Assembly: GCA_977017645.1 (NCBI GenBank)
Contig: OZ360220.1
Coordinates: 157,852,001 to 157,916,000, forward strand
DNA: 64,000 bases
Direction of reading: 5' to 3'
Source of the DNA: Torpedo marmorata
Lineage: Eukaryota
Shown here: positions 1-64,000 of the stretch, one piece after another
How the letters are laid out: each line of letters opens with the position of its first letter
How positions within the stretch are numbered: the stretch's first letter is position 1
Notes under the pieces: model-generated
Told to the model about the DNA's origin: nothing
What the model saw: the letters and a program-made list of their open reading frames with translations, nothing else
The model's database searches: none
Program-made: the position numbers and the translations under genes

Positions 1-1942
1 GGAAGAATATGGGAAAGTATCGGGTTATAAAATAAATTGGGATAAGAGTGAAATTATGCCCCTTGCTACAGGAGATAATACTCAGTGTCAAAGAGAAGCT
101 CAATTTAAATGGCCGACGAATGGTATAAAATATTTAGGTATATGAGTAGATAATAATTTAAATAATTTATATAGACTGAACTATTTACCTTTATTGAAGA
201 AAATTGGAGAAGATCTCAATAAATGGATAACGTTACCAATAACATTATTGGGTAGAGTTAATTGTGTTAAAATGAATATATTTCCTAGAGTACAATATTT
301 GTTTCAAACATTACCGATATTGTTACCACAAAAGTTTTTTCAAGAATTAAATAAATATATAACAAAGTTTCTTTGGAAGGGTAAGATGTCGAGGGTTTCT
401 TTAGAAAAATTAACATGGAAATTTGAGTTGGGAGGTTTACAGCTTCCAAATTTTAATAATTATTATAAAGCAGCTCGAACGAGATTCATTGCATCTTTCT
501 TTGAAGAAGGAGAGAAGTCAGCATGGATCAAAATAGAATTAGATAAGATAGGAGAAAAAATAACAGAAGATTTTATATATAAATGGGAATCTAAATTAAT
601 AATGGGTGAGAGAGAAACCCCTTTGTTGAAACATTTGATTAATATTTGGAATAAGATAAATATTGATGATGAAACGAGGGGACCTCTGTTATCAAAAATG
701 TCTTTGATCCAAAATCGACTTATTCCTTTTACAATGGTTAATCAACTTTTAAACATATGGTCTTGTAAAGGAATTAGATACATAGAATATTGTTATGAAG
801 GGGATAAATTAATGTCGTTTGAACAATTAAGGAATAAATATGGGATACAAAATAATACACTTTTTTGTTATTTTCAGTTAAGAGCATATCTAAGAGATAA
901 ATTGGGCCCAACAATGTTTTTACTGAAACCTAGTGGTATTGAAATTTTGATTCAGAATAGACACATAAAGAAATTTACTTCAGCCATGTATACTTTATTA
1001 CAAAAAGGAACTTCAAAAAGAGGGATTCATAGGTCTAGACAAAGATGGGAGATGGATTTGAATATTAATATTGACGAACGAAATAGGTCGGAGTTATGTC
1101 GAGATAGTATGACAAATACAATAAATGTTAGGTATAGATTGGTTCAATATAATTTTTTACATCAACTATATATTACACCACAGAAATTGAAAAGGTTAAA
1201 ATCAGACTTATCAGATCAATGTTTTAGATGTAATCAGGAAATAGGAACTTTTCTACATTCAACTTGGTCTGGCCCTAAAGTAAGACCTTTTTGGATAGAC
1301 TTAAAAATCTTTTTAGAGCAGATTATGGGAACTAAATTTCCACAAGATCCAACGTTGTTTTTATTAGGTAATATTGAGGGGATAAGACCTAAATTGATAT
1401 TAAATATGTATCAAAAAGAATTTTTTAAAATCGCATTAGCAGTAGCAAAAAAATGTATAGCAGTAACTTGGAAATCAGACTCCCATTTGGGTATGGAGCG
1501 GTGGAATACAGAAATGCGTAGTTGTATCCCACTTGAGAAGATTACATAACTTAAGAAACAAATAGGATGTATTTTTGAAAATTTGGCACCCATATTTACA
1601 AATTGTAGGAATAAATTTATAGATTTCTCCACCCTGAGTACCTCGTTAATCTCCTTGAGAGAATTAGGGGGAAAAAGTAACTAATTAGAACCGTGTTGTA
1701 TATAGGTGGCGACTTCTTGCCATCCAGGTTACTTTATCTTTCTTCATACATTTATTTTTATTTCTTTTCCTTTCTTTTCTTTCTTCCTTTCTGGGATTTT
1801 GGTTTGGGGGAGGGGGGGTTAGGATTTATACCATCATGTATAAATAAAGTAATAATAATAATTTAATATTTTATTATGTATTTTACAAATTATACATGTA
1901 TGGATGAAAATTTCTTAAATAAAATATTCCAAAAAAAAAAAA
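1..1942 (+). mobile_element. L1/Tx1-like LINE, 3' part (late RT to C-terminal zinc-knuckle region, 3'UTR, poly-A); continues left of window
   Basis: ORF 194-1549 has LPITLLGRVNCVKMNIFPR, GGLQLPNF and a CFRC...H knuckle typical of fish L1/Tx1 ORF2. Upstream IKYLGI is interrupted by TGA (~143). AATAAA near 1918 and A12 at 1931-1942. Confidence 0.85.
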
Positions 1943-3287
1943 CAGCGATGAAGTGTTTTGAAAGGCTGGTGTTGAAGCATATCAGCTCCTGTCTGAGCGG
2001 CGACATGGATACGTTCCAGTTTGCCTGTTGTAGCAACAGGTACAGGACGGATGCCATTTCACTGGCTCTACACAAAGCCCTCGAACACCTTGACAGTAAA
2101 GATGCATTCATCAGGATGCTCTTTATCGACTACAGTTCGGCATTTAACATCATCATCCCCTCAAAACTGATCAGCAAGTTCCAAGACCTGGGACTCAACA
2201 CCCCACTCTGTAATTGGATCATGGATTTCCTCACCTCCAGACCACAATCAGTGAGGATTGGTAAGAACATCTCCTCCACAATCTCCATCAGTACCGGAGC
2301 ACCACAGGGCTGTGTTCTTAGCCCCCTGCTCTACTCACTTTACACCTATGACTGTGTAGCTCGGTGCGACAATAACACCATCTACAAATTTGCCGACGAT
2401 ACCACGGTAGTGGGTTGTATAAAGAAAGGTGATGAGTCAGCATACATGAGGGAGATTTAAAACTTGGCTGAATGGTGCACCAACAACAACTTTGCACTCA
2501 GTGTCACCAAAACTAAGGAGCTGATTGTTGACTTCAGGAAGGGAAAGCCAGAGGTATACAATCCAGTGATCATTGGGGGATCCGGAGTGGAGAGGGTGAG
2601 CAAATTTAAGTTATTGGGAGTCACTATCTTGGAAGATCTTCCTGGACCCAACACACTAATGTCATCATGAAGAAAGCACGTCAGCGCATCTCCTTCCTCA
2701 GGAGTTTGCAGAGGTTTGGTATGACACCAGAAACCCTGGCAAATTTCTACAGATGTGGGGTGGAAAGTGTGCTGACCGGCTGCATCATGGTCTGGTATGG
2801 GAACACCAATACCCCTGAGTGTAAAGCTCTGTAAAAGGTAGTGAACATCACAGGCAAAATCCTCCCCACTATTGAGAACATCTACAGGGAACGCTGCCGT
2901 CGGAGAGCATCAGCAATCATCAAGGATCCACACCACCCAGCACACGCTCTGTTCTCGCTGCTGCCATCAGGAAAGCGGTATAGGTGCCACAAGACTCACA
3001 CCACCAGATTCAGGAACAGCTGATACCCCTCCACCATTGGACTCCTCAACAACAAACTCTTACTTGTGCACTTTATTGATTTTCTTTATTCTCTCTGTAT
3101 TGCACAGTCAGTTTGTTTACATTTGTTATCTGTTTACAGTTCTTTATTTGTTTACATGTATACGCTGTGTACAGTTTTTTCTTGCACTACCAGTAAGTGG
3201 TAATTCTGCCCCGCCCGCAGAAAAAAGAATCTCAGGGTTGTATGTGATGTCATGTATGTACTCTGACAATAAATCTGAAATCTGAAT
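1943..3287 (+). mobile_element. Rex1/Babar-type LINE, truncated and degenerate (RT to 3' tail)
   Basis: MKCFERLV...[11 protein letters not shown]...[17 protein letters not shown]...KFADDT, then IIKDPHHPAHALFSLLPSGKRYR. Tail GACAATAAA followed by TCTGAAA repeats. Confidence 0.85.
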
Positions 3288-3679
3288 AAAAGTGTGCAAT
3301 GTCATGACAGGTGAAAGACAGGAGAAATAAAGTTAAGCTATTCCCATTAACAAGTGATTCAGGGACAGAACAAATGATACAAAGATGGGCAAATGATTGG
3401 GGTAGGGTATTTGATGGAAAATATTATTTTGTAGAGTGGTTGTGATTTGGAACTCCCTGCCTTTCAGGATGATGAAAACATATTTAATCAGGGTCTGTAA
3501 GCCAAGAGAAAATAATTTCAAGTGCTAGGGGAGAAAGGGACAGAATGGATTGCTCTTTCAGGAACTGGCATGGACTTGATGGGCCGAGTGGCCTCTTCGT
3601 GTGCATTAACAATTTTAAATTCTAAACATGTTGGAAAGAAGTTCAATACAATTTAGGTGTCAGCAACGTTAACGTATTG

Positions 3680-3908
3680 TAAACACACTCTACTGCAGGA
3701 TGTCAGTGGGTCACGCAACAAGAGTGGGAGAACAAGACTAGGCAACCTTTCAAACCAAAGTCTTTTATCGAGGCCAGTCTCAATCAAGGGTTCCAGCGCA
3801 AAATCGACCATTATTTTTGTCCCACTGATGCTGCTTGACCCGCTGAGTTCTCCAGCAGATTGCGTGGAGCTTCAGTTCCAGCATCTGCAGTCTCTTGTGT
3901 GTCTCCAG
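3680..3908. mobile_element. Penelope-like-element-derived inverted terminal pair (degenerate)
   Basis: + arm GATGCTGCTTGACCCGCTGAGTTCTCCAGC matches the 3' terminus of the GIY-YIG element at 34439-35281. A decayed - arm lies at ~3680-3770. Confidence 0.6.
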
Positions 3909-3910
3909 TT

Positions 3911-4741
3911 CAAGATGGCGGCGCTGCCGGAGCCGCTGTAACGGATCCGCGGGGAGCAAGGGAGCAGAGACGCAGCGCTCCCATGGGGTCCAGCCACCCA
4001 GTCGACTACCGTCGGCTCGCACGGGCTTTGAACGGCCCGTTGAGTGAGTCGACGGTGGTTTTGTTTGAGATCCCGCGACTGCGCCCAAGATGGCAGCGCC
4101 TATTAATCAGCAGCAGCCACGAGGGGCTGCAGACCCCGGGGAAGTGGAGGACTGGAGCAGGGCACCAGAGGACGGAAAGGTCACCCCCCTGTCTGAGATG
4201 GAGAAGCGGAGGAGAGGACCCACGGGATGGTGACCACGGCGGCGGACCAGTGAGGGGCTCTGAGGCTGAAGGACCAGTGCATGCGGCGGGCTGCTGGTGA
4301 CTCGAGGCAAGGAACCCACGGAGGCTGTGGGCTGCTGGATACTGCTGTCGGGAGACTCGTGCCGGGCTGCGGACTGCTGGAGACTGGCTCGAACTGGCTG
4401 GAGGAGTACCAGGTATCGGAACCGGGATGCGAGGGGGTGCCGAGGGCGCTGAAGGGTTCCTGACCGTGTCGGAGGTTCGGATCTGGAGCTCGGGTTGCCA
4501 ATGGTTTGGACTGGACTCTGTGTGGCTGCGGAGGCTGCGGAAGCTCTGGAGGCAAAACTACGGACACTCGGTGACTCTGGGGGGACTCTCTTTTGCTTCT
4601 CTTTCTCTGACTGTAAGGAATGTTAGAGGCGCTTAAGCAATTTCTGCCGGTGGCGAATCTGTCTGCCTTGCAGCAGGCAAAAAGAAATTTCATGTAATAT
4701 GACACTGTTTTATTACTATGACAATAAATTGAATCTTGAAT
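3911..4741 (+). mobile_element. ~0.8 kb GC-rich non-autonomous retroposon, copy 1
   Basis: Starts CAAGATGGCGGCG and ends ATGACAATAAATTGAATCTTGAAT. Closely similar to copies at 14587, 15956 and 27095. Confidence 0.9.
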
Positions 4742-5062
4742 TAGTATTCCTCCTCCTAGATGATGGTCATGTTAACGTTAATCTTATCTTTTACATATTT
4801 TTGTTTTCCAACACAATAAAATGTATGAGTTCTTTTCACTATATGTTTACATCCTCCAAACATTAGCTTGGATCGCAGTTGGCAATGAGGGACCAATTTG
4901 TTAGGCAGTAATTAGCACATGATTAAGAGCACAAGGCTGAGTACATTTAGTTTGTAAACTGAAAGTCCTCACAAGTTTACTGACTTTGCTGATCGTACCT
5001 CAGAAGGCTACCACAACACACCCTGTGGTGGGGCTGGGAATCACTGACAGCAACTCTAGTGT

Positions 5063-5515
5063 TCAGAATCAGAATCAGAATCAGAATTTATTGTCATGAA
5101 CAAGTCATGAAATTCGGTGTTTTGCGGCAGCATCATTGTGCAATTAACATTCATATTAATCATCTAACGACATTACTATAAAAAATTATAAACAATAGTG
5201 CACGAAAAGTAAGGCAGTGTCTTTGGTTCATTGATTATTCAGGAATCTGATGGCAGCGGGGAAGAAGCTGTCCTTGTGCCGTTGAGTGCTCAGCTTTAGG
5301 CTCCTGTACCTTTTTCCCGATGGAAGCAGAGTGAAGAGGGCATGGCCTGGGTGGTGGGGGCCTTTGAGGATAGAGGCTGCTTTTTTAAGACACCACCTCA
5401 TGTAGATGTCCTCGATGGAGTGAAGTTGGTGCCTGTGATGTCACAGGCCGAGTTAACAACCCTCTGGAGTTTACTCTTTTCCTGGGAGTTTGCGCCTCCA
5501 TACCAGGCAGTGTTT
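5063..5515 (-). mobile_element. Rex1/Babar-type LINE 3' fragment
   Basis: The - strand ends GAATTTCATG...ATGACAATAAA plus (TTCTGA)n. Body resembles the Rex1 C-terminal region (KDPHHPGHALFTLLPSGKRYR). Confidence 0.75.
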
Positions 5516-5548
5516 CCACATTTACCAGTATAAATGTGTGCTTCACAC

Positions 5549-5885
5549 TTAGAGTAAATGAAAGTAGGCTTTTTCCACTGAGGGTAGGTGAGATAAAACC
5601 AGAGGACATGGGTTAAGTGTGAAAGGGGGGAAGTTTAGGGGGAACATTCAGGGGAATTTCTTCACACAGAGAGTGGTTGGGAGTATGGAACGAGCTGCCA
5701 GCTGAAGTGGTGAATGTGAGCTCAATTTTAACACTTAAGAAAAATTTGGACAAGTGCATGGATGGGAGGGGTATGGAGGGATATGGAACGGGTGCAGGTC
5801 AGTGGGACTAGGCAGAATAATAGTTTGGCATAGACTAGAAGGGCCGAAGGGACTGTTTTCTGTGTTGTAATGTTCTATGGTTCTA
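5549..5885 (+). mobile_element. CR1 LINE 3' fragment
   Basis: Near-identical to the 3' end of the CR1 at ~11940-12280; TTCTATGGTTCTA tail. Confidence 0.85.
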
Positions 5886-6112
5886 AATTGCTGTCACACT
5901 TCCACTGTCGTACCAGCTAATGGGCTCACCATCATTCTCATTGAAAATTCCAGGCCACTATCATTTGCAATGATCTGCAGTCTTAACTGCAAATCTTTCT
6001 GCTGCTGGAGACATTTAGCCTACCCATTGGAATTTATGAATGTGTGCTGAATAGTTTGTCTTCACCAAAGGTGAGGGGCATCAGTGGGTTTCATACTGTC
6101 AATCAGCCAATC

Positions 6113-6330
6113 TCAAACAACAGAGAACGTGCTGGAGCAACTCAGCAGATCACGCAGCATCCACGGGAAGTAAAGGGTAATCAACGTTTCGGGCTTGGGT
6201 CCTACCCGCCCAAAACGTTGGTTACCCTTTACTTCCCATGGATGCTGCGTGGCCTGCTGAGTTTCTCCAGCAAATTTATGTATTGCACTCAACCCCAGCA
6301 TCTGCAGACTTTTTTGTTTAACCTCAAACA
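6113..6330. mobile_element. Palindromic Penelope-derived mini-element (head-to-head terminal repeats)
   Basis: ~6131-6195 is the near-perfect reverse complement of ~6209-6271 (GCTGGAG...CAACGTTTCGGGC / GCCCAAAACGTTG...CTCCAGC). Confidence 0.8.
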
Positions 6331-6459
6331 ATAGAGGCTAGAATTATGAACTGGTGTTCAGCATTGGTCCGTGTGAAACACCTGGAGTTTCTCTAGTTTT
6401 GTTGTGTTATATGATGAAAAATTCAGCAAGTCTGATAACAAAAGAACAGCGTAGTTGGT

Positions 6460-7720
6460 GCAAACAATGATGCTGGAGGGACTCAACAGGTCAGGCAGCA
6501 TCCATAGGTTGAAATGATCAGTCAACATTTCGGGTCTGGACCCTTTATCACCACAAGAGTAAAAAGGAGGTGATATTACGTAAGGGAAGGGGGAAAGAAT
6601 CTGGGGAGGAGGTGAGGTGATCGGGTATTGGACAAGTTGGGAGGGGTGGAACGGTAGGAAGAGGGAGAGAGCATTAACGTGGGGCAGGAGTAATACAGGA
6701 GTAGTTAAAGAAGAGATGAAAAAACATGAAGGCTGAGTACAGGGTTAATGGTCGGATACTTAACAGTGTGGATGAACAGAAGGACCTTGAAGTCCAAATC
6801 CATACATCTCTCAAGGTTGCCACACAGGTTGATAGGATAGTTAAGAAGGCCTATGGGATGCTGGGCTTCATTAGTCAGGGGATTGAGTTCAAGAGTCGAG
6901 AGGTCATGTTGCAACTCTACAAATCTCTTGTGAGTCCACACTTCGAGTAGTGTGTTCCATTCTGGTCACCTCATTATAGGAAGGATGTGGAAGCTATGAA
7001 GAGGATGCAGAGTATATTTTATCAGTGTGTTGCCTGAATTGGAAAAATAAGTCTTATGAGGCAAGGTTAGCAGAGCAAGGACTTTTCTCTTTGAAGCGTT
7101 GAAGGATGAGAGATGACTTAATAGAGGTCTACAAGATTCTGAGAGGCATAGATAAGGTGGAGAGCCAGCGCCTTTTCCCCTGGACAGGAATAGCAAGCAC
7201 CAGAGGACATATGTACAAAGTGAAGGAAGGAAAGTTTAGAGGAGATATCAGGGATGTTTTTTACACAGAGAGTTGTGCCTGGAATGCCTTGCCAGGGGTG
7301 GTGGTGGAGGCTGAAACATTAGGGGCAATTAAGAGACTCTTAGGCAGGCACATGGACGAAAGAAAAATAGAGGGTTACGAGGTAAGAAGAGTTTCGTATT
7401 TTTTTGGAAGGAATATATAGGTCGGCACAACATCGAGGGCCGAAGGGCCTGTTGTATGTTCTATGTTCTATGAAAACAGTAGAACCAGATAAAGGTGAGC
7501 GTTACCTAAAATTAGAAAAATTATGAACATTGATTACCAGTACCTATCACTTATTAGCTCTTTCTTGCCCCTCCCTTCTCCTGGCTATCTTTCCTCTCCA
7601 CTCTCAATACTGATGCAGGATCTCGACCTGAAACGTCAACAATTCTGTTCTATACATTGATGTTGCTCTGAATTCCTCCAGCAGTTTGTTTTTTGTTCCC
7701 TATTGCTGACATTAGGCTGA
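6460..7720. mobile_element. Penelope-derived inverted-terminal element interrupted by a CR1 fragment
   Basis: - arm from ~6465 (GATGCTGGAGGGACTCAACAGGTCAGGCAGCATC...CATTTCGGGTCTGGACCCTTTATCA) followed by a purine-rich tract. + arm 7530-7720 contains CTGATGCAGGATCTCGACCTGAAACGTC. Confidence 0.65.
6726..7472 (+). mobile_element. CR1 LINE 3' fragment (same subfamily as 20147-22420, 23818-24308, 26521-31575)
   Basis: EYRVNGRIL..VDEQKDL..QIHTSLKV, RDDLIEVYKILRG; (GTTCTAT)n tail. Confidence 0.9.
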
Positions 7721-8004
7721 CAGTCTCTGATTTCTTTCTCCCTCCTCTCATGAATAATGAGGGAGCATTGCCACTCCCCTAAACCACAGGAACAATTCCA
7801 GGATCTATGGAACTTTGGGTGATAATTAGAGCATCCACAACCTCTAAGCCACTTTTTCCAAATCTCTTGATACGTGGCTGCTGCTTCACTGAACAAAATC
7901 TTGGAAAATATGCAGGAGCACCTCACAAGTGTCTATTGATTTTCCTTCAGCTACTTGTGTTTAATGCTTTTCCAGCTTGCATTAAGGACATGCAAATTTC
8001 CTAG

Positions 8005-8135
8005 AGAGAGCAGAGAAGGTTCCAGCCTGAAATATCGACCAATCTTTTTCTCCCACGGATGCTGCTCGACCAGCTGAGTTCCTCCAGCAGACCGTGTTTT
8101 TCCTCAGATTCTAGCATCTGCAGTCTCGTATGTTC
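8005..8135 (+). mobile_element. Penelope-derived terminal fragment
   Basis: GAAATATCGAC...GGATGCTGCTCGACCAGCTGAGTTCCTCCAGCAG...GCATCTGCAGTCTC. Confidence 0.65.
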
Positions 8136-8344
8136 CCAAGAATAAATATTAGGCACCCACAATTCGCAATGCAGACTATTGTCCAGCTGAAGTAATTACC
8201 AGACATGGTACAAGACTTAATTGAAAATGATAGGCTCATTTATGGACTACTATTATAATTTTAAGATTTAGTGTTGTTCTGGAATTTTGGTACTGTGGTG
8301 TCCCTCTCCAAGATGGTATTGCTTGATTTATATACCATGTCAAT

Positions 8345-8572
8345 TTTCAACCTTGCTCAGAGGAAGGGGTTTTGAAATTTTTAAACTTTTTTTCCTTTTT
8401 TTTTTCTTTTGTGTTTTTTTTGTTGTTATTTCATTATTAAGAATGTGCTCTGGATTCTTTAATTATGATCATACTTGTAATTTTTTCTTCTAATTTTGTA
8501 GCACATTGTATAATTGTACCGTTCAATTGCTTATACTTTAAATACCAATAAAAATATTTAAAAAGAAAGAAA
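8345..8572 (+). mobile_element. Probable L1/Tx1-type 3'UTR remnant
   Basis: T-rich tract followed by AATAAAAATATTTAAAAAGAAAGAAAA, similar in style to the 3'UTR at 1730-1942. Confidence 0.4.
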
Positions 8573-8689
8573 ATGATATTATGGCTTGCTTCATAAATAG
8601 TAATATTTGTTCTTGTATGTTATATGATAAAGACACAAAATGTGCAAACGTGCAGCTGCTTTTTCACTAATGTGCTTCAACAATTGATA

Positions 8690-11600
8690 ACCATCAACAA
8701 TAAGTAGACCGTTTTGGATACTGTTGGTGGGGACGACCTACCAAGGACAAGTTGTAGTGGTCACGTCTCTGGCACAGAGATTGGACCCTCAGCTCAGAAA
8801 GGAAGGAGGGAAAAGAGGAGAGCAGTAGTGATAGGGGATTCGATAGTTAGGGGGACAGATAAGAGGTTCTGTGGGAGAGATCGAGAATCCCGGATGGTCT
8901 GTTGCCTTCCTGGTGCCAGTGTCCGCGATATCTCGGATCGAGTTATCGGTATTCTCAGGAGGGAGGGTGAGCAGCCAGATGTCGTGGTCCATGTAGGGAC
9001 CAATGACATGGGTAGGAAGGATGAGGAGGTCCTGCAAAGAGAGTTTAGGGAGTTAGGTGCAAAGTTGAAGGACAGGACTTACAGGGTTGCGATCTCAGGA
9101 GTGCTACTCGTACCACGTGCTAGTGAGGCTAGAAATAGGAAGTTAATGCAGCTAAATACGTGGCTAAAGAGGGAGGGCTTCATGTTTCTGGACAGTTGGG
9201 CTCTGTTCCAGGGAAGGTGGGATCTGTTCCGACAGGACGGTTTGCACCTGAACTGGAGGGGACTAACATCCTTGCAGGTAGGTTTGCTAGTGCTGCACCA
9301 GGGGGTTTAAACTAGATCTGCAGGGGGATGGGAACGAGAGAGTTAGAGCAGATAGTGAGGTGGAGGATGATAAAGGTCATGCGAGGACTGCATGTATAGA
9401 CAGAAATCAAAGGTTTGTACGTGATAGAAATGTTCTCAGGTGTATTTATTTCAATGCAAGGAGTATTGTCAGAAAGGCAGACGAGCTTAGGGCGTGGATT
9501 GGCACGTGGGATTACGACATTATTGCTATTAGTGAGACTTGGTTGCAGGAGGGGCAGAACTGGCGGCTTAATGTTCCGGGGTTCTGTTGTTTCAGACGTG
9601 ATAGAGGGGGAGGGATGAAAGGGGGAGGAGTGGCATTGCTAGTCAGGGAAAATATCACAGCTGTGCTTAGACAGGACAGCCCAGAGGGCTCGTCTACAGA
9701 GGCCATATGGGTGGAGCTGAGGACGGGAAACATGTGACCACACTGATAGGGTTGTATTATTGACCACCCAATAGTCAGAGAGAATTGGAGGAGCAAATTT
9801 GTAGAGAGATAGCAGACCGATGTAAGAAACAGAGAATTGTGATAGTAGGAGATTTTAACTTTCCACATATTGACTGGGCTGGATGGCTTGGAGTTTGTCA
9901 AATGTGTTCAGGAAAGTTTTCTAAATCAATATATAGAGGTACCAACAAGAGAGAATGCAATACTTGATCTCCTATTAGGGAACCAGAAAGGTCAGGTGAC
10001 AGAAGTATATGTAGGCGGATATTTTGGGTCCAGTGACCATAATGTCATTAGTTTCAAGTTAATTATGGATAAGGATAGGTCTGGTCCTCGAGTTGAGATT
10101 CTAAATTGGAGAAAGACCAATTTTGTGGAAATTAGAAAGGATCTAGGAAGAGTGGATTGGGATAAGATGTTTTCAGGCAAGGATGCATTCAGTCAGGCCA
10201 ACAAAGGCAAAATTTCGAGAGTGCAAAGTTTGCATGTTCCTGTCAGGATTAAAGGCAAAGTTAACAGGCATAGGGAAACTTGGTTTTCAAGGGATATTGG
10301 CGATCTGGTTAAGAAGAAGAGACAGGAATAGGCAACAAGGAGCAAATGAGGTACTAGAAGAGTATAGAAAATGTAAGAAAATACTTTAGAAGGAAATCAG
10401 GAAGGCAAAAAAAAGACATGAGGTTGCTTTGGCAGATAATGTGAAGGTAAACCCGAAGGGTTTCTACAAGTATATTAAGAGTAAAAGGATAGTAAGGCAC
10501 AAAATTGGTCCCCTAGAAGATCAGTGGTCATCTTTGTGTGGAGCCTCAGGAGATGGGGGAGATCTTAAACAGTTTTTTTGCATCAATATTTACTCAGGAA
10601 ACTGGCATAGTGTATAAGGAAGGAAGGGAAACAAGCAGTAATGTCATGGAACATATAGAGATTAAAGAGGAGGAGGTGCTTGCTGCCTTACAGCGAATAA
10701 AGGTAGATAAATCCCCCGGGCCTGACATGATATTCCCTCGGACCTTGAGGGAGACTAGTGTAGAAATTGCAGGGGCCCTGGCAGAAATATTTAAAATGTC
10801 CTTAGCCACGGGTGAGGTGCTGGAGGATTGGAGGGTAGCTCATGTTGTTCCGTTGTTTAAAAAAGGCTCCAAAGTAAAGCAGGAAATTACAGGTCGGTGA
10901 TCCTGACGTCAGTAGTAGGTAAATTATTGGAGGGTGTTCTGAGAGATCGGATATACAAGTATTTGGACAGCCAAGGGCTGATTAAGGATAGTCAGCATGG
11001 CTTTGTGCATGGTAAGTCGTGTTTAACGAATCTTGTAGAGTTTTTCGAGGAGGTTACCAAGAAAGTAGATGAAGGAGAGGCTGTGGATGTTGTCTACATG
11101 GACTTCAGTAAGGCCTTTGACAAGGTCCCACATGGGAGGTTAGTTCAGAAGGTTCAGACACTAGATATCCATGGAGAGGTTGTAAACTGGATTTGAAATT
11201 GGCTGAATGGGAGAAGACAGAGAGTGGTAGTGAATGATGGCTTCTCAGACTGGAGGCCTGTGATTAGTGGTGTACCTCAGGGATCGGTGCTGGGACCATT
11301 GTTGTTTGTTGTCTATATCAATGATCTGGATGATAATATGGTAAATTGGATCAGCAGGTTTGCTGATGACACTAAGATTGGAGGCATTGTGGACAGCAAG
11401 GAAGGCTTTACAAACCTTGCAGAGGGAACTGGATCAACTGGAAAAATGGGCCAGAAAATGGCAGATGGAATTTAATGCAGACAAGTGTGAGGTGTTGCAT
11501 TTTGGAAGGACAAACCAAGGTAGGACATACACAGTTAATGGTAGGGCACTGAGGAGTGTGGAGGAACAAAGGGATCTGGGAATACAGATACATAATTCTC

Positions 11601-12280
11601 TGAAAGTGGCGTCACAGGTGGACAGGGTTGTAAAGAAAGCTTTTGGCATCTTGGCCTTCATAAATCAGTATTGAGTATAGGAGTTGGAATGTTATGGTGA
11701 GGTTGCATAAGACATTGGTGAGGCCAAATTTGGAGTATTGTGTGCAGTTCTGGTCACCTAACTACAGGAAGGATATCAGTAAGATTGAAAGAGTGCAGAG
11801 AAGATTTACTAGGATGTTGCCTGGTCTTCAGCAGTTGAGTTACAGGGAAAGATTAAACAGGTTAGGACTTTATTCCTTGGAGCGTGGAAGAATGAGGGGA
11901 GATTTGATAGAGATTTACAAAATTATGAGGGGTATAGACAGAGTAAATGCGAGTAGGCTCTTTCCACTTAGATTAGGAGAGATAAATACGAGAGGACATG
12001 GCTTTAGGGTGAAAGGGGAAAGGGTTAGGGGGAACATTAGGGGGAACTTCTTCACTCAGAGAGTGGTGGGAGTGTGGAACGAGCTGCCATCTGACGTGGT
12101 AAATGCGGGCTCACTCTTAAGTTTTAAGAATAAATTGGATAGATACATGGATGGAAGAGATGTGGAGGGTTATGGACTGGGTGCAGGTCAATGGGACTAG
12201 CGGAATAATATTTCGGCACAGACTAGAAGGGCCGAATGGCTTGTTTTCTGTGCTGTAGTGTCTATGGTTCTATAGTTCTA
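8690..12280 (+). mobile_element. CR1 LINE, near-complete but frameshifted (ORF1 SGNH esterase; ORF2 APE endonuclease + RT)
   Basis: VIGDSIVRG and HVGTND (esterase); CIYFNARSI, IAISETWL, IVGDFNFP, SSDHN (APE); [30 protein letters not shown] (RT); CTATGGTTCTAT tail. Confidence 0.95.
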
Positions 12281-12507
12281 ATCATTCAGCTATTTAATTG
12301 TTTATCTTGTATTGTACCTTAGACCATAAGACATAGGAGCAGAAATAGGCTCCAAATAAAAATCCAAAATGCATTATATGGGATAGTTTGCTCTCCACTA
12401 CTCTTAAGTTGTGTCATTGAAGTGTTGGAATGCATTTGCTGCTGAGTTCTTACCTTGTGTTCCACTGAACACCATCACTACCATTACATTTTTGTCTTTG
12501 TTACAAG

Positions 12508-12609
12508 GAGGAACCCATAACGTTCAATGAAGACGTTTTTGTTTCACATCGCTCCAGTACCATGAGGCAGTTCCTACAGAGTGCCATTCAGCTGCAGCTC
12601 TTCAAACAG
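12508..12609 (+). CDS. dennd1a: DENN domain-containing protein 1A exon (EEPITFNEDVFVSHRSSTMRQFLQSAIQLQLFKQ), dDENN region
   Basis: tttttgtctttgttacaag| ... CAG|gtagga; 102 nt, phase 0-0. Matches remembered vertebrate DENND1A EEPITF...MRQFLQ...QLQLFKQ. Confidence 0.93.
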
Positions 12610-13606
12610 GTAGGAAGTGAATGGGCTAACCTTAGCAGCATAGGTCACTCTCACTGATTGTTAGTGTTGAAAACTTGGGTGCAGGTTATTTGCTGAGTTT
12701 GGTTCAACGTCAATTATCTTGTTAAATTCCCACCTGAAGGATTGATTAAATTGTACAAAAAAGATTTCCTAAATTAAACATTGAGTGATAGATTTTATAA
12801 AAGCCTTGCTTTATAAATGGATTTGTGTTTTTTTTAAGCTGTCCTGTGTCTTTATATGAGCTGGAAAGTTATTATCGCTTCTGGTTGTGAACAGCTGCAC
12901 GGTGTTGGTGGTTTCGCAAGCTGCCTAGAAATTTTCCAGATTTCTTTCCGAAAAGCAGGCTTTTGCTTTAGTGCCCTCTTATTGGAGGTGATGATTTTTT
13001 AATGAGATCAGCTTCCTCGAGTTTTTGCTTCAGCGCTGAAATGAGGTGAGCTCCTGGTGCTGTAGTGGATTGGTTGTCATCATTATGGACCAAGACTTTA
13101 ACACTATCCTTGAAAGTTACATCCTTGCATGTGCTCAGTTTGATGGCTATGCAAATGATTTTGATTGCTGAGTACAGTCCCATTCTACTCAAAGGAATGA
13201 AGAGGGAAGAAACGACAACATTGAACAAATTTCATTCTTTTAATTCCATTTTAACTTAATAATTATTTTAGAAATGACAATAAGGTGCTGGAAATTTTAC
13301 AATGTTAACTAACTTTCTAGAAGAACAAAAAAATGCTGCTGAATACTGCTCCATCCTGCGTATCTGAGTAATTCCTTAATGCTCAGTTAACCGCCAGTAT
13401 ATGATTCCTTTACTAAGCCCCATTATCCCGCTGCACATAAAAATGACCATCATTATACTGGCGATACTTCACTGCAGTTATTTTGAGTGCCTGGCTATAT
13501 TCGGATATTTGCCACTTGCAGGAATGTATGAGTCTTTCCTGCAAGGAGGTTAATTTACAGTCTTCAAAATTCCTGTGGGTAACTGCACTTCATCGATGTC
13601 AAGAGT

Positions 13607-13840
13607 AGCTATTTACAGCGCCAGCAATCGGGACCGGACCGGGGTTCGAGTCCTGCTCTGTCTGTAAGGAGTTTGTACGTTCTCCCCTTGTCTGCGTGGG
13701 TTTTCTCCGGGGGCTCCGGTTTCCTCCCACTGTTCAAAATGTACCAGGGGTGTAAGTTAATGGGGTGTAAATTGGGCGGCACGGACTCGTGGGCCGAAAT
13801 GGCCTGTTACCGTGCTGTATGTCTAAATTTTAAAAAATTT
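13607..13840 (+). mobile_element. V-SINE (HE1-like tRNA-derived SINE), 5'-truncated
   Basis: B-box GGGTTCGAGTCC, V-domain GGGTTTTCTCCGGGGGCTCCGGTTTCCTCCCAC, CR1-like tail GGGCCGAAATGGCCTGTT..GTGCTGTA. Confidence 0.8.
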
Positions 13841-14433
13841 AAGCTGTTCTCTCAAAAAAATTTCACCCATGGGTGAATAACTAACTTGATATTGCTGATT
13901 CATGGAAAACAAATGAAGCCGCTTTTCCTGTTTTGGAAAATGGATTGTAACCTTTTCCTTTCCTGTCACTTGCCAGTAACATGACAGTGGTTGGGTTCAC
14001 AGTCCCCATGTGAAATGCCCAAGGAATTTAAAACAGTTGAAATACACCACCTGCAGTTTATATTCTGTTTGCAGCCTATGGGGTTCTGAGCCAGTAGGTT
14101 TATGCAGTATGTGACGGCAATCTATTATTTACAATGTTAAGATCTCTGATGGTATTAATAGCTAGGCATGGTGAATTAGAAGCTTTCGTTCTGTGGAAAA
14201 AACCCTTCAATTCCTGAATTGCAACTCGTTATTCAACCGTGCACATTGTCTGCAAACAAGAGTACAGTTTGAATCAGTAGCATATTCTTCACTTCTGTCT
14301 GATTTACAGATTATTTTAATTAGCTCAAGCTCATTAATTGTGTTTTGACACCACAAGAATTGTACTTCAAATACTCTGATTCCTTTAGTGTCCTGCTTTG
14401 AGAATGTCACATATATGAACTGTTGTTTTCCAG

Positions 14434-14524
14434 TTCATTGATGGTCGACTGGATCTCCTGAATTCTGGAGAAGGGTTTAGTGATATTTTTGAAGAGGAGA
14501 TAAACAATGGTGAATATGCAGGAG
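14434..14524 (+). CDS. dennd1a: DENND1A exon (FIDGRLDLLNSGEGFSDIFEEEINNGEYAG), contains AP-2-binding FxDxF motif
   Basis: tgttgttttccag| ... GAG|gtaagg; 91 nt, phase 0-1; near-identical to remembered DENND1A sequence. Confidence 0.95.
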
Positions 14525-14586
14525 GTAAGGTTTGACTAAGCGCACTTCACGTTTTCAAAACTGTGGAAGGCAATTTAGGGCTGAAC

Positions 14587-15417
14587 ATTCAAGATTCAAG
14601 ATTCAATTTATTGTCATAGCAATAAGACAGTGTCATATACCACAAAATTTCTTTTTGCCTGCTGCAAGGCAGACAGATTCGCCATCGGCAGAAATTGCCT
14701 AAGCGCCTCTAACATTCCTTACAGTCAGAGAAAGAGAAGCAAAAGAGAGTCCCCCCAGAGTCGCCTCCAGCGCTTCCGCAGCCACACAGAGTCCAGTCCA
14801 AACGATCGGCATCCCGAGCTCCAGATCCAAACCTCCAATACGGTCAGGTCGCCCTCGGCACCCCCTCACATCCCGGTTCCGATACCTGGTACTCCTCCAG
14901 CCAGTTCGAGCCAACCTCCAGCAGTCCGCAGCCCGTTGTGAGTCCCCCGTCAGCAGTCACCAGCAGCCCACAGCCTCCGCGGGTTCCTCGCCTCGAGTCG
15001 CCAGCAGCCCACCGCATGCACTGGTCCTTCAGCCTCAGAGCCCCTCACCGGTCCGCTGCTGTGCTCACCGTTCCGTGGGTCGTCTCCTCCGCTTCTCCTT
15101 CTCAGACGGGGGTGATCTTCCCGTCCACTGGTGCCCTGCTCCAGTCCCCCGCTTCCCCGGAGTCTGCAGCCCCTCGTGGCTGCTGCCGATTAATAGGCGC
15201 TGCCATCTTGGGCGCAGACCCCGCGGTCGCGGGATCTCAAATAAAACCACCGTCAGCTCCTTTAACGGGCTGTTCAAAGCCCGTGCGGAACCGACGGCAG
15301 TCGACTGGGCGGCTGGACCCCGCGGGAGCGCTGTATCTCCGCTCCCACGCTCCCCGCGTGTCCGCACCAGCGGCAGCGCTGCCGCTACAGCGGCTCCGGC
15401 AGCGCCGCCATCTTCAA
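14587..15417 (-). mobile_element. ~0.8 kb GC-rich non-autonomous retroposon, copy 2
   Basis: Reverse complement of copy 1. Its tail ends ~62 nt downstream of the exon donor at 14524. Possible short TSD ACATT (14585-14589 / 15419-15423). Confidence 0.9.
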
Positions 15418-15955
15418 CACATTTGACAGCTCATTGTCCTGTATTCTCGCAGATTGCACTAAAGCTAACATTGAAGGAGCAAAATTATCTCTATTATGGA
15501 TACATGATGATCGTTATTAAGTTTGATTAACTTGCATTTAACACCACAGTTACAACTTATTTGACCATGATCTATCCAACAAGCAAAGTCTAATTGTAAT
15601 TGTTAATGTCACCTAAGGCACATTAATTGATATAAAAATTATATTTCTTGATGAGGATATTAAGCCTGTTCTTGGAATCATTTAAATAAAATATGCGGTC
15701 TTTTTGTAGTGTAGGTATTGCAGTTAGAAAAAAAACACATTAAGGTTTATTGGTTTTAGTTATTAGTGTTTTCAGAAATGTTCTGAGAACATCCAATAAT
15801 GGAATATGCAACACAAGAGAACAGTAACAGGAGTAGGACTCTCAGTCCCTCTTGCCTGCCCTGTCAGTCAATGTTATCTTGGTGGATCTGACCCAGGCCT
15901 CATCTTTTATGTGCCATTTCCCCACTGCTGTCAATTCCCATAACTTTAGCAATGT

Positions 15956-16756
15956 AATGGCGGCGCTGCGTGGGAGCGGAGATACAGCGCTCCCGCGGGG
16001 TCCAGCCGCCCAGTTGACTGCCGTCGGTTCCGCACGGGCTTTAAAGGAGCCGATGGTGGTTTTATATAAGATCCCGCGACCACGGGGTCTGCGCCCAAGA
16101 TGGCAGCGCCTTTTAACCGGCAGCAGCCACGAGGGGCTGCAGATTCCGGGGAAGCGGAGGACTGGAGCAGGGCACCAGAGGACGGGAAGATCACCCCCAG
16201 TCTGAGAAGGAGAAGCGGAGGAGACGACCCACGGGACGGTGACCACGGCGGCGGACCGGTGAGGGGCTCTGAGTCTGAAGGACCAGTGCATGTGGCGGGC
16301 TGCTGGCGACTCGAGGCGAGGAACCCGCGGAGGCTATGGGCTGCTGGAGACTGCTGTCGGGGGACTCACGCTGGGCTGCGGACTGCTGGAGGTTGGCTCA
16401 AACTGGCTGGAGGAGTACCAGGTATCGGAACTGGGATGCGAGGGGGTGCCGAGGGCGACCTGACCATGTTGGAGGTTCGAATCTGGAGCTCGGGTTGCCG
16501 ATGGTTTGGACCGGACTCTGTGTGGCTGCGGAGGCTGCGGAGGCTGCGGAAGCGCTGGAGGCGAATCTACGGACACTCGGTGACTCTGGGGGGACTCTCT
16601 TTTGCTTCTCTTTCTCTGACTGTAAGGAATGTTAGAGGCGCTTAGGCAATTTCTGCCGGTGGCGAATCTGTCTGCCTTGCAGCAGGCAGAAAGAAATTTC
16701 ATGGAATATGACACTGTCTTATTACTATGACAATAAATTGAATCTTGAATCTTGAA
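15956..16756 (+). mobile_element. ~0.8 kb GC-rich non-autonomous retroposon, copy 3 (inserted in an old - strand CR1 tail remnant)
   Basis: ATGGCGGCGCTG head and GACAATAAATTGAATCTTGAATCTTGAA tail; three GGCTGCGGA units. Confidence 0.9.
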
Positions 16757-17029
16757 CAATCTATCTACTTGCTCTTTAAATGTGTCCAAGGATCTAGTCT
16801 CTATAACCTGTGGGGTAGAAAATTCCGGAGATTCATCACTCTCCCTTTACCTCCTTTCATTTATGTTTCTTTCAGAGAGATCAGCAGCAATTAACAAGCC
16901 TTCACCACCCTCTCTCAGTCCAGAGCCAACATTTAGTCTTTCTTTGCCTCAAACCTGTGACAATTATTGCCCTCTCCTCTCCACCCAACTACCTTCTCTC
17001 ATACTTAAAGAGATTTCTAACTTTTTCTC

Positions 17030-17150
17030 ATTTGGATTTAAGGTCATTGTCCTAAAATGTTAACTCAGTTTCTGTCTCAAAGATGCTGCTGGACCTGCTG
17101 TTATAATATTTTTTTAAATTTCAGATTTATAGCATCTGCACTTTTTTAGT
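17030..17150 (+). mobile_element. Penelope-derived terminal fragment (old)
   Basis: AAATGTTAACTC...GATGCTGCTGGACCTGCTG...AGCATCTGCA. Confidence 0.5.
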
Positions 17151-17571
17151 TTTTGATTTTGATGATACAGTACTAAATAATTGTGGACTGTCACAGTTTT
17201 GGGAAAACAATTAAGCATCTGAAGTTTGTTGTAAAGCATTTTAACTACAGTTGGTTCACTAACCTAAAATTAAATCTAAAATTTGTTGTATGAAACAAAT
17301 AGTTATAAATATATTTATGTGGATATAAACTGCAGCATGAACTCTAAGTCTCTCAGTTTGCTCAGCATCAAAGACCAGTGTAAAAAATGGCACTAACAAT
17401 GTACTTATAAGCTCTAAAGATAATTTTATGGCATTTTATCACTTTATTATTGTGAAAATAAAAAATCAATTCACATATTTACATTTTAAAAAGTAAAGGT
17501 TAATTTACAAGCCAATAACTTGAAATTTGAAAAATTGCTTATTAACTTTGAGCAGGATAATTTGTTTTTAG

Positions 17572-17740
17572 TGTATGGGTAGATGGATGTTAGATTTTTG
17601 CATAGTAGGGGAATTAAGTGTGATGCGGAAAAGGCAGGTCATTGGAACTGAGTCCATGGCCAGATCAGCCATGATCTTATTGAATGGCGGAAGGCTCGAC
17701 GGGCCAGATGGCCAACTCCTGCTCCTTCTTAGGTTCTTAT
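17572..17740 (+). mobile_element. CR1 3' tail fragment
   Basis: AGATCAGCCATGATCTTATTGAATGGCGGA...GGCCAGATGGCCAACTCCTGCTCCT..TTCTTATG, a typical elasmobranch CR1 3'UTR. Confidence 0.75.
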
Positions 17741-18819
17741 GCATTATAAAGCAGTCATGTTCAAATATGTAAATTCTGATTAATTTTACCCACAAGCAAT
17801 TTCCCTCTACTCCATCTGACCCCTTCCACTCATGCTGGATATTCCTGTGATGTAAATTGAATTGCACCTTTTATAAGCACCGTGCCTATTATTTAAATCG
17901 TTCAATAAAAGATCTTGTATGAAAAACGTTGGCACCTTACGAAGAATAAAAAGACGGATCATTCTATTCTTTAACTGTTTTACATTTTAGTGTTCTCATT
18001 GTTTTTAATCTTTTTTAATCCTCACTCTAATCCTTCCATCTGTGATGTTACAGTTCTCAGCAGACACATTCTCCTTTAGTGACACTCTTGCTGTGTGTAA
18101 TTACTACTGCTAGGTCTGAAGGTGTATTGTAGTAAAGTGACCTAGAGATAGTGAAATCTCAGACTTTTGGCAAGTCAGTGTTGGGTGGAAACTAGCTATC
18201 ACACAGCAGGGCTTTAAGTGTGCTAATGAGGAAGGATACTGTACAGGGGGGAAAATTATGATAGAAGGAAAAAAGGCTGCATAAAGACAAAAGAAAAAAA
18301 TTACAAATAGTTTGAGCAGAGGTTCATATCAGGGTCAACAAAATTAAAATAACTGGAATAAAAAATGACTGGAAGAGACATTTTTTGAAAGGACAGAAAT
18401 GAAAGCTTAGTGTTCAAAGAACAAAATAAAGAATAAAGAAAATCTATGATCAAAATGGAAGAGATAAGATGTATTTAATGATTTTTCAACATTTTAAAAT
18501 TATAAATTCGTTATGCTTTCATGCTCAAGTATTAAGATTGAATTTCAATATTGACTTTCAAAATTAGTTAACTGCATCCTGTCAGAGTTGACGCTGAACG
18601 TGGCATAAGATGTATTTGACAGTTAGGATAGATGAATATATCTAAAATCTAAGCACAATTGCAGCAGGAGTTAGTTCATGTCACAGAGTGGAATATTTGT
18701 TGGGCACGAATATTATTCCATCATAATTCTTCTGATTAAAAAAAAGATGAACGCAAAAAACCTCTGAAGGCAAAAAAAAACTATCTGATGATAATGTTTG
18801 TGAAAGATGTAAGTGCACG

Positions 18820-19120
18820 ATAGCATTGAGCCATTGATCTAATGGTAATGAGTTCAAGTTCTACCATGGCAGCTGGGGAATTCAAATTCAGTTAATGAAA
18901 TGAGCATGGAATAAAAAGTGAGTAATAGTAACAATGACCGTGAAACGACTGGATTGTCTTCAGAAAACATCTGGTTCACTTGCTCTTCCATGGAAGGAAA
19001 TCTGCCATACTTACCCTGTCTGATTCTTAACCTACCCTTACAAAGTCCAAGCAATCCACACAATTCAAGGGGTATTGACAATGAATCCTGACCTTGCCAT
19101 GACCAAATTAAAAAAACTGA
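18820..19120 (+). mobile_element. Ancient elasmobranch SINE remnant (family not determined)
   Basis: B-box-like GAGTTCAAGTTC followed by ACCATGGCAGCTGGGGAATTCAAATTCAG and ATCTGGTTCACT..GGAAGGAAATCTGCC. A related - strand piece lies near 39290-39370. Confidence 0.5.
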
Positions 19121-20008
19121 TAAGATGGAAGGCATGTCTAGCAATAATGCATACATGTTAGTGGGGCATTAGTATAAAGGAAAGGAGGAAAGAAGCCCAG
19201 AGGAGTGGGAACAGATTCAGGAGAGTTGATTTAATATTTTTCTTTCTTTTGTTCATCTCTTTTCTATCAATATTTTCTTGCTCTATCATTGTTACGGGGC
19301 AATAAATCTGGATCTCCTTATGCACACTGTGAGAGTACCTTCACAGAAGGAAGCGTGACAGTGCCTTCTCAAGGTCAATTAGTGATAACTCAGTGAATGT
19401 GGGGAATGCCTGAGTCCTATAAATGGAAGAAGTGGGCAGACTTTGCCAACCTAAGTCATGCCAAGAAGCAAATTTATGGCACTGCAATCAGTTTACACTG
19501 GACTGACCAGTTCACATTCACAAGCTTGCAGGAAAGGTTCGTGTTTCACATTTTCTGATATAAGAAAAAGCTTATAAACAGAGTTACATAAAAGGGGGAA
19601 AAATTTGACAATGGAAAATGATAAAAGCAAACAAAGTGGAAATGTCCAGCAAAGATGATAGAAAATAAGAATATAAGAAAATGTGTTGTGCAAAGTGATA
19701 CAAAATATTTCCTGCCAGTAATGGATTTCCAGCTGTCTCTCTGTTCTAGCCACCTCTCTAACTGCTTGCCTTTTGCTATAATCCATAGCAGGTCCTTGCA
19801 CTCCTGGAGAGCACCAACTTATTTAATGGTCAGTAGTGTTCAGCCCAAATAGAAATAAAAGGCAATGTGGAATTCCAGCAGTGTACACACTTGACTGGGT
19901 TGCACCTAATTAAACAAATTTTGAATGGACTCTGCAATAAAATACATTAGAAAATATGACTTGATTGTTGCTTAGAATGTAAGTAAGACACCTTTCTGCT
20001 TTAAGTAG

Positions 20009-20049
20009 GAAGCAACAAATCATATCACCAGTGGCTGTTCACAGTGAAG
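20009..20049 (+). CDS. dennd1a: DENND1A exon ((G)SNKSYHQWLFTVK)
   Basis: tttctgctttaagtag| ... AAG|gtgagt; 41 nt (44 if the upstream AAG is used), phase 1-0. Matches GSDKLYHQWLSTVRK-type sequence. Confidence 0.92.
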
Positions 20050-20146
20050 GTGAGTGGAATCTTATTATTTTCCCTGGAATTGAATGTTCATAAAATTCTT
20101 GTCAAATGAATAAACCCAAAGTTAAATTAGTTTCCATGTTAATGAA

Positions 20147-22420
20147 ATAGAACATACAGCACAGTACTGGCCCTTCAGCCCTCGATGTTGTGCCAACCTA
20201 TATATTCCTTCTTTTAAAAAAAGTACTAAAACATCCCTACCTCGTAACCCTCTATTTTTCTTTCATCTATGTGTCTGTCTAAGAGTCTCTTAAATGCCCC
20301 CAATTTTTCAGCCTCCACCACCATACAAGGCATTCCAGGCACCCACAACTCTCTGTGCAAAAAACTTACCCCTGATGTCTCCCCTAAACTTCCCTCCCTT
20401 AACTTTGTACTTATGTCCTCTGGTGTTTGTTGATCCTGCCCTGGGAAACAGGTGCTGGCTGTCCACCCTATCTATGCCTCTCATAATCTTGTAGACCTCT
20501 ATCAAGTCTCCTCTCATCCTTCTACGCTCCAAAGAGAAAAGTCCCAGCTCTGCTAACCTTGCCTCATAAGACTTGTTTCCCAATCCAGGCAACATCCTGG
20601 TAATTCTCCTCTGCACCCTCTCCACACCTTCCACATCCTTCCTATAATGGGGTGACCAGAACTGAACACAATACTCTTAAGTGTGGTCTTACCAGAGATT
20701 TGTAGAGTTGCAACATGACCTCTCTACTCCTGAATTCAATCCCTATATTAATGAATCCCAGCATCCCATAGGCCTTCTTAACTATCCTATCAACCTGTGC
20801 GGCAACCTTGAGGGATGTATGGATTTGAACCCCAAGGTCCCTCTGTTCATCCACACTCTTAAGTAACCGACCATTAACCCTGTACTCAGCCTTCTCATTT
20901 GTCCTTCCAAAATGCATCACCTCACATTTATCCAGATTGAAATCCATCTGCCACTTTTCTGCCCAACTCTGCATCCTGTCTATATCCTCTTGTAACCTTC
21001 GACAACCTTCAGCTCCATCCACAACTCTTCCAACCTTCGTGTCATCCGCAAACTTACTGACCATCATTCCGCCTCTTCATCCAGGTCATTTATAAAAATC
21101 ACAAAGAGCAGGGGTCCCAGAACAGATCCTTGCGGCACTTCACTAGTCACCGATCTTCAGGCAGAATACTTTCCTTCCACTACTACTCTCTGCTTTCTTC
21201 CTACAAGCCAATTTTTTATCCACACAGCCAAGGTTCCACTGATCCCGTGCCTCATGACTTTCTGGATGAGTCTCTCGTGGGGGACCTTGTCAAATGCCTT
21301 GCTAAAATCCATGTCGACCACATCTACCACCCTACCCTCATCAATTTCTTTTGTTACCTCCTCAAAAAACTCAATTAGACTCATAAGGCACAACCTTCCC
21401 TTCACAAAGTCATGCTGACTATCCTTGAGTAGACTGTACTTCTCCAAATGCTCATAGATCCTATCCTTAAGAATCCTCTCCATAAGTTTGCACACCACTG
21501 ACCTAAGACTCACCGGTCTATAATTCCCAGGATTCTCTCTATTACCTTTTTTAAACAAGGGGACTACGTTTGCCATTCTGCAATCCTCCTGCACTTCCCC
21601 TGTGGCCAAAGAGGATTCAAAGATCATAGCTACTGCCCCAGCTATCTCTTCTCTCACTTCCCACACCACCCTGGGGTATATCGCGTCCGGCCCCAGGGAC
21701 TTATCAATCTTGATGTTTTTAAGAAGATTCAACACTTCCACTTCCTTAATCTCCACATTGTCCAGCACACAGGCCTGTTCAATTTCGACCTCACCGTGTT
21801 CAAGGTCCTTTTCTCTTGTGAATACTGACGCAAAGTATTCATTTAGGACCTCCCCAACCTCCTCTGTCTCCAGGCACATGTTGCCTCCTTTATCCTTTAG
21901 CGGCCCCACCTTCATTCTCGTCATCCTTCCGTTCTTCACATACGCATAGAACACCTTGGGGTTCTCCTTAATTCTACATGCCAAGGCCCTCTCATGCCCC
22001 CTTCGAGCTCTCCTAAGTCCTTTCTTAAGCTCCTTCCTGGCTACCATATACTTCTCATGAACCCTTCCTGTTTCCTACTTCTTATATCTAATGTATGTTT
22101 CCTTCTTCCTCTTGACTAGTTGCCTCGCCTGTTTCGTCAGCCACGGTTCCCTTTTTCTACCATCTTATCCTTGTCCCAGTAGGACAAACCTATCTTGAAC
22201 CCTGCACAAGTGGTCCCTAAACTTCCTCCACATTACATCTGTGCTTTCACCCTTAAACATCTGTTTCCAACTTATTCTCACTAGTTCCTGCCTCATCCCT
22301 TCATAATTAGCCCATCCCCAGTTAAGCACTTTCCCAGTTTGACTGTTTTTATGCTTTTCCATAACTATGTTGAACTAAGGGAGAGTTGTGATCACTCTCA
22401 CCAAAATGCTCCCCCACCGA
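20147..22420 (-). mobile_element. CR1 LINE, 5'-truncated
   Basis: ORFs 21157-22047 (NYRPVSL, MDFSKAFDKVPH), 20642-21067 (SKFADDTK) and 20308-20634; tail at ~20147. Confidence 0.95.
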
Positions 22421-22779
22421 GAAATGTTTCAGCTTCTGTCTTTTAAGAATCCCTAAAAATTCTGAATGTGAATTGATTCACTTCACTTGATCATGGGATG
22501 GTGTATTATCAATATTACCTGGATATAGAGTCTATTTGTATAATTTGATTACATTGCACACCGTTCTTCTGGATTCTCCCAAGCCTGTATGACTGGTCTC
22601 CATCACGTGCTTTCTTGAGTTCGTTGCTAGGGAGAACATGTGCAGGTGCTTTAGTGAATTGCACTGAATGATGTTCTTTGCTTACCTGTGTTTTGGTCTC
22701 TGCTGCTTTCAGAGTTGGTGGGGGTTGGGGTTTAGGGGCAAGGCAATGGTGGGTAGAGATAGGGTGGAACGCAACAATA

Positions 22780-23305
22780 AAGAAATCTTGTCACAGCTGC
22801 ACAGGATGAGACCCCACCTGGAGTCCTGTGTCCAAATTGATCTCTTCATTTAAGGAGGAATATATCTCCCTTGGAGACAGTGCAGAGAAGGTTACCTCAA
22901 TAGTTACAGGTAAGAAGAGGATACCTATGAATTAAACAGATTGGGCCTTTCGAATTTAGAAGAATGAAAGGAAATCTTATTGAGATGTGTGATCTGAGGA
23001 GGCTTGACCTGAAACTGCTGAGAAGGATTTTCCACTGGGAGGAAAAGGACCAGAGGACTAGACTCGGGATAAAGGGCTGCACATTTAATACTGAGATGAG
23101 GAGGAATATTTTAATTCAGCATTGTTTAGAATCTTTGGGATTTCCCTCCCCAGGGAGAACGGTCAAAGCTGAGATGGAGCGATTTATATACAGTACGTTT
23201 AGCAGTACTAAAGATAATGAGGAGAAAGTGGGAAAGTGGAGGTCATGATCAGATCATCGAAGGAACATTATGGCGGACTCCTCACTCCTATTCTTTGTGT
23301 TACTG
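22780..23305 (+). mobile_element. Old CR1 3' fragment
   Basis: RPHLESCVQ and KGNLIE motifs; decayed 3'UTR. Confidence 0.65.
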
Positions 23306-23817
23306 CAGCCCATAACATTTGGGGAATTGCAGCAATCACCTTCTATTCTGTGGTCTTGTGAAGCAAAGCCAACACACCGATCCCTATCTGTCATTTGGAA
23401 ATCATCTTTTTCATCACTTTCTCAATACACTTGAGTGCCTATTTCCAATTTTAAAAAAAATATTTCACAATGCTGCGGCATACTCTGCTGACTTTTGCAG
23501 TAACGTCCAGTTGCTTCAAAACAATACTCAATTAAAAATTATGATCCTGCTGAGTTATGGCATTACACATTATCTGTGGTTTTGTGCATCAGGATGTGAT
23601 GAGAGATGAATAATTTCTTCATTTTCCCCCAAAAAAATGAACAAAAGGACTGGAAGAGCACACATTAAGTTTGAAATATGAAGATGTTTCAAGCTCACAT
23701 GACACTAGTTGCAAAGTTCTGTTGCTAATTTTGTATATTGTATAAGTGCAGAAAACAATATTGAATGCATAAAAATGCTTTGTTTCTTCACTGAAAAATA
23801 TCTAAAATTTCTGGGCA

Positions 23818-24308
23818 CAGGATGTGGAAGCTATGGAGAGGGTGCAAAAGAGATTTACCAGGATGTTGCCTGGATTGGAAAGCAAGTCTTATGAGGCAAG
23901 GTTAGCAGAGCTGGGACTTTTCTCTTTGGAGCGTAAGAGACTTGATGGAGGTCTACAAGATTATGAGAGGCATAGATAGGGTGGACAGCCAGCACCTGTT
24001 TCCCAGGGCAGGATCAGCAAACACCAGAGGACATATGTACAAAGTTAAGGGAGGGAAGTTTAGGGGAGACATCAGGGGTAAGTTGTGGGTGCCTAGAATG
24101 CCTTGCCGGGGATGGTGGTGGAGGCTGAATCATTGGGGGCATTTAAGAGACTCTTAGACAGACACATGGATGAAGGAAAAATAGAGGGTTACAGGGTAGG
24201 GAGGGTTTAGTTCTTTTTTTTTAGGAAGGAATATATGGGTCAGCACAACATCGAGGACCGAAAGGCCTGTTCTGTGCTGTATTGTTCTATGTATGTTCTA
24301 TGTTCTAT
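23818..24308 (+). mobile_element. CR1 LINE 3' fragment
   Basis: EVYKIMRGIDRVDSQHLFPRAG; (GTTCTAT)n tail. Confidence 0.9.
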
Positions 24309-25114
24309 TTGAAACTAGGGGAATTCCAATGCATGTTTTGTCAGGAGACAGAAATATTAGCACCTGATTTCTACTAACTGTCTGCAGTCTGGAAATTTGC
24401 TGCTCTGAATAAAGCCCTCACAATTTTGAAAGATCAAAGTTGGGCTTTGCTATGTGCGAATGGTTTGCCGAATTTCAATGAGGAGCTAGTTGCAGCCCAT
24501 TCGTCTGGCCTGATTAGGACTTGAGGATGATCAGCCAAAGCAATCTGGAGGAGGGTATTTGAGTTCATGGGTAATGCAAGGCACAAGCGCAGGCTGCAGG
24601 TTCCAATCAGCAAGATCCAGGTCATAGAATCTTGGAATCTCAGAAGCCATTTAACTCTACAGCAATCCATTGAAATCCTGTCATTATTTCAGAAGTACAT
24701 TCCGGATGCTAGAGAAATATTTCTCCAGATCTTTGTCCTGATGTCTTAATTTTTCAACCTTATTACTGAACAATCCAACGATGGAAGCAGTTTCTCCTTG
24801 TTTATTCTAACAATAAATCTGAACATAAGTATTAAATTTCCCACTTTACTTTCCTTTTCTCACAACAACAATCCCAACTTCTCTTCCCATTTAACTGGTC
24901 TCTCCTCCTTGGTATTATCTGGCATGTCTCCTCTGGCAGATTGACATTCTTGGTTGATTTTTGTTTCATAGCTTTGCAATGAAAGTGTTCAGGGTTATGG
25001 AGCCATTTGAGAGCATTAGTCATGTTTCAAGTTCAGCCAAGTTTTCATAATTATTTTAATCCCTTGTCCCAATGTTATTGTCAATCGTCTTTTATGTTCA
25101 GAAATTAAAAGAGG

Positions 25115-25340
25115 TTATGCTGGAAACATTCTGCAAATCAGGCAGCATGTGGGAAAGAGACTTCTGGACATTTCTGGTTGAAGCTACTTCATCAGTACCC
25201 GAACAATGACCAGTTCAGATGAAGAGACTTCGTTCTGAAATATTAACTCTGTTTCCCTTCCCACAGATACTGCCTGACTTGTTGATTGCTTACAGTATTT
25301 TCTCTATTTATTTTAGATTTTAGCATCTGCTGTTTCCTTT
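25115..25340. mobile_element. Palindromic Penelope-derived mini-element (degenerate) with hammerhead-like cores on both arms
   Basis: - arm reads CTGATGAAGTAGCTTCAACCAGAAATGTC; + arm reads CAGATGAAGAGACTTCGTTCTGAAATATT. Flanks match the PLE terminus. Confidence 0.6.
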
Positions 25341-25633
25341 TTGTTTTTTCCATGTAATAGCATCTTAGCATGAGTATATTTGATACCATTTGGGCATAAT
25401 GGTAAGTTAGAATTTTCACAGTTTTTGAAATTTATGCGCTTTGCATCAGGCAGCTGTTGCAACTACGTTATGTCTGGATATGTTGCAATTAGGCCAGGGA
25501 TATGTCACCATCCCTGAGTGTTGCAGGGAGATTATTGCTTTAAAAAATGAGGGCTATGATTCTCTGTCTGAAATGTTGTGTTTGCTATATTCATGTCTGT
25601 GATGTTTACAATGTTCACTTATGGCATGCAAAT

Positions 25634-26229
25634 GACTGCACTTCCTGAGAAGACTGAAGCAGGCAAGGCTATCGGCCACCATTAAGTCAATCTTCTATAG
25701 GAGCTCTATAGAGAGCGTCCTGGCTGGCTACATCACAGTGTGGTACGGTTGCTGCAGAGAAGTGGATCGGAGGTCAATCCATTGGACCATAAGAGTGGCA
25801 GTGAGGATCACTGCAGTCTCCCTATCCCCCATCGACGTGATCTACCGGGATCGTTGTCTGAAGAGGGCGCACAAAATCATTGAGGACCCCTTCCTGCATA
25901 GAGCATCTTTCAGCTGCTCCCATCGGGCAAGCAGTACAGAAGTATCAGAGCCAGCACCACCAGGCTGAGGAACAGCTTCTTCCCACAGGCAGTGAGAATG
26001 CTTAACGACCAAAGGAACTGCTCACACAAACCATCCGAGACTTTCATACTCATGAAACAATATTTATTTATATATTTGTATGGATGAATACTTGTCCTGC
26101 ATATGTATTGTTTGTCTGTATGTGTGTTATGTCTGGTTGTATGTCTGCGTGTTTTGCACCGAGGACTGGAGAATGCTGTGTTGTCAGGTTGTACTTGTAC
26201 AATCAGGTGACAATAAACTTGACTTGAAT
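25634..26229 (+). mobile_element. Rex1/Babar-type LINE 3' fragment ending ~21 nt upstream of a dennd1a acceptor
   Basis: LHFLRRLKQA..., CITVWYG-like, KIIEDP; tail GACAATAAACTTGACTTGAA. Confidence 0.85.
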
Positions 26230-26250
26230 GAATCATCAATCTGTTCATAG

Positions 26251-26322
26251 AAAGGAAGTGGAGCCATAATAAATACGATGAAGACAAGGGCAAACCCAGC
26301 AATGAAGACCGTATACAAGTTT
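26251..26322 (+). CDS. dennd1a: DENND1A exon (KGSGAIINTMKTRANPAMKTVYKF)
   Basis: ctgttcatag| ... TTT|gtaagt; 72 nt, phase 0-0. Matches KGSGAILNTVKTKANPAMKTVYKF. Confidence 0.95.
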
Positions 26323-26520
26323 GTAAGTAAATGGTTTTAATATGGCTTGGGAACTTTGTTCATCTATTGATTTACTGAAACCAGTCTCTGAAAAACAGAT
26401 GAATGAGGAGTTGATATTCACTAAAATATATCATATTGAAATATCTGCACAGTTAAGTGTTAGTGAGTGGAGAATACAAATTGAACAGGAGTATCTTCAA
26501 AGGTCAGCCTCAAGTCAATT

Positions 26521-29500
26521 AACATAGAACACTACAGCACAATACCGGCCCTTTGGCCCTCGATGTTGTGCCGACGCATATATTCCTTAAAAACAAAATA
26601 CAAAACCCTCCCTACCCCATAGCCCTCTATTTTCCTTCCATCCATGTGCCTGTCTAAGAGTCTCTTAAATGCCCCTAATGTTTCAGCCTCCACCACCATC
26701 CCTGGCAAGGCATTCCAGGCACCCACAACTATCTTTGTAAAAAACTTACCCCTGATGTCTCCCCTAAACGTCCCTCCCTTGACTTTGTACCTATGTCCTC
26801 TGGTATTTGCTATTCTGGCCCTAAGAAAAAGGCTCTGGCTGTCCACCCTATCAATGCCTCTCATAATCTTGTAGACCTCTATTAAGTCTCCTCTCATCCT
26901 TCTATGCTCCAAAGAGAAAAGTCCAAGCTCTGCTAACCTTGCCTCATAAGACTTATTTTCCATCCAGGCAACATCCTGGTAAATCTCCTCTGCACCCTCT
27001 CCATAGCTTCCACATCCTTCCTATAATGAGGTGACCAGAACTGAACACAATACTTTTAAGTGTGGTCTCACCAGAGATTTGTAGAGTTGCAACAAGATTC
27101 AAGATTCAATTTATTGTCACAGCAATAAGACAGTGTCATATACCACGAAATTTCTTTTTGCCTGCTGCAAGGCAGACAGATTCGCCATCGGCAGAAACCG
27201 CCTAAGCGCCTCTAACATTCCTTACAGTCAGAGAAAGAGAAGCAAAAGAGAGTCCCCCAGAGTCTCCGAGTGTCCATAGATTCGCCTCCAGCGCTTCCGC
27301 AGCCACACAGAGTCCAGTCCAAACGATCGGCATCCCGAGCTCCAGATCCGAACCTCCAACACGGTCAGGTCGCCCTCGGCACCCCCTCACATCCCGGTTC
27401 CGATACCTGGTACTCCTCCAGCCAGTTCAAGCCAACCTCCAGCAGTCCGCAGCCTGTCGTGAGTCCCCCGACAGCAGTCTCCAGCAGCCCACAGCCTCCG
27501 CAGGTTCCTCGCCTCGAGTCACCAGCAGCCCGCCGCATGCACTGGTCCTTCAGCCTCAGAGCCCCTCACCGGTCCGCCGCTGTGCTCACCGTCCCGTGGG
27601 TCGTCTCCTCCGCTTCTCCTTCTCAGACGGGGGTGATCTTCCCGTCCACTGGTGCCCTGCTCCAGTCCTCCGCTTCCCCGGAGGCTGCAGCCCTTCGTGG
27701 CTGCTGCCGATTAATAGGCGCTGCCATCTTGGGCGCAGACCCCGCGGTCGCGGGATCTCAAATGAAACCACCGTCGGCTCCTTTAACGGGCCGTTCAAAG
27801 CCCGTGCGGAACCGTGGGCGGCTGGACCCTGCGGGAGTGCTGTATCTCTGCTCCCCGCGGGTCCGCACCAGTGGCAGCGCTGCCGCTACAGCGGCTCCGG
27901 CAGCGCCGCCATCTTCAGTGACCTCTCTACTCCTGAACTCAATCCCCCTATTAATGAAGCCCAACATCCCATAGACCTTCTTAACTATCCTATCAACCTG
28001 CACGGCAACCCTGAGGGATGTATGGATTTGGACCCCAAGGTCCTTCTGTTCATCCACATTCTTAAGTAACCGACCATTAACCCTGTACTCAGCCTTCTGG
28101 TTTGTCCTTCCAAAATGCATCACCTCATACTTATCCGGATTGAACTCCATCTGCCACTTTTCCTCCCAACTCTGCATCCTGTCTATATTCTTTTGTAACC
28201 TACGACAACCTTCAGCATCATCCACAACTCCTTCAACCTTCGTATCATCCGCAAACTTACTGACCCATCCTTCCGCCTCTTCATCTAGGTCATTTATAAC
28301 GATCACAAAGAGCAGGGGTCCCAGAACAGATCCTTGTGGAACACCATGAGTCACTGACCTCCAGGCAGAATACTTTCCTTCCACTCTACTCTCTGCTTTC
28401 TACATGCAAGACAATTTTTTATCCACACAGCCAAGGTTCCATGGACCCCATGCCTCATGACTTTGTGTACATGGGGAATCTTGTCAAATGCCTTACTAAA
28501 ATCCATATAGACCACATCTACTGCCCTACCCTCACAATTACCTTTGTTATCTCCTCAAAAAACTCAGTTAGGCTCGTGGGGCACAACCTTCCCTTCACAA
28601 AGCCATGCTGACTCCTTGAGTAGACTGTCTTTCTCCAAATGCTCATAGATCCTATCCTTAAGAATCCTCTCCAATAGTTTGCACAACACTGATGTAAGAC
28701 TCACCGGTCTATAATTCCCAGGATTCTCCCTATTACCTTTTTTAAACAAGGGGACCACATTTGCCATTTTCCAATTCTCCGACACCTCCCGTATGGCCAA
28801 AGAGTACTCAAAGATCATGGCCACTGCACAAGCTATCTCTTCCCTCACTTCCCACAGCAACCTGGGGTATATCGCGTCCAGCCCCAGGGACTTATCAATC
28901 TTGATGTTTTTAAGAAGATCCAACTCTTCCTATTCCTTAATCTCAACATTGTCCAGCACACAAGCCTGTTCTATTCTGACCTCACCCTGATCCAAGTCCT
29001 TTTCTCTTGTGAATACTGAAGCAAAATATTAATTTAGGACCTCCCCATCTCCTCCACCTCCAGGCACACGTTGCCTCCTTTATCCTTTAGCAGCCCCACC
29101 TTCATTCTCGTCATCCTTCTGTTCTTCACATATGCATAGAACACCTTGGAGTTCCCTTTAATCCTACATGCCAAGCCCTTCTCATGCCCCCTTCGACCTC
29201 TCAAAAGTCCTTTCTTAAGCTCCTTCCTGGCTAACATATACTTCTCATGAGCCGTTCCTGTTTCCTGCTTCCTATATCTAATATATGCTTCCTTCTTCCT
29301 CTTGACTAGCTGCCTCACCTGTTTCGTCAACCACGGTTCCGTTTGCCTACCATCTTTTCCCTGTCCCACTGGGACAAACCTATCCTGAACCCAGCACAAG
29401 TGGTCCCTAAACTTCCTGCACGTTAGTCTGTACTTTCACCTTTGAACATCTGTTTCCAATTTACTCTCGCTAGTTCCTGCCTCATACCATCGTAATTAGC

Positions 29501-31575
29501 CCTCACCCAATTAAACACTTTCCCATTTTGTCTTCTTTTATCCTTATCCATAGCTGTGCTAAAGCTCAGGGAGTTGTGGTCACTCTTACCAAAATGCTCC
29601 CCCATGGAGAGGACCACGACCTGACCAGGTTCATTACCCAGAACTAGATCCAGTGTGGCCTCTCCTCTCATCAGCTGGTCCACATACTGTGTCAGGAATC
29701 CTTCTTGAACACACCTGACAAATTCAGCCCCATCTATCCCTGTTGCAGTCAGGAGGTGCCAATCAATATTAGGGAAGTTGAAGTCTCCCATAACAACAAC
29801 CCTGTATTTCCTACACCATTCCAAAATCAGCCTGCTTATCTGCTCCTCGGTGTCTTGAGGGTTATTTGGGGGCCTATTGACTACTCCTAGTTCCGTGATT
29901 GCTCCCTTCCTATTTCTGATTTCCACTCACACCTTCTCAGTAGACACTCACTCAGCAGCGTCCTCCCTTTCTCTAGCCGTGATACTATCCCTGACCAGTA
30001 ATGCTACTCACCCCCGCTCTCTTACCTCCCATCCTATTCCTTTTAAAACACCTAAACCCCTGCTCCTGCATCAGCCAATCCTGCCCTTCCTCCAGCCAAG
30101 TCTCTGTAATGGCCACAACATCGCAGTTCCACGTACTGATCCGTGCTCTAAGTTCATCCCCTTTATTCCTAATACTCCTAGCGTTGAAATAGAAGCATTT
30201 CAACCCCTCTAACTGGCTACATTTATGTTTTGTCCTCTGCCTGTCCTTCCTCACAAACTCAGAACACATAGCATCATGCTTTTGACCTTCTGCCCTATTC
30301 TCTGCACTCACATTCTGGTTCCCACCTGCCTGCCAAACTAGTTTAAACCCTCCCCAACAGCTCTAGTTAACCTGGCCGCCAGGATATTGGTCCCTTTCCA
30401 GTTCAAATGCAGCCCGTCCTTTTTGTACAGGTCAGACCTTCCCCAGAATAGATCCCAATGATCCACAAATCTGAACCCCTGTCCCCTGCACCAATTCTTC
30501 AGCCACGCATTCATCTGCCACAACTTCCTATTCCTACCATCTCTGGCGCATGGCACAGCAGCAATCCCGAGATTACCACCCTTGAGGTCCTGCTTTTTAA
30601 CTTCTTTCCTAACTCCCTATATTCCCTCTTCAGGACCTCATCACTACTCCGGTCTATCTCATTGGTCCCCACGTGGACCACGACATCTGGCTGCTCACCC
30701 TCCCCCTCCAGAATGCTGTGAACTCGATCAGAGATGTCCCTGACCCTGGCACCTGGGAGGCAACATACTATCCAGGAGCCTCGATCTCTTTCACAGAACC
30801 TCCTATCTGCTCGCCTTCCCTTCTGAGCCGAGGGGTCAGTCTCTGCCAGAGATGTGACCACTACAACTTGTCCCTGGTAGATTGTCCCCCCAACAGTATC
30901 CCAAATAGTATACTTATTGTTGAGGGGAACGGCCACAGGGGTGCTCTGCTCTGTCTGCTTATTCCCCTTCCCTCTCCTAACAGTCACCCAGCTACCTGCC
31001 TCCTGACATTTGGGGGTGACTGTCTCCCTGAGACTCCTCTCTCTCACTGCCTCTGCCTCCCGAATGATCCAGAGTTCATCCAGCTCCAGCTCCAATTCCC
31101 TAACTCAGTCTCCCAGGAGCTGCAGCTGGATGCACCTCTTGCAGGTGTAGTCATCAGGGACAATTGTGCTGTCCCAGATTTCCCACATGCTGCATTTGGA
31201 GAATTCTACTGCCCTAGCTGCTGTCTCCATTATCTATTCCTAGTTTAAATACAATGATCTTACCTGGCCTTACCTTGCCGGAAACAAACTCGTCCTCAGC
31301 CTCTGCTCGCCGAAGGCTCGTGAGCCAAAGCCTCAAAGTCCCACTCCTACCCTGAGCCACTCGCACACTGGCCGTTCTGCACTGGCTGCTCCGTTTGAGC
31401 TTCCCCTGTTTTTATTTGTCACTGCCCTATACCCTATATTTGTAGTACTCACTCCCACCAATCACCGCTCTGTTTAACCCTTAAATTGCCCTCCGCTCTC
31501 TTTTTGAATACACTCACCAAAGCTGGTTCCCGACACTCACAGCTCTCCCGAGTCCGAAGCTCCTCCTCTTCCAGC
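26521..31575 (-). mobile_element. CR1 LINE, essentially full length but decayed (5'UTR, ORF1 Zn-finger/leucine zipper + esterase from ATG 31230, ORF2 APE+RT); interrupted by retroposon copy 4
   Basis: CKRCIQLQ...[52 protein letters not shown]; tail at ~26521. Confidence 0.93.
27095..27918 (-). mobile_element. ~0.8 kb GC-rich non-autonomous retroposon, copy 4, nested in CR1
   Basis: Splits the CR1 sequence GTTGCAACA|TGACCTCTC, which is intact in the sister copy at ~20707-20724. Confidence 0.92.
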
Positions 31576-31754
31576 AACGGTCCCAAAATTACAACTTGCA
31601 GCTCTTTTCTGGTTATAAGAAAAATTTGTTTCAGTAGGCTCAAATGGCTACTGGTATTTAATCAGCTCCCATACATCAGGGATCTTTCAACTCTCACAAG
31701 GCTTTGTAAATAATGTCCTTCATCATCCAAACCTGTCATTGGAAGAGAAATGGA

Positions 31755-32085
31755 AATAAGCAACAAGTAAGATCTGAAGACCAGAACCTCAAGGTTCAAG
31801 AACAATTTCTTTCCAACAGCTATCAGGCTCTTGAACCTTCCCTTGTTACACTAATCAGGGACTACTCTGACACCACAAAAGGACTGTCTGCACTATTGTA
31901 ATGCCACTTTTTTTTTTACACTGGTAATTGTGAATATTTATTATCTATTTTTGTATTTATTATCTCTTTTTAATTTAATGTACGCTATTGTAGTTTGTTT
32001 TTTCCTTTACGAAGTACCTGTTCGGCTGCATCAAGTAAGAATTTTAGTGCAGACGTACATTGAACAATGCACATGACAATAAACA
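31755..32085 (+). mobile_element. Rex1-type LINE 3' tail fragment
   Basis: AGGTTCAAGAACAATTTCTTTCCAACAGCTATCAGGCTCTTGAAC ... ATGACAATAAA. Confidence 0.7.
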
Positions 32086-33492
32086 TTATCATGAATAATT
32101 TATAAAATATGAGGAGTATTTCTACAGGCATAGGCAATGTGATGAGATGAGAGTTTGTTGTCATTCATTCAGGTACAATGTACAGATTCACTGAAATTCT
32201 CTTTGCAGCTAAATGTACAGGTACATAAAACACACTCATTAACAAAAGGTATAAATCAAGTTACCACATGAGAGGAAAAAAGATAATACATATAAAAGGA
32301 TAGGAAAATAACAGATACAGTTAGTGCAAAAAATGTGATGTTACTATAGTGCAGACAGATCTTTGGTCCTGGAGTAGTTTTCTGGTTAGGGAAATTTTAT
32401 ATATTCACGAAAGGTTTTGGGTGAATGAAAAAGACAACCTTCCCTGATTAAGGCATCAATGCTGAGAAATCATTCAATTTAAGAGGGAGGAGAAATGCTA
32501 AGAAAATATATCTTGTATCTGAAGTTGATGGAGTTAAGACCACTGGACTGTTTGAGAGAAAGAATAAATAACTGTTTGAAGCCGAAAGTATGTTGTCCCA
32601 AAAAATAGCCCCTACAAACACAACAGCCTGAACACATTTCACTCTCATTCTGTGAAATTGGCTTGATATCAAAATTACTGTCTCCTGGGTGGCCAACTGG
32701 TGAAGATATAACAAGATTTCTTCCAGGATTCCCCAGAAGAGCTTTTCTGTCCCTACTGGGGCTGAGAGTCCAGGTGACCTGAGAAGTTGACAAAGGAGTG
32801 GTACTTGTGAAAACAAGATGTAAAAGATCTCCAGGGACCATTACTGACCTTGTTTACAAACTTCTCTGCTGAATTTAGTTAAGTCACTGCACCAGTGATC
32901 CAGATTATTAGAGAATATAGAAATGGAAGGCAGTGTCAGAAGTAATAAGCCCCTGGAAACCACTACACAAGCTGGTATTGCAGCAAATGTGTTTATCGTG
33001 AGACAGTTGAGAATCATTATAAAGATACTGTGGACCCTACTGGGCCATTTACATTGTGAATTAGCTAAGAACTTGCTTCTATATGTTTCAACCTTCAATG
33101 CTCCCACAGGCTGAAACTTCATTGTTGTGCATTCTAAGGCTAAGAATTTTTTTGCAGACTATTTCTTTCATATTTATTTCTACACCTAATTCACTTTTCT
33201 TTTGCAAGATATTTTAGACAAATTTAGTAAAAGTAGAAATATTTCAGTGCTTTTAATTTCAACTGTGCTTCAGCCTAATGTCTGATTCTAATCAGTGCAT
33301 AAGTATGAGCAATGTATTCGTTTTCAGAAATTCATAGTTCTTCCTATGAACTTTCTGCTCCTCGTATTCTCTGTTAATGGGTTGTATCAAAATAGCAGAA
33401 ATAAAAATGGTTTAATAGGGAGGTTTGTATCTATTGGAAGTAGATGAAGTATGCTGAGAGGTTTTAACTTGAATTCTCTTCTGCACTGCTAG

Positions 33493-33549
33493 GCAAAAGA
33501 TCATGCGAAAATGGGAATAAAAGAGGTGAAAAATCGTTTGAAGCAAAAG
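33493..33549 (+). CDS. dennd1a: DENND1A exon (AKDHAKMGIKEVKNRLKQK)
   Basis: ttctcttctgcactgctag| ... AAG|gtattt; 57 nt, phase 0-0. Peptide matches DENND1A rather than DENND1B as remembered. Confidence 0.95.
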
Positions 33550-34438
33550 GTATTTGATTTATGTTCAGTGCTGCATTAAGTACCAAACCATTAAATGTAT
33601 TATCTGATCAATGTGGAACTGTTTGAAGCATTGTCATGACTACACTTGAAAGTGCATTAACACTGATGATGATGAGTGAGCGTTTAGAAAAATATGGAGA
33701 GATACCGAACCTCTCTTAACCCAAAAAAGATTGTATTGTTTCTTTCTGAGCTCTTGTCCGATATCAGCTAAGATGGTGAAAGCACAAGTTAGGTGCTGAG
33801 TGAATCTTTCCCTTTAATGTCTCTCCTTAACCCCAATCTAACAATACCATCGCTGTTGCATCACTGAACTTCATAGTCTCCTTGAGTGATGGTGCCAATT
33901 AGTGATCAATTAAAATTGCTTTGCATCCAGTACACGGCTTCTCACTTGAGGGCTTGAGACTACCCAAACTCATTTCACTTTGACCCCTTTGTCCCAATGG
34001 GTTTCTCTCAAACCCAGATTCCAATGTGCAGAGTTCTCACCCAGACCCAAATCTGCTGAAATTCACCAACCTTTAATTAACACGTCCAAAAAAGAAGTTG
34101 TTAAGAGGAATGACCAATGGCTTGACCAAGAAAGATTATTTTTAGGAGATTCTTAAATGAAGGAAGGAAAGTGGCGACAAAGGAATTGAAAAGAGAATTC
34201 TGAAGCAATTGATTTGGTCAGTTGAAAACATGCTAATCATTCATGAAATTGAAGGAGGAAGAGATGGACATGATTCCAGAGGAAGGGAGTATATGTTTGC
34301 AGACAATTCAGATAATTACAGATTTAGCAGGGACCAGACTGGGAAGAGATTTAAACACAAGCAAATGTTAAATTCAAGGCTATGGGTGGGGTGAGGAGTG
34401 GGAGCTAATGACTCAGCGTCAGATATATTTGGAAATGG

Positions 34439-35281
34439 TAAAAAACACAAATGCTGGAGAAACTCAGCAGGTCAAACAGTGTCTTTTATGTAGCAAAGGT
34501 AGAAATACATAACCGACGTTTCGGGCTTGAGCCCTTCATCAAAGTATGAGAAAATGCCGGCAGGCATCCGAACAAAAGAGTGAAGGGGGGAAGGGGGGGG
34601 TGGCAAAGGCAGGAGATGCTAGGTGGAGAAAGGAGGGAGGGGACAGCAGCAAAGAGGGGGAGGAGGGGTGGCTGGGTGGGTGGAAAAAAACTGGAAGGAC
34701 AGGTGAGGGGGGAGGGGAAGGAAAAGACAAGCAGGTTTAGTGGAAAGCAGAAAAGTCAATGTTAATGCCATCTGGCTGGAGAGTGCCCAGACGAAAAATG
34801 AGATGTTGTTCCTCCAATCTGCGGGTAGTCTGGGTGGGATAGTACATAAGGCCATGGACAGACATGTGAATGTGGGAGTGTGACTCGGAATTGAAATGGC
34901 TGGCTACTGGGAGGTCGCTGTTGTTGCGGACGGAGAGGAGGTGCTCAGCAAAGCGATCTCCCAATCTATGACCGGTCTCTCCGATGTAGGGAAAGCCACA
35001 AAGGGAGCACCGGATGCAGTAAATAAGTTCTCTGGATGTACAAGTGAAGTGTAGCTTCACTTGAAAGGCCTGTTTGGGGCCCCGGACTGTGGTGAGGGGG
35101 GAGGTGTGGGCGCAGGTGTTGCACCTCCTGCGGGCACAGGGGAAGGTGCCGGGGGTGCGATGGGTGGGGAGGGATAAGTGCACGAGGGAATCGCGGAGGG
35201 AGCGGTCCCTGCAGAAGGCCGAGAGGGGAGGAGAAGGAAAAATGTGTCTGGTGGTGGGATCCTGTAGTAAGTGCCGGAAAT
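34439..35281 (-). mobile_element. Penelope-like retroelement (Neptune-type GIY-YIG endonuclease fragment + 3' pLTR), 5'-truncated, 15-bp TSD
   Basis: ORF 34737-35183: PGTFPCARRRCNTC...LIYCIRCSLCGFPYIGET...RFAEH...VASHF...RLEEQHLIFRLGTLQPDGIN. TATATTTGGAAATGG is duplicated at 34424-34438 and 35282-35296. Confidence 0.92.
34505..34550 (-). ncRNA. Minimal type-I hammerhead ribozyme-like motif in PLE terminal repeat
   Basis: - strand reads CATACT-TTGATGA-A-GGGC(TCAA)GCCC-GAAAC-GTC-GGTTATG. Core has U instead of C3 and a palindromic ACGT helix III. Activity untested. Confidence 0.6.
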
Positions 35282-35399
35282 TATATTTGGAAATGGCACT
35301 GAACTAAGCGTTTAGGTAATTAAGAGAGATGGTGATAACATTCAGGAAGACAACAATAAACCCAGAACCTTTGTGTAATTTACAAATAAGTTGTACTTT

Positions 35400-35840
35400 A
35401 AGTATGAGGTGGCATTTGGTAAGAAGAGTGAAGAAACACATTCAAATGAGGGAATGCAGTAAAGTTCACCAGATTGATTCCAAGCATTGTGGGACTGTGT
35501 GATGTGAAGATTCAGCAGAATGAGATGTGATCTGATTGAAACATTCAAAGTTCTCATATGGGAAACATGATAGATTTCAGGATGTTTTCCCTGGCTGGGT
35601 TACGTCTCAGCCATTCAGGATGTAGATGGGAAAACAATACCTTCACTCAGAGGGTGGTGAATTTTTCAATGTTCACTGCCCAAGACACCTGCAAATGTGC
35701 AGTCACTGAGAGCCTTCTAGACAATTCCAGAGATTGATGGATTTTGTAGATTAAAAGTGAATTAAGAGATACATAATTGGTACAGGAAAATGGAGCTGAG
35801 GTGAAAGATTGTTATCTTCTGGTTCTGTTCCTCATGTTCA
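35400..35840 (+). mobile_element. Old CR1 3' fragment
   Basis: GATCTGATTGAAACATTCAAAGTTCT and TTCACTCAGAGGGTGGTGAAT motifs. Confidence 0.55.
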
Positions 35841-36029
35841 TTTAGATCTTGCAAAATGAGGGGGAAGCTTGCTTGACTCACTTTGTGACATTCCATTGAC
35901 CATAGTTCTGTTCATAAATCATCATTTAATCCATCATCTGCATCACTTGGCTCTGAAGTTTGCCCAAATGTATTCTTTAGTGTTTCTCACAAAATTCACA
36001 AGTGTCTTCCATAGTTTCAACCATTCATG

Positions 36030-36900
36030 AAATGGTCTCAACTCCTCTCATTGAGGATGACTCTCATGCTCCACTTCTGTGGGTGATGAGGCCACTGTGG
36101 GAACTGGACTCTCTCAGATGGAGAAGGAGGTGTTGGAGGAGATGAGCAGATGGTGCAGTCCTCTTGCCAGTCACAGGGCTCCTTTGTGCTTCTCATACAC
36201 AGACCAGTGCTTCTGGGTTCTCCTTTGCCACTTTCAATGGCCGTGGACTTGAGATTCTCAAGAGTCAGTGGAGGTGTTGCATCTTTTCAAGGAGGCTTAA
36301 AGAAATTACATGAATCTTTTCCTCTGTTGTCCTGGTAATGTTGTCCTGTGTCAGAGCTCAGACTAGACTGCCTGTTTCAGGATTATGGTGTCGGCAAGTG
36401 AACAATGCATCCTGCCCAGTGGAGCCGACAAACAGTAATTAGGGCCTCATTGCTGGGTATTTTGGCATGGGAGCAAATGTGGAGGATCATCCAGGAGGGC
36501 AGGGATCACAAATACCCAGTAAATCAAGTTTGAGATCCACATTTCACATACTCTTTTATGTGTCAGCCAAGGCCTTGGTGCACTGAAAGTGATGGACTGA
36601 CTCTATGTTCATCTCCACTCTTGCTAGGAAGTGAATTTGAAAATATGGGAAGTTAATCATGTTTACCAGCCCCTTGTCTTCAACCTTCATTTTCAGAGAG
36701 CAATATGGTGTAATGGCAACAGGTTGTACAGGGCCTTTGTCTTTTGGAACTTTGAGTACAAGCTTCAACCTCTCAAACACTCTATGAATGATTAACAACA
36801 ACTTGGATCTGGTCTCTTACACGTACTGAAGTAGGGGTGACCTTGGTCCTCCAGCGTTGTCGCCATAGGTTGAACAGTTTCTCATTAGTCCTGCAGATTA
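36030..36900 (-). mobile_element. Old RTE-clade LINE fragment
   Basis: Decayed post-RT motif (V..INFPY..I...HHFQC) and an L.WAG..V-like region on the - strand; heavily degenerate. Confidence 0.5.
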
Positions 36901-38113
36901 GCCTCCTTCCATCTGGAATCTTGTTCAAGTTGAGGCATTGAATTGGGAAGAATGGCAAAACATTTTGGGGCCATGAAGCATCTTTGCTTGAGACTGGTCC
37001 TCAGTGAAATTGGGTTTATTGTCAACTCTTATTTGGGATCAAGGCTAAATGGCATAATGTTGCAAATCTAAGATGGGATTGAATTTCTGCAGGAAGCCAG
37101 ATTTGAGGAGGGCACTCCACAATCCCTATCTGCTGATAGTCAATTACTTTAAGTTTGATAAAGGCCATCAATGCTATTCTGCTAATTTCTCAAAGTCCAT
37201 GGGAGATGATCATCCACCTGAGAACTGGTTACAATATCTCCTGTAAATCTCCTGAAATGTAAAATGTTGAGCTTGTTATTCCAGTTCTTTATTTGACCTC
37301 AAAATAATGCTTTAAAAAAACCCAAGCTAAACCTTTCTGCCAGTGTTATAAATAGAATATCCGTGGGAAGTGTGATTCCAGTGCACAGAAATTTTATTTC
37401 ATAGGAACTCCTGTGTCACCTTTCATCCATCCATCAGAAATTCTGTCAAAAATGGCCCCAATTCTCATTATTTCAATACAATATGAGTTTAAAATAAACA
37501 GTAACATAATATTATTGGAACAGCTCTAAACCTTTGAATGAGATTGAACTTTTGGATGCTGAGATTAGATCTTTCCCTGACCATAGTAATCCAGATGCAT
37601 AATCACCACTAACCCATTGACTTGTTTTAAAAATATGAGAAATTTTGATGAAACTCACTTTTCAAAGCAAACACAATTTATCTATTTAAGAGCTGGCTCA
37701 CCATCTGTGATGAAAAGCCTCTTTCCTCATCCTCCCCTGATCCTGACAGCTACCGTGGCATTCATGTTAATTTTCAACAGTTGGCCACACTAGTTCCTGA
37801 TAACAGCTAAATGCCCTGTACTGCCAGTCTCGCATGTACAATCATGATATCTGAAAATTATTTTACTCAGACAAAAGTTGCTAAAAGCCTGCACAGTGAC
37901 TACCTCACTATCACTATAGACTGCAATGAAAGAAGTAGTTCCTTGACTAATATATTGTTTCACTCCAATGGCTCAACGGTGTTAAGTTGTTTGCGTACTT
38001 TTAGCTTGTGTTTCTAACATGGATACACCCATTCCCTGGAGTGCTCCCTTTTGCCCTGAGCCCCTAATCATGAAAGGTCCTTACTATGCAAATCATTTTT
38101 TCCTACTATGCAG

Positions 38114-38245
38114 GAGATGGCAGAAAATGGCTATACAGTGGCAGGAGACAATGTCCAGCAGAAAGGTATTGCGTCCCCTCTGTCAGAGAAGAAAGAAGGG
38201 AGGCAGCGAGATGATCGGCGGCCAATAACAATGCACTTCGGGCAG
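38114..38245 (+). CDS. dennd1a: DENND1A exon (EMAENGYTVAGDNVQQKGIASPLSEKKEGRQRDDRRPITMHFGQ)
   Basis: ttttttcctactatgcag| ... CAG|gtatgc; 132 nt, phase 0-0. AENG and DRRPITxHFGQ are DENND1A hallmarks. Confidence 0.93.
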
Positions 38246-38934
38246 GTATGCAGTGACTCCTTTGATTCTGCACCTCAATGCATCTAACTATAGTGATGTG
38301 TGTCCACAAAGGTGGGCTTTCTTTTTATTGGGTGCTTCTGTTTGGTTTTTGTTACTGAAGACTAAATGAAGTAATTCCTTTCAAATAATTCCTCACAAAT
38401 ATTCTTCACTGTCAAGACCTCTTTTCTTTTCCTTTGAGATTGTCACAGCTTTTTACTTTGTGACCCAGACTTTCTCCCCCTTGTCAGATTTATGCTCATC
38501 TCCTCCAACACCTCCTTCTCCATCTGAGAGAGTCCAGTTCAGGACATTATCTGATGTTGCTATTTAAAAATTCAAGCTGATATTTGTGGGGATGGTATGA
38601 CATAAAACCTGCTTCACAAATCTGTTTTATAGATTCCACTTTGGAATGGCCAATTTAAAATCCCAGTTAGTAACTCATGTGATTGTGGAGAAGGTCTTGT
38701 TAACACTGAGCCATTTTCACTGGTGTTGTATCTGAAGTTAACAGTTACAGTAGAAATAACTCAGATTGAATCTGGAGGAATTTTTGCCCCACTAGCAAGG
38801 GCAGCATTTATCTCCAATTGGATGTGAGAAAATGTAAGTGTTCAAGTATAATAAAAATGCTTCCACTATCCTGTTAGGTACCAAGTTCTAGAATTTGAAA
38901 GGATATTTTCATATTCTTTCATTTACATCATTTG

Positions 38935-39235
38935 AAAGAGGCCTTTTGGTCCATCGAAACCCGCTGATCCCATTGCCCTACTTATTTCCCCATAAACTAT
39001 TCTCCTTTACAAACCTATCAACTCCCCCAGATTTTCCAACCTCTCATCCATACTAATGGAAACTTACAGCTGCCAATTTAACTACCAGCTAGCATGTTTT
39101 TGTGATGTGGGAGGAAACCTGAGCACCCACAGGAAACCCACGTGGTCACAGGGAGAACGTACAAACTCCTTACCAACATCGGCGGATTCGAACCCGGGTT
39201 GCTGGTGCTGTGATAGCGGTACCCTAACCGTGCCA
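38935..39235 (-). mobile_element. V-SINE
   Basis: Reverse-complement V-domain GTGGGAGGAAACCTGAGCACCCACAGGAAACCCAC and B-box GGATTCGAACCC. Confidence 0.75.
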
Positions 39236-39489
39236 TGGGTTTTAACAACAATCCAGTTAATACCAAGACTAGTTTTATTCCTTATTTATTTAATGAGTTG
39301 AATTTAATTTCCTCAGCTTCCATGGGAGGATTTGAACTCTCTCAATCAGTGGTACATAACTCAGGCTATGAGTCCCATACTTGTGCTGCACTATTGTAGC
39401 TTGGTACTCTGGAGGAAATTGTCGTTACACTGATGAATGAAGTGTCGATGGTGTTGAGCTTGTGTGTTGCTGCTGCATCCAGCAAGCAA

Positions 39490-40342
39490 CTACTAACAAC
39501 AACCTCGCACTCAATGTCACCAAAACCAAGGAGCTGATTGTAGACTTCAGGAAGGGAAAACCAGTGGTGTACGATCCAGTTATCATTGTGGGATAAGAGG
39601 TGGAGAGGGAGATCAAATTTAAATTCCAGGAAGTCATTATCGCCGAGAACATTTACTGCACCCTACTAATGTCATCATGAAGAAAGCACGTCTGCGCCTC
39701 TACTTCCTCAGGAGTTTGCGGAGGTTCGGTATGACATCGAAAACCTTGGCAAACTTCTACAGATGTATGGTGGAAAGTGTGCTGACCAGCTGCATCACAG
39801 TCTGGAATGGGGGCAACAATACTGAACGGAAAGGTAGCGGACACATCACAGGCAAAACTCACCCCACCATCGAGAAAATCTACGTGGAACGTTCCTATCG
39901 GAGATCGATACCAGCCAGGATTGCCCTGTTCTACCTTTGCTACATAAAAGACACTGTTTGACCTGCTGAGTTTCTCCAGCATTTGTGTTTTTTACATGCC
40001 CTGTTCTTGCTACTGCCATCAGGAAAGAGGTATAGGTGCCACAAGACTTGTACAATCAAGTTCAGGAACAGTTGCTACCCCTCCACCGTCAGACTCTTAA
40101 ACAACAGACTCAAACAGAGTCTCACTTAAGGACTCTTACTTTGCACATTATTTATGACTGAATATTTTTTTCTCTGTATTTGCACAGTCAGTTTGTATAC
40201 ATTTCCTTCTTATTTACATTTCTCTCTTTTGTATACGTATTTTTTCTTGAGCATAGTTTACAATATCAATAAATAGAAAATCGGCCTGGCCCGCAGGAAA
40301 AAGAATCTCAGAGTTGTATGTGATGTCATGTATGTACTCTGA
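39490..40342 (+). mobile_element. Rex1/Babar-type LINE fragment containing a small PLE insertion
   Basis: Highly similar to 2480-3287; tail GACAATAAAACTTGAACTTGAA. Confidence 0.85.
39933..39996 (+). mobile_element. 64-bp extreme 3' end of the Penelope-like element, with 11-bp TSD
   Basis: Reverse complement of ~34439-34500. TGCCCTGTTCT occurs at 39922-39932 and 39997-40007. Confidence 0.85.
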
Positions 40343-43300
40343 CAATAAAACTTGAACTTGAAACGGTTCCATGTCGCTTCTGCCTCATGAGGTGTAGATG
40401 ATGTGATGTCAGAATGTGACACCTGCCGCAGAATACCCAGTCTTTGACCGAGAGAGAGCAGGCCAGCTCCACAACACGCCCTTTGATCTGCGGTTAGAGT
40501 GAAACGCTTAATGTTATTCATTGGTGGAAAATCAAGCAGAGGTGATGCCATTATTTTCAAAGGAAAGAAACGGTGTTCTCCTCTTTAATACTGTAATTAC
40601 CTGACTCCTGCATGCTGAAAATGTGATTTGCCAAGTCTAGTTCTTGCAGCATGCAGCCACTGACTCCTTCGCAATCTGAGAATTTCGCACCAGTGTGTTA
40701 AAAGATGTCTGTATTTGTATTATAGCGGGCATTTTCTTTTTTACTTAAAAATAATGCATAATTTTCTACGTGGAGAATCCTAAAAAACCAGGCAACGGCT
40801 GACAAAGTTCTCCTAGGGCTGTAGGCAAAATGTGTCGGGTTTGAAAACTAGAGTGCTGCAGGTTCAACGGGGACTTCATTCACTCCATGTAAAAATAGCT
40901 CTTGCAACAGGAATGTGAAGATCAGTGTGACCTATTAACCAGAAGGAGTTTTAATTGTTGGGGGTGTGTGGAAAGAGAGTGGAGCTTTATGGCCTGAAGT
41001 AGATAGTTTAATTTATCTGGGGCAGGCTATTGGAAGCAGCATCAGCAACCATCATTTATACCAAGCCGTTAACATCTTTCCTCATTATCGACAGTCTATG
41101 TATTTTCTGCTTTTATTCCAGATGTCCAATGTTTGCTGTTTTGTGCTTTTAAACTATTGCTTATTGTTAGTTCCCAGTTAAGCTGCGAGGTGAGAGATGC
41201 TACATGGTTAACCGTGAATACGGGTTGTTGGACTGCAGTGGAGGAAACTTCCATTTGAATGTGATGATGATTTAATTTCCTAATGTGGGAACTTTTTGGC
41301 ATCCATCGTACATTTAGGCTGCAGTCAATTAAACATTTAACACACTTCTGGTTCTGCATTCATTTAGTTTTTCCCAACGTCTGTCCTCCACAAGAATCAA
41401 CATATTTTCTATTGCACATTTTACATGCTTTGAGTGTTATTTACAGAAGTCAGCCATTATTCATTATTGTGAGAAATAAAAAATATCATTTACTTTTACA
41501 ATAGATTTGTTTAACAAGGAATCTTCAATGCAAAGTCAAAGAAATCTGGACTATTTTATCTAAACTGGTCAGGCGATCTTATAATGATAAAATAAACCAC
41601 ATGGAAAAATCCCCCAAACTATTGAACGTGAAAGTAGGTTTAATATTTCCGACATATATAGTTCTATCTTCACAGCTTTTTCTTGCCCTCCTTCCCCTTC
41701 CCTCTTTCATGGATCCTTGTGTACAGGAGACATATGATGGGGTCAAATCACAAGAAACTCTCATATCAGTTTAATCAATTTACTTAGCATTATAAATTTG
41801 GCTAACAAAGAAAAATGAAAATGGATTAAAAGAAACAAAATGTGAATCCTGCAAAGTGAAATAATGTAGAATTCTTTGTGCACCATCTAGCTGGTGTATT
41901 ACAAATATAGATTAGTGAGATCAATTGGATGATAATTGTTGGATTTCTCATATCTTGGTAGCATTTCAGTTTTGTGCACTTTCTGCATAATACCCTTTCT
42001 GATGTATACAGAATAACTGCAGTTATTGCTACATTCATGTGCTGTCTAGATTCTAGTGTCTACTAACAAATGACCTAATTCATTTAGCTTTATATATCAT
42101 AATAATCTGAAGAAAAGTTAATTTACTCATTATTGGTCCTTGTCTTGAAGCGAACCAAATCAATGGAGTGAAAAGTTAGTGTTATGCCTTGGCTACTCAG
42201 GTTGTTGTGCAAGCTTTTTATTGGAACCTATTATTTATGCAGATACAATCCCTACAATCTACAGTTAAAGAAGTGCTTAGTAGCTGTTTCAAGTGGCATG
42301 TACATTATCCTTCCTGCCTGTGAGCCATTGAAATGCTGGAGTCTTTCCTTTCAGTACTTGTGTAAAAATTGATCTTAATGGAAATTTAGAATCATCAAAT
42401 TCTGAAAGACTCATTAGTTTTGCATTCATTTAGTTTTGCCCATTGTCTGTCCACTCAAATTAACAACATTTCTATTGCAGTTTCCTCTGCTTTGAACATT
42501 ATTTACAGAATTCAGCTATTAAGAATGGGAAATTAAACTTTTGAATTTCTCTCCCTCCCAATGCAAATGATTTAAATCATGGCAGTTGAAACTCCGGAGC
42601 TTGTAGATGTAATGTTTGCCAAATGAAGGTGCTGATCGATGAAGCTAAATTCTGAAAATAATTAATTTACTGTGTAAGGATTTGCTTATTAGCATAATCA
42701 AAGCTGCGATATAAAGAGCTTACAAAAGTCACCAAGAATAAGAGGTGAGAACAGCTGCTGATGTAACCACTCAAGTTAGGATCAAGGGGTGAAGCTGCCG
42801 GTACTTGGGGTAAAAAAGGATTATGTAATTACTGCATCCATAGTTTGACATAAAATATTTTTCTCAAAAATTGTTCTACTGTGAAATAACTTCATTACAA
42901 CAAAATAATTCAAACTTAAGTGTTTCAAACTTTCTTGTTATAAGGTTCAATACTTTAAACTATTCTTTTCAACAATTATTTTGTTGTTAGAATGCAAAAT
43001 ACATTATTTTTCCAAGCTTGGTGTGCATTGTAATTCATTTGGTTCCTTAAACTAAATTTTCTACGTGTGCATGATGATTCCTCATTAATTGTTCATCGTT
43101 AATAATGTGTAATGCAGGACAAAGTGTATTAGCGTCTTATATTATAAAATATTCAATATAGTAAAAAAAACTACAATTAAGGAAATAATGCAAGCCTCTT
43201 CTAAAATAAAGATTATGCAATTCAATTGATTCATTATTTACTAGTCGTATATCTTGATTAGTGATAACAGAGAGAAATTGCACTTAATCTGCCTTTGACT

Positions 43301-45269
43301 GGAACTGAAGTTGGCTTCGCAGATGTGTGTTTGTGGGTTTGTGTGCATTGAAGCATTTTTCGCTTTAGTTTGTTAATTGCATACTAGTCTAGCAGTGAGC
43401 TGCAGTTACCTTTGCATTCATTTATTCCATGCAAGGCACGACAGAAAATGAGACCTATATACTTAAAACTGCGAGCCACTGGAATACTTCACACAGTCGG
43501 ATAGATGAAGGGCCTTTAGTCGGAATGGGGGGCAAAAATTGAAGGTCACTAATTTGCTTTCTTATGATGAGTTCGTATTGTTTGAATTGAATTAATTATT
43601 GTCATCTGTGCCATCCAAAGCTTTTTACTGGTTGATACTTATTCACATTTTTATTTAACATTTAATTTGCTGGCTGCTATGAAATATAAAATGTAGTATT
43701 CATGTGAAAGTGCAGGAGTAGAAATCAAATTTGTATTAAAAATGATGTGGCTTTATATCATCAAATTTCTTGAAGCCAATACATGTGTTAGTGCTACTGA
43801 AAGGTGTAACTTTATAAGATGCAAATCAGATCCTATAAGTAGCAGTGGATATACAAGCAGAAAAATCTGACCACAAAATATTTTCTCAATGCACAATTGC
43901 TTAGTTTATTAGAAGCTGAAGACAGTAGTTATAATATTTTAAAGCTTTTCTATGCAGATGATGAGACAAGCTGTTTTTCATCATTTGTCAACTGCTTAAC
44001 ACATCTGCCAATGTTATTGTGGTTTGCACAGGCAAGATAGAATTTTAAAAATGCATGCATGCGGATTAGGGTCAAGCCCTGTGTTTTTCTAATACAGTAG
44101 GTTCGCTGATACAACTGCAGAAGTAGATCTAACCAACAGCGGTGAGATGCCTTAATTGAGACATGCTGTCAAAGTGACAAACACATTTGCATATAGTCTA
44201 TTTATTTTTGCTGTAATGGCCTGCAGTTTGCTGTTGGTTGAACATTCTTAATCAGCCTGCTCTAGCGAGCCTGCTGAAAGCTGTCCTCTATACTGTACTC
44301 TTCTACATTGCCTGACAGTTTGTCTAAACAGGGAAGGAACAGAAAGCTGATTTTTTTTTGCTATTGCTTTTGCCATTTTCGTATTCAATCAGCGGGCACA
44401 TTTATAATCCAAATGCCAGCGGACTTGTTTGCTTGGATAGAGCACATGAAGTAGAAAAGCATTTACACAGACAACCAAAAACTGTTCAAAATGCTCTCCA
44501 TTCTGCAGATCTGTCACATATTATGATCTGAATATCAATATCCTTTGAAAATTAGACTTTGCTCTTCAAAAAATGACTAGTTTCAAAGAAGAAAATGGGT
44601 GCCAGCAGATCAGGAAATCAGAGCCCTGCACTCTTGGCATTTGACTCTGTACAAAGTCCATGCAGGTTTTCAAAAATTTGCATTATCCAGATATCTTGAA
44701 AAAATCAGGATATTGCTATTCAATTTTAGAGTCATAATTGTGTCTTAATAATATTCACAAACTGCTACTTGGCTGTAATAATTACATTATCTGAAATTCA
44801 GAATTTTTTCAGATGACTTCAGTAACTCTGCAGAATTCCTTACCCAAGCATAAAATGATTCCAATTATCTTTAGTATTTAATTCTTTGCCTGCTGGTCAA
44901 TCCCCAGCTGAATTTTACCTGGAAATTTTAAAACTTTAGGTAATATTACTGGATGTCATTAAGACCATGGGTGATTTTCACATCCAATATTTCAAAAAAA
45001 TTATATAGTTCATGGGGGATATTCATTCTATAGTGACAAAGTCTAGAGCACCAACTGAATATAATCTTCCTTAAGTGCTGTTCTGTTGCCTTGCATCGAG
45101 AGGCAAAAATTGACCTGCCTCAATGTTAATTATATAAGCTTTGCTTCTGTGAGAGAATACTGAGGAAGCTTTCTTTTTACGAAGAAAATATGGAAGGATG
45201 TTATTTTGACCAAATTTAATTCTCCAGCTGTGTCAACCACTCTCCTAACATATCAACATACTTACTACA

Positions 45270-46120
45270 ATGCAAATGGAGGCTCTTCAGCCCATTGAAT
45301 CCATCCCAGCTTCTTGTAGAGCCATTCCCCTCACTTTATTCCCATGTAGCCCTGCAGCTTGTTCTCTTTCTCATGCCTGTCAGCTCCTGTTTTTTGATTC
45401 TTTTGCCACTTGCCTAATCTAAAGTGCAATTTACAGTAGCCAGTTAACCAGCCAGCCTAGCTTCTGGACATGGAATGAAAGCAGGGAACCTGGAGGAACT
45501 CCATTCTATTATGTTGAAAACACACCAAGCCCACACAGACACCAGAGGTTGAACGTTGATACAATGGCCAAAAAAATGCACCAGTACTTCTCCTTCCTCA
45601 AAAGCCTGAGGAAATTGGCATGACTGCAGGTGCACCATTGAAAGTATTCTGTCAGGGTGCATCACTGTGTGGTACAGCAACTGCTCCGTCAAGCCCACAA
45701 GAAACTGCAGAAGGTTGTAAATGTGGTTTAGTCTATCATACACACCCGCACCCCCCTCCACCGACTGCATCTACAACTCCCACTGCTTTGAAAAAGCAGC
45801 CAACATATTAAGAAACTCATCCCACCCTGCCACCTTCTCTTCACCCCCCTCTCATTAGGAAGAAGATTCACAAGTGTGAGATCACGCACCATTAGATACA
45901 AGGACAGTTTCTTTCCCACTGTTATCAGACTCCTGAATGAATGCCGAAATAGTAAAATGTTGCCTTTGCTACGTACCAACTGATCTCTTACTATAACTTT
46001 GCAATTCTATTTTTTACTATGTCTTCCTTGTATTATGTATGAGATGTCTAATGGTATGTTCACAAAACAACCTCCATCGCTGTATTTTCTATACTCGTGT
46101 CAATAAACTTGAACTTGAAC
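45270..46120. mobile_element. Old V-SINE (- strand, ~45270-45545) followed by a Rex1-type 3' fragment (+, ~45560-46120)
   Basis: GAGGCTCTTCAGCCCATTG SINE tail; Rex1 GCITVWYSNC motif and CAATAAACTTGAACTTGAAC tail. Confidence 0.65.
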
Positions 46121-46351
46121 CAGCTTCTGTGATCCCATTGCTCCTGCCTGGAAACAACACATTCTTCTGCCAATGGTGCACTGATGCCCTTCTGGAAATT
46201 CAACTGATGTTGTGAACTGAGGAGTTCTCTGCTTGCTACTGCTGTTGAAGTGTTTCATTGGTCTCAGTAGTTATCTTGTCCAATTACCTACAGTCTGCTC
46301 ACTAACTTCCCACAGCAAAACCAGTTTAGTATTAACTGCATGCCTTCTAAC

Positions 46352-47108
46352 CAGATCAGATCAGATACTATTTATTGTCATGTAATAAAACAGAAATGTA
46401 ATATTGCATGAAATTGCCTTTAGTCTGCCATAAGGCAGACAAAGAGTCACCATGAGCATTGCCTGGCGCACCTTACACTCAGAGAAAAACCTGAGTTGCC
46501 GAGTGTCTGAGAATTCGCCTGCAGCTCTCCCACAGCCTCTGCAGCCTCACAAGACTCCAGTTCAAACCCTTGGCAATCCATGGCCAGATCCAAATCTCCA
46601 ACATGATGAGGAAGCCTTTAGCGCCCAGGGTCCCTCGGGAGCCCTTCTTGCCCTCAGCATCCTCTCAAATCCAGTTTCAGTCTCCAGCAGCTCGGTGTGA
46701 GTCTTTTGACCTCAAGTCACCAGCAGTCCACAGCATATGTGGGTTCCTCAACCGCAAGTCGCCAACAGCCCGCTGTGTGTGCCCTTCAGCCGCAGAGCCC
46801 CTCGCTGGTCTGCCACCGTGGTCACCATCCTTAGGGTCGTTTCCTCTGCTTCTCCTCAATGGGAGGTGTTTTCCCCTTTACTGGTGCCCTGTGCCAGTCC
46901 GTTGCTCCCCTGGAGTCTGCAACCCCTCAAGGCCGCTGCTGAACACAGATGCCGCCATCTTGGGCCCAGACCCCTCATTCGCAGGCTGTTTAAAGCCTAT
47001 ACAGAGCCGTCGGCAGTTGGACTGGGTGGTGGGACCCCACGGAGGAGCACTGTGTCTCTGCTCCCCGCTCTCTCCAGATTGGCATCAGTGGCAGCGCTGC
47101 CATGTTTT
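46352..47108 (-). mobile_element. Diverged subfamily copy (copy 5) of the ~0.8 kb non-autonomous retroposon
   Basis: Collinear with copies 1-4: AACATGGCAGCGCTGCC head, internal CCCAAGATGGCGGC, ATGACAATAAA, but a (TCTGA)n tail. Confidence 0.8.
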
Positions 47109-47159
47109 TTTTCCTCTACATTCATGTCTAAAGAAATTATATATCATTAGAAAAATAAA

Positions 47160-48720
47160 CCACGTTACACTGAGCTTTGTGGAACCCTGTTGCAACAGCC
47201 TGTGGTCACCAAAGTGCATGCAAGCCATTACTCCTTGCTCCCTGCCACTAAACGTATCTTCAGTCTAACTTACCACCTTCCCATTCATCCCATGGCTTTT
47301 TAGGTCACCGATCTTCCTGCATGCATTATGCTCAGCACCCTCTCAATTACCTTCTTGATATATTAGCCGTTGGTCAGGCACAATCTGCCTTTAAGAAATC
47401 CATGCAGACTGTTGAGTAATCCAAGACTTTGAAAATGGCAATTATAAAGTCATCTCAGATTTTTTTTATTGGTATAGGTTGAAACTTTAGGTTCAACTAT
47501 AGGTTGAACCTAGCCCTTGGGACTAAACTAGTGCCAGACTATGGATAATACAGACCCAATCATGTTCCTCTGAGCAGGAGAACTGTTCTTTTTCAAGTAG
47601 AGACACTCCCAGATTACATAAGGGTTCAGAGAACCACCTGTAACCCGAAGTTTCCATGATTCAGAAACACTTTCAGCTGAGATCACCAAAGTTACAGTGG
47701 TAGGTTAATTAGCTGAAGATTAATACGAATCTTAGTTAATTTTAGATCTTAGTTGGAATCAGTTAATTAGTATGGATCTGTACTTCAGATTCAAAACATG
47801 TCGGACCACAGAATGCCAGACTAGTTTCAACCCGTAGTTTTCCACCACTGAAGTTGAGTTGACTAGATAATGATTGCAAAATCATTCCCTTTTTCCTGTT
47901 AAATAATGGTATAGTATTAGTTGTCCCTAACATAATGCTGATTTGAAGATGCTGAACTCCTTTGATTCCAATCTCTCTGTTCATGTTATTCATGTTCAAC
48001 ACCATTCATATTTCATACTCCGTCCAAAACGCTGTGTATACATTGTTCCCACTAATCCCCAAGAAAACAAGGCATGACAAACCACACTCCAGTCTTCTTC
48101 ACACATTGCTGTTTCAGTCTCTAATAGACCCAACTCTGTCCTTAGTTGCCCTTTCTCTGCTGCCTTAACTTTGTTCCCTTTCTTCTTGGAGTTCTGTAGC
48201 ATTAAGCTCTTGGGTTCTATCATGAGCCGGCCTGATTCCCCCTTGTCATTCAGAGACTGGACATGATCATATCACCTTCCTCCTTTGTGGAAACATTTGC
48301 CCTGGACTCTCACTATTTTCTTCTTGAATGTCACTCATCACACTGATGCAAATTAACCTTCAAATAACTGCTTACATTCTGCTTTTGTTAAATTACATTT
48401 CTGTTTGGTAAAATGGGCCTTTCCTCAGGAAGAACCTTTGCTCTTGGTCTCTCCCTCTTCTTTTCTTTACCTGCACCAAACTTCTGCTATCCCTTCCACT
48501 TGTCCTGCTTAACTCCCTGAAACTAGTCCTGAATTACAGTATGCCCAGTGCCTTCCCACCTACCTGAAGAAAGGCTCTCCTGAATACATTTTTAAAATTC
48601 TATGCTTTCTATGTCATTTACATTAATTTAATCCCAGTTAATATTGGAATAACGAAATATGCTGCTATTACCACTCGATCATTTTCGCACATTTCTATCA
48701 CCTATAATATGTTAATAATC
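47160..48720 (-). mobile_element. Very old CR1 remnants
   Basis: Patchy RT/APE-like segments (e.g. GGCACAATCTGCCTTTAAGAAATCCATGC resembles the CR1 QHGF region on the - strand). Confidence 0.45.
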
Positions 48721-49861
48721 CACAATATCCACTGTAATACACTCAGTCATTATAATCTTGTATTTTAAATAAATAAATTGATACAGAAACGAGACTGGAG
48801 TTCTCAAAGGAGTTGCCACTGCTGACCTCTGAACACACACAGCATATTGTCATCGTTAGAAAGCATCCCAGCAGTAAATACTCAGTACTGCAAGTAATAC
48901 GACAGACTACTCGTGAATTCAAATTGCTTCTGGCTCAGTCCCAATCTGCATCTCGTTACATGATCTTTGACAGAGAATGTCTTGGTTGTTGGGCTTTCCA
49001 TCAAAATGTTTACCAGCTATTATTTTTTGGCATGGAGAAAACTTGGCACAAATTTGTTGAATTAATTCATCTTTGAATTTTCTAAAGCTCAGGTTTAAAT
49101 GATTGTGTTAGTGTAGTTTGAAAGGAGGTTAATTCAAATAGTTATGCAAATACAACTTATTCATTATGTTGATTTCTGCCTGGAAAGGTATAAGATTACG
49201 GAGTTGGGAGGGCAAGCAATACAATAAATTTTAGCTAATTGAAGTAGTGGAAGAATGAAGATTTTATACACACATTTCCCTGAAGGTAGCAAGCCAAATG
49301 GTTAATGCAGAATATTTCCCTTTATAGGCTAACACACTGAATTTAAGAGCGGAGCAGTGCTGTGTGTAGTTCTGGACACCATGTGTTAGCCCTAGCATAA
49401 GAGGGGTTGCAGAGGAAATTTGCAAGGAAGTTACCAACGCTGGAGAATTTTAGCTCTGAGGAGCATAAACCATTGACAAAAATGTAATTTTTTTCTTTGG
49501 AACATGGGTCGCTGAAGGAAAGGTGTGCACAATCGTGTACAGTTTGAATAGCAATGGTCTATTTCCCTTGGCATCAATGACAATAAACAAGGGCATAGAT
49601 TTAAAATAATTGGTGGAAGAATTAGATGAGTTGGGAGGAAAAAAAATTGCCTGGAGAGTGGTGGAAATCTGAAATTCTGTACCATAAAGAGTGGCAGAGG
49701 CAGAAACTCTTATCCTGAAAAACCTTTTGCAAAGCTACAGAGGAAGAATGGGAAGTGTGATTACTCAAAATTCTGGGAAATTTGACTTTAAGGAAGGACA
49801 GGTGGGAAAGTGGGGTGGTTCTCCCAAATATGGATGAAATAAGTTCAGACAACATATTATT

Positions 49862-50100
49862 GGGCGGCGCAGTCAGTGTAGTGGTTAGCACAATGCTATT
49901 ATAGCGCCAGCGACCCGGTTTCTAATCTGGCGCTGTCGGTAAGTTTTTCCGTTCTCCCCGTGTCTGCATGGGTTTCCTCCGTGTGTTCCGATTTCCTCCC
50001 ACATTCCAAAGACATACAGGGTTGGTAGGTTCATTGGTCACATGGGTGTATTTGGGCAGCGTGGGCTGGAAGGGCCTGTTACTGTGCTGTATCTAAATTA
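49862..50100 (+). mobile_element. V-SINE, full length
   Basis: tRNA-like head GGGCGGCGCAGTCAGTGTAGTGGTTAGC, V-domain GGGTTTCCTCC..TTTCCTCCCAC, tail GGGCTGGAAGGGCCTGTTACTGTGCTGTAT. Flanked by old CR1 remnants (~49120-49800, ~50250-50885). Confidence 0.8.
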
Positions 50101-51032
50101 TAATAAATGCAAAATGCATTTGGGTGGAAGGAAAACAGAGCAAGGAAAGTGAGACAGAGTGGTGAGTAGACCTCCAAGCAGTAGCCACACTGTGGGAGCA
50201 AGTAGAAATCAAGAAATAACGAGGAGTGTAAAAATAGTGCATCAATCTTGGATAACTATAAATGTCATGTGGGTAGGGTTAATCCGATTGAGAATAGTAG
50301 TCACAGAGTGAATTCATATAGGGTATGCAGGAGGGTTTCCAAAAAGAATATGTCATGGAGCCAACAGGCAGTTTTGGATCTGGTAAGAGGTAATGTGAGA
50401 GAATTAATAAATAATCTGGGAGTAAAAGATCCCCTGCAAAATAGTGATCACAGCATGATGAAAATCAATCACTTAGCTCGAGAAAAAAGGGGGAATTATA
50501 AAGGAACGGAGATAAAGATAGCCAAAGTGTTCTGGCCAAATATATCAGCAAGTAAGAAAATACACACCTGGTGGCAGATCCTTGAGGAGATAATCCATGA
50601 CTCCGGCAAAACTATGGTGTGTTGATGAAGTAACCATGGTAAGTAAGGAAGTTAAGGAGAGTTATACGTTGAAGAGAAAACATACAATGTAAAATACAAT
50701 GTTAATAGTAGGTCCAAAGGTTGGGATAAATTCGACTGACAAAGAAGGGCTAAAAATTAAGAAGAAAATTAATAATGAGGGGAAATTAATGAGAAATATA
50801 AAAAGTGGTAAAATGAGAGTCAAAGTGAACTTAAAGCCCCTTGGAGAATGAGACTGTGGAAATAGTTATGGGAAACAAGGAAAGAACAATAATCTGGTTT
50901 CAGGTTGAGGGATATTCAATGGCCACGACTCCAAGGCCAACTGCCAAGGCTGTCTTTAAAATATTGTCATGATTTTTTTTTACATCTATCCAAGAGGCAG
51001 GTGGGTTTAATATTTCTTTGGAAAGATGGTAC

Positions 51033-51419
51033 TGTGGCGGCCCGCCACCGCGGCGATCGAGCCGGCGCTCCAGGCGGCGAGCGCAACCAAAGGCCAGCAG
51101 CCCGCGCAACGGCACTGGCCCCAACAAGCAAACCGGCGGGTGAACAGCAAGGGCAACTTAAAGGCCAGCGACCCCAAAATGGCGCTGGCCTTGCTGCACA
51201 GCCAACAGACAGGAACAGCGCGCGGGGAAGAAGGGTATTGTTATGCAGGAAAGTACCCGCGCGCGGGAAACCCGCTTTTATTATGCATGTTGTGACGTCA
51301 GCAAAAGGAAGCGGGAACAAGTCAAATATAAAAGTCGGACTTGAGCCCTAATAAAAACTAAGAGCTTAACCTGACTACACTACGTGGGTGTGTCTTCTTT
51401 CGAGTAGTGCGCGGCTACA
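51033..51419 (+). repeat. 5' LTR
   Basis: TGTGGCGG...GGCTACA; CRE TGACGTCA at 51293-51300, TATAAAAG at 51327-51334, AATAAA at 51350-51355. Confidence 0.93.
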
Positions 51420-51421
51420 AT

Positions 51422-51435
51422 TGGTGACCCCGACG
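51422..51435 (+). other. Primer-binding site complementary to tRNA-Trp 3' end
   Basis: TGGTGACCCCGACG is the reverse complement of vertebrate tRNA-Trp ...CGTCGGGGTCACCA; it starts 2 nt after the LTR. Confidence 0.88.
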
Positions 51436-53707
51436 GTTCTAAACCCAGCGATGAGCGAACAGGCAGCAGTCAACACGGTCGCTCTCAAGCTGAGGCACAG
51501 TTTCAGATCCGGCAGATCACAGCAGAATCCACCCGGTACTACCACGTGGTGAGCACCCTGGACCAGGACACAGCAGGCTGGGTGGCCAACTTCATCCAGG
51601 AACCCCCATCGGAAGGCACGTACACCGCCTTCAAGGACTTACTGATCGAGACCTTCGGGCTCTCACGGTATGAGAGAGGGGCACGTCTGCACCACCTGGA
51701 CGGGCTAGGGGACAGGCCCCTGTCAGCCCTCATGAACGAGATGCTGGCCTTCCTGGGCAAACACGAGCTCTGCATCATGTTCGAGCAGGCATTCTTGGAG
51801 CAACTGCCCGAGGACATCCAACTGCTCCTGGCTGACGTGGATTTCAGCGACGTGGGGATGATCAATTTCTATCACAGGTTCATCCCCTCAGCTGCCCGGA
51901 TCATGCGGCTCTTGTTCGCTCGGATGGCAGGCAAGGCGAAGGACATCACCTGGGACGAGGAGTCAGTGGAAGCCTTCGTGAAGGTCAAGGAAGCCCTGGC
52001 GGATGCCGCTCTCCTGGTACATCCCAGGTCAGACGCTCCAATGGCCCTGACAGTGGATGCCTCAGGAACGGCGATCGGCGGAGTTCTGGAGCAGCAGATC
52101 GAAGGAAGTTGGCGGCCATTGGCTTTCTTCAGCAAACATCTGCGGCCTCCAGAACTGAAGTACAGCACTTTCGACAGAGAGCTACCGGCGCTGTACTTAG
52201 CCATCCGCCACTTCAGGTACTTCCTAGAGGGCAGGTCCTTCACGGCTTTCACAGATCACAAGCCCCTGACTTTCGCCTTGGCTAAGATCTCGGACCCCTG
52301 GTCGGCCCGCCAGCAACGACACCTGTCTTACATCTTGGAGTACACCACAGATGTAAGACACGTCTCCATTAAGGACAACGTGGTGGCCGACACACTGTCC
52401 AGGCAAAGTATCCACGTGCTGTCAAGGGGAGTGGACTTCGTGGCACTGGCGGAGGTGCAGCAGAAAGACGAGGAGATGTCCCAGTACAGGACTGCCATAT
52501 CGGGACTGCAGCTCCAGGACATCCCAGTCGGCACAGGTAACACCACCCTCCTGTGTGACGTGGCCACCGGTCAGGTCAGACCCATCGTCCCGGCGGCTTG
52601 GAGACGACAGGTTTTCGACTCCATCCACGGACTGGCTCACCCATCCGTCAGGACCACGGTCCGGTTGGTGGCCAGCAAATACGTATGGTATGGATTGTGG
52701 AAACAGGTCAGCAGGTGGGCAAAGGCATGCATGCAATGTCAAAACAACCAAGGTACAGCAGCACACCAAGAACCCACCTCAGCACGTCGAGCCCGCAGAA
52801 CGAAGGTTCGACCACATCCAAGTGGACATAGTAGGACCCTTGCCAGTATCCCAGGGTTTCCGTTATCTGTTCACGATGGTCGACTGCTTCACCAGGTGGC
52901 CAGAAGCAGTCCCGCTGGCAGACACATCCACAACCTCGTGCGCCAGGGCCCTCATCTCGTCCTGGGCGGCACAGTTCGGGTTACCATCCCACATCACATC
53001 CGACAGAGGGGCCCAGTTCACCTCCAGTCTGTCGTCTGACTTCGCCAGCCTGTGGGGTGCCCAGCTGCATCACACAACAGCTTACCACCCACTGTCCAAT
53101 GGATTGGTGGAGCGCTTCCACAGGCACCTCAAGACCGCGCTCATGACCAGACTCCAAGGTCCCAACTGGGTAGACGAGCTACCATGGGCGCTGTTGGGCA
53201 TCCGCACGGCACCCAAGGAGGACCTCAACACCTCTTCGGCCGAACTCGTCTTCGGAGCTCCACTGGTGGTCCCGTGAGAATTCGTACCATCCCCAGGCGG
53301 GCAGCAGGACGACTCTGCAGCATTCCTCAGCAGGCTAAGGGAAAGAGTCGGCAACCTGACCCCGATTCCACCTTCCAGGCACGGACACGCGAGGACCAAC
53401 ATACCCAGAGACCTGCAGGACTGTGAGTATGTTTTCATTCGCAGGGGTCCACATCGTCCACCACTTCATAGGCCATACAAGGGTCTGTTCCGGGTCATCC
53501 GCAACAACGGGGCCACGTTCGAGCTGGTGGTCGGAGGCAAGACGGAGGTCTTCACCACAGACAGGCTGAAGCCGGCACACCTGGACCCGACGCGCCCGGT
53601 CGAGACACCAGCACCACGCCGAAGAGGCAGGCCACCGAAGGCAGCAGAGACTTTGCCTCCGGGCACCAAGGACAATACCGCCGGTTCTGGGGGGGGGGTG
53701 GGGGTCA

Positions 53708-54104
53708 TGTGGCGGCCTGCCGCGGCGGCGATTGAGCCAGCGCTCCGGGGGGGGGGGGAGCGCAACCAAAAGCCAGCAGCCCGCGCAGTTGCACTGGCCC
53801 CAACAAGCAAACCGGCGGGTGAACAGCAAGGGCAGCTTAAAGGCCAGTGACCCCAAAATGGCGCTGGCCTTGCTGCACAGCCAACAGACAGGAACAGCGC
53901 GCGGGGAAGAAGGGTATTGTTATGCAGGAAAGTACCCACGCGTGGGAAACCCTCTTTTGTTATGCATGTTGTGACGTCAGCAAAAGGAGGCCACGTCGGG
54001 AACAAGGCAAGTATAAAAGTCGGGCCTGAGCCTTAATAAAAACTCAGAGCTTAACCTGACTACACTACATGTGTTTGTCTTCTTTCGAGTAGCGCACGGC
54101 TACA
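53708..54104 (+). repeat. 3' LTR, preceded by a G-rich polypurine tract (~53689-53704)
   Basis: Collinear with the 5' LTR, roughly 90% identical by eye, with small indels. Confidence 0.93.
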
Positions 54105-54239
54105 GTACCACCAAAAGTGCAGTCGTTAGATAGTTCTGCACTGGATCTTCAGTCTTGCATTTTATCCCATACCTTCTGACTCGAGAGGACACCGGAACTG
54201 ATTGATAACCACAGAAGTACATTTCAAGGCATACCTTAA

Positions 54240-54975
54240 TGCTGGAGAATGAGACACAGAGATGTACCCCACCATGGGCTTTATCTACATCTTCCACTGC
54301 TTTAGGAAAGGCAACCAACATATTGAAGGACCCATCACACCTTCAACGTGCTCTCATCTCCCTCCTCTCATCAAACAGAGTTTCCAAGCCATGCCATGAT
54401 GCAACCACTCAGTATACTTTCCACAGTCCACCAGTTGAAGTTTGAAAGAATATTCAACAACATGCCAGGTCTCCTCAGACTTATTAGAAAGTAGAGGCAC
54501 TGGTGTGCCTTCTTCACGGTTACCTCGATGTACTGGCTCCAGGAGAGGTCCTCCGTTACGTGGACTCCCAGGAACTTGAAGGAACTAATGATCCACCACC
54601 GTCCCATCAGTGAAGACAGGTGCATGGTCCCTTGGCTTCCCCTTGGTAAAGTCAACAATAATCTCCTTGGTCTTGCTGACATGGAGAGCAAGATTTTGTT
54701 CGGGCACCACACAGCCAGATTCTCAATCCTATATTCTGACAAATTACCCGTTATTTGGTCGACAACGGTGGTGTCATCAGCAAATCTATAGATTGCGTTG
54801 GAGCTGAACTTGGTAATACAGTTGTGAATGTTGAGGGAATAGAGCAGGAGACTAAGTACGCAGCCTTGAGGTGCCCCTGTGTTGATGGTCAATGAGGAGG
54901 AGGTGATGTTTCAAATTCGCACCGATTGGGGTCTGCTGAAGAGAAAATCAAGCAACTGATTACACGAGGGTAAAC
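54240..54975 (-). mobile_element. Old Rex1/Babar LINE fragment with an inverted sub-segment
   Basis: ORF 54371-54892 [22 protein letters not shown]. Segment ~54245-54375 is the downstream Rex1 sequence on the + strand. Confidence 0.75.
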
Positions 54976-56404
54976 AGAATCATTAGGTGACTACCTAAAT
55001 GAACAACTTTCAGTGGTTTCCTGTCTCCCAGAGGGAAAGTAATGAAGAGTTCTTTCATGTCACGTAAATGTTTTGACCTCTAAAAATTCATCATCTCAAC
55101 ATTTACATTTTGTTGCCCATTCCAACCTTCCTTCCCAACCCCTCTCTCAAGCTTTCCCATTGGAATTATTATGATTAATGCAACCTAGCGTTGGGAGTAT
55201 TCTTATTTCAGTCTGGGGGGAGAGTGTTTCCGATGCAAGAACTCTCTTCCAATGCAACAAATCAGATTCACTTCTATGTTCCAGTGAATTGACCTCTGGA
55301 AAATTACAGCCCTACACCTTTAGCAGGCTATGTATGACCTGTTTCATTACACATACTTGTCAAGAGCCAGAATGAAGGAAAGAATTGAATTTCTGTCGTG
55401 CCTTTTCTGGCATCATGACATACATTTGAAATGCAGTCCAGAATGCTCATGTGTAACTTAAAGCAGGTTTGAGATACTGGTTTTAATGTGGCAGAGTGAG
55501 GGTTATTGTTCAGTGGCTGTAACAGTCAATTATGAGTGATTATTAAACCTCCATGATTGATTCACAAAATGCTGTCGTCTTTAGTGACGTAGATGTAAAA
55601 TCAGCAACCGCGAAGCTTCCCAATCTTACCTTGGATTGCAAATGTTAGGCCATCAGCTGCCTAGTTCTCGGTGTTTGAGAAGTTTAAAATTATGCAAACA
55701 GTCATGTGCCAGAGGTGCCCTTGAGGGTTTTACTCCCTGAATTTCCAGCAGTTACTCTTCGTTAGGAGCCTGGTGATGTTTAATAAGGAGGTTGGGCTGC
55801 TGGCACCTCCAGTGCTTATTTGTTCTTGGAGGGCTCCGGGGCTGCTGCAGTAAGCAGATCGGCCAGAGCTGATCATTACAAGGGCATGCGCTGCTATGAA
55901 TAAAAATGTCACAGGATTTCTGTCCTAAGCAGTAGAAAATGTCATTCCTGTCAAGCAGATGTTACAGGACTAGCGTGTAGTCAGTGCAAATTGGTTGGTT
56001 GCATGTTCCCTGAGTTTTTGACATTCTTAGATTAAGTCTGAAGAGAAAACAATGTTGACCTATTTATCTGTTATTGCTGATGTATATTCTTTTTTGCATG
56101 AAAAGGCATTTGTCAAATACTAATTAAATTTTTTTTAGAAAAAAAGTGAAGTAACGGTGATTTGTTCGTGCTGACAGCAAGTATTTGACTAACCAATACA
56201 AGTGGGTGACTTGCAGGTGCTTTTAGTTATCCTAGACACTGATAATGAGGGTTTTAAATGGCTCACGGATTGTCCAGCTAGGGCCACGTTTATTGCTTTC
56301 TTCCCAACTATCTGAAGGAGGACAAATCCAAACAACATTGTTTATTGGTGGTTGAGACGAAGGAATGGGAAGTGAAAATCTGAATGTTTATGTTGCCTGT
56401 CACA

Positions 56405-56720
56405 TCCCTTTCAGAACATCCCAAGACAGTTCACAGCCGATGAAGTATTTCTGAAATGAAGTCACAGTTGTCACGCATGATTTGTGGGCAGCAAGCTCCC
56501 ACAAGCAGCATTGTGATCATTCCTAGATCATCTGTATAATTGAATGAGGAGTGGATTTTGGCTAGGGTACAAGGATCACTCTCTGGCCCCTTCTCAATAT
56601 ATGCCAGAGAATTTTCTACATCCATCGGAGGGAGTGGGTGAAAACTTGGTTCATCAAATCTTCCAAATAATGGCGCCTGGCACACTGCAGAACTCCCTTG
56701 GTCTCCTGTAGGGTGGCAAC
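56405..56720 (-). mobile_element. Deu-domain SINE (SacSINE/AmnSINE-related), old
   Basis: GCAGCAAGCTCCCACAAGCAGCATTGTGAT and CACAGCCGATGAAGTATTTCTGAA are reverse complements of remembered Deu-domain core and tail motifs. Confidence 0.65.
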
Positions 56721-57220
56721 CTAGAATTTTGTGCTGACCCTCAAAATTTGGCCAGAAATACTGCCAGCTGATCTATGGCTGACATCGGTTTGAGGCAAGC
56801 CACAATGGATAGTACTGAACCAGAATAAGTGAATTATCTGGCAGGGTGAGTTGGCTTTCTCTTTCTTCAATAAATGTACCTCCAGACCTCTGAGCTTAAA
56901 CAAGGAGGTACATTTGTACAAGGAAGCAAGCAGTCATATATAAAGTGAAAAATGTGAGAACAGAATATAAAGTGTCAGAATAAAAACTTAAATATTAGGA
57001 ATATGTTGCAATTCATTCCCTTTGAACTGTCCCTTGTAAGATCCTTTGACAATGCTGTTGGGAATATAGTGAATGTACATTGGTTATTGTACATTGGCAA
57101 TTGACATGCAGAAGTTAGTGAATGCAGGGGTTTGTGTAAGGCAGTGGATGCAAGCTGCATCATGCCCTCCATTTTATGGACATTGCATGCACGTGTTCAC
57201 CAAGGATGCATGTGCAACTA

Positions 57221-57984
57221 CAGGTAGTCCTCGACTTACGACCGTAATTGGGACCGAAGGAGTGGCCGTAACTCGGATTGGTCGTAAGTCGGATTCATCC
57301 TACCACGCATATCTGCTACCACCCCCACTACCACCACCATCAACATTATTTTCAGTTTAAAGCCTTGTTTCCAGCTCTAGTTGTTTGTATTTACTTGGAT
57401 TCTAGTCCTAGCTAATTCAAGGGAAACCCATCCTTATGGAACAGCTCTTCCTTTCTCCATTTCAACCATCAGTGATCCATAAATGGATACCTTTCACCCC
57501 CGCCCCCTATTTTTGGCCCCAACCGTCCACCGATCTGAGCTCCCGACGCCCCAACCGCCTGCCCATGTGAGCTCCCGACGCCTCGGCCACCCGCCCCCCG
57601 GAGCTCCCGATGCCCCTGACTGCGGATCCTTGCCTGGGCCGCCCGTCCATCCGAGCTCCCGACGCCCCGAACATGTCTTCGTTACCCATAATCCCCCATG
57701 CAGCTGGAACCGCTCTGCATTTCCCTGGCACTGGCAGAGCGGTTCCAGCTGCGTGGGGGATTATGGGTGATGAAGACGGCCATTGATCCCGCATTGTAAC
57801 AATGCTTTATTGAAACCCCGATTTAGTGCGACCCCGCTTTTTTCGCGATGCGATTTTTATGAACTTCAAGTAAATACTGTAATAAAGAATCTCAACATAT
57901 ATACAATACTTTTAATATAAAAAAAATTTGGTCATATGTGCGGGTGGGCGTAACTCGCTTAGGTCGTAAGTTGAGGACCACCTG
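57221..57984. mobile_element. Tigger/pogo-type (Tc1/mariner superfamily) non-autonomous DNA transposon
   Basis: TIRs CAGGTAGTCCTCGACTTACGACC / GGTCGTAAGTTGAGGACCACCTG; TA duplication at 57219-57220 and 57985-57986. Confidence 0.88.
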
Positions 57985-60329
57985 TACCGCACTCTCCAGA
58001 GGCTGCCAGGTTTGAATTCCTGCGCACACCAGAGTAAATGTTGAGGGAGCCAATGCAATCTAATTGCCTTGTTTCTGCTGACTGTGTAATTGAAGCATCA
58101 TTGGCATTAACCAGAATTTTAACAACCAGGAAAGATCTACACTCATTTTAATATTTTTCTTTAAGGACATTCCACTGTGTATTTCTACTATTTTCCTTCT
58201 ATTTTAGTTCAGTGAGGTTTAGACAGCACATTTGAGGTTGAGCTTGTTTGTAGTACAGTGTCCATTTGGTGGCTTTGTCCTGTGATCCTTAACTCTCTGA
58301 TGCATACTCAGCAGAATTTCTGTCTCCTGCAGGTTTGATCTTGCCTCTATGATGTGCTGGTAAGATTCAACTGCAATCTGCTAGAAAGAAATTGATTTCT
58401 AGCTTGAAGATCTGGCCAAGTTCTGCAGCAGTGGGATATCTGCCAAGATATGCCACTGCGCATTTAGGCTTTTAAGTTTTTCTTTGCACAACAAGTTGCT
58501 GAAAGTGGGGGCTGATGACTCGTAAGGCCTTGGGAAACTAAGTGATGAGCACAAGGAACCATGTGCCTCCTTAACCAATGGAGAATTGCAAGATTGGCAG
58601 CATCGGCAATGAGCAAAATCTAAATTAGGGTGTGTGGTCCAGGTACCTCTAGGTAACTAGGCCGAGGGAAAGAATGGAGAAAAAAACAGAATTGTAGTAA
58701 AATAGAATGAGAGATAGAAAAGAAAAGGTTGAAAGTTTATATTTAAAAAAACTAACAATTTAAACCTGAAAATAATGAATTTCCACACTTGGAGTCTATA
58801 ATCTACTGTTTCATAGAGATGATTTGGAAGTAATTGATAAATCAAGAAAAGGGCACTTAGTCTGGAATGTACAACTCTTGATTTTCCCTGCCAAGCTTAG
58901 TTTGCATCTATAGTGCAAATACAGCAATGTTATTGCATTCATTGCGTTCCCCAACTCAAATTATACCTTTGGACTTCTGAGCACCTACACAGCAAGGTTG
59001 TGGGAGGAGCGAAGACATGGAGTGACTCCACAGTAATAGCATGCCCAAGCACATTTTAATAATCACTTAAAAGAGTCTCATAATGACATTCAGACCATTG
59101 AGCAGGCTCTGCTCACAATATTATTTTTAACTAAATCCAATTTACCTTATTATTGACTGGAAAGGTGTGTAATTTGGCATTTTCTGTGATCTAAAGGTGA
59201 GGCATTTCCAATGGAGAGAGGAGATTACCTGGTAACTTGTGTTGGGCAACCTGTATAGCCTTATTGGACACCAGGTTAAAGAAACATTTATACTGTCAGA
59301 GGGGGTCTTCTGCGCATGAGAAGGAACAAATTAGATATTAAGAACAAATGAGGAAAATATAAAGGAACTAAAAACTTTGACAAAGAAAATCATTCTCCCA
59401 TAACCTCACCTCTCAGACCATTGCTTGCTAAAATAGAATTAATTTGATGAAATGCTTGGAGTGAATAAGAAGGTCTGTGTAGCTGCAACCATCAGTCTGC
59501 AGTAATTTCACTTGATTAGTTTGTGTTCCAAAACTATGAAGGTATATTGCTGGATGTATTCTGGTTCATGAACTCCAAATCTACATTTCCTTGACTGTTG
59601 CACTGACTGGTATAATAAAATAAAGACCAGGGCAGATCTGTGACTTGTAGCTAAATTAAATTTTTATTGTTGCAGAAATTTGGATGATGTGTATGCAGCC
59701 TTTTCTTTTAATCTACCACACTTCACTGAGTATCCCCGCTATTAGGGCAGTGGAGCTGCTATTAGCACTACTGCAGTGACTGTGATTCACAGACTGAGGC
59801 AGATTACTAATAAATCCTTTCAAGCATCAGTAAAAATACACATTTTTTTCTTCAGGTTTTATTGGTAAGCTGCTTATTGTAAAAATTAATTACCGTTGCT
59901 TATGTTAATGTTTTAAATGATTCTTCTCATATTTATAACACTGAATTATAAAGTAGAACACTATGAATGCAGAACTTTGGGTCATTTGTGTGAAAGCTTG
60001 ACTTAAGGGGCAACAAAATTATTAGCATTTTGATACCCAAAATACAGCTTTGTCCTCCACAAATTTGATTAAATTCAGATGAATTCCGACCCTCTGCAGT
60101 TTGTTGTTGAAGACTCAAAGTGTGGCCATAGTAGTTGGGAGGTGTGGCAAAAAAATGTCAGACAATTCCTCCCGTGAACAGGCTCTTCACTTTCCGATGA
60201 GCAGGGTGGATTGTGTGAAAACCCCTGTTTCCTTTTTGTATTTGAAACTCCCTCGAATCTTCTTCAGCAGAGACTGCCCTATGGATAAATCACACTAAAT
60301 AGTTCATCAAAACACCTTGGATAGTTAAC

Positions 60330-60945
60330 AAAAACAGACTCAGTGGGTCAAGTGGTATCTGTGCAGGCAAAAAGTGGGAGTTGACTTTTTGTTTCAGAAC
60401 TGAGAAGAAAGATTGCCAGTGTTTAGCAGTGTAGGGGAAGGGTTGTTAGAGGCTAATAAGTGATAGGTGGAGGGGTTGATGAGCAGATGGAGTTGGGTGG
60501 GGAGGAGGGGGTGGGACAGACACTGGTGGGTGATAGGTGGAAAATGATAGGGAGGGGTCGATGGACAGATGGGGTCAGGTGGGGAGGAAGGGTGGGACTG
60601 ACACTGTTGGGTGTTGGGGGGACTGGATGGGGACGGGTTAATCAGCAGATGGAGAGAGGGATGAACAAAGGGATAATGAAGGAAATGCGTCTTCAGGCTT
60701 CACAAACTATAGCAGAGGGGAAGCCATGGTTTAGGAAGAAGCAGGGTATGAGGAAGAACAGATGGATGGTTCAATAGTAACAGAGTGGGCAAGTGATGTG
60801 GAGACAACAAAGGGGTTCAGGTGATGCAATCTGATAAGTAAGGAAGCTGATGTGGAGCCAGATAAGGGAGGGATGATGGACAGATGGGACAGTGAGGAGA
60901 GGAGACAGGGGACCGAGTAGGTTGAGTGTGTAGGTGATAGTGATC
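60330..60945 (-). mobile_element. Old Penelope-derived terminus with G/A-rich low-complexity tract
   Basis: ACTCAGTGGGTCAAGTGGTATCTGTG start followed by purine-rich GGTGGGGAGG repeats, as in 6460-6720 and 34560-34730. Confidence 0.5.
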
Positions 60946-61304
60946 CTTTTCTCTGGCCCGCACTCACAGCTAATGTGTCATTCCATTTATTTAAAAAAAT
61001 CCAGTTCCTTAAATTGTCTTTCCTGTTGCACTCTTTGATTGAAGCAGTCCAGGCTGTGGTTCCCTTAAAAATCAACTTGCTGGGAAGTGAGAAGCCAGCA
61101 TTCTATCTTCAGCAGTGAATGAAGTACAAAGCCTCCTCGTGTTTAAACTTGCATTTATTTGCTGAAAATCACCTGATGTCTGTGCAAGGCAGGAGCTGGT
61201 GCTGAAGGCAGTGCCCCAATGAGTGCCACTCAAGCAGCTCATTCTTTCCCCCATGCTCCCAGCCGGCATAGGGAGAGCAGTGAAAGAGGGCTATCGTCAG
61301 AATC

Positions 61305-61430
61305 TCCACAAAGGGTCCCAACGTGAAATGTTGACTGACCGTTTCTATCTATGGATGCTGCCTGTCCTGTTGAGTTCCTCCAGCAGCTCCTTGTGTGCTC
61401 CAGATTCTAACAGCTGCAGTGTTTGCATTT
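61305..61430 (+). mobile_element. Penelope-derived terminal fragment
   Basis: AAGGGTCCCAACGTGAAATGTTGACTG...GGATGCTGCCTGTCCTGTTGAGTTCCTCCAGC. Confidence 0.65.
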
Positions 61431-61481
61431 GTCTGCATAGCTATTTTGTGTGTGGTTGATTTAAGAACATAAGAAAATGGG

Positions 61482-61790
61482 ATAGGAGTAGGCCACTTGG
61501 CCCCTCAAGCCTGCCCTTCCATTCATCGTGATCATAGCTGATCTGCACAAGGCCTCACCTCTTTTTCTGTGCCGGTTCCCCGTGGTCCTTAATTCCCTGA
61601 TCTTTTGAAGATTTATATACTTCCTCTTTAAATATTCCTCAATGATCCAGCCTCCACAACCCTCTGTATAGAAGTGTCTGTGTACCTCTTTGTCAATGAC
61701 TGTACCTTTGATTCCACATTCCCTCATATGAAACTTGTAGAAACATCTACCCTGTCGTGCCCCCTTAGGATCTCATTGTTTCAATTAGGG
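61482..61790 (-). mobile_element. CR1 3' fragment
   Basis: TAAGAACATAAGAAA..GGAGTAGGCCACTTGGCCCCTCAAGCCTGC..ATCATAGCTGATCT. Confidence 0.75.
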
Positions 61791-62753
61791 AAGCAATTGC
61801 TAAAGTTTTAAACTTTTGAACAAAATTTAGAAGAAGTGGATTCTGTGACCATATTAGGAGTAACAAATGGAGAGGAAATGGTCATGAAGTGGACAGATTG
61901 GGCCTTATTGCAAAGTAAGGGTGAGTGGGGAGAGTTGAGGTAAAAATGTGTGCTCCACAGCTGATGTATGGAAGTTAGACAATATCACATTTTAGCGGAG
62001 GGCTTTATCAACGTTCTGGTTTAAAGTCATCTCTCTCACCCCAGAGATTTGAACTCTTGCAAACACAGCAATCTGGCTAAAACTGACAGATGAAGAAACA
62101 ATACAAAAATGCAAAAGATAACAAAAATCCAAGTCAGATATTTCAACTTTGGTCATTTCAGTTTTGAGAACCAGCAAGAGTTGATGCTTTGAAAAATGGA
62201 CGTCCAACACAGTAACATAAGAATTGACAGATCCGCATGTGAGCATGACAGAATTAGAAAAGCAATCCAAATAAATTCCATTCAGGAAAGTTTCAAGTCT
62301 TATGCATACAAAACTAAACAGATTTAAATCATGATGTCTGCAGGAGCTACTAATGTGATAACCACCATCCTCTTAATTTGAATAAAAATAATTGTAGAGT
62401 TCTGCAGTTTTACATGGAAGTGGCATATCTTACAAAGTTATGCATATGTATGAAAGAATTCTCCACTGTGGATTCTGACTGTTTGTTTCTTTATTCTTGC
62501 TCTTTAATTAGATAATGCCCTTCCAAAAATTGGTACAGGATAAATTATTTAAAAATATGTAAGAGTTTGTTTTAGCTGGAGCCTATAGTGTCAGATCAAA
62601 TTCTTCATATCAGTATACAGATCCAGGATAATGATCTCCCAATATGTGCAAATTTCAAGTTTGTGTTTTATTGTAAGCTGCTTTCTATGTTTTTACTTTT
62701 AATTGAATTGAAGGGTACTTTGTTCTGATGTTTAAGTTTCCACTTTGATACAG

Positions 62754-62813
62754 CCAGAGAGAGTCCCTCCACCTCGCCCACCTCCTCCAAAGATAAACAG
62801 TGCTACTTCACCC
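62754..62813 (+). CDS. dennd1a: Probable alternative DENND1A exon (PERVPPPRPPPPKINSATSP), proline-rich
   Basis: tttccactttgatacag| ... CCC|gtgagt; 60 nt, phase 0-0, open. Resembles the RPPPKI-containing cassette remembered in long mammalian DENND1A isoforms after HFGQ. Confidence 0.75.
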
Positions 62814-64000
62814 GTGAGTAGAACTGAAGTTGTGTTCTTCCTTAATTATTTTTAACACTGCCTAATTTGCTTTGCTGATTCTACTCACCCTTCTCTCTTC
62901 AGTGTGTGCTATCTGGTTTTGTGCCAAGGGATCGAAGCTTTGCTCACTCTTCTCTCAGAACAGGTGTAAAACACAATCTAATTTTTAATTCTACCTATGT
63001 TTGGTGCTGATTGGCATTAGGATAAAACCATGCAGGATATTTTGCTTGATTAAATTGTCATAGAACCCTGGGCTGTGTCAGTGCATCTGACATGGGACTC
63101 TTTAACATCTGGATACAAAGCTCTAACCTCAACTGCATGCATGGATGTGGCAGTTTGTGTTTGTACATTGGAAACAGGCATGTTGTACATGCTCAGAGGT
63201 GTTTAACCTTTTAACTGGGCTAATTACATATTTATTATGTAATCTACAATATTCATAAGGTGTGCTGTGTTCTTATATGCCTCTATGTGTGCTGCTGTGT
63301 GCATGAGGCACATTAGAAATAGTATTTTGTGATGATGTTTGTATAAGTGTTCTGGGATGTTTTCAATCATTCATTGTATGAGGTTTTCAAAAGGTGGTAA
63401 GGCCAGCTTGCAGTGTTCAATGCACCATCAGACTTGAGTTCTGTGCACTTAAACTGTTCCCATAAACAAATGGAGTTAATGTGATGAAGTATTGTTGCTA
63501 GTCAAAAAAACATGCCGTCGCAGAACAATGTAACATGTTGACATTCCTGATTCCCTCCCTCGAAATGCTCACTATCTCGGGCACACAGAGGACAAGGGTT
63601 CCTACTTATGGAGGGAAGGATGATCAGGGACAGAGCAGTGTGATCAGAGGATAGGGAGCAGGTCATCCGTCAGTCTGTCAACTGTGGAATGCTGCACAGC
63701 TTAAGAAAGCAGAGATGCTTGACCAAAGAATAAAAAATAGGCCAATTACTATATTAGGTTTGTGGTAAAATTAAATTTTAGACACAGGATGTTAGTTTAA
63801 GAAATGACACTGAAAGTTTTCTTCTTATTCTTTCCTGGGATTTGGGCATCGCAGGCATAGTACGACTACATTTGCCCTTGGGAGTCTGAGGATGATGTGG
63901 CTGTTTGAACAACTGATGATCACGTGCTTTATACTCTTCTTGTGATCTGCTACAGCTCAGTGGCACAACAGATCACAACATAAGTATTACCAACATGCTG

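What the first reader, a model, noticed from the sequence alone, without database searches (positions are those of the whole stretch)
3911..47108. A ~0.8 kb GC-rich, non-tRNA, non-coding retroposon family that appears to parasitise Rex1/Babar LINEs
Seen: five copies (3911-4741 +, 14587-15417 -, 15956-16756 +, 27095-27918 -, diverged 46352-47108 -). All begin within a few bases of the same (A)AGATGGCG/AACATGGC motif, and a second CCAAGATGGC follows ~140-190 nt downstream, whereas most LINE copies here are 5'-truncated. No tRNA, 5S or 7SL head is visible. The 3' end has a stem-loop (TCTGCCT-tgcagc-AGGCAGA in copy 3; GTCTGCC-N4-GGCAGAC in copy 5, stem kept and loop changed), then AATTTCATG...ATGACAATAAA and short tandem repeats. 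Rex1-type LINE tails in this window share that layout (3205-3287, 5063-5130, 40280-40342). Known: AAGATGGCG is the YY1 core, and LINE RTs recognise 3' stem-loops shared with partner SINEs. Inference: a Pol II-type, internally promoted, bipartite non-autonomous element with at least two subfamilies, mobilised by Rex1 RT. Whether it is already catalogued cannot be judged from the sequence.
Basis: partly seen in the sequence, partly recalled or inferred. Interest (0 to 1): 0.7.

Follow-up and report, generated by a model that had tools for sequence, protein, structure and literature searches.

The report
Protein-free passenger of Rex1 retrotransposons
This fish genome carries tens of thousands of copies of a 0.84-kb non-coding jumping element that has no tRNA- or 5S-type promoter, starts at the same short motif as full-length Rex1-type retrotransposons and ends in a similar predicted double hairpin, so it likely borrows their copying enzyme and is likely transcribed from a Rex1-like internal promoter.

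Summary
The family is real. It has at least 27,636 copies in this 6.2-Gb genome (about 60,000 young copies by sampling), several subfamilies, and relatives in other organisms' runs. It behaves as a non-LTR retroposon: fixed 3' end, ragged 5' truncations, a short-repeat tail, no fixed target duplication, no coding homology, and no Rfam or tRNA head. Of 69 copies picked by their tail, 36 start within bases 1-5, at (A/G)ATGGCG. Full-length copies of two Rex1-type LINE families start at the same motif. The tail is about 70% alike to two LINE families and shares their predicted hairpins. A 5S-headed SINE shares the last ~115 nt. Pol II transcription and the partner family are inferred. Dfam and Repbase could not be searched. 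The scan noted a similar element in another genome. Verdict: new variant of a known kind.

The parts
3912..4741 (+). Copy 1, full length, 87% to the young consensus
3912..3945 (+). Head: AAGATGGCGGCG start, YY1-like by recall. Same first motif as LINE families A and B; first ~30 nt resemble the family D head
4085..4094 (+). Second CCAAGATGGC motif (consensus position 205); not used as a 5' end in 69 copies
4613..4741 (+). 3' module of about 115-130 nt, shared with a 5S-headed SINE family elsewhere in the genome
4660..4679 (+).
4690..4721 (+). Predicted terminal hairpin H3 (TCATG...ATGA) closing just before CAATAAA; same position and closure as in LINE families A and B
4722..4741 (+). CAATAAA followed by short tandem repeats (TTGAATC), variable in number among copies
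14591..15415 (-). Copy 2, full length, 96% to the young consensus
15954..16753 (+). Copy 3, GTAATGG head variant with a deletion of about 50 nt after the head, 92%
27094..27916 (-). Copy 4, full length, 96%, inserted into an RT-coding LINE (26511-29610, CR1-type by recall); an uninterrupted copy at 20135-22422 shows no target duplication
46352..47108 (-). Copy 5, older subfamily, 79% to the old consensus, with a (ATCTG)n-type tail
1941..3286 (+). 5'-truncated Rex1-type LINE of family A; its tail is one of the two best matches to the element's tail
5063..5512 (-). 3' fragment of Rex1-type family B, the most abundant tail counted (48,342); terminal hairpin only
39492..40363 (+). Older family-A-like LINE fragment with a two-hairpin tail
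31953..32099 (+). Tail of an old Rex1-type family E, the other best match to the element's tail

Best explanation
It is a high-copy, non-coding 0.84-kb retroposon with a defined 5' start at (A/G)ATGGCG and a Rex1-type 3' end, likely transcribed from an internal Pol II-type promoter like that of Rex1 LINEs and likely copied in trans by a Rex1 endonuclease/reverse transcriptase that would recognise the predicted terminal hairpin, CAATAAA and the short repeats. Shown: copy number, anatomy, the pile-up of 5' ends, the start motif shared with full-length LINEs, tail similarity, and insertion into copies of families A and B. Inferred: RNA intermediate by target-primed reverse transcription, the polymerase, YY1 binding, and which family supplies the enzyme. 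Family A is the best tail match; family B is the most abundant, and four young copies sit inside family B copies, so they are at least as recent. The 700-nt GC-rich body has no identified source.
For: 27,636 exact tail 30-mers against 0 for the control pattern. 0 of 69 tail-anchored copies continue upstream into a LINE ORF. All 30 head-anchored copies run on to the 3' region, 29 of 30 without a large deletion. 5' ends: 40 of 69 at base <=12, 10 at 13-50, 3 at 51-190 and 16 beyond 230. No target duplication above control (mean shared word 4.6 against 4.3, n=25); 7 insertions in known hosts show 2-8 nt overlaps or one 24-nt deletion. LINE heads: family A consensus AAAATGGCGCC (15 of 30 loci reach it), family B AA(A/G)ATGGCGCC (13 of 24). 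The tail without the shared GACAATAAA aligns to family A (score 36, 2/1000 shuffles) and family E (35.5, 1/1000), higher than any LINE-LINE pair (20-28). A profile trained only on three family E tails finds element tails at E from 5e-6. Terminal hairpin: 93.7% of cells paired, 5 of 14 pairs changed on both sides, and picked independently by RNAalifold; the same closure folds in 5 of 5 family A and 4 of 4 family B tails. No tRNA, 5S or 7SL match, no A or B box by pattern, and internal T4+ runs at 169, 690 and 787 that would stop Pol III. Truncation rate equals that of family B.
Against: Tail identity to any LINE is only about 70% over 50-80 nt, whereas paired SINE/LINE tails are described as nearly identical (PMC3747384, passage). 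The old-subfamily consensus tail does not match A or E significantly (65/1000 and 526/1000) and matches B only marginally (47/1000). A profile of the element's 3' module finds no LINE better than E=0.63 in 600 kb. The terminal hairpin is not the favoured fold in most family C and D tails or in the young consensus with the TTTTGTG variant, and some stem variation may be CpG decay. The AAG is missing in about half of the full-length copies. Family D starts GTGGGCGG, without the motif. The heads of families C and E were never reached. No transcript start was observed.
Confidence: 0.7

Rival explanations
1. Internal-deletion (bipartite) derivative of a Rex1 family with a long GC-rich 5' UTR that is now extinct, rare or unsampled; the whole 0.84 kb would be 5' UTR plus 3' end.
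For: The shared start motif, and the resemblance of the first 30 nt to the family D head (0/1000 locally, 18/1000 against the whole element). Gappy alignments to the B and D 5' regions beat global shuffles. Heads of families C and E are unseen.
Against: The sampled 5' regions are 0.3-0.5 kb long and their profiles miss the element. The gappy scores (49.5 and 52.5) are matched by a reversed-sequence control (53.5). 0 of 30 head-anchored loci lead to an ORF.
Confidence: 0.15
2. Composite built on a minimal Rex1: the last ~115 nt would be a fused LINE head and tail, later given either a 5S head (the SINE) or a GC-rich extension holding two more head-like units (this family). This refines the best explanation rather than excluding it.
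For: The 5S SINE joins exactly at the module start. The old module shares GGCGACTCTTTG with the family B head (14/1000) and aligns to the family A head (18/1000); 7 of 13 module copies reach p<0.05 against the A head. Family A carries the same TTCTGC/GCAG(A/G)A stem at head and tail, a possible template-switch point. The same design is published for RTE (PMC4844689).
Against: The tests were chosen after seeing the data, there were 18 of them, and the copies are not independent. The young consensus is not significant at the module (about 100/1000), and the three 5S SINE copies tested are not significant against the A head. No free-standing module family was seen; truncation points (696-760) do not cluster at 713.
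Confidence: 0.3
3. Retrocopies of a cellular CpG-island lncRNA or UTR 'master gene' that captured a Rex1 tail, with copies not serving as sources themselves.
For: The body is GC- and CpG-rich, of unknown origin, and starts with a motif common in housekeeping promoters (recalled).
Against: Several nested subfamilies differ by 15-27% with diagnostic indels and two head variants, which implies successive source elements. There are no poly(A) tails.
Confidence: 0.07
4. Mobilised by another LINE clade (CR1/Zenon, L2, L1), or not a retroposon at all (solo LTR, DNA transposon, coding element).
For: CR1-type and L1-type LINEs are abundant in the window. The young consensus has a 281-codon stop-free antisense frame (4-10 of 500 local shuffles).
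Against: There is no poly(A), no TG..CA ends, no terminal inverted repeat and no internal region. The antisense frame is absent from the old consensus (6 stops per frame) and has no Pfam hit. GACAATAAA plus repeats marks RT-linked Rex1-type tails here.
Confidence: 0.08

Closest known systems
ORF-less bipartite non-autonomous LINEs (RIME, NARTc, Bov-A, RTESINE1/2, WALLSI3, Vingi-1_EE and R2 derivatives; Kojima 2018, PMC5786205: part 1 of 5, section 23 and passages read)
   Same: Non-coding, LINE-like start and LINE-like end, no small-RNA head, presumed Pol II transcription.
   Different: That paper reports only the RTE, Ingi, Vingi and R2 clades, and the word Rex1 does not occur in it. Here the parent is not recognisable beyond about 10-30 nt of head and 50-80 nt of tail.
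BuceSINE and ManaSINE2, bird SINEs with GC-rich heads (Suh 2016, PMC4844689, passages; also PMC7245038, passages)
   Same: A GC-rich head of unknown origin on a LINE-derived tail that sister SINEs with 5S or tRNA heads also use.
   Different: They have an RTE partner with a clear bipartite tail. This element has a Rex1-type tail and begins with the LINE's own start motif.
SINEs with Rex1-type or RSg-1 tails: SINE2-5_NV with Rex1-24_NV; salmonid HpaI, SlmI and OS-SINE1 with RSg-1 (PMC3747384 table passage; RSg-1 as Rex1 clade is recalled)
   Same: Parasitism of a Rex1-type tail is known. The 5S-headed sister family found here matches this kind.
   Different: Those have tRNA or 5S heads for Pol III; this element has none.
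Human L1 5' UTR YY1 site (PMC7778262, passages)
   Same: A YY1-type motif near the 5' end of a non-LTR element, needed in L1 for accurate initiation.
   Different: Here the motif is at the very first bases and is often clipped or altered (GTAATGG); binding is untested.

Membership tests
Non-autonomous non-LTR retroposon | Fixed 3' end with variable 5' truncation and a short-repeat tail | tested here: met
   69 tail-anchored copies: 19 start beyond base 50; repeat number varies
Non-autonomous non-LTR retroposon | No coding capacity for RT or endonuclease | tested here: met
   No Pfam hit in 8 element frames; longest sense ATG ORF is 57 aa in the young consensus
Classical SINE (SINE1/2/3/U) | Head derived from tRNA, 5S, 7SL or snRNA, with a Pol III promoter | tested here: not met
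   ARAGORN 0, Rfam 0, no A/B box pattern, internal T4+ runs. The same Rfam search does detect the sister SINE's 5S head (51 bits)
Bipartite non-autonomous LINE | 5' part homologous to the 5' end of an autonomous LINE | tested here: inconclusive
   Shared start motif with A and B and a 30-nt resemblance to D, but no profile hit for the body; C and E heads not reached
Bipartite non-autonomous LINE | 3' part homologous to the 3' end of the same LINE | tested here: inconclusive
   About 70% to families A and E; the best head matches are B and D, so no single parent
Bipartite non-autonomous LINE | Pol II transcription from the LINE promoter | not testable with these tools
   No raw RNA reads were listed
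Rex1-dependent element (stringent 3' recognition) | 3' stem-loop and terminal repeats shared with the LINE | tested here: met
   Two-hairpin layout in the element and family A; terminal hairpin also in B. These are predicted folds
Rex1-dependent element (stringent 3' recognition) | Mobilisation in trans by a Rex1 ORF | not testable with these tools
   Needs a cell assay
Rex1/Babar clade (for LINE families A-E) | Single APE-RT ORF grouping with named Rex1 elements | tested here: inconclusive
   Closest relatives of family A are teleost RT + PF09004 proteins, mostly at 50-66%; none is named Rex1, so the label is recalled and no tree was built
An already catalogued Dfam/Repbase family | Full-length match to a library consensus | not testable with these tools
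   No repeat library is held
Solo LTR or DNA transposon | TG..CA ends or terminal inverted repeats with a fixed-length target duplication | tested here: not met

The most novel reading that the evidence does not exclude
Rex1 LINEs have spawned a minimal head-plus-tail cassette of about 115 nt, by a template switch between twin hairpins at their two ends. In rays and their relatives this cassette became a shared chassis for both a Pol III (5S-headed) SINE and a Pol II, YY1-initiated 0.84-kb SINE-like family built from repeated Rex1 heads, whose young tail has drifted toward the active partner. That would add Rex1 as a fifth clade making ORF-less non-autonomous LINEs and give a natural side-by-side test of Pol II against Pol III SINE design on one tail.
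Probability: 0.25. Interest if true: 0.68.

Novelty: new variant of a known kind. Interest (0 to 1): 0.46.

Why it matters
The superfamily fills about 1.5% of 600 kb of blind samples, so it is a real component of a very large fish genome and scatters CpG-rich, promoter-like DNA. A 2018 survey left open whether the restriction of ORF-less non-autonomous LINEs to four clades is sampling bias (PMC5786205, section 23); a Rex1-dependent case bears on that. The comparison also gives defined 5' ends for three Rex1-type families and a candidate terminal recognition hairpin, both directly testable. It remains a transposable-element variant, with no evidence of a host function.

Tried and rejected
Ribozyme or small-RNA head: no Rfam match. 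Target-site duplication: none above control. Coding role: the antisense open frame is not kept in the old consensus and has no Pfam match. Homology of the body to LINE 5' regions: gappy alignments not upheld by profiles or by a reversed control. Second motif as an alternative start: 0 of 69. Unusual resistance to truncation: rejected against family B. Heads of families C and E: the four longest candidates were truncated or belonged to family B. Expression: no RNA holder listed; run X5 is RNA only by guess, is held as contigs, and no control stretch was laid on it, so its high depth is not used. Literature: ten full-text searches listed no description of this family or of a non-autonomous Rex1 derivative; only the top 20 of 43 hits, 20 of 65, 20 of 37, 15 of 20 and 8 of 9 were shown. 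No supplements were read; consensus libraries in supplements or in Repbase/Dfam could hold the family.
Full report
Observation. The five copies exist as described. Four belong to a young subfamily (87-96% to its consensus) and copy 5 to an older one. They are GC-rich in a 43% GC window. Copy 4 interrupts an RT-coding LINE whose uninterrupted copies in the window show no target duplication. The genome is 6.2 Gb. I infer a cartilaginous fish, probably a ray, from its size and its Rex1 load; rays have among the highest Rex1 coverage in a 101-species survey (PMC13343379, passages). This was not tested further.

Copy number and spread. One exact 30-mer of the young tail occurs 27,636 times, and the reversed control 0 times. 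Twelve blind 50-kb blocks hold 6 young copies, 11 older ones and 4 copies of a 5S-headed SINE. That suggests roughly 60,000 young copies, with wide error, and about 1.5% of the sampled DNA. Contigs from runs of four other organism labels cover the element and drop at both of its ends, so the family is not confined to this species.

Retroposon signature. I took the first 69 tail matches on contig C1, so the sample is unbiased for 5' ends. Of these, 36 start at consensus bases 1-5, 40 at <=12, 10 at 13-50, 3 at 51-190, none at the second motif and 16 beyond 230. None runs upstream into a LINE ORF; nearby LINE hits are hosts or neighbours. All 30 loci taken by the AAG head run on to the 3' region about 820 nt later, one with an internal deletion. 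Two head variants exist, TGAAGATGG and GCGTAATGG or GGAAATGG. Only 1,765 loci carry the exact AAG 29-mer, which is CpG-rich and decays. There is no target duplication beyond chance; seven insertions in known hosts show overlaps of 2-8 nt or one deletion.

The truncation argument. Over the same length, family B LINEs reach 790 nt in 20 of 30 copies against 50 of 69 for the element (p=0.63); the older family A does so in 14 of 30 (p=0.02). A short template explains most of the contrast. What remains informative is the sharp pile-up at one start.

No small-RNA head, no protein. ARAGORN and Rfam are blank. There is no A or B box by pattern, and T4+ runs lie inside the unit. Sense frames are no longer than in shuffles. 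One antisense frame is open over the whole young consensus (0/300 global and 4-10/500 local shuffles), but it is closed in the old consensus and has no Pfam match. I treat it as incidental.

The LINEs. Five RT-linked families, A-E, end in GACAATAAA or a close variant followed by short repeats. Exact tail counts are 48,342 (B), 23,447 (A), 8,488 (C) and 2,539 (E); the patterns differ, so these are lower bounds and not strictly comparable. Family A's closest proteins are teleost RT + PF09004 proteins. The name Rex1/Babar is recalled and not confirmed by a tree. Full-length 5' ends were reached for three families: A begins AAAATGGCGCCGG (15 of 30 loci), B begins AA(A/G)ATGGCGCCTT (13 of 24) and D begins GTGGGCGGCGCG (23 of 30). 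The element therefore starts at the same motif as A and B. Its first 30 nt also resemble the D head (0/1000 locally, 18/1000 against the whole element; one of 18 local tests). The body has no profile-level match to any of the three 5' regions, and the gappy pairwise scores are equalled by a reversed control. Heads of C and E were not reached.

The tail. Excluding the shared GACAATAAA, the young tail aligns to A (2/1000) and E (1/1000) at about 70%, better than the LINE families align to each other. It does not align to B, C or D, and the old consensus is marginal at best. A profile trained on three E tails alone finds element tails, whereas a profile of the element's module finds no LINE better than E=0.63. 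Folding gives the element and family A one layout: a hairpin, an A-rich linker, a long hairpin closed by UCA...UGA, CAAUAAA, then repeats. Over 25 diverse modules the terminal hairpin is 93.7% paired with five two-sided changes, and RNAalifold picks it alone. The structure was drawn from these sequences and relatedness inflates the counts, so this is support and not proof. The terminal hairpin folds in all A and B tails tested but in few C and D tails.

Timing. Young copies sit inside A (2 cases), B (4) and a CR1-type LINE (1). A family A tail sits inside an old-subfamily copy, and an old copy sits inside C. The old subfamily thus overlaps or predates A activity, and the young one is at least as recent as those B copies.

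A shared module. A SINE with a 5S rRNA head (Rfam 51 bits) carries the same last ~115 nt, joined directly behind the 5S part. The old module begins with sequence resembling the A and B heads (18 and 14/1000), and family A has the same short stem at both ends. This suggests a minimal head-plus-tail cassette, but the tests were post hoc, and the young consensus and the three 5S copies tested against the A head do not pass.

Mechanism. The most likely course is as follows. A genomic copy is transcribed from an internal promoter at its first bases, as inferred for Rex1 itself. The RNA presents a Rex1-type terminal hairpin and repeats. A Rex1 protein nicks DNA and primes reverse transcription, giving full-length copies about 70% of the time because the template is short. 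The sequence anatomy is shown; the polymerase, YY1, the partner and the recognition element are inferred.

Comparison with what is known. ORF-less non-autonomous LINEs are reported only from RTE, Ingi, Vingi and R2 (PMC5786205, section 23). GC-rich-headed SINEs sharing a tail with 5S- and tRNA-headed sisters are known for AviRTE (PMC4844689, passages; PMC7245038, passages). Rex1-type tails are known on Pol III SINEs (PMC3747384, table passage). YY1 sets the L1 start (PMC7778262, passages). PMC6274825 (passages) added nothing on non-autonomous Rex1. The element works like the first two kinds; it fails the classical SINE test and is inconclusive for the bipartite test. Ten searches listed no description of it, but the repeat databases could not be searched and such an abundant family is likely present in automated libraries. 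Earlier notes of this scan describe a similar element in another genome and the 5S SINE in this one; I read them after reaching these results and they are not independent support.

Verdict. A real, abundant, probably Rex1-dependent non-coding retroposon without a Pol III head: new variant of a known kind, interest 0.46.

Noticed in passing
L159:7529-7780 (+); also L013, L144, L182, L045, L005, L030, L188, L317, L334, L337: A young SINE of about 240 nt with a 5S rRNA head and the same ~115-nt 3' module as the element, ending in (ACCTTT)n; 4 copies in 600 kb of blind samples.
   Followed up: partly
Family A LINE heads (L114-L139) and tails (window 3205-3225): The same short stem TTCTGC/GCAG(A/G)A occurs near both the 5' and the 3' end of the LINE.
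   Followed up: partly
L019:6480-6590 (+): A unit of about 100 nt with a Rex1-like head motif directly followed by a Rex1-like tail; only one copy seen, though its tail type recurs on other repeats.
   Followed up: partly
L096, L109, L275 (element) and L224 (family B LINE): Short duplications of the first bases at the 5' junction, in both the element and a LINE, suggesting a shared way of finishing the 5' end.
   Followed up: no
window 14591-15415 and the young consensus: One antisense frame is stop-free over all 281 codons of the young consensus; not kept in the old subfamily, no Pfam match.
   Followed up: yes
young versus old consensus tail: Several changes from the old to the young tail (GCAGA to GCAGG, AAAAGGCAA to AAAAAGAA) move it toward the family A tail, which could be adaptation to a partner or chance.
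   Followed up: no
window 34438-34504 with 39929-39995, and 36101-36148 with 38493-38540: Two nested perfect inverted repeats (67 and 48 nt, 100%), one arm inside a family-A-like LINE fragment; possibly an inversion or a templated repair scar.
   Followed up: no
window 51033-54104: A short gypsy-type LTR element (two ~390-nt repeats, 90% alike) with capsid-like, RNase H and integrase matches but no RT match in the frames scanned.
   Followed up: no
window 1-1940 and 8708-9310: The 3' end of a poly(A)-tailed L1-like element directly abuts the family A fragment; a GDSL-esterase frame typical of CR1-group ORF1 lies at 8708-9310.
   Followed up: no
L037, about 5100-5300 (- strand): Tandem AAGATGGC/AAAATGGC motifs in an unrelated gypsy-like stretch, showing that the motif alone is not specific to Rex1-linked elements.
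   Followed up: no
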